Shown in pieces: positions 1 through 51,047 of a stretch of DNA of 51,047 nt; positions within the stretch are counted from its first letter, which is position 1; each line of letters begins with the position of its first letter. The DNA lies in contig JABGQL010000073.1 in NCBI GenBank assembly GCA_018648825.1, positions 2,118 through 53,164 on the forward strand, in the 5' to 3' direction. The notes beneath the pieces were generated by a model. The model had not been told where the DNA came from and ran no database searches. It saw nothing but the letters and a program-made list of their open reading frames with translations. A program made the position numbers and the translations under genes. The DNA is from Gammaproteobacteria bacterium. Its GTDB lineage: Bacteria > Pseudomonadota > Gammaproteobacteria > GCF-002020875.

Positions 1-1383
1 GTCGGTGATGGGGTACTGTTGCAGAATACAGTCTGCCACGGTGCGACCCTGACTGATGCGATCACGCACTGAGACTCCGCCCAGATAGTTGGCGCAGAGG
101 TGTAGCCCGGGGTGGGCCGCAAGGTGCTGCTGCAGCTGCCTCATACGGGCGGCGTAGGGGCCATGGTAGAGCGGTAGTGCCTGTTGGTGGCGGTGTAGTT
201 GAACCATCTCAGGATCACCGTGAATGCCTAGAATAGGGGAGAGTGCGTGCAGGCTCTGCTCAATAATCTGCGGGTTGTCCCAGTCACGTACCTCAGGGTG
301 GCGTGCGCCGCCGAGATAGCTGGTGAGCAGCGTGCTCCCCTCTGGTGCGCGCCCACGGAACAGGCTGCTCATCCATAGGTTGCCATTGAATGGGGTCTGT
401 TCACTACGTGGGGTGAGGAATCCGGTGCCATCCAGAGGGTGGTGGATCTGGCTGCGTTGGAAGCCGGTGTGGAGTACAGCCAATGAGGCGTACTCAATCT
501 GTTGCAGTAGCTGGCTGGCCTCTGTGTCAATCGGCTTGAGTAGTGCTGCGGTGGCTGGGGCTGGGGTGCTGAAGATCACTTGATCTACATGACGCTGGAT
601 CTCTTGACCCGTTGTGAGGTTGGTCCCAGACACTTGCCAGCGCTCACCCGCCAAAGGTTCTACGCTGTTGGCCTGATGTGCCCGCAGAAAGGTAATCCCA
701 GGCTGTTGAGCAAGCTGCTCCACCAGTGTGGACATGCCGCCATCAAAAGAGAAGGTCTCCGTGACACAAGCACTCTTCTTACGCAAAATCTTGTGGGCGA
801 TGGCCCCTAGGGTGAGACTGCCAAACTTCTGCTCTAGTGCGGTCAGTCGTCCCAGAGTGGCGCTTGCGTTGGCTAGGTCTGGGTCAGAGGCAAGGGTCCC
901 GGAGACAAAGGGGTCCATCGCCTTGTCCAACAGTTCGCGACCAAAACGACGGGTGATAAAGTCGCTAACGGTCTCATTGTCACTGCCGCCACGGGGGATA
1001 AACGGCTCCATCATCATCCGCAACTTACCCTGTAGGCTCCAGTTATTGGAGAGGATGAAGTTGCTAATGCCCATGGTGAGGGCGTTTAGTTGTCCTCCGT
1101 TTAGCAGATAACGGTTCTGCTCCGCCAGCGGGGTGCGGCTGCACTTGTGTGGCTCCAGCCCACTGCGCTCTACAAATTCGGCCACCTCGGGACGGAAGTT
1201 GAGCAGTAGTGCGGCGGCCTGTTCCATCTGATAGCCCTGCTGTTGTGAGGTCTCGATCTTTCCGCCAGGACGGTTGTCTCGCTCCCACACCTCAACGGGA
1301 ATGCCAGACTGACTCAGCCACCATGCGGTGGAGAGGCCAGAGATGCCACCACCCATTACCAGCACCTTAGGGGGGCGGTTCAT
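1..1383 (-). CDS. hemY: HemY-type flavin-dependent protoporphyrinogen/coproporphyrinogen oxidase (3' end runs off the window; absent from ORF track)
   Basis: Manual translation from ATG at 1383: MNRPPKVLVMGGGISGLSTAWWL (FAD-binding GxGxxG), then E..RPGGKI, ETVSDFITRRFG, TFSFDGGMSTLVEQL, GFLTP, LLTSYLGG, ALPLY and NYLGGVSVRDRI. Frame is open to position 1; start overlaps the upstream stop (TGATG). Confidence 0.88.
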   Translation of the reverse strand, partial: MNRPPKVLVMGGGISGLSTAWWLSQSGIPVEVWERDNRPGGKIETSQQQGYQMEQAAALLLNFRPEVAEFVERSGLEPHKCSRTPLAEQNRYLLNGGQLNALTMGISNFILSNNWSLQGKLRMMMEPFIPRGGSDNETVSDFITRRFGRELLDKAMDPFVSGTLASDPDLANASATLGRLTALEQKFGSLTLGAIAHKILRKKSACVTETFSFDGGMSTLVEQLAQQPGITFLRAHQANSVEPLAGERWQVSGTNLTTGQEIQRHVDQVIFSTPAPATAALLKPIDTEASQLLQQIEYASLAVLHTGFQRSQIHHPLDGTGFLTPRSEQTPFNGNLWMSSLFRGRAPEGSTLLTSYLGGARHPEVRDWDNPQIIEQSLHALSPILGIHGDPEMVQLHRHQQALPLYHGPYAARMRQLQQHLAAHPGLHLCANYLGGVSVRDRISQGRTVADCILQQYPITD

Positions 1384-3407
1384 CAACTTTTGTTCCTGTT
1401 GGTGTGTGGCTTTTTCAGTTCGGCCCTCATCTGATCCAGCAGTTCTCGGTCCAGAACACCGAGTCCTTCGCCCTCTTCCCCTTGATGCTGCTCTACATGG
1501 CTGCGGATTTCGCTGAAGCGTTTCTCCGCCTGTGGGTTATCTTTGAGGCGGGGCACCTTCTGTTTGGCAACCTCATAGGCATCGAAATTCAGCTCATCCA
1601 TACCAAATCCGCGTAGGCGGCGTACCGCTTTCATCATTGCGCGATTACGAAAGCGGGTGAGATCTTCTGAGGTGATGCGTGCCAGCCCTTCGCGGCGGGC
1701 ATTGAACTCAGCAGCCTTTTTGATGCCTGCGCGGTTAAACTCGGGGGAGCCCTCTACCCGCTGTAGGGCATCGGCATCCCACTCGACCCCTGCCAGTTGA
1801 GTATCGATGATGGATTGCATGTCCACCGCCTCAACGGTGATGGCACTGCGTCGTTTGGCCTCACGCTCTGCCGCTGACTCCAGCGTTGGTTTTACAAACA
1901 GCACCACCTGCGGTTGGCGCTCGGCGAGAAAGGCCTCCAGCAGCTGTTCGGCCTCTGTGGACCAGTTGAGCTTACGCCCAGACTCATCTTCATTCTCTAG
2001 ACGGTCGAGTAGCTGGATATTAACTTCCAGCCGCCCTTCGGTATGGGCGACATCCTCGGCTACCGCACGTACCCCTTCACGTAGAAAGTGGGGGGTATCC
2101 TCTAGGCGCTGTTGCGCCTCGGTAGTCCAGACAAGGTGAATCTCCTTAGCAGGGGGAGAGTGGGGGCGCTTGGGCATGTTAGAGCCAAAGCGTTTGCTGG
2201 ATAACTCGGTCAGCACTTCAGAGGTTACGGTTGTCTGCTTCTGTTCTGCGACATGCTTCTCTGCGCGCTTCTTCACCATCTTTCGCAGGAAGCCGGGTAC
2301 ACGGGTGAGGCGCTGTTGCGCCTCGGGGGTCCAGTGAATCTCTCCCTGTGGGGTATCAGCCAGTGGTTGGATGACGGCATTGCCTTGGGGATGGTAAGAG
2401 CACCAAGGGTCGGTATCCATCAAATCATCACCCAATGCCTTGGGGCGGGCGCGACAGCCACCACAAAGAATTTGGTATTCACACTGCCCGCACTTTCCCC
2501 CCAGTGTGGGGTTGCGCAGCTGCTCAAAGGTGGGGGCGTGGTCCCAAATCTCAAGGAATGGCTGCTGACGAATGCTCCCCTCCTCATCAGGGATATAGGG
2601 GCAGGCGGTGACCGCTCCTTCTGGGGTGATACGGCAGTAGTGGGTACCTGCAATGCAACCGCCCCCCTCATACCCCTCTGCACGGGTAACAGAGCTGTTG
2701 GGATCATTCTGATAGGCGATGCGTTTGTAATGAGGCGCACAGCGGGCGCGGATCATCAGCTCAGGGTGCTTCTGTTGCGCTTCGATAATCCGTGTCAGTG
2801 CGATTTCATACTGCTCTGGGGTAATGTCTGACATCTTCTCACCGCGTCCGGTGCAGATCAGGAAGAAGATGTTGAGTAGGTGAGCACCAACCGATAGGGT
2901 GAAGTCGATCATCCCCTCCAGCTCAGCGGCATTGCCTTTGGTGATGGAAAAATGTACCTGAAATGGCAGCTCATGTTTACGGCAGGCATCCATCCCTGCC
3001 AGTGTCTTCTCCCAGCTGCCGGAGCAGCCCCGGAACTGGTCATGAATAGTGGGGTCAAGAGAGTCCACGCTGATACCGGCCCCCATCGCTCCGGCGGCCT
3101 TCAGTGATAGCACGCGCTTTTCGGTCAGCAGTACACCGTTGGTACCGATGACAATGGAGAGCCCCCGTTGTGTGCCGTGCTGCACCAGCTGCTCCAGATC
3201 TTTGCGGATCAGTGGCTCACCTCCGGTTAGCACCACCATGGTGTCTGTGCTACGCCCAGCCACCTCATCCAGTAGCTGCTTTACCTCTTGTGTGGTGAGC
3301 TCGTCCTCTGTGCCGTGCTGTAGGGTTTCAGCGTCGAGATAACAGTGGCTGCAGTTGAGGTTGCAGCGACGGGTTAGGTTGATGGCAAGAAGGAAGAGAT
3401 CGTTCAT
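1383..3407 (-). CDS. Radical SAM/SPASM protein of the AhbD/NirJ heme-biosynthesis group fused to four C-terminal PCP_red-like repeats
   Basis: CNLNCSHC radical SAM motif, LTGGEP, RARCAPHYKRI, SPASM cysteines (GCIAG..ACPY..CGQCEYQILCGGCRAR..DPWC). Repeats start WTPEAQQRL, WTTEAQQRL, WSTEAEQLL, WDADALQRV. Confidence 0.85.
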   Translation of the reverse strand: MNDLFLLAINLTRRCNLNCSHCYLDAETLQHGTEDELTTQEVKQLLDEVAGRSTDTMVVLTGGEPLIRKDLEQLVQHGTQRGLSIVIGTNGVLLTEKRVLSLKAAGAMGAGISVDSLDPTIHDQFRGCSGSWEKTLAGMDACRKHELPFQVHFSITKGNAAELEGMIDFTLSVGAHLLNIFFLICTGRGEKMSDITPEQYEIALTRIIEAQQKHPELMIRARCAPHYKRIAYQNDPNSSVTRAEGYEGGGCIAGTHYCRITPEGAVTACPYIPDEEGSIRQQPFLEIWDHAPTFEQLRNPTLGGKCGQCEYQILCGGCRARPKALGDDLMDTDPWCSYHPQGNAVIQPLADTPQGEIHWTPEAQQRLTRVPGFLRKMVKKRAEKHVAEQKQTTVTSEVLTELSSKRFGSNMPKRPHSPPAKEIHLVWTTEAQQRLEDTPHFLREGVRAVAEDVAHTEGRLEVNIQLLDRLENEDESGRKLNWSTEAEQLLEAFLAERQPQVVLFVKPTLESAAEREAKRRSAITVEAVDMQSIIDTQLAGVEWDADALQRVEGSPEFNRAGIKKAAEFNARREGLARITSEDLTRFRNRAMMKAVRRLRGFGMDELNFDAYEVAKQKVPRLKDNPQAEKRFSEIRSHVEQHQGEEGEGLGVLDRELLDQMRAELKKPHTNRNKS

Positions 3408-3416
3408 GGCTGTGGT

Positions 3417-5621
3417 TTACTTGTACTGATCAGGATTAGATTCCGAATGAAATCCACTGCCCATCTCCCACGCCTTACTAGACTTGTCCACTGCAGCATG
3501 AGTGACCTGCTCCAGTCCCAGCTCACGTGCACAGCGCTCTACCTCTAGCACCACCATCCCTTTGACAAAGTCGGGGATCTTCTCCATCCGTGCCTTGGCC
3601 TCTGGCTCCCACTCCATCTGTGACTCTTTCTGGCTGGAACCAGCTGCCCAGTCACTGTATTTCTCTTCAACCAGTGCCTCTGTGATCTCCGTGGTTCCCT
3701 GCTTCTTTGCAAACTGCTCTACCCGTTGGCGGGTTAGGTTGCGCATAAATCCTTCGGGGATGCGTTCCATTCGTGCCTCGGCATCTGCGCTCCACTGAAG
3801 TGTGCTCTTCTGTTGTGCTGCTTTCTCTTTACCCGCTTGGGCTAGGTTGGCGAAGGGACAGAGGCTTGCCTTCTTCTCTTCTGGTTCTGAGGTAAATTCT
3901 GGGGCTGCTGCTTCCGCTTTCATTGCAACCTCCATCGCCTTGCGTGCCTGCTCCAATCCCGATTCAGCCACCTCTAGAGTGACTTCATGGTGGCCGTGCT
4001 CTCGTGCATACGACTCAATACGCTGCTTGCTGGAGTCTCGCATAAACCCTTCAGGAACCCGTGTCAGGCGTGCCAGTGCAGCAGCCCCCCAGCTCAGCTC
4101 ACTCTGCTGATCATTGGCTGGACTAATGCTGGGGGAATCAATAAAGGGCTGAATATGAGAAAGGGTTACACGGTTAGAGCGCTCCCCGCGAGCCCGTTTC
4201 TCTGCACGCATACTCAAGTTACCGCGCAGAGCGAGGTCTTCAACGCCCATCAACAGCTGTGTCGCATCCCTATCCCAGCGCATTACTGCTTCGGTGACCC
4301 GTTTGGCATCTTCTTCGGGGGTACGTTTCAGCTCTCCCGCCTCATAGGCATCGACAATCTCACCCATCGCCTCTTCGGCGTGGCCGGGCATCAACTGCGC
4401 TGTCGCCTCTTCTACAATACGCTCGGTGATCACGGTGTGGCCGCGCTCTTGTGCATAACGCAAGATCGCCATCTTCGCCATGTTGCGAACAAAGGAGGGG
4501 ACCCGCTCCATGCGCTGTTCGGCTTCATGGGTCCAAGAGGTGGTGCTCTCTGCCACCACGTCAATACGGGGCTGGTGGGTGCGTTGGCTCAATAGTACGG
4601 CACACTCTACATTACGCAGTAGTAGCTCACTGTTACCGCCGATATCCAACTCATCATCGGCGTGGATGCCGAGCTTGCCAATCACCAACAGGGAGGGTCG
4701 TGCATTAGCAACATAGCGCTCCACCGCATCATGCGCCTTGCCGTCGAGTAGTTTGCTCTCAATTTCGACACCATACTCCTTGGCTATGGACTCGGCCACA
4801 TCCAGATGTCCTTGGTAGATCTTTGCCAGTCCAGAGTCGATAATCTCTTCGTGGAGCTTCTCCTGCTCTTTGAACTTGAATACCTTGCCCGCCTCTTCAG
4901 AGAGTACTCCTGCAATGCGGTTGAAGGCGACGTAGTGGTAGTAGGGGTCAAAGGCGGAGATCACCTCAACCTTACAGTCCCACTGCTGTGCTAGGGAGAA
5001 TGCGCTGAGTAGGCCGCCATAGGCCCGCTCAGATCCGTCGATTGCGACCACAATGGGGCCTCGGTTGAGCGGTTTCTCTGGCTCTTTGATCACCAGTAGA
5101 TCAATATCGGTACGACGTGCCACGCGGTCGGTAACGGTGCCGAGGCGGCTACCCCGTATCGCCCCCAATCCCAGTGCGCCCATCACCAGTAGATCGTATT
5201 TCCCGCTATTGGTCTCTCGGGTCAGCTCTCGGTAGTTCTTACCCTCTAGGCTGCGGCGCTGGAAGGGGATCTCATTCTCATCGGCGATGCGTTCTGCCTG
5301 ATCGAGATAAGAGTCGGTGATGATCGATAACCCCTTGGTGATGAGGTCATCATGTACGTCACGCTGCCGCTCCAGCTCCTGCTCTTCACGGAACTGCTCT
5401 GGCAGCCCCCCCTCCATTTGGCGGAAGCGGATATCATGCAACTTGGCGGCGTAGACGTGAGTTCCGCTGACCGTAGCAGCATAGTGGGCAGCGATACGAA
5501 ATGCTTCGGTGGTGCCACGGTTGGCATGGTCCGAGGAGTCTACTGCAAGAAGAATGTTCTGGTAGACGGGTAGGGGAGCAGGTTGATCTGCCTCTATGCG
5601 TACGACGTTCTCTTTCTGCAT
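3417..5621 (-). CDS. Tandem universal stress protein (two USP domains) fused to five PCP_red-like repeats
   Basis: ILLAVDSS..DLLVMGALGLG..LGTVTDRVAR and IVVAIDGS..LLVIGKLG..IGGNSELLLR. Repeats start WTHEAEQRM, WDRDATQLL, WGAAALARL, WSADAEARM, WEPEAKARM. Confidence 0.85.
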   Translation of the reverse strand: MQKENVVRIEADQPAPLPVYQNILLAVDSSDHANRGTTEAFRIAAHYAATVSGTHVYAAKLHDIRFRQMEGGLPEQFREEQELERQRDVHDDLITKGLSIITDSYLDQAERIADENEIPFQRRSLEGKNYRELTRETNSGKYDLLVMGALGLGAIRGSRLGTVTDRVARRTDIDLLVIKEPEKPLNRGPIVVAIDGSERAYGGLLSAFSLAQQWDCKVEVISAFDPYYHYVAFNRIAGVLSEEAGKVFKFKEQEKLHEEIIDSGLAKIYQGHLDVAESIAKEYGVEIESKLLDGKAHDAVERYVANARPSLLVIGKLGIHADDELDIGGNSELLLRNVECAVLLSQRTHQPRIDVVAESTTSWTHEAEQRMERVPSFVRNMAKMAILRYAQERGHTVITERIVEEATAQLMPGHAEEAMGEIVDAYEAGELKRTPEEDAKRVTEAVMRWDRDATQLLMGVEDLALRGNLSMRAEKRARGERSNRVTLSHIQPFIDSPSISPANDQQSELSWGAAALARLTRVPEGFMRDSSKQRIESYAREHGHHEVTLEVAESGLEQARKAMEVAMKAEAAAPEFTSEPEEKKASLCPFANLAQAGKEKAAQQKSTLQWSADAEARMERIPEGFMRNLTRQRVEQFAKKQGTTEITEALVEEKYSDWAAGSSQKESQMEWEPEAKARMEKIPDFVKGMVVLEVERCARELGLEQVTHAAVDKSSKAWEMGSGFHSESNPDQYK

Positions 5622-5689
5622 GGTGTTGGGGTTCTATATAGAAGTATGTAAATGCGTAGTATTGGTATGGTTTTCTCTTTCCCTGAAAC

Positions 5690-5718
5690 AACCATCCCCC
5701 GAATTTCGGGGGATGGTT
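5690..5718. terminator. Strong intergenic hairpin (partial terminator or mRNA-stabilising stem)
   Basis: AACCATCCCCCGA-att-TCGGGGGATGGTT, perfect 13-bp stem; only a weak U-tract on the minus strand. Confidence 0.6.
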
Positions 5719-5748
5719 CAGTTTAAGTGGAAAGAGGTTTCATCGAGG

Positions 5749-5862
5749 CTAGTTCAGCAGAAACCAGCTCACAATAGAGACAACCACCACCATATTGATG
5801 GCTCCCCCTGCAAGGATCATGTAGTCAAACAGGGTGAATTTTTCCGGGAGCCAGTTCATCAT
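5749..5862 (-). CDS. Small single-pass membrane protein, 37 aa (below ORF-track cutoff)
   Basis: MMNWLPEKFTLFDYMILAGGAINMVVVVSIVSWFLLN; starts 10 nt after the upstream stop, has an AAGGG RBS-like element and a hydrophobic helix, and is followed by the hairpin. Confidence 0.6.
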   Translation of the reverse strand: MMNWLPEKFTLFDYMILAGGAINMVVVVSIVSWFLLN

Positions 5863-5872
5863 CTCAACACCC

Positions 5873-6643
5873 TTATTTCATTACGATGTTGACGGCAACG
5901 TTATCCCCACCCTTTACGGTGGCCTTGCCTTTTCCTGGCTTTAGGAAGCCATTAAAGGCACGTACTTTGTACTTGCCTGGAGGTACGTTATTGATGCTGT
6001 AGTTTCCATCTCCATCCACCATAGCGTAGTAGGGGTTTTTGGCAACAAAGACAAAGCCGTGCATAAAGTCATGGGCATCACACTCCACCTTCATCGCATC
6101 GCCCTTCTTCAGCTTGACCTTCTTGGCGACTTTGCTGCCTTGATCGGGCTGGCTGACGTTGGCGACGGTCTTCTTCGGTCCCTTCATGGTGCCAGTCAAC
6201 AGCTCATAGGTGTGGATGTTGTGCAGTACCGGATCAGAGTTGAGTGCGGTCAGCTTACCGCCATTCTGTAGTATGGAGAGGAAGGGGGTGAACTCACACC
6301 CCTGCTGATCGATGGTAGCCTCAGTTGGGGTTTCACCCCACGCTTTACCCTCTTTGACTTTGATTAGGTAGACCACGGTATTGAGCAGCGCCTTGCCATT
6401 GGTCTGCACATAGTCGACCACACGTTCGCCACTGCCGCAGACTTTGTTGTCTTTTTTGATGTTATAGACTTTATGAGCGGATTTTGGCGCCGCTTTCTTT
6501 AGAGTCACTGAGCCACTGATGGTGCCGCCGTTGGCCACATCGACCACTTTATAGCCCGCTTCAACAGCGAGTGGAGCAGCCAGTGTAGCGGTTGCGATTG
6601 CCGCAGCACTCAAGGTGCGACTGAGGTGTTGAATGGTTTTCAT
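5873..6643 (-). CDS. Exported protein with cupredoxin-like type-1 Cu motif and carboxypeptidase-regulatory-like beta-sandwich
   Basis: Sec signal ending VEA; DPVLHNIH ... ECDAHDFM (His...Cys-x2-His-x2-Met); C-terminal DGNYSINNVPPGKYKV; AGGAG RBS. Confidence 0.75.
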   Translation of the reverse strand: MKTIQHLSRTLSAAAIATATLAAPLAVEAGYKVVDVANGGTISGSVTLKKAAPKSAHKVYNIKKDNKVCGSGERVVDYVQTNGKALLNTVVYLIKVKEGKAWGETPTEATIDQQGCEFTPFLSILQNGGKLTALNSDPVLHNIHTYELLTGTMKGPKKTVANVSQPDQGSKVAKKVKLKKGDAMKVECDAHDFMHGFVFVAKNPYYAMVDGDGNYSINNVPPGKYKVRAFNGFLKPGKGKATVKGGDNVAVNIVMK

Positions 6644-6713
6644 CGTTTTTGTTCTCCTGAGAGGGCGTAAAGTTGAATGAATAGTAAATCAATAGTAATT
6701 GGCAAGAACAGAG

Positions 6714-9227
6714 TTATGCAGCGTGCCGAGAGAGTAGCCGCTGTTCTGGGGCCTGTAGATTTTCATTGGGCTGGTAGATCTCCTCCAGCATCTCGATCAC
6801 AAAGCGGCGTTCAGCACTGCTCTCCATGCTCTCCAGCAGTGGAATTAGGTGTTCACTGCTGACTTCGCTGTCGAGTAGTCGTAGTGCCTGCCCCATGTGG
6901 CGGGCCTGTTCTCCTGCGCCTGCAAAACCGGCATCGAGGATTTTCTGAATCATCGCTGGGCGTTTTTCTGGATCGGTAGAGCCGTGTTGAAGTAGTGTGG
7001 TCACCGCATCGGCAGCATATTTTCGTACTGAGGGCTGTGGATCAGTCAGTGCCTGACTGATCTCTTCCAGTATCTCATTATTGGTAATAGAGTGTGTCAC
7101 CATATGGCCTTCACTGTCAGCATCCAGAGTGCTGGTGGCGACTGAAGCCAGTGCGCGTATTGATTCCATGCGCACAATGGTGTCTTCATCTTCCAGAGTG
7201 TCACGCAGTGCGGGTAGTGCAGCACGGTTCTCCATCTGCCCCAGTGCGCGGATACAGGCCATACGAATATCAGGGTCACCAAAGATCGTTTGTGAGATCA
7301 AGGTGCCTTGCGCCTGTAGTAGTGCTGGATTGGCGGGGTTGTTACTGGCGGCCTCAGTCAATGCATCGGCAGCGAGCCTGCGAACCTCATGATCATCGTC
7401 ATGTAGCGCTTGGTTGAGCGCATCAATGGCAGCATCACTACCGTTACGTCCCAGCATGGTGGTGGCCATGCGGCGTACATCGGTATAGATATCAGCCTTC
7501 TTATAGCGGCGTTCGCGGCGCTGCTGCACCTCCTCATTCTGCTCTAGGATACCGAGGTACTCTTGAGCCTCTTCATCAAGGTCTAGAGTGCTCTCCTCTT
7601 CGGGTTCATCATCCATTAGCATCACCTCGACATTATCCATGGCGATGCTGTCGAGGGTGGAGAAGCTCTCTTTGGGTGTTTCGCTCACCACTGGAGAGGT
7701 GGGGAAGTCTGGCACTGGAATCTCTTTAGCAGGGGTCGCAGTTTCACTGTTGTCACGTGCACTACTGAACTGGACCTCCTGAGCGCCAGCGGGGGGTGCG
7801 TCTGCACCCTCTTCGGTTTCATTTGGCTCATCGCTGTCGGAACTTGTTTTTTCCTGCTTCTCGGCTTCTGTTAGCTCTATTTCGCAATGCAGGGCTGCGA
7901 GGATGACCTCAATCGGGCGCAGTGGCTTTGGCTCCTCTTCGCTGTTGTCATTGGATGCCTCACTCTCTGCACTCTCAGCGACATAACGCTCTTCACTGTC
8001 GAGCAGGGCACTCAGTGCGGCCAGGCGAACCGATTTTTCACCATCACTGAGGGTCTCTGTCAATGCAATGACTGTGGATGGACCGACCTGTTCCATCTTG
8101 CCCAGACTCAATGCTGCCTGACGGCGGATTGCAGGCTCCAGCTCCAGATTCTGAATGAGTTGAACCAACTTCTCCTCTCCATCACGGGTGTTGAGCTTCG
8201 AGAAGAGGCGGGTGGCAGCGGTAGAGGTCTCAATATCAGTATCGCCGATCAGGTTGATGACACGTTCAACTGCATCGTTGTTGTTGGCAATCTTCTCTAG
8301 TATTACATCGTTGTTAAGGTTAGCCAGTGTGTTGAGTGAAGTGGCACGTACCAGCGCACTCTTATCTTCTAACAGTCCAGTAAAGAGATCGACACTCTCT
8401 TGTGTGGGGCGCTCCATCTCACCCAGTGTAGTGGCGGCATGGGTGGCGGCACGTCGAACCTGATCACTGGGGTCTTTGATCAGTAGCATGATGGCAGGTA
8501 GATAGCGCTTGGCATCCTGTTTCTCTAACGCCTCAACCACATGGGTGCGTACATCGGCATGAGGGGATTGCAAGGCACGCCCTAGAATACGGATGGCATC
8601 TGCAGAGTGGGCGCTGCCGAGTGCAGTGGCAGCGCGACGCTGTTTGCGTGGATCGTCAGATTTGAGGATCTGCTCCAGTGCCTCAATGCTCTCTTTACTG
8701 TCAATCTCTGCGAGTGCACGCAGAATGTCAGACTCAATATCTTCACCCTCATCACTGTGTAGGGTCTTAACCAGATTGGGGACAGCGGCTGTGGCCTTGA
8801 GTTGCCCCAGCGACTTAACTGCAGCGAGCTGAACATCCCACCATAGGTCCCAACCATCTTCGATCACATCGATACCTTCGTCTCGATTCTCCAGTACCCG
8901 AATCAGTCCAGGTACGGCATTTAGGTCACCAAGCTCTCCCAAGGCGCGTGCAATGGCGGTTTTTATCTCCCCATCGGGGTCCTTCTCAAGCGACTCCAAT
9001 AGTGAGTCAGTAACCTTATCGCCCCCCAGCTTCCCCAGTGTGGCAGCGGCATCGACACAGACATCAATATCCTTGTCTCGCAGATAAGGGAGTAGTTTGC
9101 TAGAGAGTAGGGTATTTTCTGTCTGATCGGCCAATTTCCCCAGTGCTTGTGAGACATAGCAGCGGTCAGCTTCATCGCCAGTCTCTAGCAGGTGGGTCAG
9201 TGCGTTCAGGGTTTGGGTTCGACTCAT
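6714..9227 (-). CDS. HEAT-repeat (PBS-lyase-like) protein with acidic central linker
   Basis: Many L-x-D-x-D-x-x-V-R-x-x-A-x-x-A-L repeats; D/E-rich low-complexity middle region. Confidence 0.85.
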   Translation of the reverse strand: MSRTQTLNALTHLLETGDEADRCYVSQALGKLADQTENTLLSSKLLPYLRDKDIDVCVDAAATLGKLGGDKVTDSLLESLEKDPDGEIKTAIARALGELGDLNAVPGLIRVLENRDEGIDVIEDGWDLWWDVQLAAVKSLGQLKATAAVPNLVKTLHSDEGEDIESDILRALAEIDSKESIEALEQILKSDDPRKQRRAATALGSAHSADAIRILGRALQSPHADVRTHVVEALEKQDAKRYLPAIMLLIKDPSDQVRRAATHAATTLGEMERPTQESVDLFTGLLEDKSALVRATSLNTLANLNNDVILEKIANNNDAVERVINLIGDTDIETSTAATRLFSKLNTRDGEEKLVQLIQNLELEPAIRRQAALSLGKMEQVGPSTVIALTETLSDGEKSVRLAALSALLDSEERYVAESAESEASNDNSEEEPKPLRPIEVILAALHCEIELTEAEKQEKTSSDSDEPNETEEGADAPPAGAQEVQFSSARDNSETATPAKEIPVPDFPTSPVVSETPKESFSTLDSIAMDNVEVMLMDDEPEEESTLDLDEEAQEYLGILEQNEEVQQRRERRYKKADIYTDVRRMATTMLGRNGSDAAIDALNQALHDDDHEVRRLAADALTEAASNNPANPALLQAQGTLISQTIFGDPDIRMACIRALGQMENRAALPALRDTLEDEDTIVRMESIRALASVATSTLDADSEGHMVTHSITNNEILEEISQALTDPQPSVRKYAADAVTTLLQHGSTDPEKRPAMIQKILDAGFAGAGEQARHMGQALRLLDSEVSSEHLIPLLESMESSAERRFVIEMLEEIYQPNENLQAPEQRLLSRHAA

Positions 9228-9296
9228 AAGGTTTGGTCTGCTCTGTGAATATTGAGTTTCAAGGGAGGGGTTCCCCAGTTCTATAGCGGGGCAGTA

Positions 9297-9312
9297 TGCA
9301 GAAGGTGTGCCA
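9297..9312 (-). promoter_or_regulatory. Sigma-54 (-24/-12) promoter of the leftward HEAT/heme operon
   Basis: Minus strand TGGCACACCTTCTGCA: GG-N10-GC with full TGGCAC, about 70 bp upstream of the ATG at 9227. Confidence 0.8.
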
Positions 9313-9318
9313 TGTATG

Positions 9319-9342
9319 TAACTTATTGAAAAGTACTTGATT
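9319..9342 (-). promoter_or_regulatory. Two near-consensus IHF sites
   Basis: Minus strand AATCAAGTACTTT and TTTCAATAAGTTA, each one mismatch from WATCAANNNNTTR, directly upstream of the sigma-54 site. Confidence 0.5.
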
Positions 9343-9418
9343 TATTGGTGGATGCTGTGGGGGCTAATAGGCTGTTTTGGATGAACTGTTCAATAGATGG
9401 ATCTGTTCCATCCGCCGT

Positions 9419-9488
9419 TGAATGAATCGTTCATTTTATGAATAAAACAGATCGGAATGGTGTTTTTTACAGGTGAATGATTCGTTCA
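9419..9488. promoter_or_regulatory. Pair of palindromic putative enhancer (UAS) sites
   Basis: TGAATGAATCGTTCA (9419-9433) and TGAATGATTCGTTCA (9474-9488), 14/15 identical, centres 55 bp apart, between two divergent sigma-54 promoters. Confidence 0.65.
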
Positions 9489-9511
9489 CTACTTTATTGT
9501 AACGGATGTTT

Positions 9512-9524
9512 TATCAATGTGTTG
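9512..9524 (+). promoter_or_regulatory. IHF binding site
   Basis: TATCAATGTGTTG is a perfect WATCAANNNNTTR, located between the palindromes and the -24 element. Confidence 0.7.
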
Positions 9525-9542
9525 TCAGTTATTTCTCTCTGC

Positions 9543-9558
9543 TGGCATAGAAAATGCT
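9543..9558 (+). promoter_or_regulatory. Sigma-54 promoter of the cytochrome bd-like operon
   Basis: TGGCATAGAAAATGCT (GG-N10-GC), 40 bp upstream of the first ORF. Confidence 0.8.
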
Positions 9559-9597
9559 CTGCCTGTAAAACCAAGAAAATCAATTGAGGTGCGGATT

Positions 9598-9801
9598 GTG
9601 AGTAAACCATCGGAGTATAGCGAGGATCGTGGCGTAGCAGAGGCGCCGAATAAGCCTCCTCAGAGTGAGCCGCAGAGAGAATCGCATAGAGAGCAAGAGG
9701 TCAGTTGGGGCCCTAAGGTTTTCTTCGCCACGTCGGCTGGTCTGATGCTTTTTTTCTGGTGGTTTTTGATCTATTCAGGTGGCGTAGTACTGCACCACTG
9801 A
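9598..9801 (+). CDS. Small membrane protein, 67 aa, one C-terminal TM helix
   Basis: GAGG RBS then GTG at 9598; hydrophilic N-terminus, then VFFATSAGLMLFFWWFLIYSGGVVLHH. Confidence 0.65.
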   Translation: MSKPSEYSEDRGVAEAPNKPPQSEPQRESHREQEVSWGPKVFFATSAGLMLFFWWFLIYSGGVVLHH

Positions 9802-9845
9802 GTGGTTCTATTTACAGTCTCGATATTGCATGAGCAGGAGTTGGA

Positions 9846-9971
9846 ATGAAGACGGGAATGATATTTGTGGGTGCACTGCTGGTTGCCTTTTTGATGTTCT
9901 ACACCATGGATCATCTGGTGATGGGAATGCAGGGGCTGCCCCTTAATCTTGATTTGACGCCAGCACAGTAG
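9846..9971 (+). CDS. Small single-pass membrane protein, 41 aa (below ORF-track cutoff); candidate accessory subunit
   Basis: AGGAG RBS at 9836-9840; MKTGMIFVGALLVAFLMFYTMDHLVMGMQGLPLNLDLTPAQ; stops 10 nt before the bd-like gene. Confidence 0.7.
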   Translation: MKTGMIFVGALLVAFLMFYTMDHLVMGMQGLPLNLDLTPAQ

Positions 9972-9981
9972 GGAGCGCGCA

Positions 9982-11799
9982 ATGAAACCACTGACATACC
10001 GTACTTTGCTCCTCTGGGTTGTAGCCGTTGCCATCTTCTCGGTAGGCTATTTAGGGGGCGATCTTGGTGGTGACTCGATCTGGAATAGTGCCTCCGCCAT
10101 GGAGCGACTGGTCGAGGGTGAAGAGATTGCACTGAAGCCCGCACCGCAGCCTACCCGTGGTGACTACCCTAATATTGGTGTCAGTAGTCGTGCTGTCGTC
10201 TGGGTGGTTGCGCAGATGCACCTCTTTTTTGGTGCGCTGGTGCTGGCTGTGCCGATGTTTGTGGTCGGTATCGAGATCATGGGGCTGAAGACAGGTGATG
10301 ATCGCTATGACGACATGGCTCATGAGTTTATGAAGATCAGCCTCACCGCCTACTCCATTACCGCCCTGTTTGGCGGCACACTGGCGATCGCACTGTTCTT
10401 GCTGTATCCCACCTTTATGGATTACATGATGGGGGTGTTCGGGGCGCAGATGCTGGTCTATGCGGTGCTCTTCTTTCTGGAGACCTTCTTCCTCTACACC
10501 TACTACTACGGTTGGGATGCGCTGCGTTACGGCAACAAAAAGTGGCTCCATCTCTCATTGGGGTTGATGCTGAATGGCGCGGGTCTGACGCTGATGTTTG
10601 TCTCTAACTCCTGGGCCACCTTTATGATGGCCCCCTCTGGGATCACCGATGTGGGTGCGGTCGTGGGGAATATCTGGGAGATCATGAAGGGGCCGCTCTG
10701 GAATCCGGTCAACCTACACCGTTTTATCGCCAATATCGCCTTTGGTGGTGCGGTGGTCGGCGCTTATGCGGGGTTCAAGTTTCTGGCAGCGCGTACCCCT
10801 GCAGAGAAGGCGCACTATGACTGGATGGGGTACACCTCCAACTTTATCGCCATCTTCGCCTTCCTGCCGTTGCCCTTTGCGGGCTATTGGTTGATGGCTG
10901 AGGTCTACGCCTACTCTCAACAGATGGGGATTACCGCCATGGGAGGTATCCTCGCTTGGCTCTTTATCGTACAGGCGGTGTTGATCGGCACCATTTTACT
11001 GGCAGCAAACTACTACCTCTGGTCGGGGATGTCGCGTACCGAGGGCTCCAAACGCTATCAAGGCTTTATCAAGTGGATTGCATTGACCATAGTGCTCTGC
11101 TTCCTGATCTGGATGACCCCACATACTCTGCTGTTGAGCGCGAGTGAGATTGCGGCTCTGGGTGGAAGCCATCACCATATTTTGGGGCCACTGGGGATCA
11201 TGCCGGCCAAAAATATCGCCGTGAACCTGATGTTGATCATGACCTTCCTTTCGTTTCAGCTCTACCGCCGCTCGGATAAAGAGGCGACGGTCTCCTGGGC
11301 CTCGATGGGTAACGCACTGTTGGTTGCCATCTATATCGCGGCCATTGTCAATATCATCTTTGCTGGGGTCTACTACGGCTACTTCACCAACACCGTCTAC
11401 AAAGTGGGTTCCAGTGTGACTCAGGTGGTCTCAACCCTGATTGTGATTATCTCTGGGGTGATCATTGACGGCATGATGTATAAGAATGCCAAGGTCAAAT
11501 ACCCTGCGGTCTGGGGGCGGGTTACCAACCGCTCGCAGTATGCACTGTTTGCCTTGCCGGTCGCCTTCACTTGGCTGATGGGGTTGATGGGGTATGTGCG
11601 CTCCTCGGTGAAGACCCACTGGCATATCTATACGGTGATGAAAGATAACTCCCCAGATAACTATATTCCGGCGATTGGCTATGCGGGCAATATGGTAACG
11701 CTGGTTACGGTGCTGTTCTTGATCTTCGTGCTGTTTGTCTTCTGGGTTGCCAACCTCAGCCAGCAGAAGCAGGTCAAACCGCAGGAGGCAGAGGCATGA
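9982..11799 (+). CDS. Cytochrome bd-like oxidoreductase subunit I (Nitrospira-type, non-canonical CydA homolog)
   Basis: Polytopic membrane protein; AQMHLFF (H19-equivalent), FFLETFF (E107-equivalent), WNPVNLHRF (H186-equivalent), DWMGY..LPLPFAGYWL..QQMGITAMGG. No Q-loop motif; GRQPW replaced by VKTHW. Confidence 0.8.
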   Translation: MKPLTYRTLLLWVVAVAIFSVGYLGGDLGGDSIWNSASAMERLVEGEEIALKPAPQPTRGDYPNIGVSSRAVVWVVAQMHLFFGALVLAVPMFVVGIEIMGLKTGDDRYDDMAHEFMKISLTAYSITALFGGTLAIALFLLYPTFMDYMMGVFGAQMLVYAVLFFLETFFLYTYYYGWDALRYGNKKWLHLSLGLMLNGAGLTLMFVSNSWATFMMAPSGITDVGAVVGNIWEIMKGPLWNPVNLHRFIANIAFGGAVVGAYAGFKFLAARTPAEKAHYDWMGYTSNFIAIFAFLPLPFAGYWLMAEVYAYSQQMGITAMGGILAWLFIVQAVLIGTILLAANYYLWSGMSRTEGSKRYQGFIKWIALTIVLCFLIWMTPHTLLLSASEIAALGGSHHHILGPLGIMPAKNIAVNLMLIMTFLSFQLYRRSDKEATVSWASMGNALLVAIYIAAIVNIIFAGVYYGYFTNTVYKVGSSVTQVVSTLIVIISGVIIDGMMYKNAKVKYPAVWGRVTNRSQYALFALPVAFTWLMGLMGYVRSSVKTHWHIYTVMKDNSPDNYIPAIGYAGNMVTLVTVLFLIFVLFVFWVANLSQQKQVKPQEAEA

Positions 11800-12629
11800 T
11801 GGAGCGCAATCGACAACGCGGCAATGTGCTGCTCTCTACGCTGGGGTTTAGCTTGGGGTTGATTCTACTCTTTACCATGGTCGCCAATATCCTGCCTCAG
11901 GTTGAGGGTGAGGCCCCAGTAGATAGTGAGGTCGATTTGGGGGCGCTTACCATGGATAGTTTTGTCTCCTTGGGGGAGGAGCTGTTCAGAGGGAAGGGGA
12001 CCTGCACCCTCTGTCATAACAATTTGGGGCGCGCCCCTGACATCTTAGTGATGAATATGGTGGATACCTCCAGTGAGCGCTTGAGTGATACGCGCTATCA
12101 GGGGGGAGCGGCCGATGTAGAGGCGTATCTGCGTGAATCGATGATCGATCCGAGTGGTTATGTGGTGGCCTCTTTTGGTAAGAAGGGAAGTGACGATACA
12201 GAGTCCCCGATGCCAACGGTCAACAAGGCACCACTGAACCTTTCGGATATCGAGATAGATGCCATTATCGCCTTTATGCAGTCGAAGGATGGCGGTGAGG
12301 TGACAGTAGCGTTGCCAACGGAGGCACCAGCCGTAGCAGAAGAGAGTGCAGCAGGTGGCGGTGCAGCTCCAGCCGAGAGTGGTGAGGCGGCTATTGCCAA
12401 GTATGGTTGCAGTGCTTGTCATCTGATCAGTGGATCGGGTGGTGATCTGGGGCCTGACTTGAGTGGCATCGCTGCTCGACTGGATGCACAACAGCTGCAG
12501 CAGGCGATTACAGAGCCCAATGCGGTGATTGCCGAAGGCTTTGCTGTAGGGCTGATGCCCACCGATTTTGCAAATAAGATGACCGTCAGCGAGTTGAAGA
12601 TGGTGGTCGATCTACTGTTGAAGCAGTAG
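11796..12629 (+). CDS. Membrane-anchored diheme cytochrome c
   Basis: N-terminal TM helix; CTLCH and CSACH, each with a downstream MP axial-ligand motif; overlaps the upstream stop. Confidence 0.9.
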   Translation: MMERNRQRGNVLLSTLGFSLGLILLFTMVANILPQVEGEAPVDSEVDLGALTMDSFVSLGEELFRGKGTCTLCHNNLGRAPDILVMNMVDTSSERLSDTRYQGGAADVEAYLRESMIDPSGYVVASFGKKGSDDTESPMPTVNKAPLNLSDIEIDAIIAFMQSKDGGEVTVALPTEAPAVAEESAAGGGAAPAESGEAAIAKYGCSACHLISGSGGDLGPDLSGIAARLDAQQLQQAITEPNAVIAEGFAVGLMPTDFANKMTVSELKMVVDLLLKQ

Positions 12630-12663
12630 TCCACGGAATTATGGGATTGGGAGTAGTGTTGCG

Positions 12664-15105
12664 ATGAGACGATTGGGCATAGCGCCGTTTTGGCAGGCTG
12701 TTCTGGTAGTGGTTGCGGCCTACCTGTTTTTTACCAACGCCTTTCCCCCATTGATGCCGCTCTCACTGGTGATTCAATTTATGTTGATCACCGTGGTTGG
12801 GGTGCTGCTCTACTACTCTTTTGATGATGAGCGCTGGGCTGAATTTCTCTCACCGATACAAAATGTACTGCGTGGCGGTGGTTTCCGCTTGACCTTGACC
12901 CGCTGGTTTTTCCTGCTGGCTATCCCCGCTTTGGTTGGGCAGACCACCTTCAACTTAGTGAAGCCGTCACTCGACTCTCCGGTTGAGTTGCGTCAAGTCC
13001 ACCCAGCGCCCCCCTCCAGTGTGAAGCTTTGGGGCAAGAGTTTTGATCTCAATAGCCTAGAGAGCCCTGTTCGAAACGAGGTGCTGAAGCAGTGGAAGGC
13101 GGGTGAGAAAGAGTCTGCAATGGCGCTCTATAGTGAGGCGGTCGACAGTGGGCGTGATGTCTACTATGGCAACTGTTTCTTCTGCCATGGAGATCTGCTG
13201 GATGGCAAAGGGCACTACGCCGAGGGGTTTAATCCGCAGCCGATCAACTTCCAAGACCCCACCGTAATCCCGCAGCAGCAAGAGGCATTTCTCTTCTGGC
13301 GTGCAGCTACGGGCGGCCCCGGTCTGCCCAAAGAGGGTACGCCGTGGAACTCTGCAATGCCGGTTTGGCATGAGATGTTGGATGAGGATGAGATCTGGAA
13401 TGTATTGATGTTTATCTTTGACTACAACGGTCAGGTCCCCAGAATCTGGAATCTACAGGATTCTGAAGCAGCAACAGCGATGCGTGATCTGATTCAGCGT
13501 GAGCGTAAAGGGGTAAAAGGGGATGCGCTCTATCAGCACCGTTGCGCCGTCTGTCATGGTGAAGAGGGGGCGGGGGATGGTGTCGCCGCTGAGCTGATGT
13601 ACCCCAAACCCCGTGACTTCACACTGGCCCTGTTCAAGTACAAGAGCTCTCCCGGTATGGTATTGCCGCGTGATGAGGATCTATTCCGTACCATTGAGCA
13701 GGGGTTGGATGGTACCGGTATGCCGGGTTGGGGGACTTTGCTGAGTGATGAGCAGATCAGCAGCCTGATTCCGGTGATTAAATCCTTCGATGTGGCAGCA
13801 TCTTGGCCGCCAGAAGAGGCTGAGGAGGAGGACTATGACGAGGATAGCGGACGTTATCTGAAGCAGGACTTCCAAGTGATCACCGAGCGTGAGCCGGAGC
13901 AGGGGCAGCAGCCCTATACACCGGAATCTATTGCCCAAGGTAAGGTCGCCTTTGATAAGTCCTGTACCGAATGTCATGGTGATACTGGGCGAGGCAACAT
14001 CCTCTCGGGCAAGCAGTTGGCGGATGACTGGGGTAACCGTATCTGGCCGCGTGATCTGACCAAGCCCTGGACCTGGCGTGCCACCAATGTCACTACAGGA
14101 GAGACCCCTGAAGTGAGTCGTCAGCAGACGGTACGTAATATCTATACCCGCCTCTCTATCGGTATTCCCGGCACCCCAATGCCGGCTCACCGTGCGACAG
14201 AGGAGGGGAACAAAGATCCGGTCCCACTGGAAGATCGTTGGCATATTGCCAACTACGTCTACAGTCTGCGTGAGACCACCCCCCCAATCGGTGACAGCAA
14301 TATGATTCGAGCCACTAAGCTGGCTGGGGTGTTGCCCGATTCGGTGGAAGATGAGCAGTGGGGTAATGCGGAGGCTACCTCCTTGATGTTGGTCCCTAAC
14401 ATCATCAAGGAGGAGCGTCTCTTTACTCCGCTCAATGATGCCATCACAGTGCGTGCACTCTACAACAGCAAAGAGATTGCACTACTGCTGGAGATTGATG
14501 ACCGTACCGACAGCCGTCCGGGGGAGGAGGTCTCAGTAGGCATTCAGGATGAGAATCTGGAGCTCTTCTCTGATGCGGTTGCGGTACAGTTCCCCAAAGA
14601 GAAAGCCTACGAGAGTAAGCCGGTGGTGGTGAAACCGCTTTACCGTCATGGAGATAAAGCTCACCACACCACCATGTGGTACTGGAATGCAGGGAGTGTA
14701 GAGCCTGCACGGCCGGGTCAGGCAATGCTCTTGGATGCCTCAGGCCCCGATAAGAAGATTGAGCCACGTAGGGGCGATGATTCACTGCAGGCCAAGGGGA
14801 TATGGAAAAATGGTCGCTGGCAGATCCTGATGAAGCGCCCCCGTAATGGTGGGGGCAGGGATGGAAAAACGGGTGACCTCAACTTTATTGAGGGGCAGTT
14901 CCTGCCTATTTCATTCGCCAACTGGGATGGTAGCAATGGTGAAAAGGGGGCGAAGCATACATTGACCAGCTGGGGCTGGTTGGTACTACCACCAGAGGTT
15001 GATGAGCAGCGCCTTTATGCTGTCCCGGGTGGTGTCGCGCTGTTTGTCTTCCTTATGGGCTTGTTGCTGGTGAGAAAGCAGCGCATGTATCGAAAACAGT
15101 ATTAG
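12664..15105 (+). CDS. Membrane-bound triheme cytochrome c fused to an EbdC/NxrC-like (DOMON-type) heme-b domain
   Basis: N-terminal TMs; CFFCH, CAVCH, CTECH; C-terminal VRALYN..FSDAVAVQFP..WKNGRW..ISFANWDGSNGEKGAK; final TM anchor. Confidence 0.85.
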   Translation: MRRLGIAPFWQAVLVVVAAYLFFTNAFPPLMPLSLVIQFMLITVVGVLLYYSFDDERWAEFLSPIQNVLRGGGFRLTLTRWFFLLAIPALVGQTTFNLVKPSLDSPVELRQVHPAPPSSVKLWGKSFDLNSLESPVRNEVLKQWKAGEKESAMALYSEAVDSGRDVYYGNCFFCHGDLLDGKGHYAEGFNPQPINFQDPTVIPQQQEAFLFWRAATGGPGLPKEGTPWNSAMPVWHEMLDEDEIWNVLMFIFDYNGQVPRIWNLQDSEAATAMRDLIQRERKGVKGDALYQHRCAVCHGEEGAGDGVAAELMYPKPRDFTLALFKYKSSPGMVLPRDEDLFRTIEQGLDGTGMPGWGTLLSDEQISSLIPVIKSFDVAASWPPEEAEEEDYDEDSGRYLKQDFQVITEREPEQGQQPYTPESIAQGKVAFDKSCTECHGDTGRGNILSGKQLADDWGNRIWPRDLTKPWTWRATNVTTGETPEVSRQQTVRNIYTRLSIGIPGTPMPAHRATEEGNKDPVPLEDRWHIANYVYSLRETTPPIGDSNMIRATKLAGVLPDSVEDEQWGNAEATSLMLVPNIIKEERLFTPLNDAITVRALYNSKEIALLLEIDDRTDSRPGEEVSVGIQDENLELFSDAVAVQFPKEKAYESKPVVVKPLYRHGDKAHHTTMWYWNAGSVEPARPGQAMLLDASGPDKKIEPRRGDDSLQAKGIWKNGRWQILMKRPRNGGGRDGKTGDLNFIEGQFLPISFANWDGSNGEKGAKHTLTSWGWLVLPPEVDEQRLYAVPGGVALFVFLMGLLLVRKQRMYRKQY

Positions 15106-15231
15106 AAACCACAATTTCTTTGAGTTTTTGCCGTTTATCTCTGCTGAGAGGGCATGGCCTGCTGAATAAAAGATATTGATACTCTATGGGTACGGTTCAC
15201 GTATGATAGATAAAATACTTTTACAGTAGAT

Positions 15232-15720
15232 ATGGTTATGGATAGCAAAAAATACGTTCTTATTGCCGATGATGACAATACGGTTTTAAATCTTTATGAG
15301 TCTATTCTAGGCACGCTTACCGACGAACACCCCAATGATTTGGTATCCGATGAGTTGGATGACCTCAGTGCATTGATTGGTGTTTCGGTTGAAGAGAGTA
15401 AACCCGATGTCTATGAGGGAGACCTTGACTTCTATCTCGCGAATGATGGCCTTAGTGCAGTGGATATGCAGGACCAGTGTATAGAGGCGGGAATTGTTGT
15501 GACCCATGCGTTGCTAGATATCCGCATGCCTCCAGGCATCGACGGGATCAAGACGGCGAAACTGCTTCTGGAAAAAAACCCCAGCCTTGATATTACCTTT
15601 ATCAGTGCCTATTCGGAGTACTCCGAAGAGATGATTGCAGAAGAGCTGGGTAGGCCGTGCCGAGTTTTGAAAAAGCCCTTTAGCAAAGAGGAAATTATTG
15701 AAATTTTGTCTGAGTCGTAA
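15232..15720 (+). CDS. Single-domain response regulator with acidic insertion
   Basis: VLIADDD, LLDIRMPPGIDG, FISAY, LKKPF; no output domain. Confidence 0.85.
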   Translation: MVMDSKKYVLIADDDNTVLNLYESILGTLTDEHPNDLVSDELDDLSALIGVSVEESKPDVYEGDLDFYLANDGLSAVDMQDQCIEAGIVVTHALLDIRMPPGIDGIKTAKLLLEKNPSLDITFISAYSEYSEEMIAEELGRPCRVLKKPFSKEEIIEILSES

Positions 15721-15788
15721 TGTTATCCCAGCACTCTTAAACAAGTTTTTGGGGTGGTGGAAGGTGTCAGGTAAGAGAGAAACTTAAA

Positions 15789-16055
15789 ATGGAACGTCTG
15801 AATTATATTGTAGAGTGGTTAGACCGAGAGTGGTTTCGTTTTCTCGTCTGGTTTCTGGTGGGGCTGTTTGTGATTCCTATGGGGATTACCTTACTGACTG
15901 GGGCGGTCAAGCTGGATCGATTCTATGATGGGTTAATGCCGGGGCAGCTCAATATTGGGGTGTTACTGTTAGCGATGGCCCCCTATCTGCTCTATTTGGG
16001 GTACCGCATTGTGCGTCATATGCGTGGTGGAGAAGGGGAAATTGAGGTTTTTTAG
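15789..16055 (+). CDS. Small two-TM hypothetical membrane protein
   Basis: 88 aa with two hydrophobic helices; purine-rich leader. Confidence 0.6.
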   Translation: MERLNYIVEWLDREWFRFLVWFLVGLFVIPMGITLLTGAVKLDRFYDGLMPGQLNIGVLLLAMAPYLLYLGYRIVRHMRGGEGEIEVF

Positions 16056-16279
16056 GGTATATTCAATTCGCACAGCTTGGTCAGATGTTCCCTAAGAGGC
16101 TGTAGATAGAACCAAAGAGAGTGAAGTCAGTTTTGGTTTTCTAGAGCTTTCCTATATGGCTGAAAGTGGAGCTTGTTGCTATTTAATAGTGATCATAAAA
16201 TTAACAATTGCTAATATAGTTATTGGGTGGTACTGTTCGCGGCTTTTCCGCCCTCTACACAGCTTAAGGCTTATAGCAC

Positions 16280-18259
16280 ATGCCCTCTTCGATTGCCTCC
16301 CACAAAAAGCCATTACTATCAAAAAAACAACTACTTGCGGCTGGCCTATTTGCCCTTCTGGCACTCTATCTAGCACTTATTGTCCCCACCATTGAGGTTG
16401 CATGGGTTAGCACTATTCTGGTGCTGACCATCTACCTGTTTGCGTTTGAAGTGGTCTCTGTGGATGTGGCTGCGATTACGGTGATGGTGCTGTTGGGGCT
16501 CACCACGCTGCTCGCTCCAATGATGGGGCTGGAGGCTGGGCTGGTTGATAACCGTCAGTTATTCAATGGCTTCTCCTCCAATGCGGTGATCTCCATTATT
16601 GCCGTGATGATCATTGGCGCGGGACTAGACCGTACCGGTATGATGAGTCGAGTGGCGACACTGATTCTCAACGTGGGAGGCACCACAGAGAAACGTATCA
16701 TCCCCATCATCTCCTCTACCGTTGGTTTTATCTCCTCCTTTATGCAGAACGTGGGCGCAGCTGCGCTGTTTTTGCCCGTGGTATCCCGTATCTCTGCCCG
16801 TTCAGGATTGCCGATGTCGCGGCTGTTGATGCCGATGGGCTTTACCGCGATTTTAGGCGGGACCATGACCATGGTCGGGTCCAGCCCCTTGATTCTGTTG
16901 AATGATCTGATTCTGGCCTCCAATCAGGCGCTTCCAGAGACACAGCAGATGGAGACTTGGGGGCTGTTCTCCGTTACTCCGGTGGGTGTTGCGCTGGTAT
17001 TGACCGGAATCGCCTACTTCATGGTTGCGGGTCGTTTTGTATTGCCAACCCATAGTGGAGAGGATGCCACGGTGAAGGGCGTTGATTCAATGCACTACTT
17101 TCATGAGGTCTATGGCGTTGACTATGGTATTCATGAGCTGGTGGTGGTTGATCAGAGCACCTTGGTTGGTAAACAGTTTGATGAAGTAGAGAATCGCTAT
17201 AGTGTGCGTATTATTGCAACCAAGTTGCCTGGAGAGGCACCTCGTGTAGGGCCGGGTGCATTGGCGCGTGATGTCGATATTCAGGCCGGTATGGTGCTGG
17301 GAGTGGTGGCAGAGCCTGCTCATCTGGAGCAATTTGTCTCCACCTTCCAGCTCAAGCAGCGCGATATGATGCGCACCTTCACCGAAGACCTCTCTCCGAA
17401 TAAATCGGGTATTGCAGAGGTGGTGATTCCTCCTCGTTCTGCGTTGATTGGTAAGAGTGCACGTGATCTCTGGATGCGTAAAATCTATGGTTTGGCGATG
17501 GTGGGGCTGCACCGTAATGGTGAAACTTTGCGAGAAGGGGATGATGTACGTAACCAGCCACTGATGGCAGGGGATACGTTGATGGTTCACACCTCATGGC
17601 GAGATCTTGAGCGTATCGAGAAGGATCGTGACTTTGTGGTGGTGACTACGGAGTTTCCACGTGAAGAGGAGATGCGTCCCCATAAAATTCTGCCAGCGGC
17701 CATTTTCTTCGGCATTGCACTGTTTATGGTGCTGTTTACCGATATTCGCCTCTCGGTAGCGTTGTTAACTGGAGCCATGGGGATGGTGCTGAGTGGGGTC
17801 TTGAGTATTGATGAGGCCTATGAGGCCGTGAGCTGGAAAACGGTCTTTCTGCTCGCCTCATTGATTCCTCTGGGGCTGGCGGTGGAGACCAGTGGTACCG
17901 CACGCTGGATTGCAGAGCAGGTGCTGGAGGTGGTTGGTGCTCAGCCGCTTTGGGTGATTCAGACTGCGATTGCGATATTGGCTACCTTCTTTACACTGGT
18001 GATGTCGAATGTGGGGGCAACGGTACTGCTGGTCCCCTTGGCGGTCAATATCGCAATTGGTGCGGGGGGTGACCCTGCTGTTTTTGCACTGACAGTGGCG
18101 ATCGCAACCTCCAACTCCTTCCTGATTCCGACGCATCAGGTGAATGCGCTGATTATGGGGCCTGCAGGATATCGCGTGGCTGACTTTATCCGCGCAGGCG
18201 GGGTGATGACGGTGCTGTTTATTGTGGTGCAGATTACTGCAATGAGCCTCTTCTTTTGA
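16280..18259 (+). CDS. SLC13/CitMHS-type anion permease with two TrkA-C (RCK_C) domains
   Basis: FMQNVGAAALFLP, GGTMTMVGSSP, central soluble VV..S.L.GK repeats, VMSNVGA, SNSFLIPTHQVNALIMGPAGY. Confidence 0.9.
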   Translation: MPSSIASHKKPLLSKKQLLAAGLFALLALYLALIVPTIEVAWVSTILVLTIYLFAFEVVSVDVAAITVMVLLGLTTLLAPMMGLEAGLVDNRQLFNGFSSNAVISIIAVMIIGAGLDRTGMMSRVATLILNVGGTTEKRIIPIISSTVGFISSFMQNVGAAALFLPVVSRISARSGLPMSRLLMPMGFTAILGGTMTMVGSSPLILLNDLILASNQALPETQQMETWGLFSVTPVGVALVLTGIAYFMVAGRFVLPTHSGEDATVKGVDSMHYFHEVYGVDYGIHELVVVDQSTLVGKQFDEVENRYSVRIIATKLPGEAPRVGPGALARDVDIQAGMVLGVVAEPAHLEQFVSTFQLKQRDMMRTFTEDLSPNKSGIAEVVIPPRSALIGKSARDLWMRKIYGLAMVGLHRNGETLREGDDVRNQPLMAGDTLMVHTSWRDLERIEKDRDFVVVTTEFPREEEMRPHKILPAAIFFGIALFMVLFTDIRLSVALLTGAMGMVLSGVLSIDEAYEAVSWKTVFLLASLIPLGLAVETSGTARWIAEQVLEVVGAQPLWVIQTAIAILATFFTLVMSNVGATVLLVPLAVNIAIGAGGDPAVFALTVAIATSNSFLIPTHQVNALIMGPAGYRVADFIRAGGVMTVLFIVVQITAMSLFF

Positions 18260-18285
18260 TCTTTGGCTGGCGGGGGAGAGTGGTG

Positions 18286-18353
18286 AGAACGAATTGTTCA
18301 ATCGTTCTCAAGTAATCCTAAGGGGGTATAGGAGAAAGTGAACAAAATGTTCA
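18286..18353. promoter_or_regulatory. Pair of putative enhancer palindromes upstream of the idr operon
   Basis: AGAACGAATTGTTCA (18286-18300) and TGAACAAAATGTTCA (18339-18353), centres 53 bp apart; same pattern as 9419-9488. Confidence 0.6.
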
Positions 18354-18439
18354 TTGCTCATCAATGCTGAACTCTGTTTATAGGTTTTATTTGTTTGTAA
18401 TTAATTGTTGTTAAAGTAAAAAAAGTTTCTCTTCTGCTC

Positions 18440-18455
18440 TGGCATAGAAGCTGCA
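18440..18455 (+). promoter_or_regulatory. Sigma-54 promoter of the idr operon
   Basis: TGGCATAGAAGCTGCA (GG-N10-GC); CTGGCATAGAA is identical to the promoter at 9543; AT-rich tract upstream. Confidence 0.78.
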
Positions 18456-18547
18456 GTCAATACCTGCGGTTTTTTCTATCAGATGACATTCATGCCATCT
18501 GGTAGGCCAATTGAATGATTTGTCCAACCATACAATGGAGAAACAAT

Positions 18548-19687
18548 ATGGGAGAACGACGAACAATAGTTCGAGGAGCAGTTGCAACTGCAGTTGCACT
18601 GGGCTTGAGTGTCGGTGTGTCTACATCGGTAACTGCGGGGTCACACGGCCCGGTAGCGAAGATTGATGTGAATGCTGCGAAAGCAGAGCTTGGAAAACGA
18701 CTTTTCTTTGATCGCCGCCTGTCAGGTGATGCTGGTATTTCCTGTTCAGACTGTCACAGTCCAGATCATGGCTACGGCAGTAAGGAGGCCCTCTCTCCGG
18801 GATATCCAGGTAATGGACATTTCCGTAATGCGCCATCGCTGTTGAACACCGCGCACAAGAAGACTTGGATGCATGATGGTCGTCTCGGAACCAATTTGAA
18901 TGATGTGACTCGTGAGATGCTCACTGAGGACTACATCATGAATATGGATATGCGGATGATGCAGGAGCGCGTTAAGCAGGACTCTGAGTATCTGGCGCTC
19001 TATAAGGCTGCAGGGATGAATGAGCCTTCCAATGGCAATATTCGCAAGTTGTTGCCAGAGTATATGAAGACCCTAACCACCCGCAATGCGCCAGTAGACA
19101 GTGGCACCATGAGTGCTGCAGCACAGCGTGGCGAAGCGATTTTTGATGGTAAAGGCAACTGTAATAGCTGCCATACCGGAGCGCTCTACTCTGATGGCAA
19201 GCGCCACAACACGGGTGTTCCTGAGAATCTGGATGTGTTCATGGACCCTATGAACCATCAGGCCTATCTCGCCTATGGTATCGGTATGGGGGTAGAGAAT
19301 ATCTTCAACACCAAACGTGATATCGGTGCAGCGGTTCAGAGCCATGAAGCTGATGGTTCAGATATCGGCACCTTTATGACTCCACAGCTACGTGGCCTCA
19401 AGTATAGCGCCCCTTACATGCATAACGGCATGATGGCGACACTGGCTGATGTGGTTGATTTCTACAATCAGGGCGGTGGGGCAGATAGCCACAAGAGTGC
19501 AATGCTGAAGCCACTGCGTTTGACCGATGGTGAGAAGGGCGATCTGGTTGCATACCTAGAGGCACTTTCTGGTGATGCACTAACCGGTTCTGAGTTTGTC
19601 TGGAGTAAGCCATACCCTGCTGAGTATGAGGTGATTCCAAACTGGACTCAGGTGGATAACCGCACCCGTGCGCCAATCAAGAAATAA
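18548..19687 (+). CDS. idrP2: Diheme cytochrome c peroxidase-family protein, iodate reductase-associated
   Basis: GGAG RBS before ATG 18548; signal peptide; LGKRLFFD, CSDCH, CNSCH, TPQLR..APYMHNG. P1/P2 numbering assigned from gene order only. Confidence 0.8.
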   Translation: MGERRTIVRGAVATAVALGLSVGVSTSVTAGSHGPVAKIDVNAAKAELGKRLFFDRRLSGDAGISCSDCHSPDHGYGSKEALSPGYPGNGHFRNAPSLLNTAHKKTWMHDGRLGTNLNDVTREMLTEDYIMNMDMRMMQERVKQDSEYLALYKAAGMNEPSNGNIRKLLPEYMKTLTTRNAPVDSGTMSAAAQRGEAIFDGKGNCNSCHTGALYSDGKRHNTGVPENLDVFMDPMNHQAYLAYGIGMGVENIFNTKRDIGAAVQSHEADGSDIGTFMTPQLRGLKYSAPYMHNGMMATLADVVDFYNQGGGADSHKSAMLKPLRLTDGEKGDLVAYLEALSGDALTGSEFVWSKPYPAEYEVIPNWTQVDNRTRAPIKK

Positions 19688-19705
19688 GCGATCAGGAGAT
19701 TGAAT

Positions 19706-20965
19706 ATGTTTGAAAAGAGAAAGACAAACCCAATCGCCGTTGCGGTCGCATTGGGCGCCACATTGATGGCAGGTTGCACCTCAGCAACCACATCCGTCTC
19801 TACCACTCCGGCCGCTACTGCGGCACCGGTGCAGGTGGCGATGAATGGAACCCCGACGATGGCTTCAGGAGTTGTTGCTGCGGGTGGTGAAAATAATCCG
19901 CCTCTGGCAGCGTTGGGTCCTGTGCCGGTACCTCCAGATAACCCCCAGAGTGCAGCCAAGGTTGAGTTGGGCAAGATGTTGTTCTTCGAGCCAGCGGTCG
20001 GTGGTGATACCTCCACGCCTTGTTCTGCCTGTCATGACCCAGATCAGGGTTGGGGCTGGGCAGAGGATATCTCTCGTGGATATCCAGGCACCGTTCACTG
20101 GCGTAACAGCCAGACTGTGGTGAACTCTGCCTACTATCCTCGTCTGTTCTGGGCCTCCTCGGTCTCTTCACTAGAGGCGCAGGCCAAGTCTGCTGCAGGT
20201 GGTGCGGTTGCAGGTAATGCCGAGTTTGATATCGTTGAGGCGCGTCTGGCACTGATGCCAGAGTATCGTCAGCGTTTCAACGAAGTATTTGGTGATGAGT
20301 TCCCGCTCTACCGCAACGCCTTCCGTGCGATTGCGGCCTTTGAGCGTGCCGAGCTGGTACAGCGTGATGCACCGATTGATAACTACTTCAATGGTGACAA
20401 GAGCGCGTTGAGCGAAGAGCAGCTGCGCGGTATGGCGCTGTTTAACGGCAAGGCCAACTGTATTGAGTGTCACAACGGCCCAATGGCAACCGACTTCAGC
20501 TACTACAACATTGGTGTACCTACGCTGGAACGCTGGAAGGAGGATGGTCTGGCACAGATCACCTATCGCTATGAGATGTATGCGAAGGGTTCAAACGAAG
20601 AGATGTACAAGAACTACAAGGATGATCCAGGTTTCTACTTCCGTGACAAAAACAGCTGGAACAAGGGTAAATTCCGTACGCCGTCTCTGCGTTACACCGC
20701 ATATTCTGCGCCCTATATGCATAACGGCACCCTCAATTCGCTGGAAGAGGTCATTGACTTCTACAATGCGGGTGGTGGACACAATATGTTCTCCAAGAAC
20801 AAGTCCAAGCTGATTAAACCGCTGGGTCTGAATGATGCCGAGAAGGAAGATCTGTTGGCATTCCTCGAGGCCTTCTCGGGTGAAGAGATCGCAATTGATC
20901 GTCCTAAGATGCCTGACTATGCACCTCTGTTTACCAAGGCAGAGCTGATGATGGAGAAGAAATAA
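19706..20965 (+). CDS. idrP1: Diheme cytochrome c peroxidase-family lipoprotein, iodate reductase-associated
   Basis: AGGAG RBS; lipobox LMAGC; LGKMLFFE, CSACH, CIECH, FRTPSLR..APYMHNG; adjacent to the Rieske gene. Confidence 0.8.
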   Translation: MFEKRKTNPIAVAVALGATLMAGCTSATTSVSTTPAATAAPVQVAMNGTPTMASGVVAAGGENNPPLAALGPVPVPPDNPQSAAKVELGKMLFFEPAVGGDTSTPCSACHDPDQGWGWAEDISRGYPGTVHWRNSQTVVNSAYYPRLFWASSVSSLEAQAKSAAGGAVAGNAEFDIVEARLALMPEYRQRFNEVFGDEFPLYRNAFRAIAAFERAELVQRDAPIDNYFNGDKSALSEEQLRGMALFNGKANCIECHNGPMATDFSYYNIGVPTLERWKEDGLAQITYRYEMYAKGSNEEMYKNYKDDPGFYFRDKNSWNKGKFRTPSLRYTAYSAPYMHNGTLNSLEEVIDFYNAGGGHNMFSKNKSKLIKPLGLNDAEKEDLLAFLEAFSGEEIAIDRPKMPDYAPLFTKAELMMEKK

Positions 20966-21576
20966 TGAGTGAATCAGTAACTATCGGTAAAAAGAGCCGA
21001 GAGGACCAGACCGCAGGAGAGCACGGCAAGTGCATGCTCAACCGTCGTCAGTTCTTGATGTACAGTGGTGCAACGGCAGCAACGGCCAGCACCGTATCTC
21101 TTACTCTGTTCCCAGGTACTGCCAAGGCAGCACAGGCCAAGGCACGTGTGGTTGGTTATCCACGTAAGCTGGTGGGCAAGTTGAGTGAGATGAAGGATAA
21201 CGTCCCTGCGGTCATCAACTACCCAGATGATGGCAAGAACTCCATGGCGACCATGGTCAAGACTGGTGTCAAGTGTGGCGGCGGTGTCGGAGCGCAGCGT
21301 GATCTGGTTGCCTTCAGTGCGCTTTGTACACATCAGGGCGGCCCGCTATTGGGTCGTTACAGAGTGGTGGATGAGCACCGGATCATGGGCTCTTGCCCAC
21401 TCCACCTCTCCACCTACGACGTAACCCGTCATGGAATCATCATCTCTGGTCAGGCTTATGAGAGTCTGCCGCAGGTCCTGTTGGAGCTGGATGGAGACGA
21501 TATCTATGCAGTAGGGATGATGGGATTGATCTACGGCCGTAACCAGAACCTCATGTCTGATACGACGGAATCTTAA
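20965..21576 (+). CDS. idrB: Tat-exported Rieske [2Fe-2S] small subunit (AioB-like)
   Basis: Tat motif NRRQFL; CTH ... CPLH ligands; C-terminal LPQVLLE..IYAVGMMGLIYGR typical of AioB/IdrB. Confidence 0.88.
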   Translation: MSESVTIGKKSREDQTAGEHGKCMLNRRQFLMYSGATAATASTVSLTLFPGTAKAAQAKARVVGYPRKLVGKLSEMKDNVPAVINYPDDGKNSMATMVKTGVKCGGGVGAQRDLVAFSALCTHQGGPLLGRYRVVDEHRIMGSCPLHLSTYDVTRHGIIISGQAYESLPQVLLELDGDDIYAVGMMGLIYGRNQNLMSDTTES

Positions 21577-21589
21577 GGAGAATTAAAGA

Positions 21590-24283
21590 ATGGCTACTAA
21601 TTATTATCTTCCAGAAGACTCCGCACCATTGCCACCCAAGCATGCGGATGTCCTGACTACAGCCTGCGACTACTGTATTGTCGCCTGTGGCTACAAGGTC
21701 TATCGCTGGCCTGTCGGTTCCGGTGACGGGGGGCCAATGGCATCTGAAAATGCCTTTAACCAGGACTTCCCAGCCAGCGCACTGCAAAACTGGGTTGCTC
21801 CGGCACAGCACAATGTGGTGATCCATAACGGTCGTCCACACAATGTGATCGTGGTTCCGGATAAAGATACGGAAGCAGTAAACAAGAATGGTGACTCCTC
21901 CATGCGTGGTGGTCTGTTGGCAGCCAAGTGCTACAACCCCAAGACTCCAACGCGTGATCGTCTCACCAACCCACTGGTGCGTATCAACGGTACACTACAG
22001 CCAGTGAGCTGGGACTTCGCACTGGATATCGCTGCGGAGGTGGGTCGCTATGTGATCAAGAATCACGGCGCCAACGCCTACTCCGTGAAGACCTTCTCCT
22101 ACCAGTATCTGGAGAACACCTACGCGATCAAGAAGTATGCACGTCGTAATGTAAATACTGCATCCTTCACCTTCCACGACACCCCATCGGATGTAACCTC
22201 GACTCCAGGCTTCCGTGATGCTGGGTTTGATAACTTCGGTCCATCGTATGATGACTGGGGTGATGCCGATGTACTGCAGATTCATGGTACGGACCCTTAC
22301 GAGACCAAGACCATCATCTATACGCAGTTCATCAAGCCTGCGATTGAACGTGGCATGAAGACCATCTGGTTGAATCCTCGTGAGACGGCCGGTATCGCCT
22401 ATGCCAATAGTAAGGGGCCGGATCAGACCATCCACTTCCAGCTGACACTCGGCACCGATACGGTACTGATGGGGGCAATTGCCCGTGTTATCTGTGAGAA
22501 CGGCTGGGAAGACTCCGACTGGGTTAAGAACTGGGTCAACAGCAAGTGGGAGACCTCTTCAGGCTTCGGTCAGGGTACCCGTAATACCCCTTGGCAGTGG
22601 CGTACCACTTGGGGCATGTTCCAGGTTAAGGGCGGCTTCAAGGGCTACAGCAAATGGGTACAGTCCAAGGATGAGTATAAGGTAGAGAACGCCGCGAAGA
22701 TCTGTGATGTTCCTGCTGCAGATATCATCAAGGCGGCGGAATGGCTTACCAATAAGGGTAAGGGCACCAAGGCCTCCTTCGGTATTGAGAAGGGGTACTA
22801 CTGGTCGAACAACACCGGTAACACCAATGCGGTCTCTTCACTGGCAACCATCTGTGGTGCTGGCGGACGTCCGGGTCAAGTTGTGGGTCGCTTCGGTGGT
22901 CACCAACGTGGTGGTGCAGGTGGCGGTAGCTATCCGCGCAACAAGTCTCCAGAAAAGCGTCCAGGTCGTCGTCGTCGTTCACTCGATACCGATCGTTACC
23001 TGATCTCTGGTCATACCCGTTTTGCTCACGTAATCGGTACCACCTGGATTCAGGCGATGACCGGTTCACAGAGCTTGTACAGTAAATTCCATGAGCTGGT
23101 GCTGGCCAATCCAAATCAGGTCAACTCCTACGATAAGCAGGAGATCATCGAGACCCTGAAGCGTCGTGCAGATTCAGGCGGTATGGTGGTGATCAATCAG
23201 GATATCTATCTGCGTGATCCGATCGGTGCCCGTTTTGCCGATGTGATCTTCCCAGCAGCAACCTGGGGTGAGACTGACTTTACCCGTTCCAACGGTGAGC
23301 GTCGTCTGCGTATCTACAACCAGTTCTACGATGCACCAGGACAGGCGAAACCAGATTGGTGGATCATCGCTGGAATGGCGAGCCGAATGGGTTATGAAGG
23401 CTTTGACTGGAAAAATGCCAATGAGGTTGCAGAGGAGTCATCACGCTCCAGCCGTGGTAACCGTAAGGCGTACCATATGGTCAAGGTTGCGGCACACCGT
23501 GAGGGTAAAACCTTCCATGAGAAGATGCGTGAATTCGGTACCACCGGTATCCAGGGGCCAACGGTCTATAACTACAAGACCGGTGAGCTGACAGGAACCA
23601 AGCGTCTGCACGACACCACCATTACCGAGGAGATGTGTGAGAAGCGTGGTGTCTACCAGGGTGCCAATATGACCAACAAGAAGATGACACACTTCAACTC
23701 GCAGACGGGTAAGGTCAATATCCAGAAGCATCCATGGAAACTGTTCTCAGACTTCCACGAGTGGTTGTCACCTAAGGGTGATGAGCTCTGGTTCTCCAAT
23801 GGTCGAATCAATGAGATTTGGCAGTCGGGCTTCGATGATGTTGAGCGTCGTCCATATGTCACCCAACGCTGGCCTGAGAACTGGGTCGAGATTCACCCTG
23901 ATGATGCCAAGGCTCGCGGTATTGAGTCTGGTGATCAGGTGATGCTCTACTCTGATCGTGTGGTCGAGTCGAAGGATACCATTCTGGGTGTACATGGGGA
24001 TGACTTCCAGTTCTCCACATTGATGAAGAATGGCCACCTCAAGTTCACCAAAGCTGCGGTAACGGCAGTTGCAGTGATTGCACCTCACCTGAAGAAGGGG
24101 ATGATGTACGGCAATATGCTGGATATGCGTCAGCCCAATAACTCGTTGCAGAACCGCGTGGTCGATCAGATCAGTGGTAACTACAACTACAAGATGGGTG
24201 TGGCTAAAGTGAAGAAGATCGGCGAATCGCAGTACAAGAAGGAGTTCCGCTCCATGTCTTGGGCGCCTCGTAATGTGATCTAG
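21590..24283 (+). CDS. idrA: Molybdopterin catalytic subunit, AioA-like clade; putative iodate reductase
   Basis: [3Fe-4S] motif CDYCIVACGY plus SSMRGG; EKG, GRFGGHQ, NGERRLR, NGRINEIWQS. FHDTPSDVTST replaces AioA HNRPAYNSE; preceded by Rieske and two peroxidase genes. Confidence 0.85.
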   Translation: MATNYYLPEDSAPLPPKHADVLTTACDYCIVACGYKVYRWPVGSGDGGPMASENAFNQDFPASALQNWVAPAQHNVVIHNGRPHNVIVVPDKDTEAVNKNGDSSMRGGLLAAKCYNPKTPTRDRLTNPLVRINGTLQPVSWDFALDIAAEVGRYVIKNHGANAYSVKTFSYQYLENTYAIKKYARRNVNTASFTFHDTPSDVTSTPGFRDAGFDNFGPSYDDWGDADVLQIHGTDPYETKTIIYTQFIKPAIERGMKTIWLNPRETAGIAYANSKGPDQTIHFQLTLGTDTVLMGAIARVICENGWEDSDWVKNWVNSKWETSSGFGQGTRNTPWQWRTTWGMFQVKGGFKGYSKWVQSKDEYKVENAAKICDVPAADIIKAAEWLTNKGKGTKASFGIEKGYYWSNNTGNTNAVSSLATICGAGGRPGQVVGRFGGHQRGGAGGGSYPRNKSPEKRPGRRRRSLDTDRYLISGHTRFAHVIGTTWIQAMTGSQSLYSKFHELVLANPNQVNSYDKQEIIETLKRRADSGGMVVINQDIYLRDPIGARFADVIFPAATWGETDFTRSNGERRLRIYNQFYDAPGQAKPDWWIIAGMASRMGYEGFDWKNANEVAEESSRSSRGNRKAYHMVKVAAHREGKTFHEKMREFGTTGIQGPTVYNYKTGELTGTKRLHDTTITEEMCEKRGVYQGANMTNKKMTHFNSQTGKVNIQKHPWKLFSDFHEWLSPKGDELWFSNGRINEIWQSGFDDVERRPYVTQRWPENWVEIHPDDAKARGIESGDQVMLYSDRVVESKDTILGVHGDDFQFSTLMKNGHLKFTKAAVTAVAVIAPHLKKGMMYGNMLDMRQPNNSLQNRVVDQISGNYNYKMGVAKVKKIGESQYKKEFRSMSWAPRNVI

Positions 24284-24307
24284 CCTAGGATTGTTGTAAT
24301 CCTGATG

Positions 24308-24339
24308 CCCCTGACGGAGTTCTCTGTCAGGGGTTTTTT
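24308..24339 (+). terminator. Intrinsic terminator of the idr operon
   Basis: CCCCTGACGGAG-tt-CTCTGTCAGGGG followed by T6. Confidence 0.88.
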
Positions 24340-24376
24340 ACGTAAAGATGTAACAGTTATGCAATATTCTGTAATG

Positions 24377-24390
24377 TTGATTACAATCAA
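24377..24390. promoter_or_regulatory. FNR/Anr/Dnr box
   Basis: TTGATTACAATCAA is a perfect TTGAT-N4-ATCAA, 38 bp before the chemoreceptor ATG. Confidence 0.8.
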
Positions 24391-24428
24391 ACAATCCTTA
24401 ACTTTCTATCTATAGAATTAGTGACACT

Positions 24429-27392
24429 ATGAATATTCTCTCAGCGCTACGCCTCAAGACCAAGCTTATACTCATGATTGCCACGCCGTTGCTGGCGATG
24501 CTCTATTTTTCTACGGATCTGTTAATAGATAAGCGTCATCAACAGCAAGAGATGGTGCAGCTGAGCAGCCTTTCACAGCTGGCCTCTACCCTGAGTGCTC
24601 TGATCCACGAGACTCAGAAAGAGCGTGCTGCAAGTGCCGGATTTACCGGAAGTAAAGGGAAGAAGTTCGTCGATATTTTGCCTAAACAGCGTAAGTTGAC
24701 GGATCAACGGAGGGAGACCTTAAAGGCAGGGTTGGTAGGCTTTGATGCAACTCAGTATGGCGCTGGGTTTGAGAAAAAACTGGCGGCACTGTTGGCTGAT
24801 CTGAAACAGTTGGATCAGATGCGTGCGCAAATCAGTCGCTTGGAGCTTCCACTGCCCAAGGTGGTGGGGTGGTATACAGCAATGAATGCCAAGTTGTTGC
24901 AAGTGGTAGAGCAGATGCCGCATGTGGTGACGGATGCTGCACTGGTAGCGCGGATTACCGCCTATGTGAACTATCTTCAGAGTAAAGAGCGTGCAGGTAT
25001 TGAGCGTGCGGTGTTGAGTGCAACCTTTGGGGCCGACCAATTTGCACCGGGGATGTATAAGAAATTTATTGAGTTGGTAACGGCACAGAAAGATTTTCTA
25101 CATGTGTTTAACGCCATGGGTTCCGAGTCTGATAGACAGTTCTATCGTGAAACCATGCAGCATGAGTCGGTGGCTCAAGTAGAGCAGATGCGTGAAACAG
25201 CATTCAGTAAATTCGCCAGTGGCGGGTTTGGTATCGATGCAGAACACTGGTTTAAAACTATCACCCAGAAGATCAATCAGCTGAAGAGGGTGGATGACCA
25301 CTTGGCTGCTGGCATCCTGCAGCAGGCTGACAGACTGCAGTCGACGGCAACCACACTATTCCGTTTTTATATGGGGCTGATTCTGGTTTTGGTACTGTTT
25401 ACGCTCTGGATGGCGCTGCGAATTGGTGGGTCGATCCGTCACTCTGTAACCCATATGCGAGATGTGATTCGCACAGTAGTGGAGGAGGGGGACTTCTCGG
25501 TACGTGCCGATATTGATGCCCAAGATGCGGTGGGTGAGATGGCACGTACACTGGACTCTCTGTTGGAGAGCCTGCAAGACTCCATTCGTGAGACCAACCA
25601 AGTCGTCAATGATATTGCACATGGCACCTTCAATAGCCGTGTTGAGGCCGATTTCAAAGGGGAGTTATTGTTGTTAAAACAGGGGGTTAATCAGTCAGCA
25701 GAGAGTGTAGAACGCACCATGCTGGGGTTGACCGAGGTGATGAAGGCAATTACAGGGGGGGATTTCCGCTTCCGCCTGGATGGTATTGAGATGGAGGGTG
25801 AGTTCCGTCAAGTGTTGGAGCAGGCGATGGAGTCGATGGACGCCATTGTGACGGATATCAACCATGTAATGGATGCAGTTGCCAAAGGTAAGTTTGATGT
25901 TCGGGTGACTACGGTTGCTCAAGGCGATCTGGATCTATTGAAAAATAACTTGAACCGCTCATTGAATACTTTAGGAGAGGGGCTGAAAGAAGCCATTCGG
26001 GTCTCTAACCAGATGGGTGAGGGTGACCTGACTCAGTCTGTTACAGGAGATTATCGCGGCTCTTTGGCGGTGCTTAAAGACTCCATTAATGCAACACAGG
26101 CTAACTTTACCCAAATTGTCAGTAAAGTACGCTCTGCCTCTGAGCGTGTGCGTAAAGGTTCAGAAGAGATTTCACGCGGTAGTATGGATCTCTCCTCCCG
26201 TACCTCAGAGCAGGCGGCCAGCCTAGAAGAGACCGGTGCCAGCATGGAGGAGATGGCCAGTACCGTGAATATGAATGCAGACAGCGCCTCTCAGGCGAGT
26301 CAGTTAGCGGCAGAGTCACTGTTGCGTGCCGAGGAGGGGAGTCGGGTGGTTGCCGAGACGGTCAGCGCGATGCTGGGGATCAACTCATCCAGTAGTGAGA
26401 TCTCTGAAATTATCTCCTTGATTGATGGTATCGCCTTCCAGACCAATCTGCTGGCACTGAATGCAGCGGTAGAGGCGGCACGTGCAGGTGATCATGGCCG
26501 TGGGTTTGCAGTGGTTGCTGGTGAGGTACGTACATTGGCACAGCGTTCGGCGGATGCGGCTAAAGATATTAAAGGACTGATTGAGGAGAGTGGCAGCCGA
26601 ATTCAACAAGGCAGTGACTTAGTAAGCAGCAGCGGTGTAGCGCTCGACTCAATTGAAGAGTCGGTGAAGAAGATGAACGACATCTCCAGCGAGATTGAGG
26701 CAGCGACCAAAGAGCAGACACAGGGGATTAACCAAGTGAATACTGCGGTAGCGCAGCTGGACACGGTGACCCAAGAGAATGCAGCACTGGTGGAAGAGAC
26801 CGCTGCAGCCAGTTCACAGTTGAGTCAACAGGCGGATGAATTGGCGAGCATGGTCTCTCTCTTTAAATTGAGTCAAGAGGCGCAACGGCCGACATCAAGC
26901 AACCCATACACGGATGTTTTGACAAGGGCGCGATCGGCACACATTGCATGGAAGGGAAAAATTCGTGGTTTCCTAGATGGTGTGATTGAGATGGAGATGA
27001 GTCAGGCAGTTTCTCACCATGACTGTATGTTAGGGCAGTGGTTGGATAAAGAGGGGCGCAAACAATTCGCCTCATTGCCAGAGATGAAGACACTGGATAC
27101 AGTGCATGAAAAGATGCACTCCTTGATTCAGGATATTGTGAAGATGAAGAAGGCAGGGGATGGTGCAGGGGCTGAGGCACGGTTTGATGAGATTGAGCCG
27201 CTCTCGAAAGAGGTGGTTGTGCTGTTGGACAGGATCGAATCTGCGGCGGGTATGGCTTCAGCATCTCCGGTGCAGAGCAAGTCCGCAGCCTTACAGTCAG
27301 CGCCTCGACAGAGTAGGCCGACAGCTCAGCGAACTGCAGCTACCCCCCCACCTGTTTCGCATGCTGGTGATTCCGACTGGGCATCATTCTAG
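24429..27392 (+). CDS. Methyl-accepting chemotaxis protein: periplasmic NIT domain, poly-HAMP, signalling domain, C-terminal CZB domain and pentapeptide
   Basis: [10 protein letters not shown] and KERAGIERA (NIT); [20 protein letters not shown]; [20 protein letters not shown] (CZB); terminal DWASF. Confidence 0.93.
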
Positions 27393-27420
27393 TTTTTTGT
27401 AACAGAACCGGAACGGAGTA

Positions 27421-29913
27421 GTGGCACGTTCAACGTTATCACGCAGTAGCTTAATTACAGCGACTGCGTTTACCGGCATCTTGCTGTTCTTGGCGGTTGC
27501 GGTCTACTACTCTGCCCAAGGGGTCTCTCCAGTGATTAATCAGCTGGAGCGTGCGACCGACATCCGGCTGAAAAAAAGTCTACTGGTGAACCGTATGGTT
27601 ATGGCGGGTAACCGTCGTGCGCTACTGCTCTCTAAGATCTCTCACGTTCAAGACCCGTTTGAACGTGACCAGTTGTTGATGCAGGTCTTTGAGCATGGTG
27701 CAGACTTTCTTGAGGCGCGTAGTGAATTGGTGAAGTTACCGCTGGACCAGTCAGAGCAGCAGTTACTGAGTGACCAAGCTGTGGTGATGAGTAAGTTGAC
27801 TGCCAAGGTGAATCAAGTGATTGCACTGATTGAAGAGGAGCGGCTGGTTGAGGCGCAATCCTTGTTAATGGAACAGGTGGTTCAGCGGCAGGGGGTAATG
27901 CTGGGCTCTCTCTCCCAGTTGGGGCGCTATCAGCAGGTGATGCAGTACCGAGATATCTCTGAGATCCGTAACAGTGCCGAGCTACACAAAGAGAAAATTA
28001 CCGATTCTGGGTTAGCGGTGATGCTGGTGGTGGTATTGATTGCTGCGGGGGTGTTAAGGGCGCTCTCACTGGGGGAGCGGGAGAGACGCTTGGCACATCA
28101 GCGGCTGGAGGAGAGTCATAAAAAATTGAGTCAGTCTCTGCTTGAGTTGGGGGAGAGCAACCAAATTAATAGTGATCGACAATACGCACTGGATCAGTCT
28201 GCGCTGGTGTTGATGACCGGTGTTGACGGGAAAATCTCCTATGTGAATGATAAGTATTGTGAGGTGAGTGGTTACCCAAGGGGTGAGTTATTAGGCTGGA
28301 CACCACGTATCTTTAACTCAGGGCAGCACCCAGACTCCTTCTGGGAGCAGTTCTGGAAGCAAATTATGAGCGGTGAAGTGGTGCAGCGGGAGATCTGCAA
28401 CCGTAACCACGAGGGTGAAGAGTTCTGGATCTCCAGTACCGTAACCCCATTGATGGAGGCAGGAACCCCCCGTGGGTTTCTGGTGATCGCATTTGATGTA
28501 ACCGATCGCAAGTGGATGGAGGATGAGCTGCAACAGAGTCACGATGCTTGGCGTAGAGAGCTGGAGAAGCGCCACAGTGAGATCTCTCAGATGGCCTTTC
28601 TTGCGAGCCATGATACCTTGACGCAGTTACCCAATCAGGAGCTGTTATTGGATCGACTCTCCCATGCGATCAAACGCAGTGAGGATGATCCAGAACACGT
28701 TGGGTTTGCTCTCCATCAACTCGACCTGATGAACTTCAGGGTGGTTAATGAGGGGATGGGAACAGCGGTTGGTGATCAGCTGCTGATCCATGTGGCAGCA
28801 CGGATCAAAAAAATGCTCCCCGCATCAGCCACTGTTGCGCGTATGAGTGGAAAGAAATTTGCGATCTTTAGAGAGGAGGGGGGCGAGAGCGCGGAAGAGA
28901 GTAGCGAGCTGATTCAGCAAATATTGACGCGCCTGCAGATGCCATTTCAAGTGGGGGGGCATACCATCCACTTGGAGATTGCGATGGGGATTGCGCTCTA
29001 CCCTGATGATGGCGACCATGCCGACCTGTTGATGAGCCACGCCTCAGCAGCACTGCACCTCGCCAAAGAGCAGGAGCAGCGTTATGTTTACTACAAGCAG
29101 GAGCTGAATGAGCTCGCACAACGCCATGCGTTGTTGATGCATGATCTGCGCCGTGCGGTACAGCAAGGAGAGTTTGAACTCTATTATCAGCCTAAGATTT
29201 CACTACAGGATGACCGAATTCAAGGGGCAGAGGCGCTGATTCGTTGGCAGCATCCAGAGCGCGGTCTGCTTGCCCCCGTTGAGTTTGTCTCGTTGTTGGA
29301 GTCGAGTGGATTAATTCAAACACTGGGGCGTTGGATTCTACAGCAGGCTTGTATGCAGGCGAAGCAGTGGATGGATAGTGGTGTGAGTGCATCAGATTCA
29401 TTCCATATAGCGGTTAATATCAGTGTAGATCAATTGCAGTCATATCAAATTGTAGAGACGGTGAAACAGGCGCTGGATCAATCTGGGTTGCCCCCACACT
29501 GTCTAGAGCTAGAGATTACTGAGTCACACTATATGGATCAGCTGGAACTATCTCTGCAGCATCTGGTCGCGTTGCGTGAGATCGGGGTACAGGTTGCGAT
29601 TGATGACTTTGGAACCGGGCACTCTTCACTCGCCTACCTGTTGCATCTACCAATTGATATCTTGAAGATTGATAAATGTTTTATTGATCATATCCCCGAT
29701 AATCCACAAGACCTGTTTCTTGCGGAGACCATTTTAAGTATCGGAGAGCGCTTGAAGTTAAAAGTGGTTGCGGAGGGCGTGGAGCACGAGAAACAGCTGC
29801 AGTGGCTCAAACAGGTTGGGTGTGATCAAGTACAAGGGTACCTCTTCAGTCGCCCTCTTTCGGTTACAGAGTTTGAGCAGTGGGTTATTGAGCACCAAGA
29901 AAACCTCAAATAA
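27421..29913 (+). CDS. Membrane 4HB-PAS-GGDEF(degenerate)-EAL protein, probable c-di-GMP phosphodiesterase
   Basis: Two TMs, PAS (YVNDKYCEVSGY), SGKKF in place of GGDEF, intact EALIRW, LELEITE, DDFGTG, VAEGVE. Confidence 0.9.
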   Translation: MARSTLSRSSLITATAFTGILLFLAVAVYYSAQGVSPVINQLERATDIRLKKSLLVNRMVMAGNRRALLLSKISHVQDPFERDQLLMQVFEHGADFLEARSELVKLPLDQSEQQLLSDQAVVMSKLTAKVNQVIALIEEERLVEAQSLLMEQVVQRQGVMLGSLSQLGRYQQVMQYRDISEIRNSAELHKEKITDSGLAVMLVVVLIAAGVLRALSLGERERRLAHQRLEESHKKLSQSLLELGESNQINSDRQYALDQSALVLMTGVDGKISYVNDKYCEVSGYPRGELLGWTPRIFNSGQHPDSFWEQFWKQIMSGEVVQREICNRNHEGEEFWISSTVTPLMEAGTPRGFLVIAFDVTDRKWMEDELQQSHDAWRRELEKRHSEISQMAFLASHDTLTQLPNQELLLDRLSHAIKRSEDDPEHVGFALHQLDLMNFRVVNEGMGTAVGDQLLIHVAARIKKMLPASATVARMSGKKFAIFREEGGESAEESSELIQQILTRLQMPFQVGGHTIHLEIAMGIALYPDDGDHADLLMSHASAALHLAKEQEQRYVYYKQELNELAQRHALLMHDLRRAVQQGEFELYYQPKISLQDDRIQGAEALIRWQHPERGLLAPVEFVSLLESSGLIQTLGRWILQQACMQAKQWMDSGVSASDSFHIAVNISVDQLQSYQIVETVKQALDQSGLPPHCLELEITESHYMDQLELSLQHLVALREIGVQVAIDDFGTGHSSLAYLLHLPIDILKIDKCFIDHIPDNPQDLFLAETILSIGERLKLKVVAEGVEHEKQLQWLKQVGCDQVQGYLFSRPLSVTEFEQWVIEHQENLK

Positions 29914-29997
29914 ATTCTGCACTCGCAGCCATTAACTGATCAAAATTGTCGGGATTTACGCTGCGATTCGATTCAGGATTCGATATACTTCGCAGCT

Positions 29998-30924
29998 ATG
30001 GCCCTGACTGACTATATCCACACCTTTGGTAGCACGATGCAAGCTCGTTTTGGCGAGCGCGTACATAAGGTCTCGATTGATGCAGGATTTACCTGCCCCA
30101 ATATTGATGGCTCTAAAGGGCGGGGCGGGTGCACCTTCTGTAATAATGTCTCTTTCAGTCCGCATGGGCGTAACCAACGCCCAGTTGCAGAGCAGATTGA
30201 GTCAGGGCGGCAGGTGATCCGCAAGCGCACCGGTGCGCAGCGCTATATCGCCTATTTTCAAGCCTACACCAACACCTATGCGGACCCGAAGGTGCTCGAT
30301 AAGATGTATCGCGAGGCACTGGCAGAGCCCGATGTAGTGGGGTTGTCTGTCGGCACCCGTCCTGACTGTGTGCCCGATCCGGTGCTTGACCTGCTGGCGG
30401 CCTATCGTGAAGAGGGGTATGAGGTGTGGCTGGAGCTGGGGTTGCAGTCTGCCTTTGATGAGACGCTGGACCGGGTTAATCGTCTCCACTATTTTTCCGA
30501 ATACAGACAAGCTGTGCGGGCAACCCAGCTGCGGGGACTGCAGCTCTGTACCCACCTGATTGCGGGACTGCCGGGAGAGGGGGCAGAACACCATCGGGAG
30601 ACCATGGATCGAGTACTGGAGCTGGGGACCGATGGACTCAAATTTCACCCGCTGCATGTGGTCAAGGGGACCATGCTGGCCAATGAGTGGCGGCGTGGCG
30701 AGTTTGAGCCGATGACCCAAGAAGCTTATGTAAACAGTGTGGTAGACTGGATTGAACAGGCACCACGAGAGATGATCTACCACCGATTGACCGCAACCGC
30801 CTCCGAAAATATTCTGTTAACCCCGCAGTGGTGTAACAAAAAATGGAAGGTATTGAATGCTATTGAGGATGAGTTGGCGCGTCGTCAGGTGCGAAATGCA
30901 ATGCCACAGGTAAAAGTTGTATGA
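29998..30924 (+). CDS. yhcC: TIGR01212/YhcC-family radical SAM protein
   Basis: GFTCPNIDGSKGRGGCTFCN, AYFQAYTNTY, VGTRPDC, LKFHPLHVVKGT. Confidence 0.88.
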   Translation: MALTDYIHTFGSTMQARFGERVHKVSIDAGFTCPNIDGSKGRGGCTFCNNVSFSPHGRNQRPVAEQIESGRQVIRKRTGAQRYIAYFQAYTNTYADPKVLDKMYREALAEPDVVGLSVGTRPDCVPDPVLDLLAAYREEGYEVWLELGLQSAFDETLDRVNRLHYFSEYRQAVRATQLRGLQLCTHLIAGLPGEGAEHHRETMDRVLELGTDGLKFHPLHVVKGTMLANEWRRGEFEPMTQEAYVNSVVDWIEQAPREMIYHRLTATASENILLTPQWCNKKWKVLNAIEDELARRQVRNAMPQVKVV

Positions 30925-32174
30925 GTAAATTTGATGTTGTTGTGATTGGTGCTGGAACAGCTGGGCTGGGATTCGGTTGTTCGCTCGCAGATTCAGGGTT
31001 GAGCGTTCTCATCTTAGAGCGCCAAGCGCTGACAGAAATTGAGAACCCCGCATTTGATGGGCGTGACTTCGCCATTACCCACCTCTCCAAAAAGCTCCTG
31101 CAGCAGCTCAATATCTGGGAGCGTATCCCTCAACAGGAGATCGCTCCACTGCGAGAGGCGAAGGTGCTGGATGGTGAGTCGGACTACACGCTGGCATTCA
31201 ATACCGAAGGGCGCTCCGTCAATGAGCTGGGGTATCTGATCTCCAACCATGTGATCCGCAAAGCGACCTATGAGCAGCTGCTGGAGGCGGACAATGTTGA
31301 ACTGCGCACCGATGTAGAGGTGAGTGGGCTGAAAGCCGATCAACAAGGTGCTGTGGTGACGCTGGCTGATGGTAGTGAGATTGAGGCTCAGATGGCGGTC
31401 TCTGCGGATACCCGCTTCTCCGCAACCCGCCGGATGATGGGGCTCTCTGCTGAGATGTTTGATTTTGGGCGTACTGCGATCGTCTGTCGTGCTGAACATG
31501 AGCTGTCGAATGAGGCTACTGCGCTAGAGTGTTTCCGTTATGGTCGTACTCTCGCTCTGCTGCCACTCAATGGTGATGAGTCTTCAGTGGTGATCACCGT
31601 TCCCTCCAGTCAGGCTGATCGTTATATGCAGATGGATGATGCCGAATTTAACGCCACCATCGAAGAGGGGCTGGGGGGGCGTTATGGCAAGATGAGCCTG
31701 AGTACCGAGCGTTTCTCCTATCCGCTGGTTGCTGTTCATGCCAATAAAATGGTGGGTAACCGCTATGCACTGTTGGGTGATGCGGCGGTGGGGATGCACC
31801 CCGTAACCGCACACGGCTTCAATCTGGGGCTACGGGGGCAACACACCTTGGCGGAACGGATGAAGCAGGCACTGGCGCGTGGGGAGTCGTTCTACAGTGA
31901 TGAGGTGTTGAGCCACTATAACCAGAAACAGCAGCTGGCGAGCCGTCCGATCTACCACGGTACCAACAGTATAGTGCGCCTCTTTACCACGGATAGTGCT
32001 CCAGCGAAGCTATTGAGAAAGGCCGCGTTGCGTTTTGGTAACCACTTCCCTCCAGTACAGTGGGGTATCATTCACAAACTAACCGAGGTCGGGGGCATGA
32101 GTGGCCTTTCACTGCCTACCGTCCCTTCAATGAAGGGGTTCAGTGGAAAAATCCCACACTACTCCAGCCGTTAG
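30921..32174 (+). CDS. ubiM: FAD-dependent ubiquinone-biosynthesis hydroxylase, UbiM-like
   Basis: GAGTAG, PAFDGRDFAITH, ADTRFSATRR, GDAAVGMHPVTAHGFNLGL. Confidence 0.82.
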   Translation: MSKFDVVVIGAGTAGLGFGCSLADSGLSVLILERQALTEIENPAFDGRDFAITHLSKKLLQQLNIWERIPQQEIAPLREAKVLDGESDYTLAFNTEGRSVNELGYLISNHVIRKATYEQLLEADNVELRTDVEVSGLKADQQGAVVTLADGSEIEAQMAVSADTRFSATRRMMGLSAEMFDFGRTAIVCRAEHELSNEATALECFRYGRTLALLPLNGDESSVVITVPSSQADRYMQMDDAEFNATIEEGLGGRYGKMSLSTERFSYPLVAVHANKMVGNRYALLGDAAVGMHPVTAHGFNLGLRGQHTLAERMKQALARGESFYSDEVLSHYNQKQQLASRPIYHGTNSIVRLFTTDSAPAKLLRKAALRFGNHFPPVQWGIIHKLTEVGGMSGLSLPTVPSMKGFSGKIPHYSSR

Positions 32175-32190
32175 TCGCTGCCTTTGAGAG

Positions 32191-32204
32191 TTGACCTCTC
32201 TCAA
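32191..32204. promoter_or_regulatory. FNR-like box upstream of ubiUVT
   Basis: TTGACCTCTCTCAA, 8/10 to TTGAT-N4-ATCAA, 60 bp before ubiU; ubiUV are FNR-controlled in E. coli. Confidence 0.6.
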
Positions 32205-32264
32205 TTAAAATACCGCTACTTATTGATATAGTTACCGCTTCTTTCTAGTAAACGCAGGTGTGTG

Positions 32265-33263
32265 ATGGAATTGGTCTGCCCGGCAGGGAACTTACCTTCA
32301 CTGAAGGCGGCGGTCGATCAGGGCGCGGATGCGGTCTATATTGGTTTCAAGGATGAGACCAATGCGCGTAATTTTGCGGGCCTCAACTTTACCTCCAAAA
32401 ATATCCAACAAGGCATAGAGTATGCGCATCAGCGTGGTTCTCGGTTGTTTGTTGCGATCAACACCTTTCCACAACCGAATGGCTGGCACCACTGGACCGA
32501 AGCGGTTGACCGTGCGGCTGAGGCGGGTGTGGATGCAATCATTTTGGCGGACTTGGGTATTCTCGACTATGCGGCCAACCGCTGGCCCGATCTCAATCTA
32601 CACCTCTCGGTTCAAGGCTCTGCGACCAACTATGAAGCGCTCCACTATCTCCAACGTACCTTCGGTATCCGTCGGGCCGTGATTCCTCGCGTGCTCTCTG
32701 CGGCACAGGTGGCCCACCTTTCTGAGCACAGTCCGGTTCCGTTGGAGCTGTTTGGCTTTGGTAGCCTCTGTGTGATGGTCGAAGGGCGTTGCTTGCTCTC
32801 CTCCTATGCGACTGGGCGTTCTCCAAATACCTACGGAGCCTGCTCACCCGGCAGCCATGTAGAGTGGGTGGAGCAGCCTAATGGTATCACCGAGACTCGC
32901 CTTGGGGGTATCTTGGTAGACCGTTTTGGTTCCAATGAACATGCCGGTTACCCCACCATCTGCAAAGGGCGTTTTGAGGTACAGGGCAAGGAGGGGTATG
33001 CCATCGAGGAGCCGACCAGCTTGAACACACTGGAGCTGCTGCCAGAGATGATGGCAATGGGAATCGGTGCAGTCAAAATTGAGGGGCGGCAGCGCAGCCC
33101 CGCCTATGTGTCGCAGGTGACACGGGTGTGGCGCGATGCCATTGATGCCTGTAAACGTAACCCCTCGGGGTTTCAGGTGCAGAGCGAGTGGAATGCAGCC
33201 TTGAGCAAAGTGGCCGAAGGGGCGCAGACCACACTGGGTGCCTACCATCGGGCGTGGCAGTAA
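32265..33263 (+). CDS. ubiU: O2-independent ubiquinone biosynthesis protein UbiU (peptidase U32 family)
   Basis: MELVCPAG, LHLSVQGSATN, LCVMVEGRC..GACSP..YPTICKGRF, KIEGRQRSPAYV, TTLGAYHRAWQ. Confidence 0.93.
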   Translation: MELVCPAGNLPSLKAAVDQGADAVYIGFKDETNARNFAGLNFTSKNIQQGIEYAHQRGSRLFVAINTFPQPNGWHHWTEAVDRAAEAGVDAIILADLGILDYAANRWPDLNLHLSVQGSATNYEALHYLQRTFGIRRAVIPRVLSAAQVAHLSEHSPVPLELFGFGSLCVMVEGRCLLSSYATGRSPNTYGACSPGSHVEWVEQPNGITETRLGGILVDRFGSNEHAGYPTICKGRFEVQGKEGYAIEEPTSLNTLELLPEMMAMGIGAVKIEGRQRSPAYVSQVTRVWRDAIDACKRNPSGFQVQSEWNAALSKVAEGAQTTLGAYHRAWQ

Positions 33264-33271
33264 CGGAGTTG

Positions 33272-34180
33272 ATGATGAAGATTTCACTCGCCCCTATCGC
33301 CTACTACTGGTCGGAAGAGGACATCCGTACATTCTACCGACAAGTTGCCGAGACCCCTGTGGATATCGTCTATCTGGGGGAGACCATCTGCTCCAAGCGC
33401 CGTTCACTCAATAGTGACCAATGGATTGAGATTGCGCAAGAGTTGGCGCAGGCGGGGAAAACGGTGGTGCTCTCCACTATGGTGCTGCTGGAAGCGGAGT
33501 CGGAGTTGAAGACGCTACGCCGCATCTGTAGCAATGGCGAATTTCTGGTGGAGGCCAATGATCTCGCTGCGGTGAATCGATGCAGCGAGGCATCTATCCC
33601 CTTTGTTGCGGGACATGCATTGAACCTCTATAACAGCACGGCCATCGCGCGCTTGGCGAAGTCAGGAATGGTGCGTTGGCAACTTCCCGTTGAGCTCTCT
33701 GAGGATACCTTGCAGCAGCTCCACCAGCAGCGTCCTGATGGGGTAGAGACTGAAGTGCAGGTGTGGGGTAAATTGCCGCTCGCCTATGCGGCCCGTTGCT
33801 ATACCGCCCGCCACTACAATCTGCCGAAGGATGACTGCCAATACCGCTGTCTGGATGATCCCGATGGAATGATGATGCGCACCAAAGAGGGGCAATCCTT
33901 TCTCACCATTAACGGTATTCAGACGCAATCAGCCCAGTACAGCAATTTGGTTGGGGTGTTGGATGAGATCAACACAATGGGTGTTGAGGTGATACGCGTA
34001 GCCCCCCATCTGCGTTTTACCCCTAAAATTCTGCAGCTACTGGATCGTGTTCGTCAGGGAGAGCTGTCCCCCGAACAGGGCAAACTTGAGATAGATAAGC
34101 TCTATCCAGAGCCGAGTGTCGATGGGTACTGGTATGGTGAAGCGGGGATTCAGCAACATCAAGCGCTTTTGGATGAGTAG
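33272..34180 (+). CDS. ubiV: O2-independent ubiquinone biosynthesis protein UbiV
   Basis: MKISLAPIAYYW, VYLGETICSKRR, LAYAARCYTARH..DDCQYRC, INGIQTQS; GGAG RBS after the ubiU stop. Confidence 0.92.
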   Translation: MMKISLAPIAYYWSEEDIRTFYRQVAETPVDIVYLGETICSKRRSLNSDQWIEIAQELAQAGKTVVLSTMVLLEAESELKTLRRICSNGEFLVEANDLAAVNRCSEASIPFVAGHALNLYNSTAIARLAKSGMVRWQLPVELSEDTLQQLHQQRPDGVETEVQVWGKLPLAYAARCYTARHYNLPKDDCQYRCLDDPDGMMMRTKEGQSFLTINGIQTQSAQYSNLVGVLDEINTMGVEVIRVAPHLRFTPKILQLLDRVRQGELSPEQGKLEIDKLYPEPSVDGYWYGEAGIQQHQALLDE

Positions 34181-34199
34181 AAACTGAGAAGAGTAGAAA

Positions 34200-34709
34200 A
34201 TGATGCAACAGACGATAGAAGAAAATAGCAACACAGCCTCCTCCCTGCCCCGTATACCTCCACTGCTGGCAAAGCCGCTGCAGTTGATCCCCAATGTGGT
34301 CCATACAAAATTGCTGGTTACGCTGCTCAACCACCTGTTTCAGCAGCAGCTGAAGGAGGGAGAGTTTGACTGTCTGGAGGGGCGCACCGCAGCCATTCGT
34401 CTGATCGATGGTGAGGTAGAGTTTCGCTTTACCAAAGGGCGCAACTGGCTGGTCGAACACGGTGGTGAAGGTCCACTGGATCTAGTGATCAGTGGCACCC
34501 TGTATGATTTTGTTCAGCTCTCGTTGGGGCGAGAAGATCCAGACACCCTCTTCTTTCAGCGTCGTATCCGCCTACAGGGAGATGTAGAGCTGGGGCTGGA
34601 GGTGAAGAACCTGATCTATGGCATGGAGCTGGATACGCTATCGATTCCTGCGCCACTGCGTGAGGCAGTAAAGCGAGGGGTTGCACAGCTTAACCGGACT
34701 ACGCATTGA
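34200..34709 (+). CDS. ubiT: SCP2-domain accessory factor UbiT
   Basis: EDPDTLFFQRRIRLQGDVELGLEVKN; follows ubiUV. Confidence 0.9.
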   Translation: MMQQTIEENSNTASSLPRIPPLLAKPLQLIPNVVHTKLLVTLLNHLFQQQLKEGEFDCLEGRTAAIRLIDGEVEFRFTKGRNWLVEHGGEGPLDLVISGTLYDFVQLSLGREDPDTLFFQRRIRLQGDVELGLEVKNLIYGMELDTLSIPAPLREAVKRGVAQLNRTTH

Positions 34710-34721
34710 TGTAGACTAAAG

Positions 34722-34818
34722 TCCCTTCCCCATTGAGGGGGAAGGGTAGGATGGGGGTGGGGTGCAAGATCAGGCGCTTAACCCCCTCCCCAACCCTCCC
34801 CCTGACAGGAGGAGGGAG
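34722..34818. repeat. Inverted pair of REP-like palindromic elements between convergent genes
   Basis: TCCCTTCCCC-attga-GGGGGAAGGG-taggatgggggt at 34722-34758 and a diverged inverted copy at 34781-34818. Confidence 0.75.
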
Positions 34819-34866
34819 TTGTTGCATGGGCTTATTGAGAACGTACCGATTAGGTTAGAGAGCAGA

Positions 34867-35733
34867 CTAGAGCAGCGCACTCGACATCTTGCGCCGCCAC
34901 TTGCTGGTCACCTCATGCTCACCGATGGACTCAAGAATGGCCACCATCCCCTTGCGTGCGGCATCGTCGCCATAGGTTCGGTCTCTCATTAGTAGCAGCA
35001 ACAACGCCTGCAACGCCGCTTCTGTATCCCCATCAACAAGCAGTTGGGCAGCCAGTTGGTAACGGGCCTCGCTGTTGTTGCCGTCACTCTCGATTGCGCT
35101 ACGCAGTGCCTCAATCTCGTCCGCATCTGCGGCAACCTTGGCAAACAGTAAGCGGTTCTGGAGCCCCTTGATCTCTGGAGTCTCCCTCTCTGCAAGAGGC
35201 AGAGAGTGAATCGCCTGCTCTACATCGGCATACTCCCCCTTGAGGAAGAGTACGCTAATCAGGTCGAGTCGAACCCGTGTATTGTCAGGGTCCTCTTGAT
35301 TGGCCTGCTGCAGTAGGGTGATAGCGTCATCCAGGTCACCTTGCTGAATCAACTCCCCAGCCTGCAGGCGCATCTTGTCAGAGGCACGCTCAATGTGGTT
35401 ATCCAGCACCTTGCGTACATTACTCTCAGACTGCGCCCCCATAAACTCATCCACCACCGCACCGTTACGGAAGATCTTTACCGTGGGAACGCTGCGGGCG
35501 TTGAACTGTGTTGCGAGCTCCTGATTCTCATCCACATTGACCTTAGCGAGGATGAATTTTCCCTCAAACTCTTCAGCCAGTTTGGTGAGTACCGGCATCA
35601 ACATCTTGCAGGGGTTGCACCAAGGGGCCCAGAAGTCGACCAGCACTGGGGTGTTAAAAGAGGCCTGTAGAACCGCCTCTTCGAAGTTGGCCACGGTGGC
35701 ATCAATGATGAATGCTGCTCTCTGCTCTTCCAT
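34867..35733 (-). CDS. cnoX: Thioredoxin-TPR chaperedoxin CnoX/YbbN
   Basis: VLVDFWAPWCNPC plus TPR region ending RRKMSSALL; ATG 35733 preferred because it avoids overlap with the upstream gene. Confidence 0.88.
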   Translation of the reverse strand: MEEQRAAFIIDATVANFEEAVLQASFNTPVLVDFWAPWCNPCKMLMPVLTKLAEEFEGKFILAKVNVDENQELATQFNARSVPTVKIFRNGAVVDEFMGAQSESNVRKVLDNHIERASDKMRLQAGELIQQGDLDDAITLLQQANQEDPDNTRVRLDLISVLFLKGEYADVEQAIHSLPLAERETPEIKGLQNRLLFAKVAADADEIEALRSAIESDGNNSEARYQLAAQLLVDGDTEAALQALLLLLMRDRTYGDDAARKGMVAILESIGEHEVTSKWRRKMSSALL

Positions 35734-35744
35734 ATCTGTTTTCC

Positions 35745-36122
35745 CTAATTCCATTTCTTAAATCGTTTCTTACAGTACTTTAACAGCTGCTGATAACTGG
35801 TGAAGTGGCGTTTGAAGTGCTGCTCTGCCGGTTCATCGTATTCACACCACTCATTATCATGTTCGCGGCATACTGTAGGGCGCTGCTCATAGATACCGCA
35901 GCGTCCATCTTTCTCAATGAATTGGCAACGGTTGCTGATCAACAGAAACCATCCATCCTCATCTTGGTAGATCTCTACACCTTGGTGGGCAATCTGCCAC
36001 AGTAGGGTATGAAAATCCTCCTTGCTGCGCGGTGTGTCGACCTGCTGTGTTAGGTAGCTACAGCACTTGCTCCCCTCACAGAGGGTGCACTTGTTCTCTG
36101 TGGTGACCTTGAGTTTGCCCAT
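35745..36122 (-). CDS. YkgJ-family (CxxCxxCC) cysteine-cluster protein
   Basis: CTLCEGSKCC ... CQF..GRCGIYEQRPTVCR. Confidence 0.85.
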   Translation of the reverse strand: MGKLKVTTENKCTLCEGSKCCSYLTQQVDTPRSKEDFHTLLWQIAHQGVEIYQDEDGWFLLISNRCQFIEKDGRCGIYEQRPTVCREHDNEWCEYDEPAEQHFKRHFTSYQQLLKYCKKRFKKWN

Positions 36123-36469
36123 TAGAGGTTAGTGATAAAGGTTTGATCAGTTTTTGCAGCCATAATGAAGTCATTGCGATGTAGTCCACCGATCTTATGG
36201 CTCCACCAAGTGATGGTAACCTTGCCCCACTCTGTGAGTATTGCGGGGTGGTGCCCCTCTGACTCCGCCAGCTCTCCCACCTTTTGGGTAAAGGTGAGTG
36301 CATGAGCAAAGGAGTCAAAGCAGAAGCTTCGCTCTAATTGCAAGATCTGCTCTCGGGTCTCGAAGCTCCAGTCCGGAACGGCGAATACGAGTGTTTTGAT
36401 CTCTTCATCGGTGACTTGAGGGGCATCGGGCTTGCATGCTTCACAGTGTTCTTCGGTTAAGTGGTTCAT
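36122..36469 (-). CDS. phhB: Pterin-4-alpha-carbinolamine dehydratase
   Basis: [39 protein letters not shown]. Confidence 0.92.
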
Positions 36470-36590
36470 GGCGGTTAGTGATAATTGTAATGAATAGGGA
36501 ATAATATCTGACTATAATAATCAATAATAGAGAGGAGCTTGCAGATACTTGTGTAGTCCATCGAACAATACTAACGAAAGGAGTGGATGG

Positions 36591-37544
36591 ATGGAAAGAA
36601 TTGGTTTTGTCACGCTGTTGAGTGTAGTTCTATTTTCGATGACAACCGCCGTCTCTGCGGAGAAGATGGTGCGAGACTATCCACTGGATCAGCTTACCGA
36701 CCATACTTGGGTGATACATGGACCCAAAGCCTTCCCCTCTGTGGAGAACCAAGGCTTTATGAATAATCCCGGTATCGTATTGAGCGATGCTGGGGTGGTC
36801 GTGGTCGATCCCGGCTCCAGCCTCTATGCCGGAGAGATGGTTTTGCGAATGGTGCGTCAGATAACGGATGCCCCAGTGGTAGCGGTCTTTAATACCCATG
36901 TGCATGGGGATCACTGGTTTGGCAATGATGCGATTCATAGAGCCTATCCAGATGCCCCCATCTACGCTCACCCTCAGATGATTGCCGATGCAAAGGCGGG
37001 AGAAGGGGCGAGCTGGAACCGTAATCTGGAAAAATTGACGGAAGGTTTTACTGCGGGCACTTCGTTGGTGTTTCCTACCGTTGCGCTGAATCACGGAGAC
37101 GAGGTGAAAATTGGTAACCTGACCTTCCGTATGCACCACTATGGTGAAGGCCATAGCAAGACCGACATGATGATTGAGGTGGTAGAGGATCAGACTGTTT
37201 TTCTGGGTGATAACGCCATGGTGGAGCGTTTGGGTGGCATGCAGAGTGGTACCTTTCAAGGCAATATTGCGGTGCTGAATGAGGTCTTGAAGAGTGAGGC
37301 CAAAACATGGGTTCCGGGACATGGCACTAGTGGAGATCGTTCTGTTGTGACCACCTATCGCGACTATTTGGCTGCAGTCTATGATGGTGCCCGCTACGCC
37401 TTCAATGAAGACCTAGATAGTAGTGAGGTGAAGTCGGTTGTGGCTAAGCGAACAACGGCTTATCAAGCTTGGGCAGGGTATGATTTTGAGATGGGGCGGC
37501 ATGCCAATCAGGCCTACCTTGAGGTTGAAGCCTCAGAATTCTAG
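36591..37544 (+). CDS. Periplasmic MBL-fold metallo-hydrolase (SoxH-like)
   Basis: AAGGAG RBS, signal peptide, NQGFMNNPG, NTHVHGDHWFGN, FLGD, VPGHG. Confidence 0.8.
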   Translation: MERIGFVTLLSVVLFSMTTAVSAEKMVRDYPLDQLTDHTWVIHGPKAFPSVENQGFMNNPGIVLSDAGVVVVDPGSSLYAGEMVLRMVRQITDAPVVAVFNTHVHGDHWFGNDAIHRAYPDAPIYAHPQMIADAKAGEGASWNRNLEKLTEGFTAGTSLVFPTVALNHGDEVKIGNLTFRMHHYGEGHSKTDMMIEVVEDQTVFLGDNAMVERLGGMQSGTFQGNIAVLNEVLKSEAKTWVPGHGTSGDRSVVTTYRDYLAAVYDGARYAFNEDLDSSEVKSVVAKRTTAYQAWAGYDFEMGRHANQAYLEVEASEF

Positions 37545-37588
37545 GATCTCCTCCGAGAGTTGTGGTCTGTGATGGTAAACTTCCGCAG

Positions 37589-38278
37589 ATGGACCCAACT
37601 CAACAACACCCCTTCAGCAAAGCAGAGCGTGATGCCGTTTATAAGGCGATCTTCACCCGTAGAGATGTGCGTGGAGAGTTTCTGAGTCAGGAGATCCCTG
37701 ACGAGACACTCGCTCGTATTCTTAAGGCGGCTCATCATGCACCCTCGGTCGGCTTTATGCAGCCTTGGGACTTTCTACTGATTCGTAGCAAGAAGGTAAA
37801 GCAGCAGGTGCATCAGCTCTTTGTTAAGGCCGATGCGGAAGCGGCAGCGCTGTTCGAGGGTGAACGCCAACAAACTTACCGTAACCTGAAGCTAGAAGGC
37901 ATTCTTGAGGCCCCCCTTAATGTGTTGATTACCTGTGACCGTTCTCGCTCCGGTCCGGTTGTTTTGGGGCGCACGCATATGGCAGAGATGGATCTCTATA
38001 GCAGTGTTTGTGCGGTACAAAATTTCTGGTTAGCAGCACGCAGTGAAGAGGTTGGCGTTGGGTGGGTCAGCATTATGGACCCAGATGCCTTGGCAAAAAC
38101 CCTCAGCCTGCCTGAAGCGGTCGTCCCCATCGCCTACCTCTGTGTCGGTTATGTTTCGCAATTCCACGAAAAGCCAGAGCTGGAAAAGGTTGGATGGCTG
38201 CCTCGGTTGGAGTTAGAGCAGGTGCTTCATTGGGAGGCTTGGGGAGGTGAGAGAGAGGTGGGGCCGCTGAAAAAATAG
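37589..38278 (+). CDS. bluB: 5,6-dimethylbenzimidazole synthase
   Basis: ERDAVYKAIFTRRDVR, AHHAPSVGFMQPW, LKLEGILEAP, YSSVCAVQNFWLAAR; start uncertain (37562 GTG possible). Confidence 0.92.
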   Translation: MDPTQQHPFSKAERDAVYKAIFTRRDVRGEFLSQEIPDETLARILKAAHHAPSVGFMQPWDFLLIRSKKVKQQVHQLFVKADAEAAALFEGERQQTYRNLKLEGILEAPLNVLITCDRSRSGPVVLGRTHMAEMDLYSSVCAVQNFWLAARSEEVGVGWVSIMDPDALAKTLSLPEAVVPIAYLCVGYVSQFHEKPELEKVGWLPRLELEQVLHWEAWGGEREVGPLKK

Positions 38279-38440
38279 AGGGATGCCGATCTCTATAAAG
38301 CGCCTATAAAAATGCGTTTTATCTTTTTTGATTCAGGTTTAATGCGGATTATCTCTTTAAAAACAATACTATACCTTGCTGTAGGTATTGAGAACTCTTC
38401 TTGCTACGGGGATAATGTTTCGCTCCTTTAAAGTGATGTC

Positions 38441-41400
38441 GTGAGTGTTCAAGTGTTCCAAAAAATCAATAATCTACCCATTTTATTTAAGTTGAGTTTA
38501 ATGCTGCTGCCACCGATGGTGGCACTGGTTGGTTTGGCAACACAAAGTGCGCTGCATGAGAGAGCAGAGTTGGTTGAGGTAGAGCAGGTAGTAGAGCGGG
38601 TCTCTTTTTCCAGTCTACTGGATGCGGTAGCGCATAACTTTGCGGTAGAGCGTGGGCTGACGGCGGGGTTTCTTGCCAGTGGAGGTAACAGTAATCGCGA
38701 GAAACTAGGGCCTCAGAGAAAAATGGCTGATAGCCAAGTGATTCTACTAGAGTCAGCGTTGCAGCAGGCTGAAGTGATGCAGTTTGGAGCGGTGGTGACC
38801 AGACAGCTACAGCAGCTGATGGAGCTGTTGCAGCAGCGTACTACTGTTCGCGCTGCGGTAGATCAGCTGAGGACAGAACCCAAGGCCTTTGATTTCTACT
38901 CTAAAATTAATGCCATGGCCCTAGAGTTGATTGAGGAGTTGGCCTCTGGTGTCACCGATGCTAATGCGGCCAGACAACTGAATACATGGGTAGCGTTGCT
39001 GTGGATGAAAGAGCGGGCAGGGCAGGAGCGCGGGGCATTAAATGCAGTATTCACCCGTGGTGAGCTGAGCAGCCAACAAAAACGTGCCATTATTGAATAT
39101 ATCACCGATCAAGAGTTGAAGCAGAAGAGCTTCTTGCGTAATGCGACTGCTGATCAACGTACGCTGTATCAACAGCAGTTGGAGTCGAAAGTCGTAGATG
39201 CGGTGCTGTCTCGACGCATGCTGCTGCAGAGTCGTGAAGAGAAGCTGGATCTACTGGGACAGCTGAAGGCAGAGATGGGCTATGGTGGGCTGATCCATAA
39301 CTTCAAAAATTATGTGTTGCGAGGCAGTGAAAAATACAAGCAACGGGTAGAGATGGGCTATCAGCGGGTTCGTACCATCATTGAGCGCTTTCATACGATA
39401 AAAGGGATCACTGCCGAGGAGTCGGAGTGGCTCTCACAGGTTGCTCAGGTGATGGAGCAGTATCATCAGGGGGCGCAACAGGTGGCAGCCATTTTTGCAA
39501 AAAATGGCGACAGCAGAGCGGTGGACCAGACGGTGAAAGTGGATGACTCCCCGGCACTAAAGGCGTTGCAAGGGTTGGGTAAGCTTTCAGGCATGGATGC
39601 TGGGGAGTGGTTTAAGGTGGCCACGGCCAGAATCAGCAGAATCAAGATTGTGGCGCAACAGGTGAGTGATGAGACGGTGTTGGATAGCCAAATGCGGCTG
39701 AAAGAGATTGAACGCCAGTTTGTCATCCTAGTGGCCTCAATTATGCTGTTACTGGGTGTGGTGCTCTGGGTGGGTATTGTCGTTGGGCGCGGTATTCTCA
39801 ATAATGTGCGTCAAACTGCAGAGGCCATTCAACAGATTGAACAGAGTGGTGATTTCTCTACACGGGTGAAGGTACTGAGTCGGGATGAGGTTGGGGCGAT
39901 GGCTACCGCACTCAATACCTTGTTGGAACAGTTACAGCTCTCGATTGGTGAGAGTAACCGAGTGGTTGGGCAGGTTGCTCAAGGAGACTTTGAACACCGG
40001 GTGGAGTTGGAGTTACAGGGTGATTTGGCAATGCTCAAGTCAGGTATTAATGGTTCTGCAGATAGTGTTGAGCGCACCATGACTGCGCTGGCAAAGGTGA
40101 TGAAGGGGCTGAGTGAAGGGGATCTCAGTGTACGCATGAGTGATGATGTCGAGCCGTTGTTCCGTGATCAGGTGAACCATGCGATGGCTTCGATGGACCG
40201 CATTGTGCGTCAGATTGGAGAGGTCATTAGTAGCCTTGCCGAGGGAGATTTTGCCCAGCGTATGAGTGTTGAGGCGAAGGGTGATCTGGAGCAGCTGAAA
40301 AAGAATATCAACCTCTCTATGGTGTCACTGGAGCAGGCGGTGGAGGAGACCGCATCGACTGCCAACCGCATGGGTGAGGGAGATCTGACTCGCAGCATCA
40401 GCGGACGTTACCAAGGACGTCTGGCGGTGATGAAGGATGCGATCAATGCAACCCAGACCAACCTCTCCTATATTGTGGATCAAGTTCGGAGCTCGGCAGA
40501 GAGCGTAGAGTCTGGCTCCAACAAGATCTCCAAAGGTAATCAGGACCTCTCCAGCCGTACCAATGAACAGGCTGCCAGTCTGGAGGAGACCGCCTCCAGT
40601 ATGGAGCAGATCACTGCTACGGTGAAACTCAATGCGGAGAGTGCAGACAATGCCAGTCAGTTAGTGAGTGGGGCGGCGCAGGAGGCGGTTGAGGGGTCGC
40701 GGATTGTTGAGCAGGCGATGGAAGCGATGGAACGTATCAGTGAGTCGAGTGGCAAGATCTCCGATATTATCTCATTGATTGATGGCATTGCCTTCCAGAC
40801 CAACCTGCTGGCGCTGAATGCCGCAGTGGAGGCGGCGCGTGCAGGAGAGCAGGGAAGAGGGTTCGCGGTGGTGGCGGGTGAAGTGCGCACCTTGGCGCAA
40901 CGCTCGGCAGAGGCAGCCAAGGAGATCAAGGGGTTAATTGATACCACCACAGAGCGTGTGACTGAGGGTAGCGAACTGGTCAACCAGAGTGGAGAGGCGC
41001 TGAATAGGATTCAGGGCTCCGTTAATAAAGTGACCAGTGTTGCCAGTGAAATTGCAGAGGCGGCACGAGAGCAGACTCGGGGGATTGAGCAGATCAATAC
41101 AGCCATTTCTCAGCTCGACAATGTCAATCAGGGGAATGCCGCACTGGTGGAGCAGGCTGCGGCCTCCAGTACCGCCCTGAGTGAGCAGGCTAAGGGGCTC
41201 ACCTCGGTGGTCTCGACCTTCAAGCTCAACCCGCAGACAGCCTCTGTAGCACGGGAGCAGAGCAGCTTTAATGAGGCCATTGCCGGTGCGCGTACGGCCC
41301 ATCTTGCGTGGAAAGGGAAGATTCGCGGTTTTCTCGACGGGATGATCGAAATGGATGAGAAGGAGGCGATCTCTCACCATGACTGTGTGTTGGGTAAGTG

Positions 41401-41749
41401 GCTGGATAGTGAGGGGCGTGAAAAATATAGGCACCTAGAGGCGATGGGTATCCTAGATCGAGTACATGAGAAACTGCATCGGGTGATTCGGGATATTATC
41501 CACAGTAAGAACAGCGGGGAGACGGACAAGGTGGAGCAGTTGTATGGAGAGATTGACCCCATCTCCAAAGAGGTGCTACTTCAACTGGACAAGATTGAGG
41601 CGGCCTCTCACAGACCTGCGCAGCAATCGAACAAGCGTCCTGTTGCAGCAGTAGAAAAAGTGCGGGCTGTGGCAAAGAGTGTGCAGAAAACGCCAGTTCA
41701 GAGAAAGGCAGCTCCGGTAGCTGGTGACTCGGAGTGGTCAGAATTTTAA
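38441..41749 (+). CDS. Methyl-accepting chemotaxis protein: NIT domain with inserted helical domain, poly-HAMP, signalling domain, CZB, pentapeptide
   Basis: [10 protein letters not shown] and KERAGQERG; MCP hairpin tip; [20 protein letters not shown]; terminal EWSEF. Confidence 0.92.
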
Positions 41750-41773
41750 GATGAATTTTCAGAGTAGAGAACG

Positions 41774-42658
41774 ATGAGTGACAATAATCCATTTGACCTA
41801 GACAATAATGAAGCATGGCAGCGCTGGCGTGACCACAAACTGCAGCAGGCCCCCGCCTCCCTGAATGACCTGATCGTCGAGATCGATGACCCCAGGACTA
41901 TCAGAAACAGTGAGCATGAGGCGGTGTTGGAGCGCTGTCGAAGAGCCAATATGGCGATCTACGTCAGTCCGTTGGAGGAAGAGGGGACCCATATTCCACG
42001 CGCGGTGGGGATGCGTTTCGGCTTGAATAACATCAACCACAACCGTGGAGCAGAGGGCGATGCAGTAACCGCACTGACCGTGCAAGATGATCAGCTCCAC
42101 GCCCCCTACATCCCCTACTCCAACAAAGAGATCCACTGGCACACCGATGGTTACTACAACCGCCTCGACCTGCAGAACCATGCGTTGCTACTGCACTGTG
42201 TGCGACCCGCCGTGGAGGGGGGAGAGAATGGCCTGATGGATCACGAAATGGCCTATCTGCTGATGCGTGAAGCGCATCCAGAGTATGTGCACGCACTGAT
42301 GCAGGAGGATGCAATGGTGATCCCCAACCATGTGGTGGATGGTGAAGAGCTGCGTCCAGAGCGTGCCGGGCCGGTATTTATGGTGACCGCATCGGGGCAG
42401 CTGCATATGCGCTTTACCATGCGTAAGCGCAACATTGTCTGGAGTGAAGATCCACTGGTGCAGGCGGCAGTGGCGTGGCTGGGTGAGCTGCTGAAGAGTG
42501 ATTCAGCACATATCTTCCACGGAACCCTGCAGCCGGGCTGGGGGCTGATCGCCAACAATGTGCTGCATGACCGCACGGGCTTTGAGGATGGGGAGGATGC
42601 AGAGAAGAGACGACTGCTCTATCGTGCACGTTACTATGACCGTATTCATTGCACCTGA
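41774..42658 (+). CDS. TauD/TfdA-family Fe(II)/2-oxoglutarate dioxygenase-like protein
   Basis: HWHTDGYYN (HxD), LLLHCVRPAVEGGEN, NNVLHDR, RLLYRARY. Confidence 0.8.
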   Translation: MSDNNPFDLDNNEAWQRWRDHKLQQAPASLNDLIVEIDDPRTIRNSEHEAVLERCRRANMAIYVSPLEEEGTHIPRAVGMRFGLNNINHNRGAEGDAVTALTVQDDQLHAPYIPYSNKEIHWHTDGYYNRLDLQNHALLLHCVRPAVEGGENGLMDHEMAYLLMREAHPEYVHALMQEDAMVIPNHVVDGEELRPERAGPVFMVTASGQLHMRFTMRKRNIVWSEDPLVQAAVAWLGELLKSDSAHIFHGTLQPGWGLIANNVLHDRTGFEDGEDAEKRRLLYRARYYDRIHCT

Positions 42659-42770
42659 TGTTTTCTATGATTATAATCTATTAATATTGTTAATATGGTG
42701 TATTGAACTTAGCTAATGAGAGAGTGCGCTTGGTAAAGGCATCTTTACTGTGAGTCCTGATTGTAGTGTT

Positions 42771-44045
42771 ATGTATAACGTAAGTTTGTCCATTTTTAGC
42801 TCTTTACTACAACGGCTGGCGCTACTCTCCGTGCTGATGCTGCCCTGCGTGGCTATGGCAGTGCAACAGTCGCAACAGCCTCCCTATCTCTTTGGGGTCC
42901 CTCCGATCTATGATGAGCAGGTGATTCAGCAGGGGTTTGAGCCGATGATGACCTACCTCTCCGAGGCGCTTGATCACCCCGTCAAACTGCAGGTGAGCGA
43001 GAGTTATGAGATCTTGCGGCAGAACCTAGGGCAGGGCAAGGTCCATTTTGCACTGCTCGGTCCCAACCTCTATGTCGAGACCAAGACAAGCTACCCCGAA
43101 CTTCACTACCTAGCGACTGCACAGCAGACGGGAGAGGGGGGGACCCCCCGCAGTTGGTACTATAGCCATCTGCTGACTCATCGGGACTCCGATCTGCGGC
43201 AGTTCTCCGATCTACAGGGCAAGCGTTTTGCCTACGCCAGTCAACACTCCACCTCTGGTTACCGTTTCCCTCGCTACTACTTCCACCAGCGCGGGATCGA
43301 TCCGCAGCAGTGGTTTGGGGCGGTCTCCTTCAGTGGAGGCCATAGCCGTTCTACCGATCAGCTTGCCGAGCGCACCCTGGATGTGGCTGCCAGCTATGAT
43401 GTCAACCTCTGGGCCGCAGAGAAGAAGCACGGCAAAATTTTTCGCACCATCGCCCGTATTGGCCCCATAGTCAATTTGGCGCTGGTGGCGGGCCATCAGG
43501 TAGCGGAGGATCAACGCTTTGCATTGACCCAGGCGCTATTGTGGATGCCGGACTCACTGCGTAACCCCGCCCTCCCCTTTGTCGGTTTTGAGGTGCTCTC
43601 GGATCGCAGCTACGATCCGGTACGCAAGGTGCTACAGTTTGACCCTGAACCGTCGAACAGTGCGGATCAGATGATCGACCAGGCCGTTGCTGGGGATGAG
43701 CTGGGCAGTCTGATGAGAGTGGTGCAGGAGACGGAGCTGGAGGCGTTGGAATTTTCGATCCTCATTCAGCAGCAGTTACTGGGGCGGGAGTACCATCTCT
43801 CCTCCGCCTATGTGGTGGGTCAGTTGCACAAACTCTCTTATGCGGGGCAGTACCTGCAGGCCGCCTCAGCACTGCAGCTGCAGCTGTCACAAGGGGCGTT
43901 GATCTATCTGCTCCCTGCTGAGGGGGAACCGCTGCCATCGTTTGAATGGAATAGAGCACTACAGGGGCGGGTGCGGGTGGTGGGTAGTAAAAACGGTATG
44001 CAGCTGGTGCTTCGCTGGATCACTGATGATGAGGTTGTTCAATGA
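42771..44045 (+). CDS. PhnD/PtxB-family periplasmic binding protein with C-terminal extension
   Basis: Signal peptide; DLQGKRFAYASQHSTSGYRFP, FSGGHS, SYDPVR; about 130-aa unexplained tail; start uncertain. Confidence 0.8.
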   Translation: MYNVSLSIFSSLLQRLALLSVLMLPCVAMAVQQSQQPPYLFGVPPIYDEQVIQQGFEPMMTYLSEALDHPVKLQVSESYEILRQNLGQGKVHFALLGPNLYVETKTSYPELHYLATAQQTGEGGTPRSWYYSHLLTHRDSDLRQFSDLQGKRFAYASQHSTSGYRFPRYYFHQRGIDPQQWFGAVSFSGGHSRSTDQLAERTLDVAASYDVNLWAAEKKHGKIFRTIARIGPIVNLALVAGHQVAEDQRFALTQALLWMPDSLRNPALPFVGFEVLSDRSYDPVRKVLQFDPEPSNSADQMIDQAVAGDELGSLMRVVQETELEALEFSILIQQQLLGREYHLSSAYVVGQLHKLSYAGQYLQAASALQLQLSQGALIYLLPAEGEPLPSFEWNRALQGRVRVVGSKNGMQLVLRWITDDEVVQ

Positions 44046-45898
44046 ACCGTCCCCCTATCCTGCTGTTACTACTGTTGTTGAGCGCCCCGTTACAGGCGAA
44101 GGTCTCTGATTACACCCCCACCGATGTCTATGCCGAGGCGGAGTGGCTGCAGCAGCAGGTGCTGCTGTTGCGTAAAATTAACCAGGTTACCACCCCCTAC
44201 CCGCTACGTAAGCGAGTCCCTGGGAAGGCCCCACGCCATGTGCTACAGAAGGGGCTGGAGGTATTAGAGAAGCTCAACCGTCTGCGGCAGATTGATCGCC
44301 TCGGTGCAATCACCATCCCCCCGTTTCCTGCACGACAGATCACCCCCAATGAGGTCTATGTGCTGATGGTGCGCTTGGGAGGTGAGGCCGCACTGATTCT
44401 GCAGGAAAAGGAGCAGAATTTGCAGCAGAAGAAGAAGAAGATGGAGGAGGAGAGAACCCCCAGTGATGTCTACCGCCTGCTACATGAGATCTCCGATGCC
44501 CTCAATCCCGTGATCGGGGTGCGCGGAGTGACCCCGCCGGAGGTCTATGCCCTCTCCGAGCGTGTACTGGACAATGTCCGCTTTCTTCGTACCTCACAAA
44601 ATCGGCATGATCCAGTTGAAGCACCACAGCAGAGGGAGGGGCAGTTATCGAACCATGCGCTGCAGTCGGCGGTGCGGTTTGATCATGATCTGGCAGAGCT
44701 GCAGTACAATTTGTGGATCGAGCCGATGCAGGTGTTACCAGCAGCGCGTAGAAAGATTTCGCCTACCGATGTTTATGACCGCTTGTTGAATACCCTAGCC
44801 GAGCTGCAGCGTACTAAATACCGTTTGGGGTTGGAGCGTAACTTCGATTCCCCTCTGCTCGATCTGCAGCGCACCCCGGATGATGTGGTCTATAACATGG
44901 AGCTGGCGCAGCGTCTGCTACCTGATCTCCGTGGTAACGAACGGCTGCAGTTCGCTTCTCAGACCCTGCACAAGCGCCCTGAGCATGTCTATGCGGTGGT
45001 CTCCCACGCCTTGGTTGAGCTAAACCAGTATCAGCAGCAGCGCGGAATTGTCGCACTACCGGAGGCGGTGGGGTTGATTGAACTGCTGGAGCCGCGCCAT
45101 GTCTACTTCAAGGCGCTGGATGTGATGGAGCAGCTGAGCCAGATGCGAGAACAGCACAACATGGGGAGGCTGGCCCTGCCCGACTTTCCGCAGCGTGCGA
45201 TCACCCCGGATCAGGTATATGATCTGGCGATCCGTCTGGATGTGGAGCTGGAGCTGCTCTATCGCAAGGGGGGCATGGAGGAGTTTCAAAGCTATACCAG
45301 TGAACTGGGCCATGCGCAGCGTGTTATCGGCGAGTTGACCACATCGCGCACCCCCTCTGAGGTCTATCAGCGCTGGGGTGAGCTGGGCAGCCTGATCAGG
45401 CTGTTGAGTGGGCGCTCGGCGAAGGCGGCAGATATTAATCGCCGTCTGCGCCTACTGCAGGCTGAACTGGAGCTGATTTCTGCAGCACGCGGGGTGCAGT
45501 TGCCCAGTGAGGATTGCTGTAGTGTGGGGGTAGAACAGGGCAGCCATCTGCAGATGGTGGAGAAGGCTGTACGGGCAGGTAAGCAGCTCTACCGCCTACA
45601 TCACCATGTCGGGCTGCTGGATAGTCGTCTGCATAGCTATGCCTCAGCGGTTCAGAAGGGGCGACAGTGGGTGATGGATGAGCTCGGGATACTGCTGGTC
45701 AACAGCCGCAGCATCAAACAGCATCTGGGTATTGCACAGCTCGCTGAGGTGGATGCAGAGGTAGTGATCAGTGCCGATGCCACGGCGTTGAAAGAGGATA
45801 ACCGCAAGCGCATGAGGCAGATCAACGCACTACTGCAACGGCTGCTGGGTGAGGGTGAGTCTGTCGTTTCCGTTCAGACCTCGGAGCCACAGCCATGA
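44042..45898 (+). CDS. Exported helical repeat protein of unknown function
   Basis: Signal peptide ending LQA; recurring (T/S)P-x-(D/E/H)-V-Y helix caps; overlaps both neighbours by 4 nt. Confidence 0.75.
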   Translation: MNRPPILLLLLLLSAPLQAKVSDYTPTDVYAEAEWLQQQVLLLRKINQVTTPYPLRKRVPGKAPRHVLQKGLEVLEKLNRLRQIDRLGAITIPPFPARQITPNEVYVLMVRLGGEAALILQEKEQNLQQKKKKMEEERTPSDVYRLLHEISDALNPVIGVRGVTPPEVYALSERVLDNVRFLRTSQNRHDPVEAPQQREGQLSNHALQSAVRFDHDLAELQYNLWIEPMQVLPAARRKISPTDVYDRLLNTLAELQRTKYRLGLERNFDSPLLDLQRTPDDVVYNMELAQRLLPDLRGNERLQFASQTLHKRPEHVYAVVSHALVELNQYQQQRGIVALPEAVGLIELLEPRHVYFKALDVMEQLSQMREQHNMGRLALPDFPQRAITPDQVYDLAIRLDVELELLYRKGGMEEFQSYTSELGHAQRVIGELTTSRTPSEVYQRWGELGSLIRLLSGRSAKAADINRRLRLLQAELELISAARGVQLPSEDCCSVGVEQGSHLQMVEKAVRAGKQLYRLHHHVGLLDSRLHSYASAVQKGRQWVMDELGILLVNSRSIKQHLGIAQLAEVDAEVVISADATALKEDNRKRMRQINALLQRLLGEGESVVSVQTSEPQP

Positions 45899-48354
45899 GG
45901 ATGCGTCTCGCCTATAAGCTGGCCCTGCTGACGCTACTGGTTGCCGGTGGCGCGGTGGTGATGTTGGCTTGGCTCGCTTCGACCAATGCCAGTCGTTTGT
46001 TGGAGCAGGAGGCGCTGGTCCGCCTGAAGGAGAATGTCAATCAGGGCAGTATCGCATTTGAGCGCTCCTTCGAGACGGTTAAGGGTGACCTCAGTCTGCT
46101 CAAGCACACCCCGGCACTGGGGGGGGTGATTCGGGCCATCCAGGGGGGCGGGTATGATGATCAGCTCAACGAGACCCGCACAGGTTGGGAGCATCGCCTT
46201 CAAGAGGTATTTCGCACGGTGATGCAGCAGCGTAGCTACTACAGTCAGGTGCGCCTGATTGGTCTGCAGGAGGGAGGGCGTGAACTGGTACGGCTGGATC
46301 GTGTCGGGGGCAGTATTGAGGTGGTCCCCGCAGAACGTCTGCAACAGAAGGGGCAGCGGCCCTATCTGCAGCAGGCAGCCATGCTTGCAGAGGAGGCGAT
46401 CTATTTTTCCGAGGTGACGCTGAACCGGGAGCGGGGGCGTATTGTGGTGCCATGGGAGCCGATGTTGCGGCTGGCAACCCCGGTGTTCGATCCACAGAGC
46501 GGGGCGGTGTTTGGGGTGCTGGTATTGAATATCCACTTTGACCGTTTCACCCGTCCACTACGCCAGAAAGTGCTGGAGGATTCGTTTTATCTACTGGCCA
46601 ACGGGCGTGGAGAGTATCTGATTCATCCGCAGAGTGAGAAGCGTTTCTCCTTCGAGATTGAGGAGCGTGAAGAGAGCCTGCTGCTGGACTATCCTCAGAT
46701 GGATCTACAGGCTGAGTTGGAACACTGGAGAGAGCGGGATGAGTTGGATCATGAGCATAGCTCCACCAGACAGCTAAAAGGGCAGGGGGTTGGGGTCACC
46801 CTGCGCCCGTTCTATTTTGATCCGCTGCACCCCGAACGTTACCTGATTCTGGGGACGGTCGCCTCCAGCCAAGTGCTGGAGCAGCAGGCGGCGGGGTTCC
46901 GTCAACAGTTGGCGCTGCTGGTATTGCTGGTAGTGATTGGGGTTACCATTGCCACCGCGTTGATGGTGCAGTGGATGACTCGCCCCGTTCGTGAATTGAC
47001 CCTAGCGGCTGATCGCATCTCACAGGGAGATGAGGTGGTCAGGATCGACACCAGTAGCGGGGATGAGGTGGGGGCGTTGGCGCGCTCCTTCGATACCATG
47101 CTCAGCCACCTGCAGCAGTCAAGACGCTTTGCAGAGCAGGTGATTACGGCTGCCCCAGTGGGTATGGTGGTGCTGCAGGCGGGACGCATTGTGGTTGCCA
47201 ACCCCCGTTTTGGTGAGTTGCTGGGGCAGTGGGAGGTGGAGGATAAGGTAGAGCACCTATTGGTAGCGGGGCAGCTGGCGGCAGAGCCGCTGGATCTGCT
47301 TCTGCAGGGGGTGCGTCAGCGCCAGCCACTGGAGGGGGTGGAGTCGGCGAGCGGGAATAAAATACTCTCCTTTACCTTGGTGCAGATGGGACAGCGTGGG
47401 AATGCGCCTGAGGAGCAGGCAGTTAATGAGAACTCCAAAGAGCAGTTATGGCTGTTGCTGGTGGATGATGTGACCGAGGCCCGTCAGGCGGCACAAGCGT
47501 TGCAACGGGTCTCCACCGAGGTGGCCTACCAGTCGGGGATGTCGGAGATGTCGACCTCGGTACTGCACAATATCGGTAATGCGATCAACTCCATCGGTGA
47601 GCGCACCCATCAGCTGGATGAGGAACGTCAGGATCTATTAGAGGTGGCGGGCCTGCTGCAGCAGAGAGTGGAGCAGGCGAAGAGCGTGATGCAGAAGCAG
47701 GGGGTAGCAGAGACGGAAGTGCAGGAGATGCTGGAGATGTTTGAGCGTACCCCAGAGATTTTGCGAGAGTTGAACAGTGAGGGGTTGCAGGAGAATATCA
47801 GTGAAATCCGTACTGGAGTGGCGCATATTGCCGATATCGTGCGGGTACAGCAGACCCTCGCCAAAGATGGAGCGGGTGCTGGGGGTAGCTTCTCTGAGAA
47901 CTTTAATCTGCTAGATGCGGTAGAGGATGCTCACTCTCTGTTGTCGACCTCGCTGCAGAAACGCAGTATCGTCTTTGTACCGCAGGTTGAGGTGGGGGAG
48001 ATTCGTATGCCCCGCAACCCCTTTGTACAGATGTTGGGCAACTTGCTGAAGAATGCGATGGAGGCGATCGATGCCAATGCGGCAGTGAGTGGGAGTGGGT
48101 TGATTCGTCTGCGTGCGGAGGTCGATCCAGAGGATGCTAATCTCTTTGTGATACGCTTGATCGATAACGGTTGTGGTATCAAGCTGGGAAGGTTGGCCTC
48201 TATCTTCCGTTTTGGTGAGACCAACAAGCAGCAGGGGAGTGGCTTTGGGCTGCACTCGGTGGCCAATTTTGTACAGTCAAACGGCGGCTCCATTGCGGTG
48301 GAGAGTGAGGGCGCGGGTCGCGGATCGACCTTTGTCGTGCGGTTGCCACGGTAA
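45895..48354 (+). CDS. Membrane sensor histidine kinase (Cache-like, HAMP, PAS-like, HATPase)
   Basis: Two TMs; H-box VLHNIGNAIN; NLLKNAMEA, DNGCGI, GSGFGL, GRGSTF. Confidence 0.9.
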   Translation: MRMRLAYKLALLTLLVAGGAVVMLAWLASTNASRLLEQEALVRLKENVNQGSIAFERSFETVKGDLSLLKHTPALGGVIRAIQGGGYDDQLNETRTGWEHRLQEVFRTVMQQRSYYSQVRLIGLQEGGRELVRLDRVGGSIEVVPAERLQQKGQRPYLQQAAMLAEEAIYFSEVTLNRERGRIVVPWEPMLRLATPVFDPQSGAVFGVLVLNIHFDRFTRPLRQKVLEDSFYLLANGRGEYLIHPQSEKRFSFEIEEREESLLLDYPQMDLQAELEHWRERDELDHEHSSTRQLKGQGVGVTLRPFYFDPLHPERYLILGTVASSQVLEQQAAGFRQQLALLVLLVVIGVTIATALMVQWMTRPVRELTLAADRISQGDEVVRIDTSSGDEVGALARSFDTMLSHLQQSRRFAEQVITAAPVGMVVLQAGRIVVANPRFGELLGQWEVEDKVEHLLVAGQLAAEPLDLLLQGVRQRQPLEGVESASGNKILSFTLVQMGQRGNAPEEQAVNENSKEQLWLLLVDDVTEARQAAQALQRVSTEVAYQSGMSEMSTSVLHNIGNAINSIGERTHQLDEERQDLLEVAGLLQQRVEQAKSVMQKQGVAETEVQEMLEMFERTPEILRELNSEGLQENISEIRTGVAHIADIVRVQQTLAKDGAGAGGSFSENFNLLDAVEDAHSLLSTSLQKRSIVFVPQVEVGEIRMPRNPFVQMLGNLLKNAMEAIDANAAVSGSGLIRLRAEVDPEDANLFVIRLIDNGCGIKLGRLASIFRFGETNKQQGSGFGLHSVANFVQSNGGSIAVESEGAGRGSTFVVRLPR

Positions 48355-48391
48355 CAGGGACGGATACAGGGATGGATAGGGAATTTTAGGG

Positions 48392-50317
48392 ATGGAACAG
48401 AGTAATAACCGAGTACTGGTCATTGATGATGATGAGAAGATGTTGCAGACCTATCGCGACATCCTCACTCAGCGCGTCAGCCGTGCCGCCCGTCTGCTGG
48501 GGAAAGTTGAGGGAGGAGATGCCGAAGGGAGTCGTAGTGGTGGCTTTGCGTTGACCACAGCCTCCCAAGGGCTGGAGGGGGTTGATGCGGTTCGTCAGGC
48601 CAACAATGACAACACCCCCTATGCGCTCGCCTTTATCGATATGCGGATGCCTCCGGGTATCGATGGACTGGAGACCACTCGCAGGATTCGTGAGCTGGAT
48701 AGCCGCATCTATATCGTGATTGTTACCGCACACTCGGACCGCACCATTGAGGAGCTGCACCGGGCTGCGGGTTACAATATTCTGTTGCTGCGTAAGCCTT
48801 TTAACCGTGAAGAGATTCTGCAGTTTGCTCACACCTTTACCCAGTCTTGGGTGCGGGATCAGCAGTTGAGCCAACAGCAGCAAGAGTTGATGCAGCATCA
48901 CGACTACCTAGACAGCATTCTGCAGTCGATGCAGGAGGGGTTATTGGTCGTGGATGAGAGTAGAAAGGTCAGCGACTGTAATCAGGCGTTCTGTCAGTTT
49001 ATGGAGGAGCCCCGTGAGGTGCTGATTGGAAAAGCGCTGAATACCCTATTTCTGGAGGAGGGGGTTGGAGCCAATTGCGTAGAGGCAACGCTGCGTACCG
49101 CCTCCGGTGAAGAGATTCCGGTGCGGCTGTCGAGTACACAGCTGCAGACCGGAAGAGGGGTGCCGATTGTGGTGCAGGATATGAGGGGGCTGTTGAATGC
49201 GGAGCGTATCCGACAGGCGGGCGAGGCCAAGGACGATTTTCTTGCCTCGATGAGCCATGAACTGCGTACCCCATTGACCTCGATTATCGGCAACAGTGAG
49301 CTGCTGTTGGAACGGGAGCAAGATGGTGAACGGCTGGAGATCCTACGCTCCATTGAGGTTGCGGGCCGCAGTCAGCTGGCGTTGGTGAATGATATTCTCG
49401 ATCTGTCGAAGATTGAGTCGGGAAAATTCACTATCAGTGAGGCCCCTTTTGATCTCTCGGTTTTGTTGCAGGATATGGTGCGTACCTTCACTACGGGGAT
49501 GCAGGATTCCGGTTTGCGGTTTCAACTGGTTCAGCAGGTAGAGAGTCGTTATCAGCTACTGGGAGATGCGCAACGCATCAGTCAGGTGCTGAGTAACCTG
49601 CTCGGTAATGCGATGAAATTTACCCATCAAGGAGGCGTGACCCTGACTGCAGAGCAGCGGGAGGGGCAGCTCTGTTTTAGTGTTAATGATAGTGGGATTG
49701 GTATCTCCCCAGAGATGCAACAGCGCCTCTTTCAGCGTTTTGAACAGGGTGATGGTTCGATCTCTCGTCGTTTTGGAGGGAGTGGGCTTGGGCTCTATAT
49801 CTCGAGCTGTATTGCCGAGTTGATGGGGGGCACAATTACGTTAGAGAGTGAAGAGGGGCGGGGGGCAACCTTCCTCTTCTCTGTGCCGTTTAAGGTGAGT
49901 ACAGAGTGCTCTCTGTCGAAGCCTAAGCCATCGCAGGTTGATTCATCCTCTGAGAAGGTGCAAGGACGGGTGTTGGTGGCTGAGGATACGCCAGAGCTGC
50001 AACTGTTGGTGCGTCGTATGCTGGAAAGGATGGGTGCTACGGTGTCCGTTGTAGATAATGGTCAGGAGGCGGTTAATCTGGCGACAGCGCAGCCGTTTGA
50101 TCTGATTTTTATGGATATGCAGATGCCGGTGATGGATGGGATCGAGGCGACGCAGCTTCTCAAGGCTCGAGAGCACTGCCCACCGATTGTGGCATTGACC
50201 GCCAATGTGATGCAGAAACATCGGGAGCAGTTTGATCAGGCGGGGTGTGATGGTTTTCTTGCCAAGCCTATCAACAGGCAGGGGTTGCAGCAGGTGTTGA
50301 AGCAGTATCTTTCGTAG
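48392..50317 (+). CDS. Cytoplasmic hybrid kinase REC-PAS-HisKA-HATPase-REC
   Basis: FIDMRMPPGIDG; MSHELRTPL; NLLGNAMKFT; GGSGLGL; FMDMQMPVMDG. Confidence 0.92.
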   Translation: MEQSNNRVLVIDDDEKMLQTYRDILTQRVSRAARLLGKVEGGDAEGSRSGGFALTTASQGLEGVDAVRQANNDNTPYALAFIDMRMPPGIDGLETTRRIRELDSRIYIVIVTAHSDRTIEELHRAAGYNILLLRKPFNREEILQFAHTFTQSWVRDQQLSQQQQELMQHHDYLDSILQSMQEGLLVVDESRKVSDCNQAFCQFMEEPREVLIGKALNTLFLEEGVGANCVEATLRTASGEEIPVRLSSTQLQTGRGVPIVVQDMRGLLNAERIRQAGEAKDDFLASMSHELRTPLTSIIGNSELLLEREQDGERLEILRSIEVAGRSQLALVNDILDLSKIESGKFTISEAPFDLSVLLQDMVRTFTTGMQDSGLRFQLVQQVESRYQLLGDAQRISQVLSNLLGNAMKFTHQGGVTLTAEQREGQLCFSVNDSGIGISPEMQQRLFQRFEQGDGSISRRFGGSGLGLYISSCIAELMGGTITLESEEGRGATFLFSVPFKVSTECSLSKPKPSQVDSSSEKVQGRVLVAEDTPELQLLVRRMLERMGATVSVVDNGQEAVNLATAQPFDLIFMDMQMPVMDGIEATQLLKAREHCPPIVALTANVMQKHREQFDQAGCDGFLAKPINRQGLQQVLKQYLS

Positions 50318-50352
50318 TTAGGAGTCTGTTCGAGAAACTAGAATGATCGTAT

Positions 50353-50601
50353 TCACTGCAGCTGACGCTGTCGTATAAATTCTACCAGTGCAGTGCTCAT
50401 CTGGCTTGATTCCATTGATTCTGCCTGCTGAAGCAGATCTAGTGCCTCATTATGGTGTTGCTGAGTCAATGCCTGAAGTGCCTCTATAATCAACTGCTCT
50501 CTCTGCTGCTCAATATGCAGCAGCAGTTCAAGCTCCATGCCGCAGCGGTGGCACTGCTCACCACCACGGTAACGGGCACGACAGTTGGGACATTTATCCA
50601 T
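50353..50601 (-). CDS. Small zinc-ribbon plus TPR-like helix protein
   Basis: CPNC..CHRC followed by an amphipathic helical segment; downstream of the Hsp70-like gene. Confidence 0.7.
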   Translation of the reverse strand: MDKCPNCRARYRGGEQCHRCGMELELLLHIEQQREQLIIEALQALTQQHHNEALDLLQQAESMESSQMSTALVEFIRQRQLQ

Positions 50602-50629
50602 ATTAATCAGTAATTCTCACTGTTCTTGG

Positions 50630-50670
50630 CTCCTTCCCCATTGAGGGGGAAGGGTGGGATGGGGGGGGGG
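50630..50670. repeat. Third copy of the REP-like element
   Basis: CTCCTTCCCCATTGAGGGGGAAGGGTGGGATGGGGG, near-identical to the copy at 34722. Confidence 0.75.
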
Positions 50671-50698
50671 ATGATTTAACCGAGGATTCTGAAAATTG

Positions 50699-51046
50699 TT
50701 ACTCAATATAGTGGAAAAATTCTTGTAGCTCTTCCACTGCAGAGTGAATCGCCTTCTCCTCGGCTTGGTCGATTCCATCCTGAATCGCCTCGATAATCTC
50801 GATCAGATCCTCTTGGTCAGTTTCATTGAGTGCGCCCATTCTCTCTCTGGCCAGTTTGATCTGCTGCTGTGCCTCTTTAATTTGTGAATCGATACCATCG
50901 GCAGCAGATTCGTCCTCTAGCTGTGACTCCTCATCATCACTGAATAGCTGTTCGATACGCGCTCTGGCCTCTACCATTTTATCTTCATCCAGTCGTCCGA
51001 TGGCATTGTCAATCACCAGCTCCTCCTCCCTGCCGGTCTCCTTCTC
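50699..51046 (-). CDS. C-terminal part of a probable Hsp70-family protein (5' part outside the window)
   Basis: Frame is open to the window edge: EKETGREEELVIDNAIGRL followed by an acidic helical lid-like region, resembling the end of the Hsp70 substrate-binding domain. Confidence 0.6.
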   Translation of the reverse strand, partial: EKETGREEELVIDNAIGRLDEDKMVEARARIEQLFSDDEESQLEDESAADGIDSQIKEAQQQIKLARERMGALNETDQEDLIEIIEAIQDGIDQAEEKAIHSAVEELQEFFHYIE

Positions 51047-51047
51047 C

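Follow-up and report, generated by a model that had tools for sequence, protein, structure and literature searches.

The operon for a periplasmic iodate reductase (Idr) lies beside a cytochrome bd-like/cytochrome c/haem b module in the window studied here (a 51,047-nucleotide stretch of DNA from a marine gammaproteobacterium); the two are preceded by the same control elements and recur together in other genomes. The reading we favour, with modest rather than firm confidence, is a low-oxygen, iodate-responsive sigma-54 regulon deploying Idr with two peroxidases, a companion OR-N terminal reductase and what is probably a cupredoxin. The recurrent pairing in many unrelated ocean bacteria offers a first functional context for an uncharacterised oxidase family.

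Gene content of the window

Profile searches of the open reading frames gave the gene content that the earlier note had described (Table 1). The assembly measures 2.65 Mb with a completeness of 88.5%, and rpoN was found in it. In the idr operon, IdrA carries a C-X2-C-X3-C-X70-S motif and its closest solved structures are AioA/AroA (E 1e-78); the motifs RRQFL and CTH-X20-CPLH were recognised by eye in IdrB. In Roseovarius azorensis, iodate and oxygen limitation induce idr, and the enzyme itself is sensitive to oxygen (PMC11445184). A model in print lets HIO dismutate to I- and O2 (PMC10149662, PMC10989891).

Table 1. Features of the window, with position, strand and supporting evidence.
Feature	Position	Strand	Evidence
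HemY-type protoporphyrinogen/coproporphyrinogen oxidase	1..1386	-	PF01593 E 4.5e-50; TIGR00562 242.8 bits vs cut-off 97.85
Radical SAM/SPASM protein, AhbD/NirJ type, fused to 3 PCP_red (tetrapyrrole-binding) repeats	1383..3407	-	PF04055, PF13186, PF08369 x3
Usp domains + 4 PCP_red repeats	3417..5621	-	PF00582, PF08369 x4
Periplasmic 256-aa protein: signal peptide, probable cupredoxin domain, C-terminal CarboxypepD_reg-like domain	5873..6643	-	
Cytoplasmic HEAT/PBS-lyase-type repeat protein, 837 aa	6714..9227	-	PF13646 E 1.5e-67, PF03130
Sigma-54 promoter, HEAT/haem operon	9297..9312	-	motif match; reverse-strand site in 9/14 regions examined
Shared upstream activating region (sites 9378, 9419, 9474)	9378..9488	.	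at least 1 palindrome in 14/14 regions
Putative IHF-like site between activating region and plus-strand promoter	9512..9524	+	by eye
Sigma-54 promoter, bd-like operon	9543..9558	+	TGG[CT]-N8-TGC element in 14/14 regions
Small 67-aa protein, one transmembrane segment	9598..9801	+	
OR-N-type cytochrome bd-like (CydA-like) membrane protein (family likely), 14 predicted core helices	9982..11799	+	PF01654 E 7.8e-21
Membrane-anchored dihaem cytochrome c	11796..12629	+	PF00034; N-terminal transmembrane segment, 2 CxxCH (by eye)
813-aa protein with an EB_dh (NxrC/EbdC-like haem b) domain and 3 CxxCH; transmembrane segments: 3 N-terminal, 1 C-terminal	12664..15105	+	profiles in text; segments and motifs by eye
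Insertion particular to this genome: REC-domain protein, 88-aa ORF, CitMHS/TrkA_C transporter	15232..18259	+	
Upstream activating region, idr operon (sites 18286, 18339)	18286..18353	.	
Sigma-54 promoter, idr operon	18440..18455	+	
Dihaem cytochrome c peroxidase, idrP2 position	18515..19687	+	PF03150 E 3.1e-32; 2 CxxCH
Dihaem cytochrome c peroxidase, idrP1 position, probable lipoprotein	19700..20965	+	PF03150 E 1.8e-37; 2 CxxCH
IdrB, Rieske subunit, twin-arginine signal	20965..21576	+	TIGR02694 111.2 bits vs cut-off 95.65
IdrA, AioA-like molybdopterin subunit	21590..24283	+	PF00384, PF18465, PF01568
Intrinsic terminator-like hairpin, end of idr operon	24307..24334	+	

The start of the 67-aa frame in the bd-like operon was moved to GTG 9598, because the promoter falls within the frame opening at ATG 9517; in several loci a weak homologue of this protein precedes the bd-like gene. 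The bd-like protein is predicted by an AF2 model (pLDDT 85.6) to have the whole CydA fold, with Z 32–35 against CydA chains over 344–363 aligned residues and Z 18–21 against ActC/ActF of alternative complex III. Residues H80, E167 and H246 align with the haem ligands of CydA (equivalents of His19, Glu99 and His186). In an alignment of 29 diverse sequences (25–85% identity) H80, H190 and H246 are kept in at least 90%, and E167, the majority residue, is conserved in less than 90%. The protein is likely a member of the OR-N family, which has been published as lacking a quinol site and as probably fed by cytochrome c rather than by quinol. The evidence for a missing quinol site is only indirect: it rests on those published statements, on a CydA profile alignment that ends after about TM6 with no detectable Q-loop similarity, and on the lack of a long periplasmic loop in the model. 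The 813-aa protein matched PF13442, PF00034 and PF09459 (53.9 bits, cut-off 33.3), and a TIGR03477 match was also recorded for its EB_dh domain.

The minus-strand operon opens with the HEAT/PBS-lyase-type gene, in whose product no signal peptide was found; hemY is its last gene in the window and extends past the window start. The radical SAM protein scored 315 bits with TIGR04055 and 302 bits with TIGR04545, both under the 500-bit cut-offs. In the 256-aa protein a signal peptide and a C-X2-H-X2-M motif were identified by eye, and residues 110–200 matched positions 6–98 of the 99 in PF00127 (E 0.027; 15.3 bits, below the cut-off of 21.2). None of the three genes of the insertion was found across 80 related loci, so the insertion stands outside the conserved island.

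RNA-library contigs with at least 99% identity overlapped parts of all three operons in all four runs, at a depth far lower for the bd-like operon (0–26) than for idr (27–240) in each. These runs are assembled contigs, which are unsuitable for ranking genes and may contain DNA; there are no controlled expression data.

Control elements and regulatory genes

A sigma-54 promoter had been claimed before each of the three operons, and all three held. TGGCAY-N6-TGCW has four matches in the window against 0.85 expected, a number reached in none of 100 shuffles; the fourth match (19102-19117) is intragenic. The claim that two promoters have a sequence in common also held, as both plus-strand promoters contain CTGGCATAGAA. 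The same is true of the paired palindromes 53–55 bp apart in both control regions, with the reservation that one copy is inexact. TGAAY-N5-RTTCA has three exact matches (starting at 9419, 9474 and 18339, the first two spaced by 55 bp) against 0.18 expected, and 1 of 100 shuffles reaches three; copies with one mismatch start at 18286, 53 bp upstream of 18339, and at 9378. The genome scan that had been proposed was run: a palindrome (at most one mismatch) lies within 300 bp upstream of 6 of the 48 strict sigma-54-like sites, and three of those six are the window's own. Outside the window the single site with two upstream palindromes precedes moaA (contig C156); moaA as a fourth regulon member is kept in G006, not in G011. 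Genome-wide, the palindromes are near-unique to the window promoters and rare elsewhere.

Sigma-54 elements and palindromes stand at the same offsets before the bd-like and idr operons of other gammaproteobacterial genera; before idr, TGG-N9-TGC[AT] was seen by eye about 100 bp 3' of the palindrome in 15/15 sequences. The palindrome is absent from the alphaproteobacterial loci. The element at 9512 is one which we take to be an IHF-like site, from sequence alone and by comparison with the consensus WATCAA-N4-TTR.

Just downstream of hemY, the island encodes a histidine kinase, with a dCache-type sensor for the periplasm and two PAS domains, and an NtrC-family enhancer-binding protein (REC-AAA+-HTH). 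The kinase of this assembly is truncated where its contig begins (C15:2-2182), so the activator gene lies beyond the assembled contig. In G011 the genes run HEAT, cupredoxin-like, Usp_PCP, rSAM_PCP, HemY, orf122, kinase, activator, and the G000 and G011 kinases are 65% identical across 673 aa. Four small island-positive genomes of the genus have a third activator (70–90% mutual identity), sharing a contig with the island in three of them; in island-negative G012 the NtrC-like and NtrX-like activators are the only ones, and the island activator is missing. In five distant genomes (a Sedimenticolaceae MAG, Motiliproteus, Sedimenticola, Thiodiazotropha and a Chromatiales MAG) the best activator match is 60–67% identical and lies 2.4–3.7 kb past hemY in every case. 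A dedicated kinase/sigma-54 activator pair thus belongs to the island. A sigma-54 regulator and kinase beside idr are already in print for Azoarcus sp. DN11 (PMC10149662). The idea of a regulon is supported by the conservation of the cis-elements in other genera, the island kinase and activator, and rpoN, and co-expression under defined conditions is still inference.

Synteny and co-occurrence

The bd-like/cytochrome c/haem b trio adjoins idrP2-P1-B-A in 29 of 80 loci, from Gammaproteobacteria, Alphaproteobacteria and Nitrospinota. Of the 14 other genomes in the genus, nine have the bd-like gene, and the same nine have IdrA. Among 400 genomes sampled from the class, 14 have IdrA-like and 15 bd-like genes, with both in 10 (nine families; ~0.5 expected by chance). 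The island is rearranged in G356 with its gene set retained, and the whole set recurs in G179 at 45–48% identity. The proposed Idr/bd-like link is therefore supported by synteny that is conserved across classes, if sometimes rearranged, and by genome co-occurrence.

The bd-like module is not obligatory for Idr. In G100, whose completeness is rated at 100%, the idr, HEAT and cupredoxin-like genes are present and the bd-like gene is missing, and the published description of Azoarcus DN11 places no c-type cytochrome gene in the vicinity (PMC10149662). Four of five further genomes have the module without IdrA, one of them with a single PF00384 match. The earlier note would have been refuted if the module tracked an enzyme of the Nar/NXR type; it does not, and the five PF00384 matches of this genome included no such enzyme. 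In the family surveyed, a bc1-type cytochrome b is present in 16/17 genomes and haem-copper oxidases in 17/17, with or without the island. The note had also called the linkage undescribed, and no publication on it was found in the literature searched.

Proposed function and alternative explanations

In our reading, the window contains the greater part of an extended iodate-reduction island, conserved and mobile, that would act as one sigma-54 regulon. The activator would bind TGAAC-N5-GTTCA sites and fire three sigma-54 promoters; this is inferred, as are the inducing signals, without binding data and with the activator gene outside the assembly. The first unit (idrP2-P1-B-A) would supply a periplasmic iodate reductase and two peroxidases. 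The second would be an OR-N-type complex of the 14-helix CydA-like protein, the one-helix subunit, the dihaem cytochrome c and the trihaem cytochrome c/haem b (EB_dh) protein. The third (HEAT/PBS-lyase-like and PCP_red proteins, AhbD/NirJ-like radical SAM protein and HemY) would serve tetrapyrrole handling; it also holds the probable periplasmic cupredoxin and the regulator genes, so the system would be auto-regulated. The bd-like complex is envisaged to take electrons from periplasmic c-type haems and to reduce O2 or another small oxidant at the conserved dihaem site, working beside Idr under oxygen limitation and not feeding it from quinol; Idr would draw its electrons from bc1 via cytochrome c and/or the cupredoxin. 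Both the direction of electron flow and the bd-like substrate are inferred. Of the two roles proposed earlier, a companion reductase of O2 or by-products fits the evidence better than a quinol-oxidising conduit; neither is proven.

The conduit is improbable but cannot be excluded. Here the bd-like complex would oxidise quinol in the membrane and hand the electrons to IdrB/IdrA by way of its five c haems and the haem b of EB_dh, as a dedicated substitute for bc1 and soluble cytochrome c. In its favour, Idr has no membrane subunit and the published electron-supply model requires bc1 and cytochrome c (PMC8692401); the module immediately precedes idr and has the same control elements; EB_dh domains (PF09459, TIGR03477) are the subunits through which periplasmic type II Mo enzymes transfer electrons; haem-rich periplasmic subunits suit a wire towards Idr equally well, and a fixed wire is possible because both cytochrome subunits are membrane-anchored; and the model resembles ActC/ActF. 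Against it, OR-N is published as cytochrome c-oxidising without a quinol site, the active-site ligand equivalents are retained, bc1 is present irrespective of the island, idr occurs without the module (G100 and, according to print, DN11), and the module occurs without IdrA.

An oxidative chain, in which the AioA-like enzyme oxidises iodide or another reduced substrate and OR-N is the terminal oxidase, is very doubtful. It would parallel NXR with OR-N in nitrite oxidisers and Aio with azurin or cytochrome c in arsenite oxidisers. OR-N is named for Nitrospirota and is carried, according to published work, by nitrite-oxidising Nitrospinia, and it accompanies substrate-oxidising NXR-type enzymes; the closest characterised relative of IdrA is an oxidase (PMC8692401), and the island encodes a cupredoxin-like carrier. 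However, marine aerobes with idr clusters reduce iodate, and idr is iodate-induced under oxygen limitation (PMC11445184); two peroxidases fit a reductive, oxidant-generating route. Judged by redox potentials, iodide oxidation with O2 would yield very little energy, which also counts against this chain.

It is equally hard to maintain that the operons are not functionally coupled and merely co-travel on a mobile island, the motifs serving a general low-oxygen regulator: each block can occur alone (G100, G211, G420-G423) and idr is horizontally transferred with poorly conserved surroundings (PMC8692401), but the gene set survives the G356 rearrangement and the deep divergence of G179 and spans three groups, co-occurrence far exceeds expectation, the activator is island-encoded and missing in G012, and few copies of the palindrome lie elsewhere in the genome.

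Comparison with known systems

The favoured regulon resembles the IdrABP1P2 islands of Pseudomonas sp. SCT, Denitromonas sp. IR-12 and Azoarcus sp. DN11 in its order idrP2-P1-B-A, which is characteristic (PMC10989891), and in the [3Fe-4S] motif of A, the TAT-Rieske B and two dihaem peroxidases; the DN11 locus also has the sigma-54 regulator and kinase alongside. Unlike those islands as described in print, this locus and at least 29 related ones have the OR-N module, and the gammaproteobacterial loci add the HEAT/PCP_red/radical-SAM/HemY operon and the cupredoxin-like gene. No mention of these modules was found in the published idr descriptions searched (Fig. 5 of one paper, Fig. S1 and supplements not covered).

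Arsenite oxidase AioBA is under AioXSR and RpoN control. It resembles the system inferred for Idr in having a sigma-54 promoter with a kinase and NtrC-type activator; it is also a Rieske/Mo enzyme of the same clade, and its partner is azurin or a cytochrome c, as reflected in the NCBIfam name 'arsenate reductase (azurin)'. It differs in that the two peroxidases are missing from Aio neighbourhoods (PMC8692401), and two Aio-type loci (G341, G167) have no bd-like gene in the 20-kb stretches fetched, nor a bd-like match in either genome. The perchlorate reduction island, a mobile oxyanion-respiration island with its own kinase/activator genes, is alike in horizontal mobility and regulation; it has another enzyme family and is not known to carry a bd-like module.

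The bd-like protein shares with CydAB the subunit I fold and the His19/Glu99/His186 equivalents, and differs in the absence of a CydB gene and of detectable Q-loop similarity, in five extra helices and in dedicated cytochrome c and haem b subunits. It is like the OR-N complexes of Nitrospira, Nitrospina and anammox bacteria in its 14-helix CydA-like protein with the His19 equivalent kept, and in the accompanying c-type cytochromes, EB_dh haem b protein and cupredoxin-like protein. In contrast to those complexes, the partner here is an AioA-clade iodate reductase in place of an NXR/Nar-type enzyme, most hosts are Proteobacteria, and control would be by a dedicated sigma-54 two-component system.

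Association of the bd-like module with iodate reductase

The last plus-strand operon of the island comprises two dihaem cytochrome c peroxidase genes, directly followed by those for a TAT-Rieske subunit and an AioA-like molybdenum subunit (order P2-P1-B-A), and ends in a terminator-like hairpin; this idrP2-P1-B-A order is characteristic of iodate reductases (PMC10989891). The A subunit carries the [3Fe-4S] motif C-X2-C-X3-C-X70-S (C26, C29, C33 and S104), matches PF18465 and PF00384, and is 63-78% identical to homologues in the same P-P-B-A context. Its score against the AioA equivalog TIGR02693 was marginally above the cut-off (380.2 bits; cut-off 359.05). The small subunit has a twin-arginine motif (RRQFL) and scores above the cut-off of TIGR02694. 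The assignment of the A subunit as IdrA rests on motif, gene order and homologue context; it is indirect, without a phylogeny, and iodate reductase activity is inferred. Right after the idr terminator begins the first of two large chemoreceptors of the window, both combining a nitrate/nitrite-sensing NIT domain with HAMP arrays and a zinc-binding CZB domain at the C-terminus.

The bd-like protein was 72-90% identical to its best 120 matches, which include proteins of Sedimenticola, Thiodiazotropha, Thiolapillus and tubeworm symbionts. Around homologues 80 loci were fetched, and IdrA was present in 26; three more ended before IdrA but already included the peroxidase genes (29/80). The 29 loci belong to Gammaproteobacteria, Alphaproteobacteria (Sneathiellales, Marinosulfonomonas, Roseovarius, Neptunicoccus and Hyphomicrobiales) and two Nitrospinota, the latter with the genes in divergent orientation. 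When the bd-like identity was at least 62% and the flank extended at least 5 kb past the module, idr was found in 27 of 29 loci (table read by eye), the exceptions being two Parvularculaceae; at an identity of 61% or lower and equal flank, about 20 loci were without idr. Between the bd-like operon and idr the window contains genes for a REC protein, an 88-aa ORF and a CitMHS/TrkA_C transporter, which we regard as an insertion because they were absent from all 80 related loci, including a 91%-identical one.

Co-occurrence was also scored per genome. Within the genus, the bd-like gene was present in 9 of 14 other genomes and IdrA in the same 9, but these are close kin and the pattern may have arisen by one gain or loss. 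For the class, 400 other genomes were evenly sampled: IdrA-like proteins (E <= 1e-100) were detected in 14, bd-like proteins (E <= 1e-60) in 15 of the 399 scored and both in 10 genomes; the joint carriers represent nine families, and about 0.5 genomes would be expected by chance. Neighbourhoods were inspected in 14 of the genomes (18 stretches). Of the four 'IdrA-only' genomes, G341 and G167 lack the peroxidase genes and are therefore considered Aio-type. In G318, IdrA is located at the end of an 11.4-kb contig, and in G100 idr faces HEAT and cupredoxin-like genes without a bd-like gene. G356 has the same gene set in rearranged form, with idr adjoining the activator, and G179 has the entire set at only 45-48% identity. 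Five further genomes have idr-less bd-like loci: the Burkholderiales MAG contains an IdrA-like gene 9 kb upstream, and none was found in the other four (Magnetococcales, Mariprofundaceae, Parvularculaceae and a deltaproteobacterium), of which the Mariprofundaceae genome has a single PF00384 match.

The earlier note would have considered the linkage refuted if the module tracked a Nar/NXR-type enzyme encoded elsewhere. This was not met: of the five PF00384 matches in the window's genome (G000), two are NapA and the others NuoG, IdrA and an unassigned cytoplasmic enzyme; none is of the Nar/NXR type. A 968-aa cytoplasmic molybdopterin enzyme of this genome (locus L005) remained under every NCBIfam cut-off, its best match being PhsA (229 bits; cut-off 694).

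Coordinates of features in the window and at two other loci of the same genome. For palindromes and single matches the start is given.
Feature	Coordinates	Strand
sigma-54 site, HEAT/haem operon	9297-9312	-
sigma-54 site, bd-like operon	9543-9558	+
sigma-54 site, idr operon	18440-18455	+
fourth TGGCAY-N6-TGCW match	19102	
exact palindromes	9419, 9474, 18339	
one-mismatch palindromes	9378, 18286	
inserted genes	15232-18259	
end of X16 and X17 RNA contigs	16258	
chemoreceptors	24429-27392, 38441-41749	
U32 peptidase-family/SCP2 genes	32262-34709	
signalling cluster	42750-50317	
968-aa molybdopterin enzyme (L005)	contig C144:11298-14204	
moaA upstream region (L001)	L001:10804-10957 (on contig C156)	

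Sigma-54 sites and palindromes

From the sequence alone, three GG-N10-GC sigma-54 promoter elements had been proposed to join the idr, bd-like and haem operons in one regulon, together with TGAAY-N5-RTTCA palindromes in pairs 55 and 53 bp apart. All three sites held, as did both spacings, the 55-bp one between two exact copies and the 53-bp one between an exact and a one-mismatch copy. The sequence TGGCAY-N6-TGCW occurs four times in the window versus 0.85 expected, and none of 100 shuffles reached four; the fourth match is within a gene. The palindrome is present in three exact copies versus 0.18 expected. The entire 2.65-Mb assembly contains 30 exact palindromes and 48 strict sigma-54-like sites, 6 of which have a palindrome (at most one mismatch) no more than 300 bp upstream; three of these six are the window's own.

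Another of the six precedes moaA, where TGGCACAAGAACTGCT is accompanied by two palindromes. The moaA gene of G006, a relative in the same genus, has the identical sigma-54 16-mer and a one-mismatch palindrome; that of G011, also of this genus, has neither and is located immediately after another gene. The exact palindrome was absent from all five moaA loci of relatives, and moaA is retained only as a possible fourth member of the proposed regulon.

Footprinting of the divergent promoter region was performed on the window and 13 gammaproteobacterial loci. A forward TGG[CT]-N8-TGC element ahead of the bd-like operon was present in 14 of 14 regions and the reverse element, towards the HEAT operon, in 9; at least one palindrome lay between the two elements in all 14. 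In all 15 sequences from upstream of the idr operon, TGG-N9-TGC[AT] was seen by eye, some 100 bp downstream from the palindrome; a strict regular expression caught only 3 of them. The palindrome was missing from the alphaproteobacterial loci, three of which have a strict sigma-54 site ahead of the first peroxidase gene, while two encode a kinase and an activator of the NtrC type immediately ahead of the bd-like gene. From this we infer that sigma-54 control of the island is probably general and that the specificity of the activator varies between lineages. FNR-like boxes (TTGAT/C-N4-ATCAA) were noticed between the palindrome and the sigma-54 element in four idr promoter regions (L042, L048, L049 and L051), all from Sedimenticola- and Thiodiazotropha-type loci and not in the window; they may hint at an additional oxygen input in these lineages.

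The kinase and the activator

No activator gene was found inside the window. Its genome encodes rpoN and seven full plus one truncated sigma-54 activators. Four small, island-positive genomes of the same genus (G010, G011, G006 and G003) have an NtrC-like, an NtrX-like and one further activator, which is 70-90% identical among the four; G006 has three additional ones. The island-negative G012 of this genus has only the NtrC-like and NtrX-like proteins. The further activator shares a contig with the island in G010, G011 and G006. Past hemY, the minus-strand operon of G011 also contains a 122-aa ORF and the genes of an 889-aa kinase (sensor of the dCache type, two PAS, HisKA and HATPase domains) and a REC-AAA+-HTH activator, before housekeeping genes follow. 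The same kinase (65% identity over 673 aa) is present in the 2.1 kb ahead of the window on its own contig, truncated by the contig start; the activator gene is thus inferred to lie just beyond the contig. An orthologue was not found elsewhere in the 88.5%-complete assembly. The best match to the activator was located 2.4-3.7 kb past the hemY end of the island in five of five distant gammaproteobacterial genomes (a Sedimenticolaceae MAG, Motiliproteus, Sedimenticola hydrogenitrophicus, a Thiodiazotropha and a Chromatiales MAG), with 60-67% identity.

The activators present in the assembly were rejected as island regulators. Those on contigs C53 and C131 do not track the island within the genus; those on C160, C124 and C37 are NtrC, LuxO-like and NtrX-like, respectively; and the two on C68, without an NCBIfam assignment, we take to be of the flagellar type, which is a guess. 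The truncated REC-AAA+ protein at the edge of C52 (locus L013) is not an orthologue of the island activator; it lies beside two hybrid kinases, and the locus also encodes a 303-aa protein with a weak match to the sigma-54 DNA-binding domain. The activators beside the module in two alphaproteobacterial loci (L067 and L085) have no close orthologue in the window's genome, and their loci lack the palindrome. Near the contig end the window contains a separate signalling cluster of a PhnD-type periplasmic binding protein, a 618-aa protein without Pfam match, a kinase with the sensor-domain family of the island kinase (PF21623) and a hybrid kinase.

Structure and family of the bd-like protein

The first plus-strand operon encodes a 67-aa protein with one helix, the bd-like protein, a dihaem cytochrome c with a membrane anchor, and an 813-aa protein. 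The last has three helices at the N-terminus and one at the C-terminus, as well as three CxxCH motifs and an EB_dh haem-b domain; transmembrane segments and haem motifs were identified by eye in the translations. The EB_dh protein scored 53.9 bits against PF09459 (cut-off 33.3) and 60.9 bits against TIGR03477 (under the cut-off of 169.85), showing that it has the haem b domain of type II DMSO-reductase gamma subunits and is not an equivalog.

An AlphaFold2 model of the bd-like protein, which is encoded at 9982-11799, was made with a 29-sequence alignment and had a pLDDT of 85.6 and 14 long helices spanning residues 69-592; an earlier model from 12 close sequences (pLDDT 44.7) was discarded. 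The model superimposed on ten CydA chains with Z 32-35 and rmsd 3.3-3.9 over 344-363 residues, and the next unrelated tier was at Z 21 or below. After CydA the best matches, at Z 18-21 and with 314-323 aligned residues, were ActC/ActF of alternative complex III, which are quinol-interacting membrane subunits. The profile of close homologues aligned with solved CydA chains over the first helices, and the HMM alignment stopped near residue 297 of the query. H80 aligns to His21 and E167 to Glu101 of Geobacillus CydA (5doq_A), residues that we take to be E. coli His19 and Glu99; H246 aligns to the b558 histidine. H80, H190 and H246 were kept in at least 90% of 29 diverse sequences (25-85% identity). 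As to the quinol Q-loop, the model shows no long periplasmic loop and the CydA alignment ends at about residue 297, both only indirect signs of its absence. A haem-copper-like site formed by H398/H399 and H546/H548 was rejected, as these residues are invariant only in the 12 close homologues and fall below 90% in the diverse alignment.

At E <= 1e-3 the family comprises 1102 representative clusters. According to the bioRxiv paper on the bd superfamily, OR-N enzymes lack the quinol site, occur in operons with alternative electron donors and, in OR-N1/N2, have 14 helices. The protein of the window shows the last two of these features, having 14 helices with the cytochrome c and EB_dh genes next in the operon. 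Two islands, in L186 (G404:C4:162000-181999) and in genome G258, contain two bd-like genes (57% and 41% identical to that of the window) and duplicated cytochrome c/EB_dh genes adjoining an IdrA-like gene (53%); the two bd-like genes could be an OR-N1/OR-N2 pair.

The haem operon and its cupredoxin-like gene

The first minus-strand gene from the divergent promoters encodes a HEAT/PBS-lyase-type repeat protein of the cytoplasm; then come, in order, those for a 256-aa periplasmic protein, a Usp protein with four and a radical SAM/SPASM protein with three PCP_red repeats, and HemY. The radical SAM protein scored 315 bits against TIGR04055 and 302 bits against TIGR04545, both under cut-offs of 500; it is a relative, not a member, of the AhbD/NirJ haem-modifying enzymes. 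The 256-aa protein matched PF00127 (plastocyanin/azurin) over the full length at a sub-threshold score (E 0.027; 15.3 bits vs 21.2) and contains a C-X2-H-X2-M motif (by eye); a sequence search of the PDB with this cupredoxin-like protein returned no match below E 0.11. Even where idr is missing, the genes for the PCP_red, radical-SAM and HemY proteins go with the bd-like module; they probably serve the haems of the module.

Presence of the operons in RNA libraries

In six metatranscriptome runs 35-86% of the sampled words of positions 9000-18999 were present, and contigs at least 99% identical covered parts of all three operons in each of the four runs examined. The island operons are thus present in RNA libraries; co-regulation is not shown. 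The runs consist of assembled contigs, which cannot rank genes and may include DNA. Contig depth was much higher for idr than for the bd-like operon, and X17 and X18 had bins without cover in the latter, but as all runs are contigs such differences along the stretch cannot be interpreted. The inserted genes had a high contig depth (63-107), and contigs of X16 and X17 ended directly against adapter sequence, 22 nt before the transporter ATG.

Role and electron flow

Among 17 genomes of the family, 16 have the bc1 complex and all 17 have haem-copper oxidases, whether or not the island is present. Given these enzymes, the retained dihaem ligands, the haem-rich periplasmic partners and the fact that the module can stand alone, we favour, by inference, a terminal reductase fed by cytochrome c rather than a quinol dehydrogenase. 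Coupling of such a module to Idr would make physiological sense, since Idr is oxygen-sensitive and induced by iodate only under oxygen limitation (PMC11445184), and since in one published model hypoiodous acid is dismutated to iodide and O2 (PMC10149662, PMC10989891). The cupredoxin-like protein may donate electrons directly to IdrB, by analogy with azurin, the partner of arsenite oxidase, and because its gene stays beside the molybdenum enzyme in G100 and G167, both without the bd-like module.

A bolder reading, which we consider unlikely, is that the OR-N complex is not a general oxygen reductase but the missing second enzyme of iodate respiration. As a cytochrome c-fed dihaem reductase in the membrane it would act on what IdrAB releases, either the reactive hypoiodous acid itself or O2 or H2O2 arising from it, and take this to iodide and water with conservation of energy; a special haem for its site would be made by the products of the PCP_red, radical-SAM and HemY genes. 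If true, the entire OR-N family would be reductases for reactive oxidants from periplasmic molybdoenzymes, including NXR.

Elsewhere in the window two U32 peptidase-family genes and an SCP2 gene lie in a row and resemble UbiU/UbiV/UbiT. These proteins function in oxygen-independent ubiquinone synthesis; such a role, suggested here by resemblance alone, would fit a low-oxygen lifestyle.

Significance and comparison with known systems

Iodate reduction affects how much iodide is present in surface seawater and oxygen-minimum zones, and how aerobes use Idr has been stated to be unclear (PMC11445184). A conserved and, by inference, co-regulated pairing in cultivable Proteobacteria (Sedimenticola, Aestuariirhabdus, Motiliproteus and Roseovarius relatives) offers a genetically tractable setting for OR-N function. 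It also points to a putative iodate-sensing kinase, its activator and their DNA site, and widens the set of metagenome markers for iodate reducers, including lucinid and tubeworm symbionts.

A link of idr with a bd-like/OR-N module or with these haem genes was not found in the open-access literature searched, which excluded supplements and the neighbourhood figures of PMC8692401; neither iodate nor arsenite is mentioned in the two OR-N papers searched. It is possible that Fig. 5, Fig. S1 or the tables of PMC8692401, or the operon figures in the supplement of the bioRxiv paper on OR-N, already show the neighbourhood. OR-N bd-like oxidases are conserved in nitrite oxidisers and their function has never been shown experimentally (PMC10839748); a comparative paper on Nitrospinota considers cytochrome c the likely donor, without experimental confirmation of function. 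For Azoarcus DN11, a sigma-54 regulator and a kinase beside idr have already been noted in print (PMC10149662). The Rieske motif of the window protein is CTH-X20-CPLH, whereas a spacing of X18 was reported for DN11. The neighbourhood of arsenite oxidase AioBA is without peroxidase genes (PMC8692401), whereas in the window two of these precede idrB.

Follow-up and report, generated by a model that had tools for sequence, protein, structure and literature searches.

A cytochrome bd-like haem complex of the OR-N type beside predicted iodate-reductase genes in a gammaproteobacterium

What might a cytochrome bd-like protein do when its gene comes without cydB and is followed by genes for multihaem c-type cytochromes? 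The question is raised by a 51,047-nucleotide stretch of a gammaproteobacterial contig, hereafter the window. The OR-N enzymes, among which we place this protein, are presumed to serve as the terminal oxidases in Nitrospira and Nitrospina, and they also occur in the nxr cluster of anammox bacteria. The attachment of the bd-like module to iodate-reductase-type genes in several phyla takes nitrite out of the picture and provides a second context for testing the substrate and the direction of OR-N enzymes. The protein family and its gammaproteobacterial occurrence are already in print; what is new is the genomic context, the module lying beside predicted idr genes here and in many marine bacteria.

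Layout of the locus and its cytochromes

The window contains the following features:

1..1386, minus strand: flavin amine-oxidase-family protein, HemY-like reading, extending past the window edge
1383..3407, minus strand: radical SAM/SPASM protein with PCP_red repeats (NirJ2/AhbD models, sub-cut-off)
3417..5621, minus strand: Usp and PCP_red-repeat protein
5873..6643, minus strand: predicted blue-copper protein, exported
6714..9227, minus strand: HEAT-repeat protein
9419..9488: palindrome TGAAY-N5-RTTCA, two copies (starts 9419 and 9474), between the divergent operons
9517..9801, plus strand: mini-subunit 1, one predicted membrane helix
9846..9971, plus strand: mini-subunit 2, 41 aa, one predicted membrane helix
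9982..11799, plus strand: bd-like subunit, 605 aa, OR-N-type cytochrome bd-like
11796..12629, plus strand: dihaem cytochrome c, membrane-anchored, 277 aa
12664..15105, plus strand: trihaem c and EB_dh (EbdC/NxrC-like) fusion, membrane-anchored, 813 aa
16280..18259, plus strand: SLC13/CitMHS-type anion permease with TrkA-C domains
18339..18353: palindrome TGAAY-N5-RTTCA, third copy, 176 bp upstream of idrP2
18515..20965, plus strand: two dihaem cytochrome c peroxidase-like genes (idrP-type)
20965..24283, plus strand: Rieske subunit and AioA-like molybdoenzyme (idrB and idrA type)

The predicted membrane haem complex is the product of five genes: the bd-like subunit, the dihaem cytochrome, the trihaem/EB_dh fusion and the two mini-subunits. 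The initial annotation had placed the three larger genes at exactly these coordinates and had described downstream di- and trihaem cytochromes, five c-haems and an EbdC/NxrC-like domain; the CxxCH counts of 0, 2 and 3 in the bd-like, dihaem and trihaem proteins give the same five sites, and the EB_dh domain occupies residues 588-764 of the fusion. It had not mentioned the upstream mini-ORFs, the changes of E99 to Tyr160 and E74 to Ala135, the divergent maturation operon or the downstream idr cluster.

In the dihaem cytochrome both CxxCH motifs and the likely distal ligands M139 and M254 are invariant (63/63). The middle, dihaem part of the fusion resembles PDB 6h5l_B (E 1e-64), and H662 and H765 are the predicted ligands of its haem b; the positions of EbdC Met108 and Lys201, which we take to be haem ligands, are His/His in 25/25 fused forms. 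The fusion combines the features of an alternative NxrC (EB_dh haem b domain, c-haems and membrane helix), and in most loci of Nitrospinota, alpha- and deltaproteobacteria two genes stand in its place. Among the loci of the best 80 of 413 relatives, tblastn matches at E<=0.05 were obtained in 46/80 for mini-subunit 1, whose conservation is limited to its last ~35 aa and whose start probably lies later than 9517, and in 40/80 for mini-subunit 2.

In the divergent operon, H141, C188, H191 and M194 of the blue-copper protein are invariant (30/30), presumably a type-1 copper pattern, and a PDB sequence search with this protein gave no match. The radical SAM/SPASM protein is best matched by the models of NirJ2 and of AhbD (haem b synthase), each under the cut-off, and PF01593 is seen in a homologue (L063:18513-19973) of the flavin amine-oxidase-family protein. 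The HEAT-repeat protein adjoins the module and also idr clusters that lack it. Among the same 80 loci (best 80 of 413 relatives) the SLC13/CitMHS permease is not conserved, SCO1 is found in 5/80 and PCuAC in 3/80.

Family placement and the remodelled haem site

The bd-like subunit is, by its sequence, a member of the OR-N1/N2 branch of the bd superfamily, a family already named by Murali, Gennis and Hemp (bioRxiv 10.1101/2021.01.16.426971). In quick and FastTree trees it is split from 12 canonical CydA with a value of 100 and groups, also at 100, with HDK38353, HEC05340, RLJ20881 and WP_081417741, the next neighbours being Nitrospinota contigs assigned to OR-N1/N2 by Kop et al. The initial reading as a cytochrome c-linked oxidoreductase outside the quinol-oxidising enzymes stands, the subunit falling in the OR-N clade and neither in qOR nor in OR-C; a gammaproteobacterial host is, however, no surprise, since HDK38353 and HEC05340 (78% identical) are, from its label list, already tips of the OR-N tree that Kop et al. 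built on Murali's alignment. Aestuariirhabdus litorea is likewise represented among the tips of that tree. With 0 CxxCH and 14 helices it lacks the OR-C traits (CxxCH in subunit I, eight helices), and the qOR traits (quinol site, E99/E107 pair, GRQPW motif, CydB) are equally absent. The bd-like gene is itself the only PF01654 match of the host genome, whose completeness of 88.5% bounds every genome-wide absence given here, and PF02322 has 0 matches in it, so that the claimed lack of a subunit II gene holds for the operon and for the genome so far assembled. A plasmid search with the bd-like protein gave no match.

The subfamily appears N2-like: a single cydA-like gene per operon is said to be common for OR-N2 (bioRxiv 10.1101/2021.01.16.426971), and the lone operon position favours OR-N2 over OR-N1. 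The subunit shares with published OR-N1/N2 members the 14 helices, His19, the lone cydA-like gene and the lack of quinol site, subunit-I CxxCH and CydB; it differs in that the 88.5%-complete genome holds no OR-N1 partner, in its linkage to idr instead of nxr, and in the two mini-subunits and the common palindrome, which go without mention in the OR-N literature surveyed.

Identity to canonical CydA is 21-25%, in the N-terminal part only, and the PF01654 match is confined to residues 69-323. The AlphaFold model (pLDDT 84) nevertheless predicts 14 long helices that include the nine-helix CydA core fold (VIA Z 31-34, ~350 residues at 3.1-3.8 Å against whole CydA chains), the second-ranked fold being ActC, the membrane subunit of alternative complex III (Z 18.9); no solved structure of an OR-N enzyme was among the structure/PDB matches. 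Residues were mapped by profile alignment (hhalign) to the 12 canonical CydA, in which the first four helices and His19 aligned with a probability of 98%. H80 corresponds to H19 (conserved in 86/86 and 119/119 family members), H246 to H186, E167 to E107, H190 to H126, K544 to R448 and W547 to W451; the equivalents of R9, H19, E107, H126, H186, R448 and W451 are invariant or nearly so across 86 family members, and the retention of His19 and His186 noted at the outset is thereby borne out. By contrast E74 has become Ala135 and E99 an invariant tyrosine, Tyr160 (119/119), Lys252 and Glu257 have no equivalents in the alignment, and extra helices (about 320-510) occupy the region of the Q-loop, whose absence had also been recognised. 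Glu445 is probably replaced by Ser: S541 is reached by a gap-free count back from W547, hhalign having left E445 unaligned (C-terminal probability 35%), which agrees with the altered E445/GRQPW region first seen by eye. The M393 and E445 regions, with hhalign probabilities of 35% and 13%, have no clear equivalents; for H186, M393 and E445 we assume the roles usual in canonical CydA. Further invariant residues are H278, H381, H398, H548, M533 and M536, of which H381, H398 and H548 lie on the periplasm side. A new cytoplasm-side bis-His haem on H190 and H278 was considered and dropped as unsupported, since H190 corresponds to H126, a residue that does not vary in canonical CydA.

A site remodelled in this way would also suit an electron conduit, in which quinol would be oxidised at a new site and would feed IdrAB and the peroxidases through the c-haems, the haem b and the blue-copper protein. 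This is the main rival of the model presented below, and we hold it to be rather unlikely. It is favoured by the cbb3 oxidase already encoded in the host genome, by the runner-up ActC fold, and by the His/His pair, which, if the EbdC residues are ligands as assumed, would lower the potential of haem b; it is disfavoured by the lack of any recognisable quinol-site residue in the bd-like subunit.

The neighbouring idr genes

The idrP2P1BA cluster, in which idrP2 and idrP1 are labelled by position, lies 3.4 kb downstream of the module and is predicted to encode an iodate reductase. The AioAB-like genes are syntenic with two dihaem peroxidases here and in 15/17 idrA regions, the other 2 being incomplete, and such a peroxidase pair is a mark of Idr rather than Aio (excerpts of PMC8692401). 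The idrABP1P2 island of that source likewise has an AioA-like Mo enzyme, a Rieske subunit and two adjacent dihaem peroxidases, but its available part describes no bd-like complex, whereas here the idr genes are joined by the module and by genes for the HEAT protein, the cupredoxin and haem synthesis. Among the matches listed from freely readable main texts, none held both idr and the bd-like protein. The five PF00384 genes of the 88.5%-complete genome encode two NapA, NuoG, the IdrA-type enzyme and one PhsA-like protein, and none is of the NxrA/NarG type, so that the EbdC/NxrC-like domain gives no pointer to nitrite oxidation in this host. The likely partner of the module is the neighbouring Idr system.

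In genomes drawn from the best 80 of 413 relatives, IdrA-type genes are present in 47/79 carrying the module versus 7/400 background genomes, kin not being independent in these counts; within the genus, 9/14 genomes have both and 5/14 neither. The link is not obligate, 32/79 module genomes being without IdrA and 5/7 IdrA genomes of the phylum sample without the module. The palindrome precedes the bd-like gene in 10/75 loci and idrP2 in 7/13 loci, with 7 matches elsewhere in 1.14 Mb. RNA-library contigs (4 runs, 3 studies) cover the module partly and the SLC13-idr stretch nearly whole, at a depth of 0-26, more broken, versus about 35-240, which cannot rank genes; a lower module depth would speak against 1:1 co-expression, DNA carry-over being possible. 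Could the module then be an independent low-oxygen respiratory unit, tied to the idr genes by nothing more than a common island and a common low-oxygen regulator? The non-independent counts, the occurrence of each without the other and the soil and groundwater betaproteobacterial loci, with their other multihaem neighbours, would allow it. We judge it unlikely in view of an adjacency that recurs in differing gene orders, with HEAT and cupredoxin genes interleaved, across gamma-, zeta-, alpha- and deltaproteobacteria and Nitrospinota.

The relatives linked to nxr bear on the conduit. Kuenenia kustd1706-1713 has, by annotation only, the order bd-like, dihaem, monohaem, dihaem, with Usp and cupredoxin-like genes near (PMC6423088), and Nitrospira bd-like_3/alt_NxrC_2 the same gene order by published annotation (excerpts of PMC6606698 and PMC3578206); they differ from our locus, where the monohaem and dihaem/EB_dh genes are fused, the predicted haem b ligands are His/His and the 88.5%-complete genome holds no NxrAB. 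When nitrite oxidation stops in Kuenenia, kustd1712 falls 5.2-fold and nxrA 9.3-fold (PMC6423088), and because the same gene order falls together with nxr in an anaerobe, the conduit fits this observation better than an oxygen sink does. A conduit of this kind, running in the reverse direction, has moreover been proposed to work with NXR in Nitrospina, in Nitrospira and in anammox bacteria (excerpts of PMC3578206 and PMC6606698). On the other hand, idrABP1P2 alone increased iodate reduction in E. coli (excerpts of PMC13455634), the 5/7 IdrA genomes manage without the module, and a type II DMSO-reductase match (E<=1e-60) is missing in 21/32 IdrA-less module genomes, which are incomplete MAGs.

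Electrons might also run the other way, IdrAB oxidising iodide, hypoiodite, arsenite or another high-potential donor and passing electrons through the Rieske subunit, cupredoxin and cytochromes to the complex and O2. NXR and Mn oxidation are believed to work that way, and elsewhere the family is found alongside the oxidation of donors of high potential, namely nitrite and Mn(II). The score of IdrA exceeds the cut-off for the large subunit of arsenite oxidase, and the alpha, delta and Nitrospinota order is cupredoxin or idrP2P1BA-HEAT-cupredoxin-bd-like. We regard this chain as improbable: electron transfer from iodide to O2 offers little driving force, the pair of peroxidases speaks for Idr rather than Aio, and the characterised idrABP1P2 clusters of the literature surveyed all reduce iodate (excerpts of PMC8692401 and PMC13455634). 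A substrate other than O2 is also unlikely, the remodelled site then reducing H2O2, hypoiodous acid or NO and so protecting the membrane during Idr turnover. Idr generates H2O2 and HIO (same excerpts), the tyrosine at the E99 position is invariant and the family is present in anaerobes (Kuenenia, PMC6423088); the cluster, however, already has two peroxidases.

A model for the complex

The model we prefer, tentatively and at somewhat less than an even chance, is that of an O2 reductase of OR-N (N2-like) type, fed by cytochrome c or cupredoxin and serving the predicted Idr island. Periplasmic carriers, and not quinol, would be its likely electron donors, and it would likely serve the island as an oxygen sink that reduces O2 at very low concentration. 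The blue-copper protein or soluble cytochromes would deliver electrons to the EbdC-like haem b, from which they would pass over five His/Met c-haems to the remodelled site on H80 and H246, where Y160 may give a tyrosine and H381, H398 and H548 may be ligands of copper or of an extra haem, replacing E99 and E445. The mini-subunits and the anchor helices of the cytochromes would cover the face that CydB normally takes, haem and assembly factors would come from the divergent operon, and the three operons would be switched on by a single regulator.

This oxygen-sink model combines the CydA fold, the kept haem-site residues and the reduction of O2 by CydAA' without CydB, alternative donors having been proposed for OR-N in the same work (bioRxiv 10.1101/2021.01.16.426971), with the idr linkage and the palindrome common to both operons. 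Furthermore, OR-N types are the sole oxygen reductases of three cultivated Nitrospirales (excerpts of PMC12342949, where the NIDE0901-like subunit is OR-N2), putative copper sites have been proposed in one Nitrospira bd-like oxidase (excerpts of PMC6606698), SCO1 and PCuAC occur at some loci, and H2O2 and O2 are products in one model of Idr (excerpts of PMC8692401); chlorite dismutase was not found in the 88.5%-complete genome, so that O2 release by that route is unsupported. Against the model stand the residues without equivalent (E74, E99, probably E445, and M393), the proton and O2 channels that run along the CydA/CydB interface of canonical enzymes (excerpts of PMC9846854), the cbb3 oxidase of the host, and the genomes in which module or IdrA occurs alone. 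The literature surveyed holds no measured activity or purification of an OR-N enzyme. The electron supply of Idr has so far only been modelled, and the locus suggests a membrane partner for it.

A bolder version of the oxidative chain, to which we give little credence, would have the Aio-related Mo enzyme oxidise reduced iodine or another high-potential donor, the electrons travelling by way of the blue-copper protein and then a six-haem wire to a convergent haem-copper-tyrosine O2 site (H381/H398/H548 and Y160) in a bd fold. If true, marine sulfur-oxidising autotrophs would be biological iodate makers, and OR-N would be the first copper-using bd-fold oxidase.

The module and its place in the family

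The three open reading frames claimed in the initial annotation are borne out as stated: the first protein (605 aa) has a PF01654 match limited to residues 69-323, the second contains two CxxCH motifs, and the third contains three together with an EB_dh domain. The absence of CydB also holds: in the host genome (2.65 Mb, 88.5% complete) PF01654 is matched by a single gene and PF02322 by none. We count five genes in the unit because two small upstream ORFs are conserved across related loci. The dihaem partner is found in 78 of 80 loci and the trihaem partner in 74, these loci being the best 80 of 413 relatives found and hence biased towards close kin.

Small ORFs of the module and genes of the divergent operon, with their recurrence in the 80 related loci
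9517-9801, small membrane ORF upstream of the bd-like gene, kept in 46/80
9846-9971, small membrane ORF upstream of the bd-like gene, kept in 40/80
Divergent operon (minus strand), HEAT protein, 22/80
Divergent operon, predicted type-1 copper protein, 32/80
Divergent operon, Usp/PCP_red protein, 25/80
Divergent operon, NirJ2/AhbD-like radical SAM protein, 28/80
Divergent operon, HemY-like oxidase

The non-canonical character first ascribed to the bd-like protein agrees with its place in the tree, where it lies apart from canonical CydA, in a 100* clade with HDK38353, HEC05340, RLJ20881 and WP_081417741 (our homologues P0094, P0112, P0287 and P0338). These four are among the labels of Fig. S5 of Kop et al. 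(PMC10839748), which also include contigs of loci L035, L040, L047, L048, L053, L056, L073, L078 and L079; the same paper places Nitrospinota CydA in OR-N1/N2. Membership of OR-N1/N2 is thus well supported, and N2 is the likely subfamily. According to the preprint of Murali et al. (bioRxiv 10.1101/2021.01.16.426971), OR-N is defined by the loss of the quinol site, OR-N1/N2 have 14 helices, and OR-N2 often stands alone in its operon. By published annotation, the gene order of the module is that of Kuenenia kustd1706-1713 (PMC6423088) and of the Nitrospira bd-like_3 cluster (PMC6606698; PMC3578206). Both this kind of enzyme and representatives of it from gammaproteobacteria have been published before. 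Literature searches turned up no account of the island linked to idr, of the fused protein with its His/His site for haem b, of the mini-subunits or of the shared palindrome, a result on which the supplements (the tables of Murali and of Kop) may bear.

The bd-like subunit and its haem partners

The AlphaFold model of the bd-like subunit (86-sequence alignment, pLDDT 84) has 14 long helices, and its Foldseek matches at E<=0.001 are canonical bd oxidases only. Whole CydA chains superpose on it with Z 31-34 over ~350 residues at 3.1-3.8 A, while residues ~320-510, which occupy the place of the Q-loop, match generic bundles only. In a profile alignment to 12 canonical CydA (canonical number first), R9=R70, H19=H80, E107=E167, H126=H190, H186=H246, R448=K544 and W451=W547 correspond, E74 and E99 are replaced by A135 and Y160, and equivalents of K252/E257 are absent; M393 and E445 are left unaligned, an ungapped count putting S541 at E445. 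For H186, M393 and E445 we presume their roles in canonical CydA. Those of H19, E99/E107 and K252/E257 follow Murali et al. Y160, S541, H381, H398 and H548 are invariant in the 86 aligned members and 119 near homologues, and recur in 26, 22, 21, 23 and 23, respectively, of 29 distant representatives. Such conservation marks the changes as selected across the whole family and not as decay.

We favour, while giving it somewhat less than an even chance, an O2 reductase that would be fed by cytochrome c or cupredoxin. This reading draws on the retention of the CydA haem core, on the existence of some Nitrospirales with no oxidase type besides OR-N (PMC12342949), on the activity of CydAA' without CydB (Murali et al.), and on the invariant His/Tyr set, from which, given the SCO1/PCuAC neighbours in some loci, an O2 site could be rebuilt. 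That the complex acts on another substrate is improbable. A conduit carrying electrons from quinol to Idr is less likely than the O2 reductase: it would better account for the anammox case and for the redundancy with cbb3, but no quinol site is visible.

Each of the five c-haems can be assigned an invariant Met that would suit as its distal ligand. In the trihaem protein, the middle part is similar to PDB 6h5l_B (E 1e-64), which we take to be Kustc0457, and the C-terminal end to EbdC and NxrC. There, H662 and H765 align with EbdC M108 and K201, positions occupied by His/His in 25/25 fused proteins and by Met/His in most of the 31 split ones; the pair is predicted from sequence to bind a sixth periplasmic haem. 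Two tandem modules occur in alphaproteobacterial loci (L046, L050, L054, L058-L064, L067, L068, L071), where the upstream paralogue (~44% identical, ~700 aa) has Arg/Met at the EB_dh ligand positions instead of His/His, hinting at two complexes differing in potential. In one genus relative the bd-like gene is matched in two pieces (G413:C20:6979-8678), a possible frameshift or assembly error.

Association with the idr genes

The module is followed downstream by a pair of peroxidase genes and by genes for a Rieske and an AioA-like protein, in the synteny by which idr clusters are defined (PMC8692401). Among 14 genus relatives, the bd-like gene and idrA are together in nine and both missing from five. 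The 80 loci come from 79 distinct genomes, and 47 of these have an IdrA-type gene with an identity of at least 53% (26/40 and 22/40, one genome shared), a count that overlaps the former because several genus relatives are among the 79. A 400-genome phylum sample gave seven IdrA-type genomes (identity at least 48%, two weaker matches at 31-35% being left out as probable Aio), nine with the bd-like gene and two with both (Fisher p 0.009, overstated since kin are not independent). The idr genes lie within 10 kb in 13 loci and on the same contig just past the flank in seven more, and four further genomes have idrA followed by a bd-like paralogue. Such neighbourhoods span gamma-, zeta-, alpha- and deltaproteobacteria and Nitrospinota, with varying gene orders. 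Mere co-location of module and idr is given little credence, and an oxidative role for the island as a chain still less. An obligate link is opposed by the lack of IdrA in 32/79 module genomes, by the lack of the module in 5/7 IdrA genomes of the phylum sample, and by idrABP1P2 working by itself in E. coli (PMC13455634). In 21 of these 32 genomes a type II DMSO-reductase match (matches taken unclassified) is missing too.

An SLC13-type permease gene (16280-18259), which could encode an oxyanion transporter, is inserted ahead of idrP2 and has no counterpart in the 80 related loci; RNA contigs of several runs start near 16255, a weak hint of a separate transcript. Several genomes have a Porin_5 (porin-like) gene ahead of the cupredoxin/idr genes (L028:15727-16917, L114, L115, L119). 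Upstream of the bd-like gene in L015, L017-L019, L023, L024 and L026, the place of idr is taken by other multihaem cytochromes, a monohaem protein of ~400 aa that matches no Pfam family and a regulator of BTAD/PAS type, possibly a sign of another partner enzyme.

Divergent operon, palindrome and host

Three genomes that lack the module also have the HEAT-repeat protein next to their idr clusters (L090:4626-6986, L091:4804-7056, L092:5268-7397), and for this reason it may serve in the assembly of Idr. At 1383-5621, PCP_red (DPOR BchB C-terminal) repeats are joined to each of two proteins, one radical SAM haem-synthase-like and the other Usp. The palindrome TGAAY-N5-RTTCA, a motif taken from the window itself, has three copies there, two in the gap separating the divergent operons and one ahead of idrP2, out of 30 in the genome. 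Among relatives, 10/75 loci have it upstream of the bd-like gene and 7/13 upstream of idrP2, with seven matches elsewhere in 1.14 Mb; the carriers are mainly close kin, L005, L006 and L016 being more remote.

In the host we find dsrA, RuBisCO, two NapA and cbb3; an NxrA/NarG-type gene and chlorite dismutase had no match in its 88.5% complete genome. The closest relatives are labelled Thiotrichales/Piscirickettsiaceae, a Ca. Thiopontia autotrophica protein is 85% identical, and the DNA is found in seawater metagenomes. Three further haem-copper-family genes lie in locus L087 (G000:C16:21000-40500); one of them, next to a monohaem cytochrome, is NOR-like by our reading, and another encodes a divergent subunit of 579 aa and adjoins haem o synthase. 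Genes for aerobic (ubiM) and O2-independent (ubiUVT) ubiquinone synthesis adjoin at 30921-34709, and two chemoreceptors near the idr cluster (24429-27392 and 38441-41749) combine NIT (nitrate/nitrite) and CZB domains.

Follow-up and report, generated by a model that had tools for sequence, protein, structure and literature searches.

A predicted idrP2-idrP1-idrB-idrA iodate-reductase operon in an accessory island of an uncultured marine sulfur-oxidising gammaproteobacterium

The window examined here, the whole 51,047 bp stretch of DNA analysed (GenBank accession number JABGQL010000073.1), contains four co-directional open reading frames that fill positions 18548–24283 on the plus strand. The first, idrP2 (18548..19687), encodes a di-haem cytochrome c peroxidase of 379 aa from the listed start, with a Sec-type signal, a CCP_MauG domain (E 3.1e-32) and two CxxCH motifs (residues 66 and 205), and is preceded by GGAG 6 nt upstream of its start. 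A second di-haem peroxidase (CCP_MauG, E 1.8e-37; two CxxCH motifs) is encoded by idrP1 (19706..20965), for which the open reading frame list gave a TTG start at 19700; an alternative ATG at 19706 is preceded by AGGAG. The lipobox LMAGC suggests that this product is probably a lipoprotein. The stop of idrP1 overlaps the start of idrB (20965..21576) in the sequence TAATG, and idrB encodes a Rieske [2Fe-2S] small subunit (E 1.9e-5) with the Tat motif NRRQFL that scores 111.2 bits against TIGR02694 (cut-off 95.65). The last gene, idrA (21590..24283), encodes a molybdopterin large subunit with an N-terminal 3Fe-4S domain (Rieske_3, Molybdopterin, Molydop_binding), the motifs CDYCIVAC, HDTPSDVTST and GGHQRGG and a TIGR02693 score of 380.2 bits, barely above the cut-off of 359.05; no signal peptide of its own was found in the IdrA sequence. 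GGAG or AGGAG lies 5–8 nt upstream of all four start codons, and the operon is closed by an intrinsic terminator on the same strand (24307..24334; a 12-bp stem with seven G-C pairs, then TTTTTT). The first-pass annotation, made from the sequence alone, had described two peroxidases, a Tat-Rieske protein and an AioA-like subunit with strong ribosome-binding sites and a terminator, and the domain and motif searches and the signals located here bear this out.

The reference organisms for idrABP1P2 are Pseudomonas sp. SCT, Denitromonas sp. IR-12, Azoarcus sp. DN11 and Azonexus hydrophilus NCP973, and the sequence from Azonexus, an iodate respirer, was used for comparison. The window operon is collinear with the Azonexus cluster: both run peroxidase, peroxidase, Rieske and molybdenum subunit, and in both only the small subunit has a Tat signal. 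Identity to the Azonexus proteins was 44 and 55% for the first and second peroxidase, respectively, and 51% for IdrB, which is 37% identical to NT-26 AioB. The order P2-P1-B-A was also found in 66 of 75 related loci. A phylogenetic analysis of 30 large subunits, performed with IQ-TREE, placed the window IdrA inside a marine clade of 12 (support 100/100), sister (95/94) to a clade made up of Azonexus IdrA and a Thiothrix plasmid homologue. The AioA of NT-26, Hydrogenophaga and Thermus were separated from it by several 100/100 branches, and a quick tree of 53 sequences gave the same placement. Azonexus IdrA, the nearest characterised isolate enzyme that was aligned, is 46% identical and has HDKCSATNDA at the substrate position, where the window has HDTPSDVTST. 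The literature searched has no enzyme assay of this protein or of others in the IdrA clade of gammaproteobacterial sulfur oxidisers.

The operon resembles AioBA (NT-26, 4AAY; Alcaligenes faecalis, 1G8K) in its 3Fe-4S and molybdopterin large subunit and its Tat-exported Rieske small subunit. Both subunits match the NCBIfam arsenite-oxidase equivalogs, just over the cut-offs, the best solved structures are AioA, and public records use the arsenite-oxidase name. However, an arsenite oxidase that passes electrons to cytochrome c and has peroxidase genes as chance neighbours is very improbable, as identity to AioA is only 25–30%, all three named AioA are distant in the tree and both substrate-site motifs are altered. 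The motif HNRPAYNSE, present in the six AioA sequences compared (NT-26, Thermus, Hydrogenophaga and three representatives), is replaced by HDTPSDVTST, as the first-pass annotation had noted, and GGHQEG by GGHQRGG. The NT-26 aio locus includes aioX, a sensor kinase gene and aioR and has no peroxidase genes, whereas here two peroxidase genes are fixed and aioXSR is absent from the window. Tree, synteny and motif together assign the operon to idr rather than aio, so that the IdrA/AioA phylogeny proposed earlier as a check leaves the iodate-reductase reading standing. By these sequence comparisons, 18548–24283 is predicted to be a complete four-gene iodate-reductase operon, an added member of a known system.

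Upstream of idrP2 on the plus strand, TGGCATAGAAGCTGCA (18440..18455; approximately 92 nt from the start) is an exact match to the sigma-54-type −24/−12 pattern and may be used as a promoter; its TGG-A and TGCA elements are unchanged in all six genus sequences. Of 70 loci, 8 carry the strict pattern ahead of idrP2, where the background rate predicts about 0.4. Outside the genus it was found in only 4 of 65 loci, and the palindrome described below likewise in 4 of 65. Two candidate activator sites precede it on the same strand, a weaker palindrome AGAACGAATTGTTCA (18286–18300) and, 53 bp away, the perfect palindrome TGAACAAAATGTTCA (18339–18353), whose core GTGAAC...GTTCA is unchanged in all six genus sequences. 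The pattern TGAAY-N5-GTTCA has three distinct sites in the window (0.09 expected), all of them in two island promoter regions, and the palindromes in 18286..18353 are likely binding sites for a sigma-54 activator. The other region (9297..9558) is divergent and may also have a control function. It includes a sigma-54-like site on each strand (9297–9312, minus; 9543–9558, plus) and two palindromes 55 bp apart, TGAATGAATCGTTCA (9419–9433) and TGAATGATTCGTTCA (9474–9488), and paired sites are found at the matching position in three related loci (L019, L020 and L022). Conserved predicted sigma-54 promoters with a common palindrome lie upstream of both the idr operon and the cytochrome-bd-like module. 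The operon would be driven from this promoter and its upstream activator site, which implies that a signal-dependent enhancer-binding protein may control it. No cognate sigma-54 activator was found on the idr contig. A sigma-54 regulator and a kinase adjoin idr in Azonexus, Thiothrix and Vibrio-type loci, and because they do so in Azonexus, sigma-54-type control common to that cluster and the window operon is likely. Sigma-54-dependent control also applies to aioBA.

The five-gene module (9517..15105, plus strand) was identified by Pfam, NCBIfam, transmembrane segments and CxxCH motifs. It consists of two mini-ORFs, one with a conserved C-terminal transmembrane segment (9517–9801, the real start probably being later than 9517) and one of 41 aa (9846–9971), a CydA-like gene with no accompanying CydB gene (9982–11799), a membrane-anchored di-haem cytochrome c (11796–12629) and a tri-haem cytochrome c fused to an EB_dh haem-b domain (12664–15105). 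The mini-ORFs are kept in 20–21 loci. The CydA-like protein has approximately 12 hydrophobic segments, of which only helices 1–4 align to CydA. All four genus loci, and 19 of the 45 other loci with enough flanking sequence, have the module upstream of idr in the same orientation. In the atlas searched, the clusters nearest to the CydA-like protein are commonest in Nitrospirota, which is a lead only. The bd-like/cytochrome c/EB_dh complex most likely joins the operon to the membrane, either supplying electrons to Idr or reducing an oxidant formed in iodate reduction. In the study by Murali, Gennis and Hemp (2021, bioRxiv 10.1101/2021.01.16.426971), CydA-like proteins lacking the quinol site are read as oxygen reductases, not quinol dehydrogenases, and since this is the only published reading of the family that we found, electron supply is not the favoured role. 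Compared with the CydB-less OR-N and OR-C families described there, the window protein is similar in keeping only the first four helices with the oxygen-site His and Glu and in having cytochrome c partners in place of CydB, and differs in its association, which is with an iodate reductase and not with the oxidation of nitrite or manganese. No paper pairing cytochrome bd with iodate and idrA was found in the literature searched, including the main text of PMC13455634.

The operon forms the distal part of an accessory island that is codon-adapted, spans at least 24 kb and also includes the minus-strand genes in 1..9227. Domain searches identified these as an amine-oxidase-like flavoprotein cut by the window edge (1–1386), a radical-SAM/SPASM protein with PCP_red repeats (1383–3407), a Usp protein with PCP_red repeats (3417–5621), a CarboxypepD_reg-like protein (5873–6643) and a HEAT-repeat protein (6714–9227), and they may have a role in cofactor maturation. 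The amine-oxidase gene was found in none of five idr-less genus genomes in a search that had no positive control. The module and the operon are separated by a local insert of 3.4 kb (15232..18259, plus strand) encoding a receiver-domain protein, an 88-aa membrane ORF and a CitMHS/TrkA_C anion transporter. This insert had no match in 88 related loci and is outside the conserved unit; L019, L020 and L022 have a gap of 313–472 bp at this place, and L023 has one of 2.3 kb.

The island was found in 10 of the 15 genomes of the genus and is carried by most of its species, which are marine Gammaproteobacteria that oxidise sulfur and fix CO2; no sister genus was found to have it. Of the 14 other genomes of the genus, 9 have idrA at 93–95% identity; neither of two sister genera has it, nor does any of 44 other families sampled. 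The description of the operon as native therefore stands at the level of the genus, where it is also codon-adapted, but not beyond it. The idrA, CydA-like and radical-SAM genes were each present in the same 10 of 61 relatives, and in an idr-less relative the core neighbour genes sit together without the island. As idr is gained or lost with the module and the radical-SAM gene, this points to a long-resident, codon-adapted accessory island. In a sample of 400 genomes of the class, 12 had both idrA and the CydA-like gene (on one contig in nine of the 12), five the CydA-like gene alone, three idrA alone and 380 neither, though shared ancestry among relatives means that such counts overstate independence.

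That the operon is foreign to this organism, through a binning or assembly artefact or very recent transfer, is scarcely credible. The assembly is in 168 contigs and the IdrA phylogeny is at odds with taxonomy: beyond the genus, the closest IdrA are those of unclassified Gammaproteobacteria and of Sedimenticolaceae or tubeworm symbionts. Copies on plasmids between transposases are also known elsewhere, and in Azonexus idr lies on a plasmid next to Tn7-like and IS21 genes, with a cytochrome c gene and moaA after it. In contrast, the window operon is chromosomal and joined to the bd-like module, and no transposase or integrase domain was found among the 33 window ORFs scanned, in agreement with the first-pass annotation; no tRNA was found in the window either. 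The same 53-kb contig carries core genes that are 63–92% identical in idr-less relatives, close copies occur in nine other genus genomes, and GC content (0.506–0.542 for the idr genes; genome 0.520 +/- 0.032) and codon use match the genome.

The genome (88.5% complete) encodes RuBisCO (415 bits), two DsrA (467 and 466 bits; cut-off 393), SoxB (838 bits) and the cbb3 oxidase subunit CcoN (604 bits), as well as AprA, AprB, Sat, NosZ, two NapA and an SQR-like protein. Judged from this gene content, the host is an uncultured marine sulfur-oxidising, carbon-fixing gammaproteobacterium, as the earlier suggestion of a probable chemolithotroph had anticipated. The idr genes use CGT for 0.69 of Arg codons (0.35 genome-wide) and GGT at 0.53 (0.31). 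The bias earlier judged by eye was thus found for these codons and in adaptation rank, but was weaker for TAC (0.56 versus 0.46) and AAC (0.55 versus 0.50). Among 2224 ORFs, ranked on an axis whose reference genes included none from the idr contig, idrA was 25th, idrP1 34th, idrB 127th and idrP2 267th, the first two amid AprAB, Sat, DsrAB, RuBisCO, GlnA, DnaK and ribosomal protein S9.

Marine idrABP1P2 clusters from Fu_MAG_99 (Alphaproteobacteria) and Arabian10_MAG_27 (SAR324) converted iodate to iodide in Escherichia coli, in tests where the empty vector gave approximately 28% background reduction (PMC13455634). Their IdrA, compared by eye using Table S2 of that study, have HDTPSDVSST, one residue from the window motif, and share the long blocks CDYCIVACG.KVYRWP and SGFGQGTRNTPWQWRTTWG with the window protein. 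In the same set, the IdrA of Arabian9_MAG_52 (locus L046) is 73% identical to that of the window, and the bd-like module lies upstream. These genomes hold sulfur-oxidation genes, as does the window host, but are of another host lineage, and Thiotrichales are unmentioned in that supplement. An Idr-type reductase for another oxidant (bromate, chlorate, another oxyanion, or reactive halogen or oxygen species), with iodate as a side activity, seems unlikely. The 46% identity to beta-type IdrA with a differing motif at the substrate position, the link with a bd-like complex whose family is interpreted in the preprint cited above as oxidant-reducing, and the scarcity of iodate in seawater (0.45 µM, quoted from the literature) would fit such an enzyme. 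Against it, clusters with a near-identical motif turned iodate to iodide stoichiometrically (PMC13455634), Roseovarius azorensis induces idr at 0.1 µM iodate and reduces it, and the strong codon adaptation suggests a major rather than an incidental function.

The best explanation as a whole is quite probably that a functional idrP2-idrP1-idrB-idrA operon, in an accessory island of a sulfur oxidiser, uses iodate as an acceptor. By analogy with the family, IdrB would take its partner IdrA to the periplasm via the Tat pathway, c-type cytochromes would feed electrons through the Rieske cluster and then the 3Fe-4S cluster to the molybdenum cofactor, where iodate would be reduced, the flow being opposite to that in arsenite oxidase, and the two peroxidases would clear reactive by-products such as H2O2. 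Iodate may be one of several respiratory acceptors of the organism, the others being oxygen (cbb3 oxidase), nitrate (Nap) and N2O (NosZ), and reduced sulfur would be the electron source. The first-pass annotation had known idr in heterotrophs only, a premise that is outdated. Sedimenticola thiotaurini was noted in this context in 2021, and a 2026 paper (PMC13455634) reported that, of 41 oxygen-minimum-zone genomes with idr, 73.2% have dsr/apr/sat genes, and proposed that sulfide oxidation is coupled to iodate reduction; the idea of this coupling is therefore already published.

There is a small chance that iodate is reduced without energy conservation, as an auxiliary sink or defence under oxygen limitation that supports no growth with sulfur donors. 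Aerobic marine Alphaproteobacteria reduce iodate only when static and oxygen-limited, with no growth benefit shown, two isolates reduce nitrate ahead of iodate (PMC13455634), the host has other terminal reductases (cbb3, Nap and NosZ) and the unit includes two peroxidases. Respiration of iodate is favoured by the loss of growth on iodate in a Denitromonas idrA knock-out, by codon adaptation on a par with core energy genes and by the membrane complex within the island. Consistent with transcription of the operon, though short of proof, its exact sequence is present in 14 metatranscriptome runs from 11 studies, and one RNA-library contig of 5920 nt covers 18369–24286 with zero mismatches.

The idr operon (18548–24283, plus strand) is wholly occupied by four co-directional ORFs in a scan of the window. 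The first two, idrP2 (starting at 18548) and idrP1, encode di-haem cytochrome c peroxidases of the CCP/MauG family (E values of 3.1e-32 and 1.8e-37, respectively), each containing two CxxCH motifs. The most likely start of idrP1, judging from the sequence, is the ATG at 19706, and its stop overlaps the start of idrB, which encodes a Rieske protein that contains the twin-arginine (Tat) motif NRRQFL and scored 111.2 bits against the arsenite-oxidase small-subunit model (cut-off 95.65). The product of idrA, which ends at 24283, includes 3Fe-4S 'Rieske_3', molybdopterin and dinucleotide-binding domains and barely passed the arsenite-oxidase large-subunit model (380.2 bits, cut-off 359.05). A ribosome-binding site (GGAG or AGGAG) is found 5–8 nt upstream of all four starts, and an intrinsic terminator, a 12-bp G+C-rich hairpin followed by a T-run, lies at 24307–24334 on the plus strand. 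The ORF, domain and hairpin data therefore bear out the first-pass annotation, which had described two peroxidases, a Tat-Rieske and an AioA-like subunit with strong ribosome-binding sites and a terminator. By sequence reading, the export signals are those of Idr, with a twin-arginine motif on IdrB and none on IdrA, and both peroxidases have hydrophobic N-terminal segments of the Sec type, with a lipobox (LMAGC) in idrP1. IdrBA and the peroxidases are predicted to be periplasmic, matching the IdrABP1P2 pattern.

The closest solved structures to IdrA are arsenite oxidases (E 1e-78), and an arsenite oxidase, AioBA, was weighed as an alternative identity for the operon. A phylogenetic analysis of IdrA and AioA, performed as a quick tree of 53 rows and a careful tree of 30 rows, placed the large subunit in the IdrA clade and not with AioA, the distinction by which Reyes-Umana et al. 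assign membership, and so upheld the original identification as idr. The two trees agreed on a genus clade containing the window IdrA (support 100/100), and this was enclosed by a marine clade (100/100) whose members include Sedimenticola thiotaurini, Thiodiazotropha, tubeworm symbionts, Thiomargarita, Vibrio and one Arabian Sea genome. The marine clade was sister (95/94) to the IdrA of Azonexus together with a homologue from a Thiothrix plasmid, with Azonexus the only anchor from a characterised organism, as the IdrA of Pseudomonas sp. SCT and Denitromonas were left out. Every named AioA was set apart from the window protein by several fully supported branches in both trees.

In tblastn comparisons, idrA was 46% identical to the plasmid-borne IdrA of Azonexus hydrophilus NCP973, a representative iodate respirer in a 2026 paper (PMC13455634), and 25–30% identical to the AioA of NT-26, Thermus and Hydrogenophaga. 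The operon is collinear with the Azonexus cluster, with identities of 44% for the first peroxidase, 55% for the second and 51% for IdrB, compared to 37% between IdrB and AioB. The gene order P2-P1-B-A was found in 66 of 75 related loci, and this conserved synteny with a Rieske subunit and two di-haem peroxidases is that of IdrABP1P2. AioBA loci are without peroxidases and typically include aioXSR, whereas in the window two peroxidase genes precede idrB, which does not fit an aioBA-type locus such as that of NT-26, used here for comparison.

The substrate-site motifs were consistent with this. The replacement of HNRPAYNSE by HDTPSDVTST, pointed out in the first-pass annotation, was confirmed by alignment against six AioA rows, which read HNRPAYNSE and GGHQEG where the window protein reads HDTPSDVTST and GGHQRGG. 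The Azonexus (beta-type) motifs at the same site, HDKCSATNDA and GGHQCGG, also differ from those of the window. Two marine IdrA reading HDTPSDVSST belong to clusters that reduced iodate to iodide in E. coli (PMC13455634, Table S2), and the window motif, compared by eye, is one conservative change away from theirs. With neither AioA clade membership nor the conserved HNRPAYNSE and GGHQEG motifs, an arsenite oxidase was rejected.

Among the representative proteins matching IdrA, many of 1100–2100 aa (P0143, P0171, P0175, P0180, P0193, P0204 and others) match only IdrA residues ~15–445, at 33–37% identity, and look like large fusions with an Aio/Idr-like N-terminal half. Beta-type idr clusters were found on plasmids in Azonexus (L099) and in Thiothrix subterranea (L100), a further idr-carrying sulfur oxidiser. 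Both clusters also include a cytochrome c gene, moaA, a sensor kinase and a sigma-54 regulator, and the Azonexus copy adjoins TnsA-like and IS21 genes.

The genome containing the window is 2.65 Mb in 168 contigs and 88.5% complete, with the window on a 53-kb contig, and records of the same genus bear the titles 'uncultured Piscirickettsiaceae bacterium' or 'Thiotrichales bacterium'. Profile searches of the genome recovered the RuBisCO large subunit (415 bits), two copies of DsrA (467 and 466 bits, cut-off 393), SoxB (838 bits) and the cbb3 oxidase subunit CcoN (604 bits). Two copies of NapA, AprA, AprB, Sat, an SQR-like gene, a Sec-type NosZ, a PPi-dependent phosphofructokinase and a membrane pyrophosphatase are also encoded. 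The RuBisCO, Dsr, Sox, Apr and Sat content agrees with the earlier assignment of the host as a probable chemolithotrophic gammaproteobacterium. In this 88.5%-complete genome, NarG was not found, and nor was the chlorite-dismutase family, which leaves the choice between published pathway models undecided. The duplicates of dsrA (contigs C74 and C81) and napA (contigs C37 and C13), present despite a reported contamination of 0.45%, may represent real duplication or merged strains.

In 2021, Reyes-Umana et al. described the idr system, its broad horizontal spread and its presence in S. thiotaurini, a sulfur oxidiser, and they also count Vibrio as an idr carrier. The S. thiotaurini example goes beyond the two heterotrophs, Pseudomonas sp. 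SCT and Denitromonas iodatirespirans, given as known cases in the first-pass annotation. Sulfide oxidation coupled to iodate reduction was proposed in 2026 for genomes from oxygen-minimum zones (PMC13455634), and the same survey assigned idr mainly to SAR324 and Alphaproteobacteria. The window locus is an idr from a lineage not named in the supplement of that paper. The closest relatives of its IdrA are found in tubeworm and lucinid symbionts, Sedimenticola, Thiomargarita and Beggiatoaceae, and our literature search found nothing linking these groups, Sedimenticola excepted, with iodate reductase.

Codon adaptation was assessed on an axis built from a self-consistent 40-gene reference set, with the contig carrying the window excluded and 20 of its top genes annotated; rplB was not found in the genome and so was not usable as a ribosomal-protein reference. 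The top of the axis contains AprAB, Sat, DsrAB, RuBisCO, NapA, GlnA, DnaK, ribosomal protein S9 and similar genes. Among 2224 ORFs, idrA ranked 25, idrP1 34, idrB 127 and idrP2 267, so the codon bias of highly expressed type, previously judged by eye, was borne out. The GC content of the idr genes (0.506–0.542) is inside that of the genome (0.520 ± 0.032).

The operon had also been described as apparently native. GC content, codon use and the lack of mobility genes support this description, with no transposase or integrase, as originally reported, among the 33 ORFs scanned in the window and no tRNA in the window, but the distribution is that of an accessory rather than a core element. At 93–95% identity, idrA was present in 9 of 14 other genomes of the genus (10 of 15 with the window's own), in neither of the two other genera of the family and in none of the 44 other families sampled, and the next homologues were at most 78% identical. 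The five idr-less genomes of the genus (84–99% complete) were also without the CydA-like gene and the radical-SAM gene of the island, while the core gene downstream was retained in four of them (82–92% identity). In one idr-less relative, the counterpart of the NIT chemoreceptor found next after idrA in the window directly adjoins this core gene, and the right border of the island was therefore placed at 24334–24429. A left border was not found and lies beyond the start of the window and contig (the amine-oxidase search had no positive control). The island is thus long-resident and fully adapted, yet not core.

PCP_red, a small domain that forms the C-terminus of protochlorophyllide reductase subunit B, occurs three and four times in two adjacent minus-strand proteins of the island (1383–5621). 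In one protein it is combined with a NirJ/AhbD-like radical-SAM/SPASM enzyme, in the other with two Usp domains, an unusual architecture that moves with the island.

The bd-like module (9517–15105, plus strand) is a five-gene unit in which two conserved mini-ORFs lie upstream of the gene for a CydA-like protein of 605 aa with approximately 12 hydrophobic segments. This protein aligns with only helices 1–4 of cytochrome bd subunit I, keeping the haem-ligand His and Glu; residues 69–234 match residues 10–172 of Geobacillus CydA (5DOQ, E 1e-8) and the Pfam Cyt_bd_oxida_I match covers profile positions 2–251 of 418. No CydB was found in the module, and the partners, besides the mini-ORFs, are a membrane-anchored di-haem cytochrome c and a tri-haem cytochrome c fused to an EB_dh haem-b domain (12664–15105) that is anchored at both ends. 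These features match the CydB-less OR-C/OR-N type taken as a group; Murali et al. (10.1101/2021.01.16.426971) interpret such proteins as oxygen reductases with alternative electron donors. The Atlas clusters nearest the CydA-like protein are commonest in Nitrospirota, which is a lead only. The central di-haem part (residues 285–536) of the protein encoded at 12664–15105 matches PDB 6h5l chain B, a 'conserved hypothetical cytochrome protein' (E 3.2e-32).

The module is directly upstream of idr in all four loci of the genus with enough flanking sequence. Of the 45 other loci whose upstream flank reaches 6.5 kb or more, 19 carry all three large module genes and 22 carry one or more of them; the remaining 23, which include all Vibrio-type loci, carry none. 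Among 61 relatives, the CydA-like gene was present in exactly the 10 genomes holding idrA. In an even sample of 400 genomes of the class, 12 had both genes, five only the CydA-like gene, three only idrA and 380 neither, but such counts overstate the significance of the co-occurrence because relatives are not independent. In 9 of the 12 genomes with both, idrA and the CydA-like gene lie on one contig, in some cases with an IdrA only 48–54% identical, and the pairs were drawn from at least 10 families. A literature search, with subscription journals outside its coverage, found no published link between idr or iodate and a bd-like cytochrome.

The spacer between module and idr appears to be an insertion hot spot. 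It is 313–472 bp in three relatives of the genus, 2.3 kb with a 622-aa ORF in locus L023 (4631–6940) and, in the window alone, includes a 3.4-kb insert (15105–18548) encoding a receiver protein, a small ORF and a CitMHS/TrkA_C transporter. An additional same-strand ORF of ~200 aa, absent in the window's genus, fills the 1.0–1.8 kb gap between the EB_dh gene and idrP2 in eight loci (L028, L031, L040, L049, L071, L074, L079 and L082) from tubeworm symbionts, Motiliproteus, Thiodiazotropha and Sedimenticolaceae.

In the 290 bp upstream of idrP2, two elements are invariant in six sequences from the genus while their surroundings have diverged. One is a predicted promoter, a sigma-54-type −24/−12 site (TGGCATAGAAGCTGCA, 18440–18455), and the other a perfect palindrome (TGAACAAAATGTTCA, 18339–18353) located approximately 100 bp further upstream, with a weaker copy 53 bp beyond it. 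The divergent region ahead of the module contains two TGAAT-N5-GTTCA sites 55 bp apart, flanked on both strands by sigma-54-like sites that face the module and the minus-strand radical-SAM/HEAT genes. The 51-kb window has three distinct TGAAY-N5-GTTCA sites where 0.09 would be expected, and each of them falls in one or other of these two regions.

Of 70 loci compared upstream of idrP2, 8 have the sigma-54 pattern and 9 the palindrome; upstream of the CydA-like gene the corresponding counts are 3 and 8 of 17 loci. Beyond the genus these strict patterns are enriched but far from universal, and a common regulon there is only partly supported. A sensor kinase and a sigma-54 regulator adjoin idr in Azonexus, Thiothrix and Vibrio-type loci; no such pair is beside idr on the window's contig, and the seven sigma-54 activator-like genes that the genome encodes are all on other contigs. 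Given the genus-invariant sites and the regulator neighbours elsewhere, sigma-54 control of idr is well supported in the genus and plausible for the family. A sigma-70 promoter scan found fewer sites than in shuffled sequence and none ahead of idrP2.

FNR-type control of idr was also considered and rejected, as there is no good box at the idr promoter. The sole perfect box, of the form TTGAT-N4-ATCAA (TTGATTACAATCAA, 24377–24390), is 39 nt before the start of the first of two large chemoreceptors (24377–27392 and 38441–41749) with NIT (nitrate/nitrite-sensing), HAMP, MCP and zinc-binding CZB domains. This first NIT chemoreceptor, the immediate downstream neighbour of idrA, was not accepted as an idr-specific sensor, since a relative that lacks idr has a copy of it, 63% identical, in the matching core location.

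The exact sequence of the idr operon was found in 14 metatranscriptome runs from 11 studies, with every sampled word present in four of the runs, and one RNA-library contig of 5920 nt spans 18369–24286 with zero mismatches. Assembled contigs of this kind speak to sequence presence only, and not to strand, level, transcript ends or DNA carry-over. In four runs, contig depth was greater on idr than on its flanks, though it is no measure for ranking genes, and positions 9982–15105 of the module had little or no contig cover, holes that likewise cannot rank genes. The locus adds to the idr carriers an entire genus of sulfur-oxidising, autotrophic Gammaproteobacteria with small genomes. Of its 15 species genomes, 10 retain idr, whose codon use is tuned like that of core energy genes and whose exact sequence is present in marine RNA libraries.

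A mechanism can be proposed that goes beyond what was observed, namely the genes present, their export signals and cofactor motifs, the IdrA clade, the host repertoire, the structure of the island and its conserved control sites. From what is known of the family, in which the reduction of iodate to iodide depends on molybdenum and Denitromonas loses growth on iodate without idrA, periplasmic IdrBA would reduce iodate at its molybdenum site with c-type cytochromes as the electron source, and the two peroxidases would remove H2O2. The genome content suggests that electrons from sulfur oxidation may reach Idr via the quinone and cytochrome c pools, and the bd-like complex could either give electrons to Idr or consume an oxidant made by it. 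We tentatively raise the possibility, which we consider rather less than even, that idr is the end part of a self-contained, sigma-54-controlled respiratory island, in which the bd-like complex, helped by the radical-SAM/PCP_red tetrapyrrole genes, would be a dedicated membrane partner feeding IdrBA or reducing O2, H2O2 or hypoiodous acid. If so, this would be the first testable function for the bd-like 'oxidases' known from nitrite and manganese oxidisers. Oxygen-minimum zones accumulate iodide, and the organisms producing it are still under study; sulfur-oxidising Gammaproteobacteria, which are abundant and count animal symbionts and giant sulfur bacteria among them, would on the same reading be a major overlooked iodide source in low-oxygen seas. 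The linked module and shared control sites provide a handle on an enzyme family without an assigned function, and the cultured carriers Sedimenticola thiotaurini and Aestuariirhabdus offer practical experimental access.

Elsewhere in the window, 18 kb from idr, the segment 42750–50317 contains genes for a PhnD-like periplasmic binding protein, a 618-aa product that matched no Pfam family, a histidine kinase with dCache and HAMP domains and a hybrid kinase-receiver. The domain scan found no sigma-54 regulator in this group, the layout of which we take to resemble AioX/AioS sensing. A core cluster at 29998–34709, made up of a radical-SAM gene, an FAD monooxygenase, two U32-peptidase genes and an SCP2 gene, resembles the UbiU/UbiV/UbiT set for oxygen-independent ubiquinone biosynthesis and is kept in relatives of the genus both with and without idr.
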